DNA from: Catajapyx aquilonaris
Lineage: Eukaryota
Direction of reading: 5' to 3'
Assembly: GCA_000934665.2 (NCBI GenBank)
Contig: KZ538295.1
Location: 1 to 64,000, forward strand
DNA: 64,000 nt
In this document: positions 1 through 64,000 of the stretch, in pieces
How the letters are laid out: every line of letters starts with the position of its first letter
How positions within the stretch are numbered: the stretch's first letter is position 1
Notes under the pieces: model-generated
Told to the model about the DNA's origin: nothing
Databases searched by the model: none
Seen by the model: only the letters and a program-made list of their open reading frames with translations
Made by a program: the position numbers and the translations under genes

Positions 1-1271
1 AAACAATTTCGTGTAAAACCCATTCAAATATTGAGTTAGGAAGGTCAGCATGACATGAGTCCTTGACCTATACCAAAATACTATGCATTATTTTTGGCTA
101 GGAGGCATGCGACTGCAATAATGTTCCAGACTTCCAGTGATATCAACACGCGAATGATATAAATAGGGCCTACCAATGCAAGTTATGCAACCAGCATAAG
201 ACACGAGGACGCTATTGGTAACCACTATCCAAAACAAAATTGTGCATAATTATGTCCAAAGATGTCTGCTGAATTCGGATATAACATACTTCAAGGGACA
301 GCCGTTACACCTGAAGGCTGTTATATCCGGAGTCAACTGTATAGTATAAAAGCGAGCTGACCTTGTGCATAGTTGTCCGGCACAATAGACTTCTGTTTTC
401 CTCCTGGTTTCCCTCCAATCCTGGCACTTACACCACACGGGAAGGCGCAAATGGCGAAGATGGCAACCACGAGGAAACTTGGACCCAACATGCTACTCCA
501 ACACGCGAACCTAGAGGACTGGGGCCCTCCCAGTTTTACACTACCACTCTTATTTCTTCTTTGGTATCCCCCCAACCCTGACAACCCCTGCGCTCCTTGA
601 TCCATTTAAAAGTTACTCTGCAAAAAAAATCTACCACCCACCCACATGTGCATGTTGTTCGGCCATTTCGGACCTCCAGTGTGGGGGCCTTCTGGCGCAA
701 CCTGGTGTAACGTCACCCGCCCTCCCAATTTCTGCCATCGCATACTGCCGGAGAGCCAATCCATCAAATCCGAAATGTTTGGCCATTATTGGCAAGTGTA
801 ATGGCCCCCCGGCTCCCGGATCACTTTGCCCTTGGACGACCAAAACTCCCATTTCGGCCCCCCAAACTTTTGTAGCACACCGACGCGACGCCTCGCACAA
901 AGGCCTTACAGAAACCGGCTTTAGAGCCACTTACACAAAGGAGACTTTTGAATAAAGCAAATTTTCCTGGAAAAAAAAAAAATATGCAGCCAAAGTTCCT
1001 CTGAGGTCATCGTGTGTGGGAAGGGTTTATTAGGAGGCTATGAGAAGACACAAAGGTGGGACAGATGGAGACAAATTGGGGCCAGTAGATGAAATTACCG
1101 CCGGCATAGCTCTTGGGGGTCATGGAGAACAAGGTGGAGAAACAGGGGGTGTGTAAAGGGTGTCAATAACTTTAAAAATCAAGGTATAGTGTCACAACTG
1201 CAACTTTAATTGTTCCTATGTTTTTGGTGGGAGGGCGACAACGAATCTGATTTGTCAAAACTTGGGGTCAA

Positions 1272-2022
1272 CTAATTCTGGGCATCCTCGTGGGTGATGG
1301 TAGTGACGATGACTGTCGGTTCTTTTCCCTTCTTGCTGACACATGGCAGCAGGGTGGCAAAGGCTCGGACAACGGCTCGTGACACGTTCTTCAGGGAGCT
1401 GTTGGGTCGCACGATCTCGGTGATGACCTCTGGAGCAGTAGTTAGGGTGGTCACTGGAGGTAGGATGACATCGTCGAGCAGCGGAATGTCCGTCATCTCC
1501 ACCTCCTGAGAGGTCATATCCGCATCTTTTGCAGCCTCCTGAACCGCTTCCAACTCCTTACGCCAGGGGCTGTCCACATATTCACAATAAGTAAAACAAA
1601 AACAAGCAATTAGAGACAATGGTAACTGACCAGATGTGCTTGATGGATGTGTGTGGAAAGTGCATGCGAAACCTGCTACGCTGATGCTCAGCTGCGTGTA
1701 TGGCTGTGTCCAGTATCTCGTCGACGTAGTAGCGAACCCACTCCTTGGTGTCGTTGTCGAGGTCAGGGGTGGTGACATTTTTCATGTCCGATTCCAGTTC
1801 GACCACAGTAGGTGCCTCTTCTTGTTTCAACATTGTCTCATCCTTGCTGGCGTCCTCTGGTATTGACACGTCGTCGCCTGCAGCGGCCGTTGTCTTGTCT
1901 GCGCAATAATATCATCAGCAATAAATAATACAGCCAATAATGAAATCTGCCTACTGACCTTTGGCCAAAGGTACGTTGCACACGATTGGTAGCGGGAAGT
2001 CCATGTCGTCTATGTGTATCAT
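1272..2022 (-). CDS. Orphan 3-exon protein-coding gene, acidic Thr/Pro-rich, function unknown
   Basis: Manual splice MIHIDDMDFPLPIVCNVPLAK / DKTTAAAGDDVSIPEDASKDE...AAEHQRS / PWRKELEAVQEAAKD...THEDAQN*. Two GT-AG introns join ORF-track pieces 1582..1869 and 1272..1778 in frame. Confidence 0.55.
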
Positions 2023-2756
2023 GCTCTCAAAAGATGTGTGGACTCGTCAGGATGGTGTGGGGGGTTGAAACTTAATGAGAATATAGTTTACCGCATCCAA
2101 AAAATGAACACGAGAACGATTTAGAAAAAGGTTTGTCTTTTTAACGGACGGTGGGCATTAATAATGACGTTGTTGAGTCCGAGGTTCCCATGGTTTTATG
2201 CAAATTTTCAAAAACAGTAGCGAGGGCAAAGTTTCGTGGATTGTTGCGGGTGCCACGGAAACAGAGCAATAAATAAAGACATAAATAAATATTTCATTGT
2301 ATATGTGAACCATGTATCCAATATGACATCTTCATGATTGTCGTATTTCAGCCAGTCTAATGGGGCAGTAGAGGGAATGGGATTGGGCGCATCTGTCAAC
2401 CGGATGGACTGTGGGAGACTCGTCGTCTGTCAAGGTTAGATAAAATGACAGGTTCTCTTCGTGTTATACTAATTGCTGGAGCGTTTCCGTGGACTTAAGT
2501 TCCGTAAGTTTGGCATGGTTCTCATTACTTTGGCTATTTTCCTATTTGCATTTCAAATATATTTACAAAATTGGTGAATATGGAATGTGAAGAATAGACA
2601 TGTCTGCCAACTTGTGAAGGAAACATTATTATTTATTTAACAATGAGAGAATGCAATGCATTGTATTACTTATCGATTCCGTTTGCTCGTGATCGCTGAA
2701 TTATTAACTGTAACTTATTAATGAAGGTGGAAATAGTTTGGGTTTTTTATGGGCTC

Positions 2757-4504
2757 CTATTCGCATATGCTGAAATAGCTCTCGGGAGGGAATTCGTAAG
2801 GTACAATCTTGTCGTGTATCACAATCCATGCAGCACCATTTTCTCCTTCCTGAACAATCTTCACGACTGATGCTCCTACCTCGTCGGGCCTGAAATTGGC
2901 AAAAGAAATTAGCAAATTCGGTACAAGTGCAATAGATTAATCATTAAGATAGCATACCCCATGTGTGATCAAAGCGCCATTAATTAAATGAAAAAAATGA
3001 AGGTTTCTTGCAACACAGATAGTATGCAAGTTACAACATGTAAACGCCGGGGGGTAATTATGAATAGGAGAAAACAATGGGCTTGAACAAATTATTACTA
3101 ATTACTAAGTTCTTATTACTGCTATACGCGGTATTGGTTAAGTCCTTCACATAAATCAGTATTTGGCATACCATGTAATTAAATAACATGGTATGCCTAA
3201 TACTAATTACCGCCTATGCGCAATGACTATGGAGCAATCCTTCCGTATGCAATAAATTTTATTGTATACGGAAAGATTGCTCTCACTGGAATCACATATC
3301 GATCAGTTGCATGCAGCAGAGTAGTGACGATATCTAATCTATAGTTCAGATAAGATGATTTGCTCAGACGATCCATACAGCGTAATTGATTTTGTGATTA
3401 AGAAATTATTACTCTCACGTCGTTACATACGCCAGTGAATGCATCAAAGGTCTCCATGTTCTATTATTTTTCACGTCAGACTCTTTTTAATATTCACTTT
3501 TAGAGAGTGACAATTTTTCTTTGTCACAGTTTACAAATCACAGGATATATACTTACATCATGATGCTATTCTTGCCCCGTTTAAATAACTCCATAATCTC
3601 GGGGTCCTCAACAGCCTCCTTTACCAAATTAGTACGAGCAAATCCTGGACAGATGCAAACAAACTTAACACCTGATTCGCCGCTAAACACAGGATCCTAT
3701 AAAAGTAAATTGCAGGAAAATAATGAATGAGAAATTTACACAAATTTGCAAACATTTCCAATGTTACGTACAGCACATGATCTAGAGAAGGCAATAACTC
3801 CGTGTTTTGCTGCACAATAAGCTTGAAGACCTGCGTAACAGTTGAGTCCGGCAACGGAGGCTGTGCTGACCACAACCCCTCCGTGACCACCTTTCTTCTT
3901 GTTCATATGATCGAATGCCAGGTAGGTCCCTCGGATCATGCCATTCTGTATATACCATATCAGAAAAATTGGTTATGAGCATTTTAGTGTCATTACCCGA
4001 AAAATGTCTCACCAGGTTAATTGCAATCATTTTCTCCCAATTGGCCTCGTCGAATATTCCTGCGTTGTTGTGCATCACGTCTATTCTGCCAAAACGATCT
4101 ACTGTGGCTTTGAAAGCGTCTGAAATCAATAGCATCGGTATAGAATGCCTATAATTATTATGTTGTAGAGGTGATCAAGTCTGTGACGTAATTACCGTCG
4201 AGTTGAGTGGTGGACACATCGGCGACGCAGAACATGACTTTGTCTTTTCCGTACTTCTCTGCAAATGCCTTTGCCTTTGCCTCCCCTTCAGATTGATTGT
4301 AATCACATATTGACACCTAGATTGTGTAAACAGGCCATAAATAAATCGTTAGACGGTGACACAGCCGCAAACACAATGTTAATTAGAAATGAGTGTCTGA
4401 ATACTGACTTTGCATCCTTTCTGAAGAAAAGCGTCGGCAGTGGCTTCCCCAATTCCGGATGCACCACCAGTGATGAAAACCACTTTTCCGGAAAGAGCGC
4501 TCAT
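2757..4504 (-). CDS. Short-chain dehydrogenase/reductase, 15-hydroxyprostaglandin dehydrogenase / insect ADH-like (copy 1, 6 exons)
   Basis: Spliced protein MSALSGKVVFITGGASGIG (TGxxxGxG NAD-binding motif), NNAGI, NWEKMIAINL, GGHGGVVVSTAS, catalytic YCAAK, ICPGFART, ending YEFPPESYFSICE*. All introns GT-AG. Confidence 0.92.
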
Positions 4505-5631
4505 GATTTCTCAGCTTCAGTTCTCTTGGATCCCACAACCTCATCAGAATGAGGAAATGCCAAGCGTGGAACATGATCATATATACAATGTCTATCACAG
4601 CGTTGGAAATAACAGCAGTAGAAATTTTAAAGGGACGTATATTATTGAGTAAATGGAACAACGGGGAGTTGATATTCATGCACCTGCTTTTTTTTATACT
4701 TTATGTGATTTAAGAATCACTGACGCTACAAGTGAATCGCGATTTTAAAATATTCCTGATTTTTAACGCGACGTTATTTTGGCTCCATCGCTAATTCATA
4801 TACCGTATAACTTACGTCCTTTTTGCAACATTAGTCCAAGTAAAAGCTGAAATATTATTCACATGCGCAGCAGGGTGGCCAACGGAAACCAGGGCCTTCA
4901 ACTATACTTTTTTTTTAGCGGAAAAACTTCGTGCAATTCGAATCGATTATGTCAATTATGGCCTGTAGTCATTGATGAGATGCACATTTTCTTCTTTGTG
5001 TCCTTCATACGTGACTGCCAGGCCCTCAGGGAGCTATAGAGACCGTGAAGCGCCTTAGCGCGTGTATACTATACGTGTACTACAGTACATGAGTATACGG
5101 AGCGTAGACGTTTACTCGTATAGGCTATTAGAGGAACCACCCGGCTTTTTGTTTGGCTGGAACACTTCCTTCAAAATCCGTGTATTGAATCAGCACAGCT
5201 TGCGTAATCCCATGATGAGGTAACCAGACTGCACCAGCCATCTCACATGACCAGTAACAATGAATCCTATGGTGACGGGTCAGGCCGCGCAGAGGATGAT
5301 GAAATCGATGATATGAATACATGCGTACAATAAAATAATGACATAATGTAAATACATAAACTTATAGCCTACATAAAAACAACGTAATCAAAAAATGTAA
5401 GCAACTGATGTGGATGAAACATTTGGAAACAATCATAGGGTGCATGGTAATTAAACTTCTCATGTTATTTTTATTATTGCAGTGGCTGTTAGTGCGTGGC
5501 AGATGCAAGTACACTGTACGACTATACAGGAGTATACACTCAGAAATCAAGATGACAAAATCAAAGTTGTATGACTTGATCCGCAGCTGACTTCTCCACA
5601 GGGTGATGCTGCAGGGTAGGCCTATATACTC

Positions 5632-6986
5632 TTACTCGCACATGCTGAAGTAGCATTCAGGAGGGAATTGGTAAGGCACAATCTTGTTATGGACCACAAT
5701 CCAAGCAGCACCATTTTCACCTTCCTGCACAATTTTGACGACAGCTGCTGCAACCTCGCTAGGCCTGAAATTGGCAGAAAATTAGCAAAGGTCCAAAATG
5801 CAGTGCTACATAGAAAAAGACAAACTCTATACAGTCATATTGAATGCCTTAACGTAGCGTGATATAAGCAAAAATATTAATATTGCTGGTTAATTTGTAC
5901 TGTATGTTGCTTGCAGCAGAAAAATATGCAAGTGTCACCATGTCAGTTGAATATAGGTATTTCATGTCGAACTGTAAGCCATATATACTTACATCATTGC
6001 GGTTTCTGCGGTCACGGAGCGTCCGATGAAATTCTTAATGTTATCATCGTCGACAGGTTTATTTGCCATATTAGTTTGCACCAGTCCTGGACAGACGCAA
6101 ACAAATTTTACTCCAGACTCGGCGCTAAACTCTGGTTCCTAAAAGTATGCACAGAAAAAATGAAAGTGGTCATTCGACTACCTATACTGTCAAATGTGCC
6201 CAATTTTTTTTGTGCGTATCCAAAACAGAAATGTACAAAATTTGCGAACATTTTCAAGTGACGTACCGCACATGATCTAGAGAAGGCAATCACTCCGTGC
6301 TTCGATGCACAGTAAGCTTGAAAACCTGCGTAGCAACTCAGTCCGCACACAGATGCTGTGCTGACCACAACTCCTCCGTGACCACCTTTCTTCTTGTTCA
6401 TGTGATCGAATGCCAGGTAGGTCCCTCGGATCACGCCATTCTGTATGGTGCACATTAGAGATGATTGTGTTATGAACATGATAATGGACACGCCTGAAAA
6501 ATATCCTACCAGGTTAATTGCAATCATTTTCTCCCAATTGGCCTCGTCGAATATTCCTGCGTTGTTGTAAATCACATCTATTCTGCCAAAACGGTCTACT
6601 GTGGTTTTGAAAGCATCTAAAATCAATAGGATAGGAAGTGAGTATATAGATTGATACGTGAGAGATATCAATGTGACGTAATACCGTCGAGTTGAGTGGT
6701 GGACACATCGGCGACGCAGAACATGACTTTGTCTTTTCCGTACTTCTCTGCAAATTCCTTTGCTTTTGCCTCCCCTGCAGCTTTGTCGTAGTCGCATATT
6801 GACACCTATACATTGTGTAAAGACACCTCAGCAGGAATGAATGGTTATGAAGATCTGACAAATTGAAAATTATTATATTTTGCAACCTACTTTGCATCCT
6901 TTCTGAAGAAAAGCGTCGGCTGTGGCTTCACCAATTCCAGCTGCACCACCAGTGATGAAAATCACTTTTCCCGAAAGAGCGCTCAT
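5632..6986 (-). CDS. Short-chain dehydrogenase/reductase, 15-PGDH/ADH-like (copy 2, tandem paralogue, 6 exons)
   Basis: Same exon layout as copy 1: TGGAAGIG, NNAGI, YCASK, ending YFSMCE*. Confidence 0.92.
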
Positions 6987-7490
6987 GATTGCTTCAGTTC
7001 TCTTCGACTCACAATCGCAGAATCAGGAATTATCAAGATTTGCACGTGATCATATACCTGCATGTCACAGAGTCGGAAATAACAGATTGGGAAGTGTATC
7101 TGACATGTACGGTAATTGAACTAAATTAAATGTAAATTGCTATTTTACAATCTGTTGTCTGTAGTCAAGCTGGAAAAAAATGCAATAGGCCGCAATAAAA
7201 GACTTTTAAAACACTTTTTTTTTCTCTCCCGGTTCACTTTATTAAGTGAGTCGCTATCGCAATGCAGGAAAACATAATGTGTGCAGCAGAAGAAGCATTT
7301 ACGACTAATGTGACTTGAACCATGAAACAGCGTGTACACAATGATGTTACAGAATAACGTGCGTCGCACAAAGTATTGACACCCATAGTTTTGATGATGG
7401 TAATATATTGGTTATCACGTAAATGATCTGGTGAATGATCTGCATTTTCACTCATATATTTGATTAGATCATCGTGAATGCGATCAAGAT

Positions 7491-8424
7491 TCAGTTTTTG
7501 TCGCTCTCGTCACCATCACTGTCATCACTGTCGCTGTCGTCATCTTCTTCATATTCAGTTTCCAATGTGAAGCACTGCAGCAGCGGAAGGTAGCCTTTGC
7601 AACGTTCCAAGCCAGGTTTTACTTCTGATTCTGAAATTATGTCATGTTTGCATCAGCCTATAGATATCACTGACTGTGAATATTTTAAATACTTTTCAAC
7701 AATGTAATGATATTGCACAATTTATGTGATTTTGACACCTTTGAAGATCACATAGCAGAACCTAATTAAAGTGGTTTAGAGGCCATTATGAGTCCATATT
7801 TACATTACAGCACAAGTTAAATCATATACTTTTGTAAAATAAAGTATAAAATAAGTTGTTCATTACCGTGCTCCTTGATACAGTTAAAAGTGATCTTCTC
7901 GTCTTCAGGATAATCTTTACATTGTTGCGTATTCTTTTCTAATTTTTCCATGTCAGGTTTACCATCCTCCTTCATCTGAATAGAAAGCATGTTCATCTCA
8001 ATATTTAATTTTAGGATTATACTGCAGGAATAATCACCAATAATAAACATACCAAACCTGTAGCAACTAAGCTGCATGACACGGCGCACTGAGAAAAAGT
8101 TCGGTATATTAAGTCACATATTAATATAACAAATTATTCGTATAGTTACATAAATTAATTATATTGCTCTTGCTTACTATTACTTATTTACATATTCACA
8201 TACTAATTAATTTAAGGCAGAACTCACGCCATAGTCTTCCTCATTTGGATATCTGTCGAAACACTCCTCGAGGATCGGTTCTGTCGAGTTGTCCGATAAG
8301 CACTGAATATGAACATATTGATAAATTTCCCCATGAATTAATCGACATCACATTGATCCCTTACCAGACCGTGAGCATGTTGCCAAAAAATCACGACACA
8401 GATTATGGAGAGGTATGCCTTCAT
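7491..8424 (-). CDS. OBP1: OBP-like, 8 Cys, acidic C-terminal tail
   Basis: Exons MKAYLSIICVVIFWQHAHGL / CLSDNSTEPILEECFDRYPNEEDYG / CAVSCSLVATGL / MKEDGKPDMEKLEKNTQQCKDYPEDEKITFNCIKEH / ESEVKPGLERCKGYLPLLQCFTLETEYEEDDDSDSDDSDGDESDKN*. Signal peptide plus C-x3-C and C-x8-C OBP spacing. Confidence 0.85.
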
Positions 8425-9587
8425 ATCTGGGCACATTCGCGGAAGGTACTAAATGGTAGAGCAAGTGGAGCTCATTTTAATGAAGGAAGTACATGACGTG
8501 CGTGACGCAATGACCGACGCGACGTACCTCGCTCATGTTCGCCGGTAACGTGACAAGTTTGTAACCTTATCCTGTCCATTGAAATTGGTCTGAGTGCCTA
8601 ACAAGAGCTCTTTTTCTGGTGAATGTATGTTATTGCTGGGGGGAAATTCCGGGATTGCAAAAAAGTTGTGCTTTGAAAAATTGTAACTACCTCAAGGCTG
8701 GGGGAAAAGGTCGCACGAAAGTTCGTTTTTCACTTGAAGATAATAATAATAATTTTTAAGCCGGGTCCGGGTTTTCGTGAAGCATAATTATTGCTTCCAT
8801 CCCTGTCTGCTATTTCATGAAAAAGTGAGGTTTCAGCATGTTACAATGCGTGCAATGCCATTTTAAGTAGATAAATAAATAAAAATTACACGGAACTGAA
8901 AATGGCCTCTAAAATTTTTGTTGTAGGTAGCTAGTGAATGTTGTAACATGTTGCATTGTTGTAGTATCGCAAACTGTCATATCAGGGATTGGTACGTAAA
9001 AGTACTTACAAACCTTGAGTCCTTTTGTTTCACCAGTATCTATGTAGAGCATCGCATTATTGTTACAGTCTGCTGAGCCTATTTATCTATTGTTTTGGGT
9101 GAGGCAAGTATTACACTATTATTTTGAATACCTGCACCAAAATGACGTGCATGTTCGTGCAGACCCACCCAATCTGCCAACACTTTTGACTCTAGCCCTC
9201 ATGTTGTGAGAGTCGTTATGACTTGGAATGATGATATCACGATTAATAATTTATTATAGTAACAGAGTTTGAAATAATGCTTATTGTGTATTTTTATGTA
9301 CAGTAGTACAAGGCACACACCTGGTGCAGAGGATAACTTTGGAGAAAGAGTAGTTAAGAGGAGTGAGTTTTGCTTATACCAGTTTACGCTATGAGAAGAA
9401 TTTCGTTTAACCCAGATTCGCCATTGGCAGATTCTATTGCATATTGTTAAAAATACAAGTAAAAACATGAATGAAGCAGCCGGTTTATTAAGATGGAGAA
9501 ATAAGTTGTGCTTGTGTGATTAGAGATACTCATATATTATTGATGCTTAATCAAACAACTCATTGACTCATGCCTTTAGCAGCCATA

Positions 9588-10527
9588 TTATTTGTCATCA
9601 ATCATTTCCATAACGCAATCCATCATAGGGTTGTACGCAGAACAGTGTTTATCGGTATCTTTAGGTACCACTTGATCTTCTGGAAAAGTAATCAATATTA
9701 TTGCTAGCACAGAGAAAAGCCTCAGTATATTTGACACTAGATGAAGTGTATATTAAATTGGTTCACCTATTTTCCTGAAACAAGCCATTAATGCCCTATG
9801 CTGCACCGTATCTTCTTCGCAGTGTATCATTATTCCCTCCATCCTGTTCACGTCAGGTCCTCCGTTCGGTAGCAACTGTGAAGGGGGTATACATAATAAA
9901 TTGTTAAAATTTATCGTCATAAGGCATTACAGGTATTACTTATTTGGAAATTTCACGGATACATACACAATCGGTTTCTTCCAGGATGCATCTTATAACG
10001 CACTGTAAAATGCGGAGAAAAATTACACAATGCTACTCCTTTAAAATGTGGCATTAAAAGTTCTTTCTCTTGTAAGCAATGTGATCCACGTGTATGGATT
10101 GCTTAATAATTATTGAGCACACCTTTATACAATACTTTGTCCATACATAAGTTTATGACAGGAGGTGGGTCATCAAATGTGGATGTTCACTCCGTTGTTG
10201 ACTACTATACTCACAAGACGTATAGTACGAATCGTAGTTTTTCACCAAACCGCGCTTTGTTGAAAAAGGAAGTAACCCAACATAATTTGGGACACTTACC
10301 GGAGCATCACGAGGGTCCGTCAGATCCCTTGTGCACCTGTCAATCATTGCTTTCTGCTCTTCTTCACTGTGGCATTTGAAGTCCTGTACAAGCATTGAAA
10401 AAGGAAACACACAGAATAAATCGGGCAATATCTGAGTATATAGGCTTACCTGTGGAGAGGATCTGCCTTGAACGTGACAGGTGAGAAGTGCGAGCCCAAA
10501 AAGCAGGCAGAGGCAAAGATGAGCCAT
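9588..10527 (-). CDS. OBP2: OBP-like, clade A, 9 Cys
   Basis: MAHLCLCLLFGLALLTCHVQGRSSPQ / DFKCHSEEEQKAMIDRCTRDLTDPRDAP / CVIRCILEETDC / LLPNGGPDVNRMEGIMIHCEEDTVQHRALMACFRKI / EDQVVPKDTDKHCSAYNPMMDCVMEMIDDK*. Confidence 0.85.
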
Positions 10528-10912
10528 GTCTGATGGTATCTGACAAACTAAAGCTACTTGTGCCAAGGGAAAATATTGTCTCCGGATTAAGCCAAACGTG
10601 TACCGGTACGCATAGGTAACTTTTTCGCAATCTATACGTGCATTCTTCTGACATCCGTCAGTTTGGCATAAAACAAGCAAATGTGTATACGTGTGAAGCT
10701 GGCGTCCTGTGGTCACATGGACCTCTTTTAAAAGTGAAGGCCATGATATGGATCATACAAACATGACTCGCCCGCAGAATCGTGCAGTTCATTAGCGGAT
10801 ACGGAAGTTACATGAAATTATCCTGACGAATATTGTCACCTTGGTTACCTTCAAGTGTCAAAAATGCAGATGTTCTAATAATATATGTGAAAGATATTAC
10901 AGAATGTATGAT

Positions 10913-11154
10913 ACTTTATAATTGATATTAAGGATGTTGGCCCAGCATTGCCTTTCAACCTCCAAGGATATAGGGAAGGAAGGAAGCGGCTGTGGTCTAT
11001 TATACGGAAGCGACCCCGGAATTATCCTACTGTAGAAAGACCGGAGAAAACCACAGAAAACCACGGTCAGGGTTGCAGGCCCCGGGGTTAGAACCCAGGA
11101 CCTCCCGATTAGCAGTAGTCGGACGCCTTATCCACCATGCCAACCTGCTTCGGT
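10913..11154 (-). mobile_element. tRNA-derived SINE
   Basis: Minus-strand Pol III A box TGGCATGGTGG and B box GGTTCTAACC. 12-bp target-site duplication agaatgtatgat at 10901-10912 and 11155-11166. Central block shared with the element at 48849. Confidence 0.8.
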
Positions 11155-11630
11155 AGAATGTATGATGCAGTATTCAACGTGTAAATCCCTATCAGTGTTT
11201 GGTAAGATGTGTGTTGCTTATTGCTGGGATAATCATCATTATGCATTATGATTTGGAAACTATTCCGACTCATATGCAGTGGGTAGCAGCAATACAGTCA
11301 GTTAATGGCAAACTCATACCTGTGAAAAGACCTACTGTACGTGTATACCCATCCAAAAATGTTCACTTTTGACTTTAGCCATTATGTTTGTGACAGTGCT
11401 TATAACTTAACTGGCACTGGTAACATTATGATTTACATTTTTGTAGCAGAGATTGCTCAGAATATTCAGAGAAAATTCATATATGACAATCATCTTAAAG
11501 CCAAATTTGTGACATTTCCCAGGGAGTGCAATAGTTGCGCAATATAAGCATTATTATCGGATAAACTGAGCTGCCTTGCACTAATTGTCTCACCCTTCAC
11601 TATCACATAGAGTAGTTAATGAAGTATCTA

Positions 11631-11948
11631 TTTTTTATTTATTTTCATTGCCCCATTGGGATTTACCATATCCTTTACCACCATCGGATATTGGAGCCGT
11701 ATAATAAGATCTTAATTAATTACTCCAGGGTAGGTAGGAGGGGATGTGCAAAGTGCAAGTGCAATGTCTCTAATCGTCATTTTGTGAGCTCCCCCGGGTG
11801 GCTTAGTCTGTCGGAAATTGCCACCCGAAATGAAGCCAGAGATGGTCCAACTCTGCGCGGATAAAAGTGGGAACCCCGGGTGGGGATCGAACCCGGGACC
11901 TTAATATCCGTGGGCGCGTGCGTTACTGCAGCGCCACTTCACCTCCCC
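11631..11948 (-). mobile_element. tRNA-derived SINE
   Basis: Head ggggaggtg... with B box GGTTCGATCC and an A-rich tail. 18-bp TSD tagttaat(g/c)aagtatcta at 11613-11630 and 11949-11966. Confidence 0.8.
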
Positions 11949-12072
11949 TAGTTAATCAAGTATCTAACTAGTATAAACAGTTTATTTAGAAATAAAATCA
12001 AGTTGCACTTACACAATGAGAGATGATACTGATTAGTTAGGTCCTTTGTATAGTTTAATTATTCAGATTTTA

Positions 12073-12954
12073 TCAGATTTTATCAGATTTCATAATGCAA
12101 TCCAACACACGGCTGTAAGCTTCACAGTATTTATCAGTACCTTTCGGTACCACTTGATTATCTGGAAAAGATATCATAATTGTTAGAAGATCCCAGGATG
12201 CCTCAATATTGAAAGTCTGTGTAGTATATTTTATGTTAAAATCATTGTTTCGCATACTAGGTATTTTCTTGAAACAAGCCATTAATGCCCTGCGATCCTG
12301 CTTCGTGTACTCTATGCACTTTGCGTGGAAAGCCATCACTCGGTTCATGTCTGGTCCTCCGTTTGGTAGAACCTGTGTAAGGGTATATTTTCCATTTTAA
12401 GTTTTAAAATATATCCTCATTGGCTATTACAGTATATTAGTCACAGAGTATAAAAGATATTCCACTGATACGTACACATCCATATTGTTGCATCAGGCAC
12501 TTTATGTAGCACTGTAAAATGCAGAGGAATGAAAAATTACACAATGCTAGTTTTTTTTTACATTATTGACTTGTGTTCTTAAAAGTAGCCCACATTATTT
12601 TCTTGTGTGGAATATGATATACTGTCATCATTTATGGATTCTTACTCCGTGGTGGAATAGTTTTTCCACCACACTAAATCTGCCTTTGTCGAGGAACCAA
12701 ATGAACATTATTGTCAGACTTACAGGAGCGTCACGCTGGTCGCCCGATCCTTCGTCTATGCATTTTAGGACCATTGTTCTCCTCTCTCCTGGACTCGGGC
12801 ATTTCAATTTCTGTGTAATTTTTGAAAAAGGAAACACAATAATTGTTATTTTCAAGGGATATCTGAGTAGACTTACCTGTGGGGAATTTCCACAATGAAC
12901 GTGACAGATGAGAAGTGTGTGTCCAAAAATTAGACAGAGGGAAAGGTTCTTCAT
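12073..12954 (-). CDS. OBP3: OBP-like, clade A, 9 Cys
   Basis: MKNLSLCLIFGHTLLICHVHCGNSPQ / KLKCPSPGERRTMVLKCIDEGSGDQRDAP / CYIKCLMQQYGC / VLPNGGPDMNRVMAFHAKCIEYTKQDRRALMACFKKIP / NNQVVPKGTDKYCEAYSRVLDCIMKSDKI*. Confidence 0.85.
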
Positions 12955-13317
12955 GTCTGTTGGTATCCGTCAAACTACAGATACTTCGTGCCAAGGGAAA
13001 GTGCAACCTTCGACTAAATTGTGTACGTAAACAATCTGCTGTGTACTCTGCTGAGATCCGTGCCAGGTTCGACACGAAACAACCTAATGCTGGATATTCG
13101 TGTGACTCTATTGCTGTGTCTTTCAAGTGAAGGACATGGTGTGGATCACACAGACTCGTCCACACAATCGTGCAATACATTGGGACGGGACACGGAAGGT
13201 TATGAAACCTGACGAATATATTGTCAATTTAGTCACATTCAGGGCTTCGTAACAGGAGTAGTTATTTAATCAGGGGCCAGAAATGCAGGTTGTTGTAATA
13301 ATATAATATTACCCAAG

Positions 13318-13660
13318 GGGGAGGTGTAGATGGCCGAGATGGTAACGGCGTCTCGGCTTGCAGAGTGAAAGGCCCCAGGTTCAATCCCCGCCTGGGGAAC
13401 TTTCCTTTCACCTGCGTCAGGAGGGTCTCTGACCTGCACCAAGGAGGTGTCTGGCAACCTAACCTCCTGGGGAACAGCACATGACCCCTTTACCGACATT
13501 GCACTTGCACGCATGTTCCCTCCCCAAAAATCCCTATCCTTACCCCATGTCCTTTCATCCTTGCACCGGAGTTAGAAGAAAAAGCAGAAAATGGAAGGAA
13601 AATTGGTGGTATTTCACCCCCCCCCCCTATGGCCCTATCACGGGGTAACGTAAAAAAATG
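13318..13660 (+). mobile_element. tRNA-derived SINE
   Basis: A box TGGCCGAGATGG, B box GGTTCAATCC, short A tail. TSD acccaag at 13311-13317 and 13661-13667. Absent from the paralogous flank near 15440. Confidence 0.8.
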
Positions 13661-13724
13661 ACCCAAGAACCAGTTGTAGAAAAAAGTTCTATACACTGTA
13701 TTTGTTAATTGTTTATTTGATAAA

Positions 13725-14117
13725 CCTTCTTCATTATTGGTTTATTTGGGTGGAGTAGTTGGTAAGAGGGGCAAGGGTAGGCCTAGGAAGACATGGTTGG
13801 ACCAGGTGGGCCAGTGTCTTAAGGGTGTTGCTAGTGTTAAGCCGAGACGTTCTTGTGTCAATAGGACCATGGACGTGGCTGAGGCTAGGGTTGTTTGTTT
13901 GGATAGGTGTAAATGGCGTAGGTTAATTAATGGGTAAATAGGTAAATACGTCTGAAGATAAGGTGATGTCTGAGGTGGGCAGGGGTGGGGGGTGGGACAG
14001 GTTGTTTTTAGGTTCTTTCTCATGTGTTTTATTAGTTCATATGTTGGGTTAGCTTGCATCTCCCTTCATCGCTGACTACCCCTCATAGGGAAATGTCGTG
14101 ATGTTGTTTGTTGTTTG
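13725..14117 (+). mobile_element. 5'-truncated RTE-clade LINE (ORF2 C-terminus, 3' UTR and microsatellite tail)
   Basis: Encodes GKRGKGRPRKTWLDQV...DRCKWRRL, typical of an RTE ORF2 C-terminus. (TTG/TTTG)n tail. 16-bp TSD ttgtttatttgataaa at 13709-13724 and 14118-14133. Confidence 0.85.
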
Positions 14118-14216
14118 TTGTTTATTTGATAAATTAATATGATTAATAAATGAAATCAAGTTGCGCTTATACAATGAGAGATGATACTGATTAGTTAGGT
14201 CCTTTGTATAGTTGAA

Positions 14217-15077
14217 TTATTTATCTGGAGCCGCTCTCATAACGCAATCCATCAGAGGGTTGTAAGCAGCACAGTATTTATCAGTATCTTTAGGTACTGC
14301 TTGATCTTCTGGAAAAGATATCATAATATTGTTAGAAGATAGAAATGCCTCAATATTTTGAAAGTCTGTGTAGTATATTAAATTATTGTTTCGCATACTA
14401 GGTATTGTCTTGAAACAAGCCATTAATGCCCTATGCGGCTCCGTGTCCTCTTCGCACTTTGCAGTGAAAGCCAGCACTCTGTCCATGTCTGGTAATCCGT
14501 TTGGTAGCACCTTTGTAAGGGTATATTTTCCATTTTAAGTTTTAAAATATATCCTCATTGACTATTACAGTATTAGTCACGTAGTATAAAAGATATTTCA
14601 CTGATACGTACACATCCAGTTTGTTGCAGCATGCACTTTACGACGCACTGTAAAATGCAGAGGAATGGAAAATTACACAATGCTAGTTTTTTTACATTAT
14701 TGACTTATGACCTTAAAATAACTCATTTCTTGTGTGGAATGTGATATACTGCCATCAGTTATGGATTGTTAAGTAACTCCGTTGTTGACTATATATTTTG
14801 AATAGTTTTCCACCACACTATTTCTGCCTTTGTCAGACTTACAGGAGCCTCACGCGGGTCATCTGCTACTTCGCTTGTGCATTTGTCCAACATTTTTCTC
14901 TCCTCCTCTTGACTCGGACATTTAAATTCCTGTGTAATTATTGGAAAGGAAACACAATAATTGTTCTTTTCAAAGGATATCTGAGTGCAGGCTTACCTGT
15001 GGGGAATCTCCACACTGAACGTGACAGATGAGAAGTAGTATGAGTCCAAAAATTAGACCGATGCAAAGGTTCTTCAT
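14217..15077 (-). CDS. OBP4: OBP-like, clade A, 9 Cys
   Basis: MKNLCIGLIFGLILLLICHVQCGDSPQ / EFKCPSQEEERKMLDKCTSEVADDPREAP / CVVKCMLQQTGC / VLPNGLPDMDRVLAFTAKCEEDTEPHRALMACFKTIP / ..DQAVPKDTDKYCAAYNPLMDCVMRAAPDK*. Confidence 0.85.
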
Positions 15078-15783
15078 GTCTGTTGTTGTATCCGTCAAAC
15101 TACAGATACTTCTTCGCAAGGGAAAATGCAACTTTCGAATGAAGACTAAAATATGTATATGTAAATAATCAGCGCACAATCTGCTCAGATCCGTGGATTC
15201 GGCACGAAACAACCTAATACTGGATAGTCGTGTGACGCTCGTGCTGTGTCGTCACTGTCCTGCAAGTGAAGGTCATGATGTGGATCACACAGACTTCGTC
15301 CACATAATCGTGCAGTGCATTGGGGGACACGGAAGTTGCATGAAACCTGACGAATTGTCAATTTAGTCACCTACCAGGCTTCGTAACAGGAAGGTGTTAT
15401 TTAATCAGGGTGCAAGAAATGCAGGTTGTTGTAATAATAGTATGATCCAAGAACACTAATTTTAGGTTTGTAGAAGAAGGCCCATTTGTTTGCTTTAATT
15501 ATTTATTTGATAAGTAGCCTTGCCTCCAGCGTACATTGGATTTCTGTGTTTTCTCAACACTCTAAATTATAATTAGGATGATTATGTAAACTGTTTTACG
15601 TATTATTCGATAGTTTTGATTGTAAGCAATATTGTAACTTACATATCTAATAAAATTATCCCATTATTATTTCAAGAAAACCGTAATGATACTGTAAAAT
15701 AGAAAGCAGATCTGAAATCTAAGTGCCTTGAGTTTGGTTAGGTCAGCCATTAAATTCAGTGTCGCAAAACCATTTCAGAATTG

Positions 15784-16707
15784 TTATTCATCATCATCAT
15801 CAGCCATTTCTGCAACGCAATCCATCATAGGGTTGTAAGCTTCACAGTGCTTATCAGTGTCTTTAGGTACCACTTGATTTTCTGCAAAATATATAATTAG
15901 AATTATTAGCTTCTGAGCAGTATATATCCTAAAGGTGGTTCACCTATTTTCCTGAAACAAGCCATTAATGCCTTATGCGCCTCCGTATCTTCTTTGCATT
16001 GTATCATTATTGCTTCCATTTTGTTCACGTCTGGTGCTCCGCTCGGTAGCATCTGTGCATGGCATAATTTCCATAAGTCTTAATTCACCCTCATCAGGTA
16101 TTATAGTTATTGCATAGTATAATATTGGAGATATCACTGATACATACGCATCCAGTTTGTTGCAGAATGCACCTAATGACGCACTGTAAAATGCGGAATG
16201 ATTTAAAATATTACACAATGCTACTCTTTTATGATATTAAAATGTGGAATTTAAAGTACTTTTCTCTTGTACGGAATGCGATCCACATACGTATTTAATA
16301 AGTATTTTGCACCCCAACCTCTGGAGCCCACTTTCATAAATATGACTTTGTGGCATATGGTTTATGAAAACTCGTGTGTATGAAATAATTTTATGTAGTT
16401 TTCCACCTAGTTAATTTGGTGGCTTTGTCCACACGCACTAAGTAACCACAATATTATTTTGCAGACTTACAGGCAGATCATGAGGGTCCAGATTTTCCTC
16501 TGAGCACTTGTCCAGCATTGCTTTCTTCTCTTCTTCACTACGGCATTTGAAGTCCTATGTAATAGATTATTGAAATATGAAACACACAGCTTTGTTATTG
16601 TCATGCTATGTCTCAGTATATAGGCTTACCTGTGGAGAGGCTCCGCATTGAACGTGACAGGTGAGAAGTGCGAGTCCAAAAAGCAGACAGAGGCAAAGAT
16701 GAGCCAT
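15784..16707 (-). CDS. OBP5: OBP-like, clade A, 9 Cys
   Basis: MAHLCLCLLFGLALLTCHVQCGASPQ / DFKCRSEEEKKAMLDKCSEENLDPHDLP / CVIRCILQQTGC / MLPSGAPDVNKMEAIMIQCKEDTEAHKALMACFRKI / ENQVVPKDTDKHCEAYNPMMDCVAEMADDDDE*. Confidence 0.85.
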
Positions 16708-17546
16708 GTGTGTTGGTATATGTCAAACTACAGCTACTTCGTGGCCTTTGGATTACGCCAAAAAATATGTGGGCAAAATTTTCTCAATCTGTATATATAC
16801 CGGCGCTAGTTCGGCATAAAGTAAGCAAGTGTATTCGTGTGCAGCTCGCGTCCTGTGGTCACAAGGACCTCTTCTTCAAATGAATTCCATAATATGGACC
16901 AAACAAACATTACTGGTCCACAGAATCGCACAATGCATATAGGCGGATACGGAAGTTGAATGAAAAAAAACCCGACGAATTGTCACTTTTGTTAACCTTC
17001 AGGCTTAGGAATATAACAGCACCTTATTGCTTCAGATGAACCTGTGTGTAAAATAGGAGGTATCAAAGCTCTACATTTTTTATTGCAATTGCGTGAGTTC
17101 AATCTATGAAACAAGTGACAAGAATTGTATAGCTATGTGTGAAGGTCGCACGGACAACTGCTAGAGTTCAACAATGAAGATCATAATCTCACGTCTGCTC
17201 CCATCTTGCAGTTTACGTGACTTATCCGAAGTATAGCACAACTACGACATTTGAATAGAAATGGTGACCAGACATCGCAAGAACACCATCGAATTTTTTG
17301 TACCCGGCAAAAACTTATCAATTGACGCTACATTCGTTTTCTGTTCAGTTCGAGATATTACACTGCAAGGAATTATTGTAGGTTGTCATTTAAAAAGCAA
17401 ATTTTTTGTTGATATTTATTTATAAGTATATTGTAGGTCTACTAAATATCATTTAAATTAGTACAACTGCTTTACAAAATATTGCAGATCAATTTATTAA
17501 CATATTGATAATATTCCCGTAAAAGGTACCATGCTTTTTTCCAAGC

Positions 17547-18379
17547 TTACTCGTCATCATTATCGTCATCATCTTCGTCCTCATCTTCGTCATCATCCTC
17601 CTCGTAATAATCTGTGTCCAATTCAAAACATTCCTCCATTGACCTGTAACCGCCGCAGCGTTTTAAACCCGGTTTGACATCGGCGGCTGTAAAATAATTT
17701 TGAAAAAATTAACATTACAAGTCAGCAGTTTCATTTCCAATGTATGAATATTATCTTACATTTTTCCTTGATGCAATCAAAAATAATCCTCTCCAGTTCT
17801 GGGAATTCTATGCAAGTCTCGAGGTTTTCTTCCATTTGCTTAATATCCGGTGTCCCATCCGGTAACAACTGTGAAAAAGTATAGCTAAGTAATTTCTTTG
17901 ACTTAACCACGTTTGTAGCAAGTACTATCTGGGGGGGAAAATGTTTTGTCCAAACGTATATCAATAACCATTGTGTGTGCTTCATTTATTTTCATTTTAT
18001 TTTCTAGCTATTTGTTGCATAGGTTTGGACGAAACCGTTTTACCCTAAGAGTAATACTCACCATATTAGCAGCTTTCAAGGAGCATGATACTGCACACTG
18101 TTAAAATACAAAAAAAATTAATACAAAACCCTGCAATAAAACAGCATAAAATCATAATAATAATAAAATGGCATACTCCTTCATCCTCTTCCTCTGGATA
18201 TTGCTCCCAACAATCATCGAAAAGAGCTTGGGTTGAATTGTGGGACATACACTGCAACCACATAATTTGCAACAGTCTATCAGGAACAATTTATGTACTA
18301 CATAATGTACGGTACTTACCAGACCCCATGTGTTGTTCACGATTACACCAAGAAATAGAAACAAGTAACAGATCCTCAT
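17547..18379 (-). CDS. OBP6: OBP-like, 8 Cys, poly-Asp/Glu tail (paralogue of OBP1)
   Basis: MRICYLFLFLGVIVNNTWGL / CMSHNSTQALFDDCWEQYPEEEDEG / CAVSCSLKAANM / LLPDGTPDIKQMEENLETCIEFPELERIIFDCIKEK / SADVKPGLKRCGGYRSMEECFELDTDYYEEDDDEDEDEDDDDNDDE*. Confidence 0.85.
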
Positions 18380-18749
18380 GTTGGGAAAAGTGACTATTAA
18401 TATTCAGAGGAGCAGGTATATGACTACTTGGCCGAGAGAGAAAATTGTTATGTGGATAGTGCGTGATATATGAAGCTGACTATGACCATCATACATCCAA
18501 AAATTTATGGCTTTAGGATGACACGTCTTCCTGTCTTTTGACCAATCCTATTTCTTTAGTCGCTTGTTTGCTCTTTGCAAGGACAGCACTCGACATTCCA
18601 CTGGAAGGACATTTAAATAGATCATGGCCAATGGTCAGTTGCTATTTATCTACAATAAGGGTAAGGAACTGATAATGTATGAAATTATTTTAATGCATTA
18701 CCATCTTTATACAGTTTTAAATCGGATTAACACAGAATATATCGTATGA

Positions 18750-19348
18750 CTATCGTATTACTGCCTTTTTATTGCGCTTCAGACAATCTGCCATCGGAAG
18801 GTATCCATCGCAACCTTTGTCTGGTTGAATAACTGTTTAAAATGAAACAAAAAATATTAGGCTTAATTTTGCTAATTCTCGGTTTTGCTGTGTTCACCTT
18901 CTTTTCTCCAGCAGGCGAGTGTCTTTTGGCTCATGGTGTTATTTCTTCCACATGCAGCTATGCGAGCTTCAATCTTGTCAAAATCCGGCATGCCATCGCT
19001 CTTCAGCTACATAAAAATAATATTAGTGCCCACCTTTTATGTCACTAATAGTAACGTACCTGCTCAGCCTTTTCAAGCAGACATTTAACCACACACTGAA
19101 AAGAAAAATGCACTATGTATACAATACACAGCATAAAGTAGCGCAATAATAACTTACGCCAGCATTCTCGTTATTCTTCTTGCAGGTAAAAATAATTTCT
19201 TTCATCTCCTCTTTCGTCGGACACTAAAATGAAGGTTCAAATATTACAATTAACTATGAGTAATGTGTTTTAAAACACTTACTTCTTTTTCTTGAACTGT
19301 GATCGCAGGTAAAATCGCAAGGAGTAACACAATTTGGCGCACTTTCAT
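18750..19348 (-). CDS. OBP7: OBP-like, 8 Cys, basic
   Basis: MKVRQIVLLLAILPAITVQEKE / CPTKEEMKEIIFTCKKNNENAG / CVVKCLLEKAEQ / LKSDGMPDFDKIEARIAACGRNNTMSQKTLACWRKE / VIQPDKGCDGYLPMADCLKRNKKAVIR*. Confidence 0.85.
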
Positions 19349-20549
19349 GGCGGGCTTCGTTTTGTAATGATGACGATGTTTCCAAAGAGACATGTGTCAA
19401 AAAGTTGGGGAAAATCAGTGGAAGTGTATCAATTGGTTACACTCAGCTTTGCACGACTTCCTGTCTTTACAGTCCCTTCCATGCATGTATCCTCTGCACT
19501 TCACTGACCTCAACTACAGCGTTATAGGGGCTTCCTTTGGTTACACAACAACCATGGTAGTCTAATAAATCAATTATTCGCAACTTCCTGTCGGAATTAA
19601 GTATGAGTCACTTACACACGCCGTCTGATGCTGTACAGTACGTTTATTACATATTGACCAAGCTGAAGAGGTTCACTGAGATGCCTTAGAAAACAAGAGG
19701 TCTATATAATACTGTATGTGTTAAAAACTAAAACAAGCATTCAAAAAGAAGCTTTAATCACAACAATGAATGTGGGTGATTATGATTCCGTTTGATAATA
19801 TTGAACTTTTGTCGGTTATGAGCCCACAAACAATGAAGCTGCAGTGTGCAGTTCTGGACGTAATGAGAACGATAGGGGTTCTTTCAGGATTAAAGTTGGT
19901 TTAAACTTAACGCTTTTTTGCCGGGCAAAGGGACAATTCCGATATGTACCTCTTTGATAGCCTCATACCTAATCAGCAATGAATCTCAATAACCTTCATC
20001 TATGTCCTAATCCAAGGTTGCTGTATTTTTCCATTGTTTGGGAAAAACCAAGAGGGGACAGAAATTAAAATACTAAATGCTGTTATTCATTTTAATACTG
20101 TTAAACCGACCATTTGTTTCACACATTACATTTTTACTGCTGCAAGATTTCTGGAAATTAGTTTTTTAAATATTGTTAAGGACATTACAACTGAGGACAA
20201 CGAATGTTTATTATCATTGACATTGACAGTTGTTCAAATGGAAGCCGCTTTTACTCGCTGGGCTAGAAGTTCACAATATTGCTTGAGACTGCAACATAAA
20301 TAAACATATATGTAAAATTCATTGGCCACAAACCACTCATTCATTAAGTTATTCTGCTCAATAAGTGGTTTCTCCAGAGGATGTAATGAGGTATAGACGA
20401 CGAGCTTCATAATCTTAATCCGTGATCTTCAGAACACATGCAACAAAATGTGTAACATTAGAAAACCATAATGCTATTACATGTTCTCATTTTTAAATAT
20501 CAAGCCTTATACCATGTGTCCTCCATTATATTCACAACTGCTTCAGTTT

Positions 20550-21345
20550 CTACCCCATATTTTCTGTACAGCATTTGTGAAATGGTTGGTACCCACTGCA
20601 GTCAGGTTTGCCAGGTTCAATTTTGTCATCTGCAATAAAACCGCACAATCATGACAAATGATTCTTACTGACAAAATTGTGTATACAGGAGTATAAACTC
20701 CACAACTTGCATGTTTTATCAACGCATCCAATAACTACATCCTCTTCGGGGGTAGTACCACTTTCTGAGCCGCAATTCTTTGCATCTTCCCTAAGATGAG
20801 CAGCATCCGGCTTTCCCTTCGCATCCAGCTTTTAAAATAATACAGTGCACGATAGTTATCTGGCATAAAATGCGTTCTAGTCCCGCAACTTGTGTTTTTT
20901 ACCACAGTTTATTACGATAATTTAAATCAATTGATATTGAAATGCTTATTGGAAAGTCTTTGCAACTTTAAATTAAAAAAGAAACACGTATAGGCTTACC
21001 GCATTGGTTCCTTTAAAAACACATGGATACATACACTGTGCGCGAGAGAAATAATAGATATTAATAATTATAGTACAGTAGACGATTAATTTATTGTCAT
21101 ATACCATTGGCCGATCAGGTATGTTGTCGTTCTTGCATTTGTCAAGGAGTTCTCTAAGCTCGTTCTCGCTGTGACACTGAAATGATTAAAGGCAATTATA
21201 CTCTTATATAAAATAATATACGTAATTACGTAGGTATAAAAATTCGAGTTATTCTGAAACTCATTTAACTTACTTCGTATGCCCCTGCACCGTTCAAGGA
21301 AATAGCCGCTGTAATCAGCATCAACGCAACAGGTAACCTGAACAT
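20550..21345 (-). CDS. OBP8: OBP-like, clade B, 9 Cys (C-terminal CC), GC-AG intron 4
   Basis: MFRLPVALMLITAAISLNGAGAYE / CHSENELRELLDKCKNDNIPDRPM / CMYPCVFKGTNA / LDAKGKPDAAHLREDAKNCGSESGTTPEEDVVIGCVDKT / YDKIEPGKPDCSGYQPFHKCCTENMG*. Confidence 0.82.
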
Positions 21346-22672
21346 GCTGACAACGAGTGACACCTTCTTCCATGAGACTGTAAATGACTCCATTTGGTAC
21401 AGTACCCTATTCAAGTGTACCTTCCGCGGTATGGAATTTTTTTTGATATATGGTTGCACAATTTCCTCATTCGTGATAACATTGTCGTAAGAGAGTTTCA
21501 AAGGATCATTTTGACATGTATCCCCATTGAACGGATATGTGTGCTTACAATAACCTGCACACGCTTGCTGGATGTCAGTCTATAGCAATTGCTTATTTAT
21601 GTGTAGAGTCTAGACCTTATTACAGCCCCTGTCCTGATGGGTAATTGCATGTCTGGTTCTCTTCTGTAGAAAGAAGCCTATTACGTCATAACTTTTGAAA
21701 CACCTTGTTGCATGTAATCACATGGACTCTTCTCTCATTCCTAAAATCTGCTGATGACTTAATTACCCTCTTCCAAAACACATATGGTCACAAAATAATG
21801 TCAATCAGAATCCAACTTATTCTTATTATTGTCCACGAAAATTCAATGTAAGAAAGACTAGAGAGGGTTTAACGGTTTAAAAATTTGGTGTGAAACAGTT
21901 GGACGAAAAATTAACAGCATTAATCGTATATACATTGTGATTGGTTGATTTTAGAAATATTATTGAAATTTTGTCTGTTGTGAGCCGATCAGCACAATGT
22001 ATATGGATACCTGTTTGAACGTAATGAATGATAATTTCACCGAATTTTTCAAGATTAAACGTGTCTTACTTAACTGAGGGTTTTTTTTTGCAGGGCAGAG
22101 GGACATATCCGATATGTATACTACACCTATGATAGCCTTACCTAATCCATGAATCTCAATAACCTTCATCGATGTCCTAATCTAAGGTTGCTGTATTTTT
22201 CCAGTGCTTGGGAAAAACCAAGAGGGAACAAAAATGAAAATACAAAATGCTACATGATTCATTTAAGTTTTAAACCGACCATTTGCTTCACTCATTGCAT
22301 TTTATACTGCTGCAAGGTTTCTGGAAATGAGTTTTTTTATATAATTATTGTTAAGGACATTACAACTGAGGGCAACGAATGTTTATTATCTAAGACATTG
22401 ATGCTATTGTTCACATGGAAGCCGCTTGTACTCGCTGGGCCATAAGTTCACAATATTGTTTGAGACTGCAACACAAAAAATAAGCACATGTAAAATTTAT
22501 TGGCCACAAACCATTCATTCATTATGTTATTCTGCACAATAAGTGGTTTCTCCAGAGGATGTAGTGAGGTATAGACGGCGAGCTTCATAATATTAATTAT
22601 GCTATTACATTGTTCTTACTTTGAAATGTCAAGCAAGCCTTACCCATTATATATTCACAACTGCTTCAGTTT

Positions 22673-23486
22673 CTACCCCATATTTTCTGTACAACATTCG
22701 TGGAATGGTAGGTACCCACTGCAGTCAGGTTTACCAGGTTCAATTTTGTCATCTGCAATAAAACCGCACGATCATTACAAATTATTCTCTTACTGACAAA
22801 ATTATGTATACACAGGAGTATAATATAAACTCCACAACTTGCATGTTTTATCAATGCATCCAATAACTACTTCATCTTCGGAGGAAATACCACCTTCTGA
22901 GCCGCAATTCTTTGCATCTTCCCTCATATGAACAGCATCCGGCTTTTTATTCGCATCCAGCTTTAAAATAATACAAGGCACGATATAGTTACCTGCATAA
23001 AATGAGTTTTAGTCCAGTAACTTGTGCTTTTGACCGAATTTTATTTCAATCATTTAAATCAATTATTGATGCTGAAATGCTTATTGAAAAGTCCTTGCAT
23101 CTTTAAATGAGAAAAGAAACACTTATATACTGTATAGGCTTACCGTTTGGGTTCCTTCAAAAACACATGGGTACATACACTGTGTGAGAGAGAAAAAATA
23201 GCTATTAATTTGAGTGCAGTAGAGGATTAATATTTATTATTAGTCACACCAATGGCCGATCAGGCATGCTGTCGTTCTTGCACTTGTCAAGGAGTTCTCT
23301 AAGCTCGTTCTCGCTGTGACACTGAAATGATTAAAGGCAATATTATACTCTTATACAAAATATACGTAATTACATAGATATAAAAATTATTATTCTGAAA
23401 CTAATTTAACTTACTTCGTGTGCCCCTGCACCGTTCAAGGAAATAGCCGCCGTAATCAGCAACAACGCAGCAAGTAACTTGATCAT
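22673..23486 (-). CDS. OBP9: OBP-like, clade B, 9 Cys, GC-AG intron 4
   Basis: MIKLLAALLLITAAISLNGAGAHE / CHSENELRELLDKCKNDSMPDRPL / CMYPCVFEGTQT / LDANKKPDAVHMREDAKNCGSEGGISSEDEVVIGCIDKT / YDKIEPGKPDCSGYLPFHECCTENMG*. Confidence 0.82.
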
Positions 23487-24703
23487 GCTGACTGCGAGTG
23501 TCATCTTCTTCCATGAGACTGTAAACCACTCCATTTGGTACAGTACTCCATTCAAGTATACCTTCCGCGGTATGGATTTTTTTTTGTATTTACGGTTGCA
23601 CAATTTCCTCGTTCGTGATAACAGAGTCGTAAGAGAGTTTCAAAGGATCACTTTGACATGTATCCCCATTGAATGGATATGTGTGCTTACAATGACCTGC
23701 ACACGCTTGTGGGACGTCAGTCTCGCAATTGCTTATTTATGTGTAGACCTTATTACAGCCCCTGTCCTGATGGGTAATTGTGTGTTATTTCTGGATCTCT
23801 TCTACTGTATAAAGAGACGCCTATTGCGTCATACCTTTTTAAACACCTTGTAGCATGTAGTCACACTCTCCTCTCATGCCTCAGATCTTCTGATGACTAA
23901 ACAATCACGCTCTTCCAAAACACATATGTGCACAAAATAATGCCAATCAGAATCCAACTTATTGTTTTTACTGTCCACGAAAATTCAATGATGTAAGAAA
24001 GAGTGGAGACATTTTAAAAAGTTGGTGTGAAACAGTTGGAAGAAAAATTCATTGATCATATACATTGTGGTTGTGATTTTAGAAAAATTAATTTATTGCC
24101 TTTGATAATGTTGAAATAATTTTGTCTGTTATGAGCCGATCAGCACAATGTATATGAATATCTGGCTGAACGTAATGAATTATAATTTCGCGATTTTTTC
24201 AGGATTTAACATGTCTTACTTAACTGAGGGCCTTTTTGCCGGGCAGATGGACATATCCGCGGTATGTACAGCTTTGATAGCTTACCTAACCCATACATCT
24301 CAAAAACCTTCATCGATGTCTTCATCCAAGGTTGGTGTATTTCCGGCGGCTGAAAAAAACCGTGGAGTTGACTCCAATAATAAGCATTCCACTTCACTCT
24401 AATCATTTTATAATGTCCATATCCTTTATTGCGTAGTATAATATTTACTGGTGCCATAATTCCTCCGACTCTGTAGGACATTCATCAACGCATATCATCT
24501 ACGTACAACGCATACCTTCTGCATCGAGTCAAAATATATCCAATGCCAAGAAGGGTCAAAGATGTAATATTCAGGATGCATGCAACAAAATGTGCAACAT
24601 TTTGCACAGTATATAGTGTAATGATACGGTATCTACGTATTCACTTTGAAACGTCATCTTACCTTGTTGACTCGATTAATTTGTCCATAATCTGATCCTG
24701 TTT

Positions 24704-25969
24704 CTATCCCATCTTTTTACCACAGCACTCAGCAAATTCCCGGTATCCATTGCAATTTTCTAAACCTGGATCAATTTTGTCATCTGCAATATTAAATTTT
24801 CACTTTCATGTCAAATTTTTCTTACTGATAAACGATGTATGCATGCTTTTAAGATCCAACAACTTACATGTTTCCTTTAGGCATCCAATAACTATCTGAG
24901 CCATCTTGGACTCTTTTGATGAACCACACATTTTATTATCCTCCTCAATGTAAGTAATATTCGGCTTGTTTTTTTCACGGTCCATCTTTAAACACAAGGC
25001 ATACAACTTTACACGATATCTGCATGAAATTCTGTACAGTCCCATAACTGGTATTTTAACCGAATTTAATAATATTGCGCTGGTTTTAAAGTAATAAATA
25101 TTATAAAGCTCTTGCATTACAAAAATAAATAAAATTGTTTAGGCTTACCGAACCAGTTGCTTCACAAATACATGGAAACATGCACTGTATATGAGAGAAA
25201 AATAGAGGTCAGTTAGTTATTAAATCTGGAGATGCAATATTATTTTCTATATGCTGGACATAATTATACATATTACATATGTAATACTGGTATAATATAA
25301 CATAATGTTGATCCCCCCCCTATATACTAGCTTAAAAGATGATTTATTTTATTCAGTCATACCAATGGTTTCGTCTTCATGTTGTCGTCCTTGCATTTCA
25401 TCACGATTCCATCAAGTTCCTTTTCTTCAAAACACTGAAATAATTTATTATTACACAATCCATTCGTAATCAGGATGAAAAAAGGAGAGAAAAATAATAA
25501 GGAATACTTTTGTCAAATTGAGTTTCACAGAGAGAAAAGAGAGAGAGAGAGAGAGTCTAAGTATGGATTGTTCATTTCAGAAACCAGTTTGAAGAGAAGC
25601 AACAATCTCGATAACTGAATTAGATTCTCATTGTACCTTCTCATTAAAACTGTTGCTAGAGTCAACAATCCACATGTTTTCCCCCTTTCCCTTCTTTTGA
25701 ACTGTGGATTTATTTGGACCCTTTATATTAAGCCGATGATTAGTGTAAATCATTACGTAAGTTATACACTTTTACAGAATTTTGAATGTACATTTTGGCA
25801 GAAGTATTGTAGACTACTGCCATTATTATGTTTGCACGTTTTATTCTATTGCTGTTCTAAAGAATGTATAAGTTATTTTTCAGCTAATTTAACTTACTTT
25901 GTGTGCACCTACGCCATTGGAGAAAAAAGCCGCCGTAATCAGAAACACCACAGCATGTAACTTGATCAT
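24704..25969 (-). CDS. OBP10: OBP-like, clade B, 10 Cys
   Basis: MIKLHAVVFLITAAFFSNGVGAHK / CFEEKELDGIVMKCKDDNMKTKPL / CMFPCICEATGS / MDREKNKPNITYIEEDNKMCGSSKESKMAQIVIGCLKET / YDKIDPGLENCNGYREFAECCGKKMG*. Confidence 0.83.
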
Positions 25970-27126
25970 GACTGTTCTTCTTCCAGGCTACTGTCAATAA
26001 TGTCAGTATAGACTATGCGTGGTTTATATCAACTTATTCAAGTACATATTCCGCTGTGTGGCCTTTTGATTTAGTGTTGCATAATTTCCTCAAATTCTTG
26101 ATATCAAGGTCATATGAGAATATTATTTCAAATGATAATTCTGACATATAGAGTATACCCCCACATTGAACGGATGGTTCCTTACAATAGCCTGCTCACG
26201 CTTGTACGACAACGGCACACTATTGCTTATTTAGGTGTGTTGCTAATTATGATGACATCCTGATAGGCAATATTGCGTGTTACTGATGGTTCTGTTTGGC
26301 GGACAAGATGAATGCGTCATAACTTTTCAAACATCTTGTAGCATATAGTCACATTGACTCTTCGCTCATTCCGCAGATCTGCCAATGATTTAACTCACTT
26401 CCATTTCCGCGTGTAGTCCTGATAATGCCACAATTCAATTTCTGGTTAGAAAACAACCCATTTCCTCTCCTTATTGTACCCAATTTAGTGACATACACTA
26501 ACGAGTGGGATGTTTTGAAAGGGTGGGCAGATCAAAGGGGCAGGGGGATTTTAAAAACACTGTATATCAAACCTTACAGAATTAACACTCAATAATGTAT
26601 GCAATGAACGAAAAAAATTAAATGTGATTTTTGGCTCGTTTAATACGGTACTGTGCGTACCAGCACCTTTTAAGAACATGCCAATCTTTTTTTAAACATT
26701 TAAAACAGTGGCATAAAGACTACTAAGCAGCCTTCTGAGCACGACGTTACTTGCAGCTATTTTTACTACAGTATATAAGCGTATATGTGCGTTTATAGCG
26801 ATTTTCAATCGTACAAGTTTGTGGCAGGGGGAAAATGTTAATTAAAATGTACTGCCTGGTTAGGTTGTTTCAATGTAAAATAAAACTTTATTCCAAGTAG
26901 CGTAACCTCAAAGTTTATCATTTGACTAGAAGCATGGTGCAAACAATAAGCAAGCAACCTACAGTTGCTGACAACCGGAGTCAAGAGTTCTGCATGCAAT
27001 ACTGCGCTCGAAAACCTATAATATTAGTTGAACAATGCTCCTTTTACATTATACATAGTGAAATATTTGCAATCAAAATCCGACATCAGATCCAAATTTA
27101 ATCTTCATCCACAGCATGATGTGTTC

Positions 27127-28697
27127 TTAGTTTAATACTTTATCGGCACATTCACGGAACATTTGGTATGCATCACACTGAGGGTCGTTCTGCAGTGGGC
27201 ACTGCACATCCTTAACTATAAAGAGAGTGTGACATGTAAATTCAGTGTCCATATTTATACAACTTGAAATTAAATGCAATCATGATATCATGCAAAGTTA
27301 TCATAGAATCAAATATATTTGATGGCTCGTAAATGTACAGCCATTATTATCAATTTCGAAAATTGCTGCTTAATAATAAGCAGCTTCACGTCTAAACTGT
27401 TATACCACTACGAATTATAACGATATAAAGATTAGACGTTGCTAGAGTGCTGATTGTTGTGTATAGACCTATATCACCAGTGTTTTTCTTGAACGTTTTT
27501 AGACATATAACTTAACTTACGGTGCTCATCAGCGCAGTCGCACACTATACTGTCATCACCATTCGGGCCCCAGTTGCACTCTATGCCAGTTTGACGAAGG
27601 TTTGTGGTGTTGACCTTTCCATCAGAGCCACACTGTCAAATATCACAATGTAAAGTATAACACAAGATGCTCTTCTTTCCGTTTTAACTTATATATGGCT
27701 GTATCCATCACTTACGATTTCAAATGTGTTCCACAGGCATGACCAGAAACACTAAAAGGGGGAAAAATACTTCATAAAAAACCCAACGATTTGCAACTGC
27801 AAATATTTTTGCATGTAGATATTATTATAATATTATGTTGTTATATGACAATGCCATTTACACATACCGTTTTTTCGATTTTCCCAGCCTTTATATCCGT
27901 ATTGCATACTTCTTCCATTTCCTCTTGATCCTTCTGGGGCTAGAAAGAGAAGTTAAACGTCTCAAGATAATGTTATTTATGAAGGGTTACATTCTTATCA
28001 ATTCTCCACTGAGGGCTAGTTTGTACTCATAAAAGCAACAGAAAATCTATAGCCTTACATACGGATTCACATTATAACATCGTGGGAGATTCGTAATTAT
28101 AGTTGTTACAATTTACCTTACGCAAGTGGGGGAAAACAAGCATTTTTCCACTTGATTTATAAAAATATTTTTACGAGAAAAGTGTTCACGCAGACATAAT
28201 AAGTGGCATAGGCTATACGCTATAGAACTTGCACAGCAAACAAACAAAAAATCTTGCCAGATTTACGATGAAAGTGTAGAAATTCCAGAAATATGTGGAA
28301 AAGTATTTTCCCCAGATGTGATCATATTTATTTCAGTGGGAGATATTTCCGCTTAATTTTTAATGCCACCTAAACTGCCACATTTTACACTTACTCTTTG
28401 TCACCATGCGAAAAATTAAGAGAATAATAATTAATTATTTACGCATAGAAAAATAATTATGTGAAGGCTGATTCCAACATATTAAGTGAAAAAGGCGATT
28501 AATGCTATAGGGGCAAAGTAATGAAAAATATTTCAATTTTAAGTGGAAAAATATCACTCATTTAAAAGAAGAAATTCTCACAGCTATAACTAATAGTTTA
28601 GTTCACCATAACCATTAGTAAAACTTACCCATTTGCAGGTGGCGTCGCACAACACAGCCGTTGCTACGACCAGCAGCAAGATTGCGTATTGCTTCAT
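27127..28697 (-). CDS. OBP11: OBP-like, 11 Cys in the predicted mature chain
   Basis: MKQYAILLLVVATAVLCDATCKW / PQKDQEEMEEVCNTDIKAGKIEKT / CFWSCLWNTFEI / CGSDGKVNTTNLRQTGIECNWGPNGDDSIVCDCADEH / LKDVQCPLQNDPQCDAYQMFRECADKVLN*. Confidence 0.82.
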
Positions 28698-30696
28698 GGT
28701 TGTTACTCTGCTTGATGAGATTATTTACGTATAATGCCTGAGCAGCAATGTGCATCCTTCACTGCATGTCATTCGTACTTATACAGAGCTGCAATGTGGC
28801 GTAATCATACGTCATACCCTTACTTCCTCTTGATTCGAGGAGATTCCTTCTCGCCTGGTTTGGACCATGCAGTCTGTCCTATATACATCATGACCTTTTG
28901 CGACCTTCGTTTGCCAACTATTACCTTATCACAACTATTTACTGATTTAGGTTGATTGGAGGACATGTATGACGTGCATATTAATGACATATTTCAGGAA
29001 TGCTTTTTACGAGTAATGTCGATTCTTATTAGCCCGGGTGAAAGACTAATATGTATTGATAAAATAATATCGGGGACGGTGGATGTTTTTTATTATCGGA
29101 TGTTTTGACGCGCATGCTTCGGAGATGCGCATGACATTGGCGCATGATTATTACTTCGCCTTTACAGTATAATTATATTGCGCTGTGACACATTCTTCCT
29201 CTTTTTTGTGGGCAATGCACATCAGTGTGGTTTTGTATAATTTCCTGATACGTGGTGACAAGGTCATTAGAGACTTTGTAAAGGTCACCCTGACATTCCT
29301 ATTGAATGTTTTCTTATTCAGTAACCAATACCGGTACTGGATACACGCTTGTTTGACGTCAGCCCCGATGCGCAATTCCATCTTTAGGGTAATTCAACGT
29401 CAATGTTACGCGGTTTGTTTTTAGATTGTAAAATTTTTTGTGGTGATAAACGCAATCGAAATTCCTCGAATATTTTGCCTCGATTCCCCAGAGGTCACGA
29501 TAGTATGTATTTTAAATGTCGTGTCGCACCATTTTCGACGTTGGTTAATACAAAATCATATTTGCAGAGCAATATATTCCATCATGTTCACCTGAAGCAT
29601 AAATATTTTTGCAGAATGACCTGAAAGACAGATTATATCCAAATACTATACTGAACTAAGTTCTAGTTGAATGGTTTAGACTCTTAGAGGACTGTCCAGT
29701 GCGTATATGATTTCTGGTCTAATTGTGTGAAGATTCGGATATAAATTTTCTCCTAATTATTATTCAGAAATGTTGCGTTGCATCATATATGGACAGTAGT
29801 ACGACATCTCCCATACTTCCATGTTGATTCACAGAAAATTTCTTTTCACATTCACACCATGTGCATCATGCAGCTTGACTGACATATTGTATAGCTCTGA
29901 AAGTGTGACATACACTCGTGTCACCCGTGATCACGATTTGTTGGGAAGATGGCGGGCTAGTTACTGCCTGTCATGCCTGAAGACAATAATACGGGGAATT
30001 TTCGTTGTATAACTCGTGGGCTTATACTTACTCGTATGTCAAAGGAAACACCCTGAATATTAATTAATATCACTAGCATTTCTATCCGAAATATATGAGA
30101 GTCATATAATTGCTATGGCTTATGAAAGTATTCCCTTTAACTTGCTAATTAGTAACGAGGTGAGTAGAAGAAGTTAACATTCTATTTTATACCAATTTTA
30201 TCTTACACTAGCTGCGAACACCTTCCTCTGTCAATCGAGCATAATCTGCTTCGTTTCCTGTCACACTGCATGTATATACATAATAGTACTACTGTAATAC
30301 AAAATGTTGTCATCAGTTTATTAATTTCCAATGTACTACCTCACTATCATATAGGTGAATACCGTGAATTCATCTTCAATCCACACAACTACTCATTTGT
30401 GATAGTTTGACACGTTCATACTGTTCATCGTCTCCACATATCCTCTAAATAGTCTGAAACCTTTGATGAAATAAATTTTTTTGCTAGAAGAAACTTGTTG
30501 CAAAGAACCACCAAGTCAATGGCTTCTTTATTCTTTCAATAATTTGATGAGAGTTTCAGGCAGAGTCACACCTGAAAAGTAAACAAAATCTGACTTGGTC
30601 GTTGGAAAATAAGTATAGGCCCCTATATATGATACTTGGTTTATTAGGAAGAAGCCAAAGGAGTTTTCTAAAGCATTATGTCTGGAGAGGACTTAC

Positions 30697-31627
30697 TTAT
30701 TTTCTTGACGGCATTTTCTCATCCACACACATTATGAATTGTTCGTATGTTTTGCATTCAGGATCATCAGCCAGTGGGACCATATTCTTCACTGTAATTG
30801 TGATAAAATAGTGTTAATCGTCCTCGGTTAGTGCATGATTATACATGCTGGACTATTATTACATTTGTTCTTAGCGCATTCAAGTAGCTCTTTATCCTCC
30901 TGATCATTCCATTTGCAATTTGTGGCTGTGTTACTGAGCTTCTCTATATTAAATTTTCCATCCTTGTCACACTGGAAAATGTATAAAAATGCAAGTTAAT
31001 TAACACTGTCCGGTAGCTAGAATTTAAAAAAAAACAACCGATCATTACACAGGGTCATCCAAAACACTTGGTGTTAACATTTTTGTTGGCCATACTCCTT
31101 TGTTGAGTTCATAAAGGATCTGTCCACACAACCTAATATTAGCAGCTAACGTGTTTGTTAACCACTAAACGCCCCAATCATAATGGGACAGGTATTTTGG
31201 ATCGCCTAGTGTAAGGAGAAATCCGATTAAAGTCAATTAAAGACTACTTACGAATCCCATTTTATCGAACATGCATTGGAACATGCACTGAAAGTTAAGC
31301 AAAGTAATACATATATTAAACATTGCGCCACAGGAAATAGATTCTAGCATACAATAAATATGGTGCTGTCTCTAATCATATACTTTTTCCTTATCCTTGC
31401 AGTCCTCTGCGCATTTCTTCTCAATAACCTCTTCGTCCTTATCGCTTAGCTTCTAAATAGAAAATTAAAATTCTCGGCGTCATTAATAAGGTTTTACTGT
31501 ACAGTATATCAATTAAATGCCGCATTTATACAACATACAGCTAAAAACTTACGTAATCACATTTTTCATCACACCAACATGGAGCCGTTGCAACAATCAG
31601 CAGCAATGAAGTGGCAAGTAGTTTCAT
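30697..31627 (-). CDS. OBP12: OBP-like, 10 Cys
   Basis: MKLLATSLLLIVATAPCWCDEKCDY / KLSDKDEEVIEKKCAEDCKDKEK / CMFQCMFDKMGF / CDKDGKFNIEKLSNTATNCKWNDQEDKELLECAKNK / LKNMVPLADDPECKTYEQFIMCVDEKMPSRK*. Confidence 0.85.
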
Positions 31628-32434
31628 GTTGGCTTTACGTGTACTGGTGGAAGGACTGTATGCAAAGAGTGTATATTTTGTGCAGTATATTCCTATCTGA
31701 ATGCTCTTCTAATTATATACAGAAACGTCGAATTGCAAAATAACTTTCATGCCATCTCTCTCCTTCGTGCTAAGGCGTAACGAATATTTTTTTTTCACCT
31801 TCACGTCATGCAGTATTGTCTTGCTCTGAATATGTGACATATACACTCGATTTGATGGAAAGAGTGACGGGAAGTAGGTGTGTATTACTTCCGGTCATGT
31901 CTGAAGACAATGAGAAGAATTTTGGTTGTGTAATTAGCAATTCATTGAATATCACATACAGTTCAGCCAAAAGGAAACTAAGTTATGTGAATATTAAATA
32001 CGTCATCATGTTTATACAGAACATCTAATATTTTATTGCTGTATGACTTGTGACACTTCCAATGATAATAATGTAACTTGAATAAGTGGAGGAATATGTT
32101 TATGCAGTTTATTCTTACCCAGCAAAAAGCTCGTGCGTTATCCTGTCATACGCACTAGTACAAAGTGTTGTTATCAGCATATGCACAAGTGGTCGTCATC
32201 ATTGTCAGTGTACTAACACACATATTGTATGCCATAACCCCCGTATCCTCTAAAAACTATGCTGAAAGAAAGTTTGATGCTAAAAGAAACATATCGCAAA
32301 AGAAATCAGTTTAATATCTCATTTATTCTTCGAATAATTCGAGGCAAATGCTATATACTTAATAAGGCAATACCACACTTGCATCGCACGTCTATAAATG
32401 TGCATTGTTTCTAATGTACAGTCTTGCTTATCAT

Positions 32435-33494
32435 CTACCCTCGTTCAGCAAAGCAGTCATTGAATGGAAGATATGTTCTGCATTCAGGATCCTTCTTCAG
32501 TGGAGCCAATTTCTTATCTGTAAATGTGGGAACACGTCCTATATAGATCAGTGCATATTTATACAAGCTCTTGCTATTTATGTAATCGATTAAACTGGAG
32601 TAATTTTATAATTTTAAAATAATGCAAACAGCCCTTCGCTTACATGTTTTCTTAGTGCAATAAAGTACGATTTTGTTAAATTTGACATCCTGATCGCATT
32701 CCGCGACAGTTTTGTTAAGCATCTCTACATTTGGTCTTCCATCCGGGTCACTCTGTAAAAATATACATTTTTCATGTTAATTAATATGCTGGTCCTGTCG
32801 CATATCCCAGGGCGTTAGTCACAAAGAGAAATGCACCTCAAAAAGAAAAAAGCAGCACACATTTAATTGTTAAACTCATAAACTGCTTTTCTTTGACTAT
32901 ATTGATGACTTTTTTTAAAACAAAATCCAACAATAAGAAATCTTTTGTGTAATACAATGTGCTTCTCAAAATTGGTTTTTTCCCCTAGCCTCTGTAAAAA
33001 ATTTTTTGTGACTTACGCCCTTTTCCATGTCAAAGCCCCATTTATTTCATAAAGGTGCATCATATTTACGTCCACTAAATGACACTTACATTTCCAGCTC
33101 TCTGGATCACGCATTGAAGCATGCACTGAAATAATAAAAGTGTGACAAAGATTGTGCGCAACTGAAAATATTTTGCATTCAGTACTACTAAATAATAATA
33201 ATATACCCATCATACGTACACTTGGCTTTTCCCTAGAATCGATTTGGCATTGTTTTTTAGCCGCCAACACTTCTTTCTCGGTTTGCTTGGAATTAGAAAT
33301 TAATAATTATTACAGAGTAATTAATAGGGAATACCACAGACAAGTTACAGCAAGTGTCCAGACAGATTTGATAGGTTAGCACTCAAAATCCGTCCATATA
33401 ATAATGTTGTATAAAAACTTACGCATTTGAAAGCGCTCTGACACCATGGAGCAGTTGCTATGATTAGCAGCAGTGAGATGACAAGTAGGTTCAT
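32435..33494 (-). CDS. OBP13: OBP-like, 8 Cys
   Basis: MNLLVISLLLIIATAPWCQSAFKC / QTEKEVLAAKKQCQIDSREKPS / CMLQCVIQRAGN / SDPDGRPNVEMLNKTVAECDQDVKFNKIVLYCTKKT / YKKLAPLKKDPECRTYLPFNDCFAERG*. Confidence 0.83.
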
Positions 33495-33897
33495 GGTCGC
33501 TTTACGTGTAATACTGTGTACGAACTGGATGTGAACCGTTTATATATTTTGATATGAAGGTTTTTTTCCTAATTATTCAGAACTGTTTGCGTTTCACCTT
33601 CACTGCATCTGCATCATTCAGGTTGTCCGGCGTATTGTCTTGCTCTGAATTGTGCGACTCACTCGTCGTCACGGTGACATACTGCCTAATAATTTCTGTT
33701 GGGAAAGACGGGAAGGTGGTGCAAGAGTTAACCGGAGTTAACTTCCGGTCATGTCTAAAAAACAATGCGATTTATTTTGCGCAATTTGTAATTCATTACA
33801 TACGATATAGTACATGCCAAGATTCTCTGCAGTTATAGTGTCATCTGTGTCGTTTCCTCTGTAAGACATATTTTTGCAATGTGTTGTTATAACTATA

Positions 33898-34400
33898 TAC
33901 GAGGGGGGTTCGTAAAGTAACGAGATTTTTTGTGAAAGACAACAGGTATGTAAGCAGAAAAATATTTTATTTTTTGAGAAAAAAAGTATCATGAGCTTAG
34001 CATGTACTGTTTTTTTTTTTTTTTCACCGAAGCTGTCCGTGATGGTTCAAGCAAAGTTAAGTAATATTCCCCAAGGTTTATCCACAGTAGGCTGACCTTC
34101 CATTTCAACCAGAGGAATCTTGGGGCCGAGTATGCTGGAACAAATCTGATTGTCTTCAATCTGCATGTGACACCCACAAGTGTTATGAATCTGAAAGAAT
34201 AATATTGTGTTTTCCAAGGACTCTGCGTGATTTATTAGGTGGAAATGCTTTATTTCGATTCAGCTGGAGGCAATGGTCTGCTTCCGTTGAGCACCCCAAA
34301 AAAACACTCTCGGTCTGTCGAATATACTCGCTGACAAAAGAGGAGGTGGACAATGACCTGCCTTCTCACGAACAACTATATGTAACCTTGGACACTCCGA
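33898..34400. mobile_element. Possible degraded Tc1/mariner-like remnant
   Basis: Starts TA-CGAGGGGGGTTCGTAAAGTAAC, resembling mariner TIR ends. No partner TIR identified; right boundary uncertain. Confidence 0.3.
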
Positions 34401-34557
34401 TTAATTTTGATCAATGTGAGCATAATACGAAGTTTTGATTGATAGATCACAATTCACACATTCTGCATTACTGTATATTTGGACAATCGAAGCAGGATTT
34501 ACGAGGTATTCATTGTCACCGTCTCATGTGACAATTTCAGAAAGGAATAGCAGATAT

Positions 34558-34718
34558 ACAACAACAACAACAACAACAACAACATCACAACATTTCCCTA
34601 TGAGGGGTAGTCAGCGATGAAGGGAGACGCAAGCTAACCCAACATATGAACTAATAAAACTCATGAGAATAAACCTAAAAACAACCTGTCCCACCCCCCA
34701 CCCCTGCCCACCTCAGAT
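34558..34718 (-). mobile_element. Second 3'-end fragment of the same RTE LINE
   Basis: Reverse complement matches ~13965-14110 (ctgaggtgggcagggg...ctacccctcatagggaaatg) and ends in a (TTG)n tail. Confidence 0.85.
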
Positions 34719-35220
34719 ATAATATGAAAATTCATGATAGATTCTGTTTCGTGCAAATGTACTTTCCGCTGCATGCCAATAAGAATGTGTGTACAGTACA
34801 GTATCAGTACCTGATCAGTACAGTACACATTAGAATGAGACCTTCCTCTTGGGGAATCCGGGCTTTTCAACCCATTTTGCCATTTCCTGTATTCGTGTTA
34901 ATGCTTGAAACTGAGCTTTTCATGGGATTTCATTTGACTTTCTTGTTTTGTGTTAGTTATCCTGTTTTATTATCACACTTTGAACCATGGTGCAAGCATC
35001 TGAAAATGATGTAAGTTATGCAATACGTGACAACTTGTCATCTTCACAGCCATGCTGATGGTATTCCCTATAGAACTAGAACCTAGATAAATTCTATTCT
35101 CACCACTACGTGTTCACCTGTGTAGAAAAAAATAAGTTACTCTTTAAGTGTCTACAGTGGCACTGTTTTAATGCGTCTAATTTTTTTTTCATTAGGTTCA
35201 CAAATCTGATCAGTTCTACA

Positions 35221-35961
35221 TTATTTTTCTTCGCTTTCTTCACTGCTGTCATCACCTCCCATCATGCACATAATTAGAGGCATCCATCCTTGACAGCCGT
35301 TCTTTTCGGGTTCGATTTGGGAATCTGAAAATATACAGGAACCATTTTCGCATGTTGCACATAAGTTATTTAAAAAAAATTAAGTCGCGTGTTACCTGTC
35401 TTCTTACAACACTCCAAAAACTTCTTTGCTATTTCTGCATGCTCGGGTGGGGGCGGGCACGCTTTAGAAATTTCTTCCATTTTGGCGACATCTGGCTTTC
35501 CATTAGCACCAAGCTGAAAGAACAAAATAATACTCTGCAATGGTTCCCAACTTTTTTTCTTCTCCTTGATGTACCACTTCTCATGTATTACCACAAAAAC
35601 CTACAATATTCCTATAAGAATATCAGTCGAATATTACACTTACCATATTCATCTTTTTGAATATGCACGGCGCCATGCACTGAAAAAGACAATTGCAAAA
35701 ATGATGGCAATGTAACACTGGCATTTAATTGTAACTATCCAGGGTCAAAACACGTACCATCAAACCTGTGTCTTTTGTTTCCTTTTCGCAATCCGTCTTC
35801 GCGCAATTCAATTTTTCAAAGCCATAATCCTGCAATAATTATTATCATCACACTAGAGTAAAACTCTCTTCACAACATGGCATACTTACTGCGCAATTAT
35901 AAGTGTCTCCGGTCACAAACCCTGCCAGAATCACCAGCAACGATACTATTTGGAATTTCAT
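35221..35961 (-). CDS. OBP14: OBP-like, 10 Cys, short acidic tail
   Basis: MKFQIVSLLVILAGFVTGDTYNCA / DYGFEKLNCAKTDCEKETKDTGLM / CMAPCIFKKMNM / LGANGKPDVAKMEEISKACPPPPEHAEIAKKFLECCKKT / DSQIEPEKNGCQGWMPLIMCMMGGDDSSEESEEK*. Confidence 0.85.
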
Positions 35962-37101
35962 ATTAGGCTGTCTATAATTCTGTAGGTACGGGAAAGAAAT
36001 TACTTCTGGAAGAAATTGCACATGTTTCGAAGCCTTATATGTTTGCTAAATAATTGCGAAATTTCCTTCTTCGTGTTGATGAAGCCAGAATGACGTGCTC
36101 ATTACAACCTTGCTTATTAGAAATTCGGGATTGTTTCGGGATGTGCATGCTCAAGTTCGGGCCGGATGTGTATGTACTGTAGAAAAGGGATATGTCCAGA
36201 GGTATGAATGCACATTATTTTTGCGCATATTCAGTCATGTCGATTATTGTTAGTTCGGTTGTCAATAGCGAGCATTCAGGATGCGCTTGCATAATCAGTT
36301 CGAATGTTGATCAAGTTTGTAAAAAAAAAAGGTGGTATTGTTATGTAGAAAAATAAAAGATAACGACTTATTTGCATTTCTAACTTTTTGAGCCTTCCAG
36401 TGTGCAGGTTATCAATAAGCCATTAACTATTTTCTGTAAATATGTGTTATGCACTAAAAATAATGCCTATTTTACAAGTAAAACTTTTCCTATTTCGACC
36501 CTGTTTGCTGGAACCTATAACCACGTCGTAAAAGCTTCACAGCGGTAAGCTTTATTGCAACAAAATTGCATGAGTACATAATTATATCATGTGCATTGTT
36601 GATTTCCCGATTTTGACGTCCATTACTGCTACCTGCTTATTTTTGGAATTAGTAGTTGTTTATGCAGTCATAAAATGGACGCCAACCACGGCACTTGCTA
36701 ATCCAAGGCCTAATATAACGAACTGAAATGCAATAAAATAAAATAACAGAGAGGATATGTATCTTCATAACAAGTTTCTTGGATTTACCTGTTTCCCTTA
36801 AACAGTGGAGTCGAAATTTTGCATTTGCGTCATTCGGAGCACAGTTCTGCATATCTACAGACAATTTCTCGATGTCTGGTTTGTCATAACCATCAAGCTG
36901 CAAATATCAAGGATGGATGATTTTGTTCAGTTACTACAGAGTCTACAGGAGTGTTTTCATGTACAATTTGTACATAATGAACTATCAATATGTAACTCTG
37001 ATAAATCTTTGGCATTTACCATCCCGGTTGACTCCAGAAAGCAGGGGAAAAGGCACTGAAAGGTGAAAAAACACTGTTAAAACACCAAAAATGACACTAA
37101 C

Positions 37102-37161
<60 letters not shown>
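37102..37161. repeat. (AGT)20 microsatellite in OBP15 intron 2
   Basis: Directly visible. Confidence 0.95.
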
Positions 37162-37162
<1 letters not shown>

Positions 37163-37454
37163 CAATAATTAAGAATATTGTAATTACCAGAGGCTGAGTG
37201 TTTTCGTCGTACTTTCTTTTGCATGAGGCTCGAATAGATGCCGCCTGCTTTTTTGTGTAGCACTGCAAAACAACAATAGCTAATAAATGGATATGAATAA
37301 TAACACAGCAGGATTGTCCACAGCCTGTAGTGGTAGCGGTACGATGAACAATACTGCAAATTGTGATACAAGCATGCCGTTTGGCACAGTTGTTCTCTGG
37401 ACCAAAGTAAGCGATTTGACCCGCAGCTCACTTGATTTCGTCCCTTAGGATTCA

Positions 37455-39721
37455 AGATGGCGGCCAATAATCAAAATGGCCGCCGTTGGTACAAAATAGG
37501 TGTTTTTGGCCGGAAATTGACTATTGAGGAGTCGATTCCAAGCAATATGAAGTCTCGGAACACGAATCTAATGTCAGAATGCAGTTTGAACACGTTTTAA
37601 AGCAATATGGCGGCCAGGAATCAAAATGGCCGCCGTTGGTACAAAATCGGCATTTTTCGTCGGAAATTGACTATTGAGGAGTCAATTCCAAGCAATATGA
37701 AGTCGCTGAACACGAATCTACTGTCAGAATGCAGTTTGAACACGTTTTAAACCAATATGGCGGCCAAGAATCAAAATGGCCGCCGGTGATGGTACAATAA
37801 ATCGGTATTTTTAGTGGGAAATTGACGATTGATGAGTCAATCCCAAGCAATATGAAGGCGCTGAACACGAATTTGATGTCAGTATAACAGTGTTAACACG
37901 TTTGAAAGTCATTGTGAACAGGCATTATACAGTGCAGAGAGTACAGGAACAAACATGTACATTTCCTTTGTCCAGGAGAGACTGGTAGCAAAGTCTAAAT
38001 CTTTCCAGGATTCTATAAAAAAAGTTAAAACCACGATCTTTACCGCAATGAAAAAGCCCTCCACGGACTCTCCTGTGAAAAGGCTGCAGACTGATGTACA
38101 GTTGTTTTCTAGACTATTCATAGTCAGTACAGCATGGGACCTAGATTTGGATGTTCTCTTTAAATACGAAAACCAGGCTTGTCCTCCATCACTTTCTCGA
38201 GCTGGAGAACTACGGTCTGGAGGCAAGGCAAACCTGATCAACATCCTGGAGGGTTTGACTGAGAAGGGTTCTCACCCTCGGGCTTGTGATGACCTTGTAT
38301 ACGATGGACCCTCACTTGTGCACGCGCAGAAACCACGCACAGGACTGAGAACATTCCAGGAGTAGCTACGTGGATCATCAGATTACGCCTCATGTGTGCT
38401 CCCAGGACAACTCGGAGCTGGTATGGGATTTATACTACCCAACGAGCATCAAAAACAACGTTCGTGAAATGCGTGGCACAGGCGTGCGTATGCAAAATCT
38501 TCCTTCGAAAGGTATGCTCGCGGCACTTCCTTTCATTGAGATAAAGCACATAGTTTATGTTAGAGAATATTTATTTCTTTTTTTACGCAGGTGGTGTATT
38601 GCCGAACGAGTGGGCCAATCTTTTGCGCAATCCAGCAAACAAGGCAGACCTCTTCCGCTTCCTGGCACTATGTCTTCTTGACCAGCCCGGCCAACTGACT
38701 GTTGTCAGTAACGTAGACGGTGTAATACGTTTTTCAGGTGGTCAGCCCACCTCCTTCTGGAGGGACTGCAGTGTGGAGGAATGGAGGAAGCTGATGGAAG
38801 GATAATTCCACACGTCAGGGATATGGCTGCTAATGGAGCGCGGTCCGTTGTGATCAGGTGCAGCGATACAGACGTACTCGTCCTTGCCGTCTCCTACTTT
38901 CATGCTCTGCAGCGTCTTGGACTGTAAGAGCTTTGGGTCCTATTCGGTAATGCCCCAAACCGACGGTACATCCCAGTTCACGGCATTGCGAAATCACTGG
39001 AAGAAAAGAAGAGCGTAGCACTGCGTGGCTTTCACGCATTTACAGGCTGCGACACAGTATCTTTCTTTTCTTCGCGGGGAAAAAAGTCAGCATGGAATGC
39101 TTGGATGGAATATCCTGAGGCGACCAGTGCTTTCCTGAAGTTGGCTACTGCATGCAAGTGAAGAGAAGCCTTATGATGTCCTACAAACTCTCGAGAGATT
39201 CACAGTGCTTATACACGACACGAAGAGTAACTCCTCGAGTACAGACGAGGCGCGAAAATTCATGTTTGCGTCAGACAACAAGGCCCTCTTGAACATACCG
39301 CCCACGTCATCTGCCCTCAAACAGCATGCACTACGTGCTGCATATCAGGCTGGGCTAGGGCAGGTGTGGAGCCGTGCCGACGCGCTCCCTGTGAAAGTCC
39401 CGTCCCCGTCTTCTTGGGGTTGGGTTGTCAAGGATGGAAAGTGGAAACCTCTGTGGACGGAGCTCCCAGACATTTGGGCTTTTTCATTGCGGTAAAGATC
39501 GTGGTTTTAACTTTTTTTTATAGAATCCTGGAAAGATTTAGACTTTGCTACCAGTCTCTCCTGGACAAAGGAAATGTACATGTTTGTTCCTGTACTCTCT
39601 GCACTGTATAATGCCTGTTCACAATGACTTTCAAACGTGTTAACACTGTATTCTGACATCAAATTCGTGTTCAGCGACTTCATATTGCTTGGAATAGACT
39701 CCTCAATCGTCAATTCCACTA
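37455..39721 (+). mobile_element. Degenerate DNA transposon, Academ(X)-like, XPG/PIN-type nuclease-domain relic
   Basis: Broken coding sequence with motifs VYDG..LVH, VWDLY...SIK...R..RG, NKADLFRFL, EADGRII.H, VVIRCSDTDV, FHAFTGCDTVSFF..RGKKSAW, IPPTSSALKQHALRAAYQ, PSPSSWGW. Intron at 38512-38590; stops and frameshifts. ~146-bp tandem repeats with aaaatggccgcc at 37455-37900. ~245-bp inverted repeats at 37812-38059 and 39476-39721. Academ assignment is from recalled domain architecture, not a search. Confidence 0.7.
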
Positions 39722-40801
39722 TAAGTTGACAAAAGGATGAATCTCTCCAGTAGCTAATGCACATTTTCCAACCGGTAGATCCCGATGTGTACGCGGAAGT
39801 TTAGTTCTCATGCGCTACTGAAGCATGCCATTCACTATTTTTTACACCCCCAAATTGTTGGAGATGTATACGTACGTACTTTACAACCTAGGCAACGACT
39901 GACACTTGAATAAGTTTCACAGCAGCACTTACCTTGTACAATTCGGCTGGATTACAGAGGATTAACACTATAATAGCACAACTTGAAAACTTATGTTGAG
40001 CTTCATTTTTACCTCGCAATGTAATTCAGCTAGGTCTTGAACAGGTCTTGAAGCAATGTGATTCATTCTGCCCATATACGTGCACGGAGAGTGAAGGCTT
40101 CACCAAATCAAAGAAGCTTATCATCTTTTGATGCCAAAAGCATTGCGAAGATATCGTATTCAAGGTGTTATTGTATTAGAGTAGCGTGATCCAGGTTCGT
40201 GACTTTATTTTTTGTGATTTATGATTTAGAGCTGTCAAGCATGTAAACTATAACTCTAGTCACAATAATGCATGGAAAGTCCAATCCTCGTACGTTCTTA
40301 CGCTAAAAATCAGTGCGGTCAGAATAGCCAGATAATTGGCACAATATTGGCTCGTTAATGATAGGGGAGCCTGATATTATACCGTTTGCAAAATTTTACA
40401 ATTGGGATATGAATAAATAGTGTGGTATTGAGCGTCGATTGAACGACAACAAGATAGTGTCCATGATTATGAAAAGTTAAGCAATCCTCCGTGGTTAAGA
40501 CTGCATAATGTTTACAACACAATGCACTCTGTTTCAGTAACGTAGTATGTACCAAAAAATTGGGCAAATGGCCAAGGATATTCTTTGATAACATAGGGTT
40601 ACTTCTGAAGCAATTCACAAAATTTCTGAATACTGCATATTGTGATATTTTCAGATATTTTCGGGCTCCATCAGTATGGGGTATCAAATAAAATAATAAT
40701 AATACTATAATAATAATCTGCAGTGTACTATTTTTATTGTCGTGAGTGTGCCCTTTATAACAATATTTGATCCAACTGCATCATTAACATCAAAGTTAGT
40801 C

Positions 40802-41784
40802 TTAACAGTCCTTGCGGCACTTATGTAGATCGCTCCACCCTTGGCAGTCGTTCGCTGTGGGGTCAACACTGGAACCTGCAAATGTAACAAAAATTATAAT
40901 CTTCACATATCCGGCCATATCTAATGTAAAAACATTCATTCAATTCAGAATAATAAATTACCTTCTTTCAATATGCATTTCATCACTTTCTCCCATTTTT
41001 GACCGCCCTCTGACAGGCACTGGTTGAATACTAATGCACTTTTTTGCATGTTTAGTTTTCCATCCGGATTAAGCTGAAAGCATGTGATTCACTTTAGTGC
41101 TTTATGGTTACGCTTACACGCCAAAACGAAGACGCCATTAGCAGAAGAGGCAATAATATTTACAAATATGAATGTTACAGATCTGCAGAATATTTTCAAA
41201 TATACTTAACGTATATAATATTATATGAGCGGCATGATTTTCATTGACGTGATGTAGGCATTTAAAGTTGTGGTTTCATATCCAGGTTTCAAAAATACTG
41301 CGTATTTATGTCATATTGCCACCGTAGTGTCCATATAATATACAGTGTTATTACTGTTCTTTAGTTGACTAAGTTCTATATAAAAGTTGCAACAATCGAT
41401 GGGTGATGCTTACCAGTCCCATACATTCAAAGAAGCATTGGGTCTCACACTGAAAATGCAATTATATCAATGTATTGATCATTAGTGCTGATAGAAATTA
41501 CTGCATTGAAAAAGTTATGATGATTATACTACTTACAGCATCTTTTCCCTTCTTAGTGCATTCACTCTCACATGTTCTGGCCTCTTTTAGACCGCATTCC
41601 TGCAACGGTTGTAATAGCATTGGATATACCACGAGTTTCATAAATAAGCTCACATTCATGCGGATATGAGCTAACTTATAAAACACACGGTGCTAATAAC
41701 ATGACTTACCTTGCAGTCAACAGTCTCATCGTCGCAAGACACAAGCACTGCAAGTGTCAACAACAGTACCAGTTTCAGCTCCAT
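40802..41784 (-). CDS. OBP16: OBP-like, 12 Cys
   Basis: MELKLVLLLTLAVLVSCDDETVDCK / ECGLKEARTCESECTKKGKDA / CETQCFFECMGL / LNPDGKLNMQKSALVFNQCLSEGGQKWEKVMKCILKE / GSSVDPTANDCQGWSDLHKCRKDC*. Confidence 0.85.
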
Positions 41785-42839
41785 TACTCCCTGCTAATTG
41801 TCAGCAATAGGATTCTCCTCAAATACTTGAGCAACAGACGAGTATGAACATATTCCATACAATTCGGTCCCTTATAAGAGCCAAAAATGATTACCGAATA
41901 ATTACATAATTTCCATCTCCGTGTTGATGAAGCAACAATCAACTTGCGACATTTTGCATAACTTACATTATGCGAACCATGACAATACCAGGCGTGAATT
42001 GTTTCATGCTTCCGACATTGTCTTGTCCTGTCATGTTGACTATAAAGCCTGACTCCTTACGTAATAATTCCGGACATTCCGGAGTGTATCACATTGAAAC
42101 TTGCGTGTGTCGGAAAACAATAACTCCGATTGGGATTTCTGGTTTTCCGTTTCTCAGTGCGCTTTCAGTCGCGTATACTATAGAAAGATGATCAGATTAT
42201 GATCTTTATTGTTGAATTCCAATGGTCACAGATCACACCTCCTATACCTTTACATATATAGGCACAATGCCCGTCACTTCTTTCATAAGGTTGAAGTCAC
42301 GTAATGAAATACGCAGCTTTTATTTCTCACATAGATTCATGTGGAGGAGATTTTCGAATGCGGACAATGTCTAACGAATCCGTTAAATTTTTTACCTGTC
42401 TGCGTTTGGACTTGCCCTTATTGATTATATTCGTGGCGATGATGGTAGAATATATTACATTAAATGTCCTGTACTTATCCGGGGTCCTGTCTAATTCACC
42501 GAAGTTTACCATAATTATCACTATTTTTTGGTGACAAGTCCAGGATTTTTCCCATGGAAATTCCGTGTCATCCGATGATTGCGCTATTCTGCTGACGAGT
42601 AATGTTGGTATGATCCATATTGTGACCTTCACTTTTAAAAGAGGTCCCTGTGACCAGCACAGGACGTGAGATTCACACGAATATACAGCATCTGCTTGTT
42701 TTTATGGCAAACTCACGCATCTGAAGTAGAGCACAATGCTGATGGTGTGAGGATTTTTAGGCACATTTATAGCATAATCCGAAGGCAACACATTCTCGTG
42801 TCACAAACTAGCTTTAGTTTGGCAGATATACTGACAGAC

Positions 42840-43850
42840 ATGAAGCATCTTTGCCTCTACCTGCTTTTTGGACTCCTCATCTGTCATGTTCAGGGTAAAT
42901 ATGTCGAGCAGGTAAGCCTTTAATCAGACATCGCAGCACGAGTATAAAAATTATGCGTGTTTCTTTTTAAATGTCCTTTAATATGTATGTACTATATAAT
43001 TATGTTCAATCAAAGGACTATAAATGCCCGGATGAAGAAGCAGCGATTGATAATATGGATAAGTGCACACGCTTAGTATCGGACGACCCTCGTGATATTC
43101 CCGTAAGTCTGACAATATATTATTTGGTTTTTCGAAAATGGCACAAATAGCATGATGAAAACAACTTAAAAGCATAGGCAACAACGGAGTGATGATGATC
43201 CATATTTGACAATAATTAACGCTTCATAAATAAACAATATGCGCAGGGTATTGCATAAAATGTATACTCCTGAGGTTGGCGCAAAATTATTAAATGTATT
43301 ATGCAGCCCGTATCTATATGCGTCACATTCCGTACTTCACAAGAGATAAGTACTTTTAATGTCACATTTTAATAGCGTAAAGGAGTAGCATATTGTAACT
43401 TTGTATTCCTCTGCATTTTGCAGTGCGTCGTAAGGTGCATGTTCAACCGAACCGGATATGTATGTATCAGTGAAATCTTCAATTATGGATTTAATATCTT
43501 TAATACTTGATGAGAATACCCATTAAAATTTAATAAATTATACTCTTACCTATAGTTGCTACCAAACGGAAGACCAGACATTGACAGGATAGAGGGAATG
43601 ACGATGCATTGCTCGGAAAACCCAGAGGATGAGAAGCCATTAATTGATTGTTTCAGGGAAATAGGTGAACCAATAATTTAATACACTGCACATAGTGTCA
43701 GATATTATATTACTTAAGCTTTTTTATGAGCTAACAATAATAATCGCTCTTTCAGAAGATCAAGTGGTACCAAAAGACAATGATGAGCACTGTGAAGCTT
43801 TCAACCCTATACTGGATTGCGTCATGAAAGTGGGTGGCTATACAGCATGA
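42840..43850 (+). CDS. OBP17: OBP-like, clade A, inverted orientation (unit 1), 8 Cys
   Basis: MKHLCLYLLFGLLICHVQGKYVEQ / DYKCPDEEAAIDNMDKCTRLVSDDPRDIP / CVVRCMFNRTGY / LLPNGRPDIDRIEGMTMHCSENPEDEKPLIDCFREI / EDQVVPKDNDEHCEAFNPILDCVMKVGGYTA*. Confidence 0.85.
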
Positions 43851-44383
43851 TCAACAAGACTTAATCTGGCTTTTTATAATGACCTATAACCCCGTCATAA
43901 AGCGACGGGGGCTAATGGTAGTTTAATCCTTTACTAATTACTGCAAGTGCCAATGTATATACTACAGCATGTGGCGGTTTATTGTGTATATAAGCCACAA
44001 GCAACTGCTGATCAAGGGTTGATTAAAAATTAAACACACTGAATGGAAGGATTTATTGGTTGTCGTACTAGTGTAAGGGAAGATGTCAGATACATTTCTG
44101 GTGATAAGGATTATGTTCATTTCACACATACTGTTCTTGAGTAGACTCTGTCATATACACATATTATTTCAAAACACCTTCATCTCACACCATCAAGGCG
44201 CTATAACAATTATTAACAAACGTTCAAATTTGACACTAGTCAGAATTAGCTGCTACATTTTATGAATCTGCCGAATTGGAATATTAATGTAACAACGATG
44301 AGCATGTAATTAACTTTTAAAATATCTAGAGTGATCAGACAATAATACTCTCACCTGTGGAAACTACAATATTTCAGAAGTTG

Positions 44384-45043
44384 CTAGGCTGTAGGGCTTG
44401 CTTCTGTAGAATTGCACTTGATCAGCTCTTCATATCCCATGCAGTTGGGATGATTCTCAACAATATTGCTCGCTAAAAAGAAGCCAATCATGATGCCTTA
44501 TAGCCATTTGATTGCAGTCAAATTTAATTAATATACGTACCCGCTTCCTTGATGCACTTCATCATCTCATCTTTGCTGTTTGGATTACATTTGTCTAGAA
44601 CATTCTCCACTTTTTCCAGGTCCAGTTCGTCCTCTGATTTTAACTAAGAATTTTTAGCACAAAAAAATATTCCAAGAGCTGTGGCATATCCTGTTAGTTG
44701 CAGGGCTGCATAATTTCTATTCTGCCCCTAAAATGCTTACCATTTCTATATTTTGCAGGAAGCATTTAACCACACACTGCAATAATAACGAGAAGTTAAT
44801 ACAGCCACGCAATAAACGATATCAACTGCCCCAGGCTTGGTTTTGGAGTCAGGAACTTCATTCCCGCAAGTTTCCATAGTCTTTGCAAAATCCTCCGTTT
44901 GTCATGCACTGCTGTAGTTCAAAAATAGTTTTTGAAGTTCAGTAAAACATCTTACTTTTGGTTCCCGACCAGTTGTTTGGTCGGTCAGGAATAATGCAGA
45001 GAAGCAAAATAATGAGAAGCAGTACCGCACAGATTTGTTTCAT
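44384..45043 (-). pseudogene. OBP18: OBP-like pseudogene (unit 1)
   Basis: Relative to intact OBP22: +4 nt in exon 1 (gaagcaaaataatgag vs gaagcaaatgag), +1 nt in exon 2 (atcctccgtttg vs atcctcgtttg), and a deletion that damages the intron-2 donor. Confidence 0.8.
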
Positions 45044-45370
45044 GGCAGCTGACTGAATTACTCTATCTGAGAAAATTGCCTTTATGAGCTGAAGGTCTCG
45101 CGCACATAATAACCTTCCAGCTTTTTTCCACGCTGCATGAGCTTCTTGAAATGTTGCATTTTTTATTAATTAAAAATAATAATCTTTGGTCAATGTGTGA
45201 TTCGTAGTATGTCCTTACGACGTTACTAATTACCTGTCAAGTATAGAGACACAGGTTCTTGTAAGAGTGTCGCTAAGGATTTTTAGGCACATTTAAAGCA
45301 TAATAATCCGAATGCAACACATTCTCGTGTCGCAAACTAGCTTTAGTTTGGCAGATATATACTAACAGAC

Positions 45371-45442
45371 ATGAAGCATCTTTGCCTCTACCTGCTTTTT
45401 GGACTCCTCATCTGTCATGTTCATGGTAAATATGTCGAGCAG
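45371..45442 (+). other. Orphan OBP signal-peptide exon at a duplication junction
   Basis: MKHLCLYLLFGLLICHVHGKYVEQ followed by a gtaatc donor, with ~95 bp of its own upstream sequence but no exons 2-5 of its own. Confidence 0.8.
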
Positions 45443-45783
45443 GTAATCCTTTAATCAGAGCTGACTAACTTACATTATGCGAACCATGACAATACCAGGC
45501 GTGAATTGTTTCATGCTTCCGTCTTGTACTGGCATGTTGACTGTCAGACTATGGAGCCTGACTCCTTACGTAATTATTCCGGACATTCCGGAGTGTATCC
45601 AATTGAAACTTGCGTGTGTCGGAAAACAATAACTCCGATTGTGATTTCGGTTTTCCGTTCCTCAGTGCGCTTTCAGTCACGTATACAGAAAGATGAACAT
45701 ACATCAGATTATGATCTTTATTGTTGAATTCCAGTGGTCACAGATCACACATCCTACCTTTACCTAAATAGGTAGGCACAGAC

Positions 45784-46089
45784 CTGTTTTCACTAAGGTG
45801 TGGGGACGTGAAAAAGACAACTTTTCAAAGCGAGTGTAACATAACCTAACCTAACCTACCTCACATAACCTACCTACCCTACCCTAACTAACCTAGGCTG
45901 AGAGAAATTGACCTTTGTGAAACCGTGCAAAACGAAATAATGGGGACATGTCCCCACTGTAACGGTAAAATTCTCGTGTGTGAAGCTGTTCGGCCCTGTG
46001 GGGACCTAAAATGTCCCCACAATTCGGTCAACGTCCCCAGAGTTACAGTAACAAACCTGTTTCCGTCCCCACACCTTATTGAAGACCAG
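45784..46089. mobile_element. MITE-like insertion with ~26-bp imperfect TIRs and an internal (AACCT)n-like tract
   Basis: ctgttttcactaaggtgtggggacg ... cgtccccacaccttattgaagaccag. Internal GGGGAC/GTCCCC motifs. Absent from the unit 1 paralogous site (~42265). Confidence 0.75.
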
Positions 46090-46672
46090 AACAATAGGCC
46101 TACTCGTCACTTGTTTCATAGGTTGAAGTCACGAAAATAATGAAATTTGCAGCTTTTATTACTCACATAGATTCATGTGATGGAGGAGATTTACGCATGC
46201 GGACAATGTCTAACGAATCCGTTTCGTTTTTTCTTGTCTCAGTTTGGACTTGGACTTATTGATTATATTCGTGGCAATGATGGTAGATATTACATTAAAC
46301 ATCCTGTACTTATACTGACTCCTGTCTAATTCACCGAAGTGTATAATTTTAACTAATGTTTTTGGTGACAAGTCCATGATTTTTCCATGGAAATTCCGTG
46401 TCATCCGATGATTGTGCAATTCTGCTGACGAGTCATGTTTGTATGATCCATATTGTGACCTTCACTTTTAAAATATGTCCCTGTGACCAGCACAGGACGT
46501 GAGATTCACACGAATATACAGCATCTGCTTGTTTTTATGGCAACCTCACGCATCTGAAGTAGAGCACACTGCTGATGGTGCGAGGATATTTAGGCACATT
46601 TATAGCATACTCCGAAAGCAACACATTTCTGTGCTACAAACTAGCTTTAGTTTGGCAAATATACTTACAGAC

Positions 46673-47607
46673 ATGAAGCATCTTTGCCTCTACCTGCTTT
46701 TTGGACTCCTCACCTGTCATGTTCAGGGTAAATATGTCGAGCAGGTAAGCTTTCAAACAGGCATGAGTATAAAAATTATGTGTGTTTCTTTTTAAATGTC
46801 CTTTAATATGTATATGTACTATATATGTTCAATCAAAGGATTACAAATGCCCGGATGAAGAAGCAGCGATTGATAAGTGCTCACGCGTAGTATCGGACGA
46901 CCCTCGTGATATTCCCGTAAGTCTGACAATATATTATTTGGTTTTTAAACAATGGCACAAATAGTATGATGAAAACAACTTAAAAGACTAGGCAACAACG
47001 GAGTGATGATGATCCATATTCGACAATAATTAACGTTTCATAAAACAATATGCACAGGGTATTGCATAAAATGTACTCCCGAGGTTGGCGCAAAATTATT
47101 AAATGTATTATGCAGCCCGTATCTATATGCGTCACATTCCGTACTTCACAAGAGATAAGTACTTTTAATGTCACATTTTAATATAGCAAAGGATTGTAAC
47201 TTTGTATTCCTCTGCATTTTTCAGTGCGTCGTAAGGTGCATGTTCAACGAAGCCGGATGTGTATGTATCAGTGAAATCTTCAATATTATATTAGGGATTT
47301 AATACTTGATGAGGATACACATTAAAATTTAATAAAATGTACTCTTACCTAGTTGCTACCGAACGGAAGACCAGACATTGACAGGATGGAGGAAATAACG
47401 ATGCGTTGCGAAAAAAACCCAGAGGATGAGAAGCCACTAATTGATTGTTTCAGGAAAATAGGTAAACCTACACTGCACATACTGTCGGATACAATAATAA
47501 TCGCTCTTTCAGAACATCAAGTGGTACCAAAAGACACCGATGAGCACTGTGAAGCTTTCAACCCTATACTGGATTGCGTCATGAAACTGGCTGGGGATAC
47601 AGCATAA
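46673..47607 (+). CDS. OBP19: OBP-like, clade A inverted (unit 2), 9 Cys
   Basis: MKHLCLYLLFGLLTCHVQGKYVEQ / DYKCPDEEAAIDKCSRVVSDDPRDIP / CVVRCMFNEAGC / LLPNGRPDIDRMEEITMRCEKNPEDEKPLIDCFRKI / EHQVVPKDTDEHCEAFNPILDCVMKLAGDTA*. Confidence 0.83.
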
Positions 47608-48109
47608 TCAACAAGACTTAATCTGGGTTGTTATAATGACCTAACCCCGTCATAAAGCGACGGGGGCTAATGGTCGTTTAATGGTTTACTAATTACTGCA
47701 AGTGCCAATGTGTAACAACAGTATGTGGAGGTTTATTGTGTATATAGGCCACAAGCAACTGCTGATCACGGGTTGATTAAAAATTAAACTCACTGAATGG
47801 AAGGATTTATTGGTTGTCGTACTAGTATAAGGCAAGATGTCAGATACATTTCTAGTGATAAGGATAATGTGCAATTATGTTCATTTCACATGTACACATT
47901 CAAACCACCTTCAACTCACACCATCAAGGCGCTATAGCAACGAACTAACATTCAAATTTGACACTAGTCAGAATTAGCTGCTACATTTTATGAACCTGCG
48001 AAATAAAATATTAATGTAATAACGATCAGCATGTAATTAACCTTTAAAATATAGAGTGATCAGACAATAATATTCTCTCCTGTGGAAACTACAATATTTC
48101 AGTAAGTTG

Positions 48110-48784
48110 CTAGACTGTCGGGCTTGCTTCTGTAGAATTGCACTTGATCAGCTCTTCATATCCCATGCTGTTGGGATGATTCTCAACAATATTGCTCGCT
48201 AAAAAGAAGCCAATCATGATACCTTATAGGTTATAGCCATTTGATTGCAGTCAAATTTAATTAATATACGTACCCGCTTCCTTGATGCACTTCATCATCT
48301 CATCTTTGCTGTTTGGATTGCATTTGTCGAGAACATTCTCCACTTTTTCCAGGTCCAGTTGGTCCTCTGCTTTTAACTAAGAATTTTTAGCACAAAAAAT
48401 ATTCCAAGAGCTGTGGCATATCCTGTTAGTTGTAGGGCTGCATAATTTCTATTCTGCCCCTAAAATGCTTACCATTTCTATCTTTTGCAGGAAGCCTTTA
48501 ACCACACACTGCAATAATAATGAGAAGTTAATACAACCACACAATAAACGATATCAACAATAGTACTTGCCCCAGGCTTGGTTTTGGAGTCAGGAACTTC
48601 ATTCCCGCAAATTTCCATAATCTTGGCAAAATCCTCCGTTTGTCATGCACTGCTGTAGTTCAAAAATAGTTTTTGAAGTTCAGTAAAACATCTTACTTTT
48701 GGTTCCTGACCAGTTGTTTGGTCGGTCAGGAATAATGCAGAGAAGCAAAATAATGAGAACCAGTACCGCACAGATTTGTTTCAT
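48110..48784 (-). pseudogene. OBP20: OBP-like pseudogene (unit 2)
   Basis: Same +4 and +1 frameshifts as OBP18, plus Cys-to-Gly in exon 3 (CVVKG) and Cys-to-Ser in exon 5 (PNSMGY). SINE inserted next to its TATA box. Confidence 0.82.
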
Positions 48785-48848
48785 GGCAGCTGACTGAATT
48801 ACTCTATCTAATCTGCGAAAATTGCCTTTATAAGCTGAACGTCTCGCG

Positions 48849-49042
48849 TGGTTTTCTGTGGTTTCCCACGGTCCTCCCAGGAAAATTCCGGAGTTGCTTC
48901 CGTAATTAATAGGCCACAGCAGCTTCCTTCCGTCCCTATCCTATCCCAATGAGCACAGTAAAATGAAAGCAAAGAGTTCCAGGCAAAACCAAACTTCCCC
49001 CCTAAAGAGCCGAAAATGGCTGATAACGGGGTACCGGTATGA

Positions 49043-49104
<62 letters not shown>
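48849..49104 (+). mobile_element. 5'-truncated SINE with (TTA)n tail
   Basis: Central block gtggttttctgtggttt...ccacagc(a/c)gcttccttcc shared with the SINE at 10913-11154. TSD ctgaa(c/g)gtctcgcg at 48835-48848 and 49105-49118. Confidence 0.8.
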
Positions 49105-49106
<2 letters not shown>

Positions 49107-49381
49107 GAAGGTCTCGCGCAAATAATAACCTTCCAGCTTTTTTCCACTCTGCATCTGCATGAGCTTCTTGAAATTTTGCATTTTTTATTAATTAAAAAAT
49201 AATAATCTTTGGTCAATGTGTGATTCTTAGTATGCTCTTACGACGTTGAACTACTAATTACCTGTCAAGTAAAGAGACACAGGTTCTTTGATTTTTAGGC
49301 ACATTTAAAGCATACTCAGACGGCAACACATTCCCGTGCCACAAACTAGCGTTAGCTTGGCAGATAATTATACTATCAGAC

Positions 49382-49456
49382 ATGAAGCATCTTTGCCTCT
49401 ACCTGCTCTTTGGACTCCTCATCTGTCATGTTCAGGGTAAATATTATATCGAGCAG
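49382..49456 (+). other. Second orphan OBP signal-peptide exon at a duplication junction
   Basis: MKHLCLYLLFGLLICHVQGKYYIEQ followed by a gtaagc donor; in-frame 3-nt insertion relative to the parent exon. Confidence 0.8.
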
Positions 49457-50099
49457 GTAAGCCTTTAATCAGAGTTGACTAACTTACATTATGCGAACCA
49501 TGACAATACGAGGCGTGAATTGTTTCATGCTTCCGACATTGTCTTGTCCTGGCATGTTGCCTATGGAACCTGTAATAATTCCGGACATTCCGGAGTGTAT
49601 CAAATTGAAACTTGCGTGTGTCGGAAAACAATAACTCCGATTGTGATTTCGGGTTTTCCGTTGTCTTACTTTGGACTTGGACTAATTGATTATATTCGTG
49701 GCAATGATGGTAGAATATATTACATTAAACATCTTGTACTTATCCGGACTCCTGTCTAATTCACCGAAGTGTATAATTTTAACTACTTTTTTTGGTGACA
49801 AGTCCAGGATTTTCACATGGAAATTCCGTATCATCCGATGATTGCGCAATTCTGCTGACGAGTCATGTTTATATGATCCATATTGTGACCTTCACTTTTA
49901 AAATATTTCCCTGTGACCAGCACAGGACGTGAGATTCACACGAATATACAGCATCTGCTTGTTTTTATGGCAAACTCACGCATCTGAAGTAGAGCACACT
50001 GATTGTGTGAGGATATTTAAGCACATTTATAGCATACTCCGAAGGCAACACATTTCTGTGCTACAAACTAGCTTTGGTTTGGCAGATATACTGACAGAC

Positions 50100-51082
50100 A
50101 TGAAGCATCTTTGCCTCTACCTGCTTTTTGGACTCCTCATCTGTCATGTTCAGGGTAAATATGTCGAGCAGGTAAGCCTTTAATCAGACATCGCTGCATG
50201 AGTATAAAAATATATGTGTGTTTCTTTTTAAATGTCCTTTAATATGCGTGTACCATGTTCAATCAAAGGACTACAAATGCCCGGATAAAGAAGCAGCGAT
50301 TGATAATTGCTCACGCTTAGTATCGGACGACCCTCGTGATATTCCCGTAAGTCTGACAATATATTATTTGGTTTTTAAACAATGGCACAAATAGCATGAT
50401 GAAAACAACTTAAAAGCATAGGCAACAACGGAGTGACGATGATCCACATTTGACAATAATTAACGTTTCATAAAACAATATGCGCAGGGTATTGCATAAA
50501 ATGTACTCCCGAGGTTAGTGCAAAATTATTAAATGTATTATGCACCCCATATCTATATGCGTCACATTCCGTACTGCGCACGAGATAAGTACTTTTAATG
50601 TCACATTTTAATATTGCAAAGGTGTAGCATATTGTAACTTTGTATTCCTCTGCATTTTACAGTGCGTCGTAAGGTGCATGTTCAACGAAGCCGGATGTGT
50701 ATGTATCAGTGAAATCTTCAATGATACGGATTTAATATCTTTAATACTTGATGAGGATACACATTAAAATTTGATAAATTATACTCTTACATATAGTTGC
50801 TACCGAACGGAAGACCAGACATTGACAGGATGGAGGAAATGATGATGCGTTGCGAAAAAAACCCAGAGGCTGAGAAGCCACTAATTGATTGTTTCAGGAA
50901 AATAGGTGAACCTACACTGCACATACTGTCAGATATAGCCTCTTCTTGAGCTTTTTTATGAGCTAACAATAATAATCGCTCTTTCAGAAGATCAAGTGGT
51001 ACCAAAAGACACTGATGAGCACTGTGAAGCTTTCAACCCTATGGTGGATTGCATCACGAAACTGGAAAGTGATGCAACATAA
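50100..51082 (+). CDS. OBP21: OBP-like, clade A inverted (unit 3), 9 Cys
   Basis: MKHLCLYLLFGLLICHVQGKYVEQ / DYKCPDKEAAIDNCSRLVSDDPRDIP / CVVRCMFNEAGC / LLPNGRPDIDRMEEMMMRCEKNPEAEKPLIDCFRKI / EDQVVPKDTDEHCEAFNPMVDCITKLESDAT*. Confidence 0.85.
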
Positions 51083-51582
51083 TCAACAAGACGTAATCTG
51101 GGTTTCTATAATGACCTAACCCCGTCGTAAAACGACGGGGGCTAATGGTAGTTTAATGCTTTACTAATTACTGCAAGTGCCAATGTGTAACAACAGTATG
51201 TGGAGGTTTATTGTGTAGCCTACAGGCCACTAACTAAGCAACTGCTGATCACGGATTGATTAAAAATTAAACACACTGAATGGAAGGATTTATTTTTGTC
51301 GTACTAGTATCAGCAAGATGTCAGATACATTTCTGGTGATAAGGATGATGTGCAATTATGTTGTACACATATTATTTCAAAACACCTTCAACTCACACCA
51401 TCAAGGCGCTATAACAATGAACTAACATTCAAATTTGACACTGAATTAGCTGCTACATTTTAGGAACCTGCCGAAATAGAATATTAACGTAACAACGATC
51501 AGCATGTAATTAACTTTTAAAATATAGAGTGATCAGACAATAATACTCTCGCCTGTGGAAACTACAATATTTCAGTAAGTTG

Positions 51583-52262
51583 CTAGGCTGTAGGGCTTGC
51601 GTCTGTAGAATTGCACTTGATCAGCTCTTCATATCCCATGCAGTTGGGATGATTCTCAACAATATTGCTCGCTAAAAAGAAGCCAATCATGATGTCTTAT
51701 AGCCATTTGATTGAATACAAATAATTAAAATACGTTACCCGCTTCCTTGATGCACTTCATCATCTCATCTTTGCTGTTTGGATTACATTTGTCAAGAACA
51801 TTCTCCACTTTTTCCAGGTCCAGTTCGTCCTCTGATTTTAACTAAGGATTTTCAGCACAAAAAATATTCCATGAGCTTTGGCATATCCTGTTAGTTTGGG
51901 CTGTAATATTATGCCCCCAAAATGCTTACCATTTCTATCTTTTGCAGGAAGCATTTAACCACACACTGCAATAATAACGAGAAGTTAATACAACCACACA
52001 ATAAACGATATCAACAATAGTACTTGCCCCAGGCTTGGTTTTGGAGTCAGGAACTTCATTCCCGCAAGTTTCCATAGTCTTTGCAAAATCCTCGTTTGTC
52101 ATGCACTGTAGTTCAAAAAAATAGTTTTGAAGTTCAAGTATGCCTTCATTTAAGTCAATATGTTTTTACTTATCTTACTTTTGGTTCCTGACCAGTTGTT
52201 TGGTCGGTCAGGAATAATGCAGAGAAGCAAATGAGAAGCAGTACCGCACAGATTTGTTTCAT
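51583..52262 (-). CDS. OBP22: OBP-like, 8 Cys, intact copy of the unit (GC-AG intron 2)
   Basis: MKQICAVLLLICFSALFLTDQTTGQEPK / CMTNEDFAKTMETCGNEVPDSKTKPG / CVVKCFLQKIEM / LKSEDELDLEKVENVLDKCNPNSKDEMMKCIKEA / ASNIVENHPNCMGYEELIKCNSTDASPTA*. Confidence 0.8.
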
Positions 52263-53749
52263 GGCAGCCGACTGAATTACTCTATCTGCGAAAATTGCCT
52301 TTATAAGCCGAACGTCTCGCGCAAAAAATAACCTTCCAGCTCTTTTTTCCACGCTGCACGAGCTTCTTGAAATTTTGCATTTTTAAATTAATTTTAAAAA
52401 ATGTATCTTTGGTCAATGTTTGATTCGTAGTATGTCGCTATGACGTTGGACTACTAATAAATTACCTGTCAAGTAAGAGACACAGGTTCTTGTAAGAGTG
52501 TCGCCGTGTCTTTCTTATAATCTTACTTAATGAGAATACTACAGTTACATAACCACAAGTACCAAGGACGTTACATACCGAGACGTTGCATCAAATCCTC
52601 ATTCATCATGACTAATAATCTCGGATAATACGAGTATTACGGAATATTCCGGAGATGGTGTATTTACGCTCCACTGAAGATGAGAGAGATTGCTTTGATG
52701 ATATAATAATACCACGACTCATTCAAGTCTGAGTCACATAACATTTGGAAAATTGCAAGGGTTTCATTGGCAATGAGATCGTTGCATTATCCTAATTAAA
52801 ATCCTGCGGTTCATAGTCGAAATGGGTGATTATACGGTTTGTTGCAATTGGAATGTCCGTAGTGGTTTACAATATTTTCTGCAGCTAATCTGATTATTAT
52901 TATAATTTGCTCTGCAGCCATTATTCCTAGAAGTTATTAGCAATATTCGATTGCTAAGTATTACGTTTAACAAAAACTTGAATTGGGATAAAATTTCCAT
53001 TGACATCATGCACATTCTCTCTTTCGAAAGTAATAAATAATGACTTTCTGCCAATATTGCTGAGTAATGAATGGAATATTCCAGCAATCAATATAAGATT
53101 GCATGATGAATTAGCTAGTTTCTTTTTCTTGCTCTGATCATCGATTGCACACAAACAGTGAATTATACTGCCTTCTTCCCATTATTATCTCGTGCCCTTT
53201 TTTTCACGACCGCATATCATGCCCCCTAATCAAAGCATTGTTATGTCTGCAATAATTTTACACGTTTGCGTAGCCGTAGACCGATGCGATGTCACAATAT
53301 TACGGCCTTCTCGATGTATAAGTCGGAAGCGGAAAAGCTACCATTCTGAAAGCTTGTCAAATGCAACAAAGGCACACCAGTCGAGTAGTCATACGCTATA
53401 GAAATAATGAATGCACAAAACTATTGTGTAAGAGTGGACATTACTGCGGGGTAATCAATACGTATTAGAAGAAAATCAGTTAATATTTTAGTACAGTACA
53501 ATACAGTTACTATCATTATTGTGGTCACACGTCTCAGCATTGGCAGATTTTACACTAACATTAAAAATCTAGATGACATGTACAGTACAATGAAAAGAAC
53601 ATGCGGTAATGATTATTCTGATGCTTTTTATTCACGTCCATCGTCATAATTATGCTTTTAAAATGACATACGGTAAGTCTAGTAGTAATAGACCGAAAGC
53701 ATTGTTGTTTCTGAACAGAACAGCTGTAGGAAAGTTCCAATAGCAAAGT

Positions 53750-54528
53750 TTACCAGCATTCCCTCAAGCCTTCGTAGCCCTTGCAGTTGGCATCACTGGA
53801 GTCGATCTTGCTCTCTATACAATTGAAAGCAGTGTAAGTAACATAATTGGGTACAGTGTAATTAACACTCACCTTCTTTCTTGACACACTCCAACACCGG
53901 ATCTTTTCGAACAGGATTGCACTTGTCTAAAATAGCTCCAATTTTGGCCGAATCTGGTTTACCATCTGGCTTTATCTGAAAGTTTTGTTTAAAAAACGTT
54001 AAATAGAGCAGGCTGCTGCTTAACAAGGAATAATTAAAACCATGCCACCAGAGTCCCTACCGTTTGGGTCTTCTGCATGTAACATTTTACAACACACTGA
54101 AACAAATCATGGTTAGATTAGTACAAATCATATTTTACTATGCGTTTTTCTGCTGCACTTACCCCAGGTTTGGATTTTGAGTCAGGTATTTCTTTTTTGC
54201 AATCATCAACCTTCTGTTTAAACTCCGCTGCTGTCTCGCACTATATATACAAAGCAAGAAAATATTTGTTAATCTACTGGTAAAACATGTTTATTAATAT
54301 ATTATTCAATCTGTGTTGAAAATGCATTTTGTCAAATAAAAAAAAAATAAGTGTTCATACATCATGTGTAGACTCTTAAGAATGAAAGGTTTGTGACCTC
54401 AATAGTATATTTTAAGGGTTAGCACACAATTTTAAATTAGTTCAACTTACTTTATCCTGGCCACTGACATGACCGGCCAGTAACACTGCGAGGCAGCAGA
54501 CAACCAGGTAGGCACAGATCGGTTTCAT
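53750..54528 (-). CDS. OBP23: OBP-like, 8 Cys, ends one residue after the last Cys
   Basis: MKPICAYLVVCCLAVLLAGHVSGQDK / CETAAEFKQKVDDCKKEIPDSKSKPG / CVVKCYMQKTQT / IKPDGKPDSAKIGAILDKCNPVRKDPVLECVKKE / ESKIDSSDANCKGYEGLRECW*. Confidence 0.85.
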
Positions 54529-55707
54529 GACGAATGAGTGAGGACAGTCCATAGGAAGATTCTTTTATAAGCCCCCAATATCCTCGTCATACACGCAAAA
54601 AAAAAACCCGCAACCTTCGCCATGTCGGAGAGGTCACTTTCAAGTTGTATTGTCATGGATATTTTTTTGTTGCTATTGGTGCCAAATGTTTCCCCTGTAC
54701 CTGTAATGTTGAACTAATGAATCATGGCCAGCCTCTTTTTTTATATAGTCGTGATGCCCTTCTAGGGGTTATAAAAAGTCTTTTGAATCGAAAAGAGTAT
54801 TGTTACATAACCGTCTGGATGAGCAAGGACGTTCTGCATCGAGAGATCCATCGAAGTCATGCATATCGTGTTGAGTGTTATAAACTTATGGCGATGGTGG
54901 AATTTTAGTTAAGTTATAATGAGTAATCGTCATGTGGCAGTGTGGCAGACTAATTAAGAACAAAATGAGTTCCCACGGATATTACACAATTTATACACAA
55001 TTTTTCCGCAATGCTGAATGTCGCCGTAAGCATCAGTATCCGTGATTTACTATTTCATGTTCTAGAGACTGTATGTAGGCAATGTAGGCCTACACATATG
55101 TGGCATACCAAAAATAAAAATATGGATTTTGTTCAATTCCATGAATACAGATCAAAAAGTGCAAATCATTAAAATAATTGAATAACAGATAATTCGGAAA
55201 CTATTGCTTTCAACACTTAATTATTTTGTACTGTACTATAGTGGACGAATACATCACACTTGTGTTTGTATATTCTTTCGTGAATTTCTGCAAGGTTCCT
55301 TTGTATCTTTTTGGAAGTATTTGTTACATTATAGTTTTTGTGCCAAGGACAAACAGTGCTTGTGTGTTTTACTCTTATAAATTCTATTTTTACCTCGTTT
55401 TACAAACAGGGCGCTTTATTTATAAATTTGACCTTGCTTACAGATGGAATCGCCTATTATTCAGTGCAGTCTAAAAATCGTCCTTAACACTGAGTTTCAT
55501 AGGTTTTGAGTGTCCAAGGTGGCAGGTAGGGTTTCCTGTACTTTACATTCTCGTTTTGTAATTATTAACATGAGAAAGGTTCCGAGTTCTATTTATAAAT
55601 CGTATATAAAGATACAGGCAGTTTAAATCCCATTTTTAAAAAACACACACGCATGTTCATGGGACATTGAGTCATGCGCCGTTAAGATTTTGGCAACATT
55701 ATTTTGC

Positions 55708-56986
55708 CTATGTTTCCACACACTCCATCATGATTAAATATCCTTTGCAATCTGGCTGGTTAGGGTCAACCAGAGGGCCTGAAAAGGAAATAAATAATTT
55801 TAGGAGAAATGCAGCAATAGAAGAAGGTCAATATATTAGAAACATACACAGGTGTTGCTTTAGTAATAATATTTATGGTTAATAATATATATTTGTTAAC
55901 CTCTCAATTTTTCTGCTCACTAAATAACTTATTTACCTTTTTCATCCAGGCACTTGAGCAAGTCTCTCTTTCTTTTTCCATCTGGTTTGCAAATGTGGAC
56001 TAAATTTTTCATCTCTTCAATTTTCGGTCTTCCATTTTCCGTCAGCTGAACAAAGCACAAGAATAACCGTTATAAATGATCACATTTTGATGACACCAAA
56101 ACATTGTCTGCAACACGTATTAGATTATTTAAAGGCGAAGACGTTTACTCAAGTATAGACCATTGTTGCGTTTGTAGAGGAGTAGAGGAGAGTAAAATGA
56201 TCAAAACCATATTTTGACGAATTAGGAAGAGAGAAAGCTAACTTTATCGAATAGTGAATTGATCCTAAATAGGTGCAAAATATCTGAAATAAATAATATT
56301 ATAATAACATAAAAAGTAGAAATGATTATTAAATGATAAAATGTGAATAATATTAATATAAAATTGTAACCAAAAATAAAAATAGGTTCAATTTATTGGT
56401 GGCATTATTTCCGATATATCCGATATTAGAATTTCAAAATGTCAGGTTTTATCGAATACCTTGAGTGATCTCAAGTGCCTAAAAGGAAGCAATATTTTAA
56501 TTTCCTCCTTTCAATTACATAACTTTAAACTGTCGTCTTAATCTAGTGTTCCTCCCACCTATTCTCTTAAAAGGCGATCATGTGTGACCTACCTTTTCAC
56601 CCCTCTCCAAGACGCATTTAATCAGGCACTGAAAAGACCCAGTCAATAAGAAAATGTAATTTTTTTTAAAAAAAATGTAATATTAATAATCTGCTTGCAC
56701 TGCCATCGACTTACACCTGGTCTTTCCATATGATCAGGATTCTCCTTCAGACATTCATATAATCGCTCTCTTGCTTGCGCATGTGACTCCGGGCACTATA
56801 ACAGATGGTGTTGAATGCAGTTTCCATCAGTAAGATTGTTGAGGTGGGGGAAACCCCCCCCCCCCCCNCCCATCTGTGGTTAAAACACCAATGAATCATG
56901 CTTGGACTTACTTCCTCTCCGCAAGCTTGACTGCTCAGGTAAAATGCTGCGACGCAGAACACAACAAAAGTGCAGCTCGACTTCAT
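55708..56986 (-). CDS. OBP24: OBP-like, 8 Cys
   Basis: MKSSCTFVVFCVAAFYLSSQACGEE / CPESHAQARERLYECLKENPDHMERPG / CLIKCVLERGEK / LTENGRPKIEEMKNLVHICKPDGKRKRDLLKCLDEK / GPLVDPNQPDCKGYLIMMECVET*. Confidence 0.85.
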
Positions 56987-57384
56987 GGCGAGTGACAAGG
57001 TTATGTAACCCTAGGAAAAGTCCTAGTGCTTTTGTATATGATGGAAAGGGGATGGGGAGGAAGGTGGAGGGATGTGCTACAGTCAAAAAGTCGCATGCTG
57101 ACATGAGGGCTTAGGAGAGATGTTTATTTTTGGTATTCTGCAAGCCCACGTCATTTCCTGTCTGAGGCCCCCATATAATTCAAATTCAAAGTCAAGGATT
57201 GCCATTCGGAGGACGACAACAATAAAACACATTTCAAGACAGTGCAATATTTTCTAACAATACTTTTTTTTAATTATTCATTTTATTCAGATCACCTTGT
57301 AGCCTCTAATTATTATCTCCGCAAGCTGCCAATAGTGCTTAGCAAGAGTACACCAAAATGATTTATGCTGCACGCTGTTTTACA

Positions 57385-58032
57385 TTAAGGTTCAGGATAA
57401 CATTTCCATAATTCCAGGTAGGACTTGCAGTCAGGTTCATCGGTCTTAAAGTTCGGTCCTGAAACTGAAGTGCAGTATAATATTATTAGCGTAGGTGGGA
57501 ACATGGAAAATGTATAGCAAACCTTACCATGGTTTCTGAGGCAAGTGACAATCTTCTGGAGTTCATCATCAGGTGTGGGTTTATCTGCGCATTTTTCAAC
57601 CCTAGCTGATACTTTATCCACGATTGGAATATCATCATCTCCCATCTATAAGTTTGTTTTACATGTTGAGATAAGTAAAACGCATTTCAGTTATAATATG
57701 CTACTTACAAGGTTATTGACTTTCATCATGCATTTCATAAGGCACTGAAAGGTGCAAGAAACTGTCATAAAACCGGGTATATTGTATTTGCAACTATTTA
57801 ATTTAGTTTTCATTTACTCCAGGCTTTTCATCGATGTCAGGAATTTCCTTCGCGCATTGTTCAATCTGCAGGTTTTCTTCGCTGTCTGTCGGACACTAAA
57901 TTACAAATGGTAATAATTCATAAATAATCTAAGATACGTACTGATAAAAGTTAAACTTACATTGACATCAGCACAAACTTGGTTCACAGCAAGTAATGAC
58001 GAGCAGCAAAGTAACATGTATATCCCCACCAT
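57385..58032 (-). CDS. OBP25: OBP-like, 8 Cys
   Basis: MVGIYMLLCCSSLLAVNQVCADVN / CPTDSEENLQIEQCAKEIPDIDEKPG / CLMKCMMKVNNL / MGDDDIPIVDKVSARVEKCADKPTPDDELQKIVTCLRNH / GPNFKTDEPDCKSYLELWKCYPEP*. Confidence 0.85.
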
Positions 58033-58305
58033 GTTGAAAGGCAAGTTTCTATAGGCTTGCGGGGTTGCCTGCCTTTTTGTACATTTTTTTTTCGTGAGGT
58101 GCACAATTACACGACCTCGAGCACGTGCAACAGGAAGTGTAATCCTGTTTGGCTTGTCACCAGCAGGTATTGCTCGTGTTTGAAAATAAAAGCCCGCATT
58201 ACAATATACTGTATTAATTATTTCACAGGAAATTGGGTCCTCGGAAATAGGTTTTTTTATAGAAAGAGTACGCCGAAATGATATTCATGCTGTAGTTTAT
58301 TTGCA

Positions 58306-58973
58306 CTATTCATCAGAATCAGGGTAACACTTCATTAATTCCGAAAAGGACTTACAGTCAGGTTCATCAGGCTTGACGTTCGGTACTGCAAATTAAATGA
58401 AACAATTAGCGAAGGTTAGGAACATAGTAATGTACAAGTATATAACAACACTTACTCTTGTCTCTCAGGCAAGTCACAATCTTCTGAAGCTCCTCCTTAG
58501 AACTGCGTTTATCAGCGCAATTTTCCACACGTTCGGCTATTTTATCAGCGATTGGAATACCATTATCTCCCAGCTGAAATTCGAAAAAATAGATTAATAT
58601 TATTCACATACGTAAAACACATTTTAGTGTTCATGTTTTACTTACCAGGTTATTGGCTTTCAACATACATTTTACGAGGCACTGAAAGGATCAAGAGAAC
58701 TACTTTCATAAAACTGTGGGTAATCATTATCTGCAACGTAACTAAGTTTTAATGTAAAGTACCCCGGGCTTATCTTGAGGAACTTCCTTATCGCATTGTT
58801 CGAACTGCAACTTTTCTTCGCTGTCTGTCGGACACTGCATTACAAAATGGTAACAATATTAATACAGTTCATAATCTACATTACAGAAAAGTTTTACTTA
58901 CATTGACATCAGCGCAAACGTGGTTGAAAACAAGTAATGAAGAGCAACAAAACAACACATATATCCCCATCAT
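58306..58973 (-). CDS. OBP26: OBP-like, 8 Cys (paralogue of OBP25)
   Basis: MMGIYVLFCCSSLLVFNHVCADVN / CPTDSEEKLQFEQCDKEVPQDKPG / CLVKCMLKANNL / LGDNGIPIADKIAERVENCADKRSSKEELQKIVTCLRDK / IPNVKPDEPDCKSFSELMKCYPDSDE*. Confidence 0.85.
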
Positions 58974-59593
58974 GATGAAGAGATTTTCTAACCATATAAT
59001 AATATAGGGTTACCTGCCTTTTTTGTACTTTTTTTCTGAAGTGCACAATGACACTACCGGAACAGGAAGTGTATTATCATTTGGCCAGTCTCTGAGTATT
59101 GCACGTTTCAGATCTCAGATAAAATCAAGACATAATAAGAAGTGATTGTAGTGGTATGTTTTTGAATGTACCCTGGAGAATTTATTTCTACGATGGAATT
59201 ACCACTGTTAGAAATAATATACATTATCTCTATTTTACCAAACTGTCATGTCGTGTGATGTTTATAATAAAATATAAGGCAGCAGAGTGTAGTAAACAAA
59301 GTACAATAGATAATAAAAAAAATCAACATAATGTCTTTCTCGATGTGGATATCAAACCTATCGCGGCACCATTCCTGTCACATTTGAACGTAACTGTTCA
59401 TTTTAATGGGAATAAATTTAAAATAACGAAGACAAAATATATTTCAACGAAAGTTTTTATAAAGTTGTTAAGTAACACCTGAGAGTTATCAGTTTATGGC
59501 AGAATATGGGAGGAATATTTAGAAAACTTACATGCGCTGCTATAAAACGTATGCTATCGTTTATTTGGTAGATAGGAAAGTGACATATTATTT

Positions 59594-60267
59594 TTAGTTC
59601 ACGGCAGGGCACGCTGCTTTTATCTGAGCCCAACAACCTTCAAGATGTACGTAGTTGGTGCATCTAGCATTATTGGGGATCCATGGGGCTATAATTTTAG
59701 AAGTGCAGGCAGTTACACACATAGATGTAATTGCTCTAAAACGCACAGTACTAACCTTGTTCGATGCATTTCTTGTAGTCTTCTGCAGCATTGTTGTTAG
59801 CGCATTTGGGAATAATGCAGAAGTCGACAAACTCTATTATACGCGGAATATTCGGTTTTTGTTTAGAATCCATCTGTATTATATTGATGGCGATAAAAAA
59901 AACACTGCGATTTGAAAGAATATCATAACCGTACTAGATCTTACCTGTGGTGAATTTTGAAGCCAACATCCAGCTATGCACTAAAACATATAGACAATTA
60001 CTTTAAAATCGCATATGCATCTGATCATATAAAGTGTACTTACTCCTGCCTCTCCTTTTTCAAAATACGTTAAACACAACTTGACTGAAGACCTGGTCAC
60101 TTCTGAAGGGTTGCACTGGAATGGGGACAGTCTCACAGATAATGCGGCCAATAATGTGAGCCATAAATCCTTAAAATCCAAACCTCAAATGTAGCCATCG
60201 CACTACTCGGGAAGATCACTGGGAGACACAACACGAAGCAGTAAATCTGTATGCGAGAAAACTTCAT
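59594..60267 (-). CDS. OBP27: OBP-like, 10 Cys
   Basis: MKFSRIQIYCFVLCLPVIFPSSAMATFE / CNPSEVTRSSVKLCLTYFEKGEAG / CIAGCWLQNSPQ / MDSKQKPNIPRIIEFVDFCIIPKCANNNAAEDYKKCIEQ / APWIPNNARCTNYVHLEGCWAQIKAACPAVN*. Confidence 0.83.
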
Positions 60268-60798
60268 GACGGATATATTACGGATGGTGAATCGCGTAGC
60301 TCACTATGGAGTGCTTTGATTTATAAAATGTGCTATTGTGTTCTGCCCTATGGCATCTTAGGCATAGTGCCTTGTGGGACAATGGCTCGCAAAAATAGTT
60401 ATCAGCTAGGGGAAAAACTTTGATCTCTTTCGATACAAATATGGGCTATATATGCTATAAGTTAAAGAGAGCATTAATATTTTTGTTTAAGTACCGCATG
60501 AATCGAAGTACTGTGCACTATTTTATTGAAGCCTGATTTTTTCAAGCTATGTCAATAATTTGTGTGTTTATGCTTGCAGGTTAATAAACAAAACCTATAC
60601 AAGCTACAAATTCTTGCCCAAGTTCTTGCCAGTCTGGCATGTCAGCCAAAATGTTGAAAATATGGGACAACCTGCTTTTTTGACAAAATGATAAGTTAAA
60701 CCAAAAGCAAAGCTTTAAATAATTACTTGTACAGCATACATACAGAAGGCGTACGTGCCACATTAAAATTAAACTGTGTGCATTTACTCTCAGCAATT

Positions 60799-61844
60799 TT
60801 ATTTCTCAGAAGGTGAGTCATCATTGGCTTCTTGCTCCTCTTCTGGCTGGTTAGTGTCAGAAACAGTGGAACTCTCGGGTTCTGGTACCTCATCTTGAGG
60901 AGTGTCTTCAGGTTCTGGATTTTCCGGTTCTGGTACCTCATCTTGAGGAGTGTCTTCAGGTCCTGGAGCAGGGACATCGGCAGCTGTGGAAGTCTCTGGT
61001 TCTGGAGCCTCGGTTTGGGGTACTTCCGATGTTTCAGTAGGTTCAGGTTGTGTTGGTGTTTCAGGACTTGAGTTGCAGTTGAAAAACCTTTCATAATCTT
61101 GGCATAATTCGTCATTAGTGTCGAAGTTTGTTCCTGCAATAACAACGTGCGTATTAGTGACAGTTGCCTTTGTGCTAACCAGAAAGTGCTGCGTGTTTTT
61201 AAAACATCCCGGACAAATGGATTCTGACATTATATACAAACATCAGAACTCTAGCAAGGCTGATTGTTGCAATGAATCAGGTGAGATTAGACCTACACTA
61301 CCTTTTAATTGGTCCAAGCAAGCCAGAAGACTTTTCATCCTGGAGTCGGTGATTTCATTTTTAATGCAAGTCGTGCAATACTCCTTTATCTTGTCAATAT
61401 CCGGTTGGCCATTACCATCCACCTAAATCGACATCAGGAGGCCAATTATTGAAATTAACAACTTTTTAAAGTACATAATGAAAATTGAACATACCCTTCC
61501 AGACTTCTCCAAAAAGCATCTTACAGCGCACTGAAATGTTTGCAAGAGATTTCTTAGTGACAAGGTATAATAACAAGTCATTGCATATTTTGAACATATA
61601 ATATCCTCATGACATTGTGATCAATTTGCTTAAATTATTTCGGAGTAAAACTTACTGATGCTGTCATTTGTCTGCATTCGTCAAACTCTGGAGCATGTGC
61701 ATTACACTGGAACAGAACAGATTTTGCAATATAATGACAAGAGGAATCATTTTTATTCTCACCTATACTTACTTGCTGTGCTTCAGCTACATTTCTTAAT
61801 GCAATTAGGAGACTGCACATCAAGGCCAGGTAATTCAGCTCCAT
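60799..61844 (-). CDS. OBP28: OBP-like, 9 Cys, with a ~90-aa Pro/Glu/Ser/Thr-rich tail
   Basis: MELNYLALMCSLLIALRNVAEAQQ / CNAHAPEFDECRQMTAS / CAVRCFLEKSGR / VDGNGQPDIDKIKEYCTTCIKNEITDSRMKSLLACLDQLK / GTNFDTNDELCQDYERFFNCNSSPETPTQPEPTE...PEDTPQDEVPEPE (x2)...DDSPSEK*. Confidence 0.85.
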
Positions 61845-63043
61845 GGCGGATGGCGTTTGGGAAGGTAAAGGACAGAGAGCATGCCGACATTTCCCATAAC
61901 GTAACTATATACATTTGCGTGTGCCGTCAATCCATACCGTCGGTGCATTCAGTCTCCCATGCCCTCACGTATTGAGGCATATCCTGAGATACTGTTTTCA
62001 GAACGACAACTCCATCACGAAGTCAAAAACTACGTCAAGGACACAGAATGACGTCATTTACACCTGCTGACAGGAATTCTATAAGAAATAACAACGTGCT
62101 AAATTTAATAATAGATGTGAAAAATAAATGTCAGGGTTGAATATATTCCACATTCGTCCTACTTCTACTAAAAAGTATTCATTAAAAACGTTTGATGGTT
62201 ATAGTATTATTGGCAGAAGGAACTCAAGACCGGTTGTACCAGTAGCCTAAGGTTTAAGCGTTTAACAAATGTCATTTATTATTGAATCATGGCGATAATG
62301 CCTTAGATGCAAATCCTCTGTATCGATACCTTCTATGTTGCATGCAGGAGTGAAGCAAATATTAACACATTCATCCGCAGTATTGTAAAACACGGAATTG
62401 TTCATCCATCGCCAACTTTTTGCACAGATTGTTAGGCATTCGACAATGATTTCATTACGTAACTTGACGGATATTTATTTTACTAAACTGAAAGGTAAGC
62501 TTCCTGGCTTTCCAAAAGCATGTGTGAGTGGAGGGGAAAGGTGGGATAGTCACACACTTCATGGCGTCATTCTGTTTAATAGTTATAGGCACAAGGAACG
62601 TTATTTTTAATTACATCATAGTAGTATATACATATTATGGTGCACAGTACAGAAACCTGCAAAAGTAATGCTTCTTTCCAGTACTTACTTAGTAAAAGCT
62701 TTTTTCTCAATTTGACTTAAATTCTACATAATGCCTTGTGGCTAAATTAAAAATTGAAAATATACTGCGAGATTCCAATATTATTAGCCTCACATTTGCC
62801 TATACTAATTAAGCACTCTTATCTATAAGTTATATTCTTATGTAGAACAATCGGCCTACAAACACATGCCCATAATTTAAGAGCATGCCGGATGTTGCGG
62901 TGTGCAATTAACAATGTCAACAACCTGTAAAAGACGATCAAGCACATGCTCATTAGCAGATTTCTGCTGCTGCGTTAAGAGGGCAAAAGTCACATTATAG
63001 TTGATCATGTCACTTGGCAAAAAACAGGAAGTACAGAGTCCGC

Positions 63044-63051
63044 TATATAAA
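63044..63051 (+). promoter_or_regulatory. TATA box of the Cys-rich peptide gene
   Basis: TATATAAA ~60 bp upstream of the ATG, followed by an Inr-like TCAGTT at ~63076. Confidence 0.6.
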
Positions 63052-63107
63052 GAGTCTTGTAAGCACTGCAGGTCCTCAGTTCATTGCACGACTTTTAGCA
63101 CTCCATA

Positions 63108-63490
63108 ATGACGACTGCTGTTCGCATAATTTTCTTGCTCCTCCTAACTACAGGCGCTGTTCAAAGTGAGTATAATACTTTATTCTGCCATGTTCATTTT
63201 AATATTATACAGGGATTACACACTCCATATTATTTTAACAGGCAGCCAAGTTAGCTGCACAAGGTTACTGAATTATTGTCTTTTCCATTTCAGTGATGAT
63301 GAATCCCGAGTGTCCCCAAATGGTCACGTTCAGTTATTGCAGCGACACCGAATGCGCTAGCCAGCACGACTGTCAAGGAGAAATGTGCTTCAACGTCACT
63401 TGTCTTTTGGTATCTTCCAAATTCACAAATGGTCATCAGCGTCCAGTCACTACCTCTGCATTTTTGACTACAGTTGCTGGAAAGACCTAG
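63108..63490 (+). CDS. Small secreted 6-Cys peptide (not OBP; WAP/knottin-like spacing)
   Basis: MTTAVRIIFLLLLTTGAVQ, then a phase-1 GT-AG intron (63166-63293), then MMMNPECPQMVTFSYCSDTECASQHDCQGEMCFNVTCLL...; 3' end uncertain (possible further intron). Confidence 0.6.
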
Positions 63491-64000
63491 TTGCAACTTT
63501 GATTGCAACACATGAAACGCCTTCAGAGAATATTAGTGATTCATTAGCATAATTATATTCGGTGTTGTGTGCGCCTACTCAATTTGACTGCATTTATTGT
63601 GATGGTGTGAGCATAATATCTCATATTATTGTTTCGGGGGACAAAATGTAATGTCAAGCATATTTCTGACGAGCGAGTCATTTCGCTCAATAATGTAAAA
63701 GTGTGTCAGTATGTCACAGAATCACCATTAGGTGCACCTGCCCTATATTAGACGACTGTCGTAGTAATAGCCTAAAGCATATGAAGGTAGTTTTAGTGTG
63801 ACTCAAAACTTGTACTGAATTCGCTCCAATGTTTCTTGCCAATTTCTAGTCGTAAGGATGAAACTTGTAACAATGTTGGCCCGGGAATAATCAACGAACT
63901 TCAATTTCATTAAGTCAGCATTGAGTGTATCGCCTAAAATAATCCAAATAAATAATAAATATGTATATACGGCAGTATTTATATAATTACAAATCCTTTT

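Follow-up and report, generated by a model that had tools for sequence, protein, structure and literature searches.

The dense array that fills 54 kb (7491-61844) of the window, i.e., of the whole 64,000-nucleotide stretch analysed here, raises the question of whether it consists of functional genes and, if so, whether their products are related to insect odorant-binding proteins (OBPs). A sequence-only reading had proposed 28 five-exon loci, and both this number and the limits, set by the stop codon of the first gene (7491) and the ATG of the last (61844), proved exact; two of the loci (44776 and 48509), however, are pseudogenes, so that scripted models and hand curation give 26 intact five-exon genes (Table 1). 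Models were built from anchors consisting of an AG boundary followed by TGYn9TGY, from which GT/AG sites were chained in fixed phases, the upstream exons and hand curation being added later. The downstream search yielded 41 anchors and 27 chains in the real sequence, one of which (anchor 59980) had taken exons from the adjoining gene and was re-modelled by hand, compared with 10 anchors and one chain in the reversed sequence and 5-10 anchors with no chain in each of three codon-block shuffles. All 26 intact genes feature intron phases 0,0,0,1 and an exon 3 of 36 nt. At 36-140 nt, apart from a single 335-nt last exon, individual exons are smaller than what ORF scans can pick up, and the array is largely hidden from such scans, as had been suggested before.

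Contigs of run X5 gave evidence of splicing, since all 14 listed joints coincided exactly with predicted introns of five genes, including one GC-AG intron. They cover all four introns of g51965 (CT..GC ends included) and of g59980, introns 2-4 of g57744, introns 2 and 3 of g50663 (50346>50663 and 50698>50797) and intron 4 of g54096 (53814>53873). None of the 14 joints occurs in the DNA run X1, which reads straight through (record 6 spans 52239-60907). The genes are real, with splicing demonstrated for these five.

Table 1. Intact genes, pseudogenes and exon relics of the array (positions in the window).
Feature	Status	Span (strand)	Exons	Product and remarks
g8088	intact	7491..8424 (-)	8365-8424; 8228-8302; 8053-8088; 7867-7975; 7491-7630	139 aa, C-terminal poly-Asp/Glu tail
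g10002	intact	9588..10527 (-)	10450-10527; 10300-10383; 9967-10002; 9767-9875; 9588-9679	132 aa, clade A
g12511	intact	12073..12954 (-)	12877-12954; 12724-12810; 12476-12511; 12258-12372; 12073-12161	134 aa, clade A
g14647	intact	14217..15077 (-)	14997-15077; 14843-14929; 14612-14647; 14399-14510; 14217-14308	135 aa, clade A
g16183	intact	15784..16707 (-)	16630-16707; 16471-16554; 16148-16183; 15944-16052; 15784-15881	134 aa, clade A
g18097	intact	17547..18379 (-)	18320-18379; 18177-18251; 18062-18097; 17760-17868; 17547-17686	139 aa, poly-Asp/Glu tail, sister of g8088
g19095	intact	18750..19348 (-)	19283-19348; 19158-19223; 19060-19095; 18898-19006; 18750-18832	119 aa, exactly 8 Cys; model read by eye
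g21035	intact	20550..21345 (-)	21274-21345; 21105-21176; 21000-21035; 20711-20828; 20550-20629	125 aa, GC-AG intron 4
g23179	intact	22673..23486 (-)	23415-23486; 23250-23321; 23144-23179; 22843-22960; 22673-22752	125 aa, GC-AG intron 4; young duplicate of g21035
g25184	intact	24704..25969 (-)	25898-25969; 25363-25434; 25149-25184; 24868-24985; 24704-24783	125 aa
g27751	intact	27127..28697 (-)	28629-28697; 27868-27939; 27716-27751; 27521-27632; 27127-27215	125 aa, intron 1 of 689 nt, extra Cys; predicted model
g31287	intact	30697..31627 (-)	31553-31627; 31384-31452; 31252-31287; 30863-30971; 30697-30791	127 aa
g33125	intact	32435..33494 (-)	33423-33494; 33220-33285; 33090-33125; 32644-32752; 32435-32517	121 aa
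g35679	intact	35221..35961 (-)	35890-35961; 35758-35829; 35644-35679; 35408-35513; 35221-35324	129 aa
g37055	intact	36649..37375 (-)	37307-37375; 37188-37262; 37020-37055; 36789-36897; 36649-36722	120 aa; exon 1 and 44-nt intron make it the least certain model
g41449	intact	40802..41784 (-)	41710-41784; 41537-41599; 41414-41449; 40962-41073; 40802-40875	119 aa, 13 Cys in total
g43424	intact	42840..43850 (+)	42840-42911; 43016-43102; 43424-43459; 43556-43664; 43756-43850	132 aa, clade A, repeat unit 1
psi44776	pseudogene	44384..45043 (-)	exon 3 at 44741-44776	decayed relative to g51965
lone clade-A signal-peptide exon	relic	45371..45442 (+)		tblastn
g47225	intact	46673..47607 (+)	46673-46744; 46839-46916; 47225-47260; 47353-47461; 47513-47607	129 aa, repeat unit 2
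psi48500	pseudogene	48110..48784 (-)	exon 3 from 48509	frameshifts as in psi44776
second lone clade-A signal-peptide exon	relic	49382..49456 (+)		tblastn
g50663	intact	50100..51082 (+)	50100-50171; 50269-50346; 50663-50698; 50797-50905; 50988-51082	129 aa, repeat unit 3
g51965	intact	51583..52262 (-)	52179-52262; 52028-52105; 51930-51965; 51739-51841; 51583-51671	129 aa, GC-AG intron 2
g54096	intact	53750..54528 (-)	54451-54528; 54163-54240; 54061-54096; 53873-53975; 53750-53814	119 aa
g56628	intact	55708..56986 (-)	56912-56986; 56715-56795; 56593-56628; 55937-56045; 55708-55778	123 aa; the window's only N (56868) in intron 1
g57744	intact	57385..58032 (-)	57961-58032; 57818-57895; 57709-57744; 57528-57645; 57385-57464	127 aa counting from upstream ATG
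g58681	intact	58306..58970 (-)	58902-58970; 58763-58834; 58646-58681; 58456-58573; 58306-58385	124 aa
g59980	intact	59594..60267 (-)	60184-60267; 60044-60115; 59945-59980; 59756-59873; 59594-59688	134 aa, most divergent, 12 Cys in total
g61530	intact	60799..61844 (-)	61773-61844; 61656-61706; 61495-61530; 61302-61422; 60799-61133	204 aa; Pro/Glu-rich tail of ~90 aa past the eighth Cys

The encoded proteins of the 26 intact genes share between 13 and 88% pairwise identity with a median of 23%, which bears out the strong divergence between clades described earlier. Eight alignment columns are nevertheless Cys in every protein, with the spacing C-x9-15-C-x6-12-C-x3-C-x25-26-C-x10-16-C-x10-17-C-x8-C, close to but not identical with the formula first given; this invariant core makes four disulfides possible, and several clades carry one to three further Cys. 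Exon 1 encodes a hydrophobic h-region in 26/26 genes by a heuristic other than SignalP (9-aa mean Kyte-Doolittle >= 2.0), in agreement with the signal peptide assigned to each locus, and the first Cys lies between three residues before and three residues after the end of this exon. Beyond it, the proteins comprise ~93-108 residues in 23 and 93-119 residues in 25 of the 26 cases, and 180 in g61530. Acidic residues (D+E) outnumber basic ones (K+R) in 20/26 proteins and hydrophobicity averaged over the alignment has its spectral peak at 100 degrees, i.e., at helical periodicity, the helix propensity plot being crude.

The history of the array is one of duplication and decay. Clades mostly track physical neighbourhood, and three repeat units (g43424, g47225 and g50663) of 2.7-2.9 kb follow each other at a spacing of ~3.6-3.8 kb with 88-92% identity. 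Compared with g51965, psi44776 carries 4 additional nt in exon 1 and 1 in exon 2 and has lost the intron-2 donor by a 9-nt deletion, whereas psi48500 shares both frameshifts (exons 1 and 2) and shows a change to Gly of the second Cys of C-x3-C and to Ser of the seventh Cys. In the five pairs with dS < 0.2, the dN/dS ratio is 0.75-1.43; it is lower, at 0.27-0.60, in seven older pairs, and two pairs were saturated. The two plainly decayed copies and the dN/dS near 1 of the youngest pairs would also be compatible with a non-functional array, whether made of ORFs chained by chance, of a repeat family or of dead copies. Such a non-functional origin is, however, refuted for the array taken as a whole and deserves practically no credence, given the 0-1 chains of the null control against 27 real ones, the 26 open frames that keep all eight Cys at so low a median identity, the spliced contigs and the lower dN/dS of the older pairs. 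Rounds of local duplication, an inverted transfer and rapid amino-acid divergence among the paralogues would diversify a presumed pocket, while the eight Cys, the exon sizes and the intron phases stay unchanged.

The array appears, with somewhat better than even confidence, to be a birth-and-death tandem set of expressed genes for small, secreted, mostly acidic all-alpha proteins, most likely divergent relatives of insect OBPs. The proposed OBP subfamily with a fourth disulfide holds as far as a tandem, fast-diverging secreted family with an eight-Cys core is concerned, and both OBP hallmarks, C-x3-C and C-x8-C (C2-x3-C3 and C5-x8-C6 of OBPs), are invariant (26/26), although the partial queries gave no PBP_GOBP match. 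In the broad six-Cys range listed for Diptera (Table 2 of PMC2808328), the gaps I-III, IV-VI and VI-VII, corresponding to C1-C2, C3-C4 and C4-C5, fit in 22/26 proteins vs. 21 of 5200 shuffles (0.4%). The strict general motif C1 X15-39 C2 X3 C3 X21-38 C4 X7-15 C5 X8 C6 (PMC2808328) is matched by 8/26 proteins vs. 10/5200 shuffles, and the C4-C5 gap of 10-17 exceeds the strict 7-15 in 11 of the 26. OBP genes are further described as having a phase-0 intron that parts the signal exon from the remainder (PMC6175461), and such an intron directly follows the signal exon in 26/26 array genes. Small size, secretion, mostly acidic composition, helical periodicity and rapidly turning-over tandem arrays are likewise shared with the classic family (PBP_GOBP, PF01395), which differs in having six Cys instead of eight, the extra pair here lying between C1-C2 and C3-C4, and in being ~15-25 residues longer by commonly quoted lengths. 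OBP homology, disulfide pairing and ligand binding are plausible but unproven on these sequence features; if they hold, the products would be soluble carriers, in which amphipathic helices locked by disulfides would enclose a small hydrophobic ligand.

The sequence-only reading had also considered the second Cys as the true C1, implying loss of helix 2. This is probably wrong: with the first Cys as C1, the C1-C2 gap of 21-26 lies within the X15-39 given in PMC2808328, and a loss of helix 2 is not needed. With the sixth Cys taken as C4, the C3-C4 gap amounts to 36-42, and under the same assignment the two additional Cys would be II, within the C1-C2 interval, and V, within the C3-C4 interval. 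Classic OBPs carry an N-terminal stretch ahead of C1, for which the array proteins have no room; with their first Cys placed at the start of the mature protein, they probably lack the segment before C1 rather than helix 2. In the compact all-alpha fold of classic OBPs, six helices are held by three interlocked disulfides. These bridges, C1-C3, C2-C5 and C4-C6, would be kept as Cys I-IV, III-VII and VI-VIII, while a fourth bridge II-V would join the short C1-C2 segment to the helix that lies between C3 and C4. Such a bridge would make up for the near absence of residues ahead of C1, and the fold would have about five helices rather than six. One exon4-intron-exon5 read-through was modelled with AlphaFold2, with a mean pLDDT of only 65. 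This partial model shows three main helices in exons 4-5; Cys VI falls towards the end of a helix, and the last helix region contains both Cys VII and Cys VIII at a distance of nine residues from each other. Foldseek with the same model returned no match at E <= 0.001.

Similarity searches leave room for another interpretation. None of eight stop-free, unspliced partial translations (five exon4-intron-exon5 read-throughs, one exon2-intron-exon3 read-through and two last exons) matched PBP_GOBP at E up to 10; as a positive control, the read-through approach recovered adh_short at 74.6 bits for the adjoining dehydrogenase gene. Profiles of exon 4 retrieved no OBP from 177,635 PDB sequences; from 1.84 billion representatives they retrieved four matches, all of them unrelated repeat proteins and none a family member. 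Word-based searches found no relatives, and exon-level queries of 36-86 residues found no OBP-annotated homologues of other species in libraries including NCBI eukaryote proteins. Together with the few proteins that fit the strict OBP pattern, the minimal N-terminus and a flanking gene whose only outside matches are fish proteins (52-53% identity), these results would suit a lineage-specific secreted helical eight-Cys family outside the OBPs, e.g., small carriers arisen by convergence, peptides acting as signals or pheromones, or salivary, seminal or defence proteins, sharing C-x3-C and C-x8-C only by chance or by a convergent helix-stapling geometry. We regard this as rather unlikely. The negative searches all relied on one exon at a time or on two exons joined by unspliced intron sequence, which makes weak queries for a family that similarity searches are known to detect poorly (PMC5381652). 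The two exact spacings, the gap ranges that shuffles so seldom reach, the gene structure and the physico-chemical profile all fit OBPs.

Membership of either of two named classes, Plus-C OBPs and chemosensory proteins, is very improbable. A conserved Pro after C6 is one of the marks of Plus-C OBPs. These proteins, too, have more than six conserved Cys, namely eight, and form very large tandem arrays within single genomes, such as the 61-gene array in the 71-gene Plus-C clade of Blattella germanica (PMC6175461). Their pattern C1 X8-41 C2 X3 C3 X39-47 C4 X17-29 C4a X9 C5 X8 C6 X9-11 C6a (PMC2808328) was found in 0/26 array proteins, in which the additional Cys stand between C1-C2 and C3-C4 and not after C4 and C6, and most OBP genes of Blattella are reported to have 7-9 short coding exons (PMC6175461), as against five exons here. 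Chemosensory proteins (CSP/OS-D) are small secreted helical arthropod carriers as well, but their four-Cys pattern C-x6-8-C-x16-21-C-x2-C was equally matched by 0/26, and both classes were rejected as a home for the array. Chelicerates and myriapods have OBP-like and candidate carrier proteins, which are Cys-rich, secreted and poorly detected by standard HMMs. Those cited in PMC6175461 are comparable to the array proteins by description only, as OBP-resembling Cys-rich secreted proteins. The OBP expansion of Cloeon dipterum, with 191 genes, many of them gill-expressed (PMC7250882), offers a parallel in being large and lineage-specific and in having needed manual annotation. No Cys pattern is given in the main text of that study, in which the word "cysteine" occurs 0 times, and four exon-3 peptides were absent from 12 of its 20 supplementary files, the likely sequence file lying outside these 12.

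Beyond a kinship with insect OBPs, we tentatively put forward, as a possibility on the unlikely side, that the array represents an unrecognised class of arthropod soluble carriers, whose five-helix, four-disulfide "N-short" OBP-like fold would be missed by standard OBP profiles and annotation pipelines. If this is true, and if the host belongs to an early branch of the hexapods or to the arthropods outside the insects, the family would be relevant to the timing and the number of origins of OBP-type carriers.

The window is AT-rich (GC about 0.34–0.48) with eukaryotic gene structure, and a six-frame scan for C-x3-C revealed a recurring short exon that is always preceded by CAG and starts with a Cys. 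One locus read by eye comprised five exons, i.e., a signal exon, a two-Cys exon, a 36-nt exon with C-x3-C, another two-Cys exon and a last exon with C-x8-C, and this layout served as template for a scripted gene search chaining GT/AG sites in fixed phases from the anchor AG|TGYn9TGY. Across the window, 41 anchors yielded 27 downstream chains, with upstream exons for most of them, and eight loci were curated by hand; the same downstream search returned a single chain in the reversed sequence and none in each of three codon-block shuffles. The resulting array of 28 loci extends from the stop codon of the first gene (7491) to the ATG of the last one (61844), precisely the limits proposed by the sequence-only reading. 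Its count of 28 five-exon loci likewise held, but not their integrity, since two are pseudogenes (psi44776 and psi48500, both on the minus strand) and 26 are intact genes, here named by the position of exon 3. All intact genes share the intron phases 0,0,0,1 and the 36-nt exon 3, and introns mostly measure 50–350 nt. We regard the array and its gene models as practically certain.

Among public sequencing runs, four DNA runs from one sample matched 94–95% of the words sampled from positions 50000–59999, and a fifth run, X5, matched 26%. Contigs of X5 and of the DNA run X1 were compared with positions 42000–61900. Of the 15 joints listed out of 25 in all, 14 were found in X5, all coinciding to the base with predicted introns, and none of these 14 occurred in X1, one contig of which runs unbroken across 52239–60907; X5 consequently behaves as a transcript assembly. 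This splicing support covers five genes, the introns of the other 21 being predicted, and areas without X5 cover, including both pseudogenes, were left out of the evidence. Contig depth is no measure for ranking expression.

Features of the array genes and of their surroundings
Feature	Position	Strand	Remarks
g8088, C-terminal tail	7491-7560		poly-Asp/Glu, low complexity, past eighth Cys
g18097, C-terminal tail	17547-17620		poly-Asp/Glu, low complexity, past eighth Cys
g61530, C-terminal tail	60799-61060		Pro/Glu/Thr-rich, about 90 aa, past eighth Cys
g21035, GC-AG intron 4	20711/20629		GCAAGT donor
g23179, GC-AG intron 4	22843/22752		GCAAGT donor
g51965, GC-AG intron 2	52028/51965		GCAAGT donor; confirmed by spliced X5 contig
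g50663, X5 joints			introns 2 and 3
g51965, X5 joints			introns 1-4, including CT..GC ends of GC-AG intron
g54096, X5 joints			intron 4
g57744, X5 joints			introns 2-4
g59980, X5 joints			introns 1-4
Short-chain dehydrogenase gene (15-hydroxyprostaglandin-dehydrogenase-like)	3620-4700, 6108-7120	minus	two tandem copies flanking the array
Interspersed repeats between clade-A genes	11000-11950, 13260-13940		ORFs translate tRNA-like SINE cores
Retroelement-tail-like ORF	13680-13937		no Pfam match
DNA-transposon-like insertion	37811-39724		between g37055 and g41449
Arms of its terminal inverted repeats	37887-38030 / 39506-39649		repeats about 170-240 nt; arms 98% complementary
Its subterminal tandem repeats	37453-37885		150 nt
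Trinucleotide microsatellite	48900-49110		poly-Ile/Leu/Asn when translated

When the 26 spliced proteins are aligned with MAFFT, pairwise identity ranges from 13 to 88% (median 23%) and eight columns are Cys in every row (Cys I–VIII), spaced by 9–15, 6–12, 3 (26/26), 25–26, 10–16, 10–17 and 8 (26/26) residues. The g19095 protein contains exactly 8 Cys. According to a simple Kyte-Doolittle rule, exon 1 encodes a hydrophobic core in every protein, and Cys I lies between 3 residues before and 3 residues after its end. Past exon 1, 23 of the 26 proteins measure 93–108 residues, and D+E exceed K+R in 20/26. The periodicity of hydrophobicity, averaged over the alignment, peaks at 100 degrees, as in an alpha-helix, and shows only a minor rise at 155–160 degrees.

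Several features provide indirect evidence of kinship with odorant-binding proteins (OBPs). The spacings X3 and X8, called constant in OBPs in PMC2808328, are invariant in the array proteins as well. When Cys I, III, IV, VI, VII and VIII are taken as the six cysteines C1–C6 of classic OBPs, 22/26 proteins fall within the broad range given in that source, as compared to 0.4% of shuffles, and 8/26 match its strict general OBP motif (0.2% of shuffles). In contrast, neither the Plus-C nor the CSP pattern occurs in any of the 26. Furthermore, all 26 genes carry the phase-0 intron past the signal exon that PMC6175461 describes as typical of OBP genes. With regard to helix arrangement, the sequence-only reading had considered the second Cys as a possible C1, which would imply a loss of helix 2, but the gap numbers favor Cys I as C1. 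This assignment yields a C1–C2 gap of 21–26, within the X15–39 of the published pattern, and Cys VI as C4 yields a C3–C4 gap of 36–42. With Cys I as C1, the numbers favor the stretch before C1 as the truncated portion. The extra pair would then be Cys II and Cys V, and we infer a disulfide pairing in which these two could form a fourth bridge from the C1–C2 segment to the helix between C3 and C4. The proteins also appear to fit the OBP consensus around C2-x3-C3, in which this motif leads into a Gly/Asp-rich turn and then a helix.

The best explanation takes the proteins for divergent relatives of OBPs that carry small ligands, a view we hold as somewhat probable; the main rival, an unrelated secreted helical family resembling OBPs by convergence, appears rather unlikely. 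In seven genes, a total of eight introns keep the reading frame and contain no stop codon, which gives contiguous read-through ORFs. With hits accepted at E up to 10, the Pfam profile for OBPs, PBP_GOBP (PF01395), matched none of five ORFs spanning exon4-intron-exon5, one spanning exon2-intron-exon3, and two last exons. A read-through ORF of the neighboring dehydrogenase gene, used as a control, did match adh_short (74.6 bits), so that the method can recover a well-conserved family. The exon-4 profiles A2 and A4 retrieved no OBP from PDB sequences (in a local comparison, A4 scored family members below A2), and a 26-row exon-4 profile found no relative among 1.84 billion protein representatives. 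A word-based protein search, with a library including NCBI eukaryote proteins, gave no match for the g10002 exon-4 ORF or the g57744 exon4-5 read-through, and the ESM Atlas no usable one. An AlphaFold2 model of one exon4-intron-exon5 read-through (84 aa, mean pLDDT 65) placed helices at 9–18 and 23–36 (exon 4) and at 63–66 and 69–81 (exon 5), with a hairpin in the intron-coded part, and Foldseek returned nothing meaningful for this partial model. These negative homology searches weigh little against kinship with OBPs, because the queries were 36–107 residues long and partly junk, and because OBPs are notoriously difficult to detect by similarity (PMC5381652).

Two candidates were rejected during these searches: the VDE lipocalin family, sole Pfam match of the partial translations, stayed at 15.9 bits below its cut-off of 25.7, and the four representatives matched by the exon-4 profile are all unrelated repeat proteins sharing a G-x-P-D...K-C motif. 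Rfam and tRNA scans gave no match.

Clades mostly correspond to physical neighbors. One clade (clade A) is split into four minus-strand genes at 9.6–16.7 kb and three plus-strand genes at 42.8–51.1 kb, which implies an inverted transfer. Moreover, positions 42272–52504 hold three tandem segmental-duplication units of 2.7–2.9 kb each (spacing about 3.6–3.8 kb, 88–92% identity), each of which pairs a plus-strand gene of the family with a minus-strand one, and two orphan signal exons lie between units. Of the minus-strand copies, the third (g51965) is the only intact one. The first and second, the pseudogenes, have common frameshifts in exons 1 and 2; in addition, one lacks the intron-2 donor and its counterpart has lost two of the conserved Cys. 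In one contig of the DNA run X1, 45171 is followed directly by 49195, leaving out 4023 nt, which may reflect a collapsed repeat, a second haplotype or variation in copy number. Nei-Gojobori dN/dS was 0.75–1.43 for five pairs with dS < 0.2 and 0.27–0.60 for seven older pairs, two further pairs being saturated; values above 1 are not significant owing to small samples.

Apart from the family itself, the two flanking dehydrogenase copies share 82% DNA identity over 898 nt, their read-through ORFs reach 74.6 and 28.9 bits with adh_short, and the best library matches of one of their exons are fish proteins (52–53% identity). The transposon-like insertion has a GC-rich interior with ORFs lacking a Pfam match. 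The bin containing the microsatellite (48640–49303) has a summed contig depth of 39,205 in X1 and 2,122 in X5, and this very high depth in both runs points to a genome-wide repeat. The sole N of the window (56868) lies inside intron 1 of g56628, where an X1 contig is 3 letters shorter at 56866, indicating a small assembly gap (56866–56868).

Large OBP arrays are known, namely the 61-gene array of Blattella (PMC6175461) and the 191 OBP genes of Cloeon (PMC7250882), so that an array alone is not surprising; the unusual part is the fixed eight-Cys layout together with the truncated N-terminus. Literature searches of running text turned up no OBP class with this layout, which is weak evidence of absence: key patterns, such as those of the locust paper, appear only in figures and the relevant mayfly supplements lay outside the search, and a prior description is thus possible.

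Few arthropod gene families evolve as fast, or are as hard to annotate, as OBP-type carriers, and conclusions on chemical ecology are drawn from the size of their repertoire. That an array of 26 genes escapes ORF scans and exon-level homology searches means that such repertoires may be far undercounted. If the kinship holds true, an invariant fourth disulfide combined with a truncated N-terminus would represent a natural experiment in re-stapling the OBP scaffold; if the proteins are not OBPs, they would constitute a new, rapidly diversifying family of secreted helical proteins.
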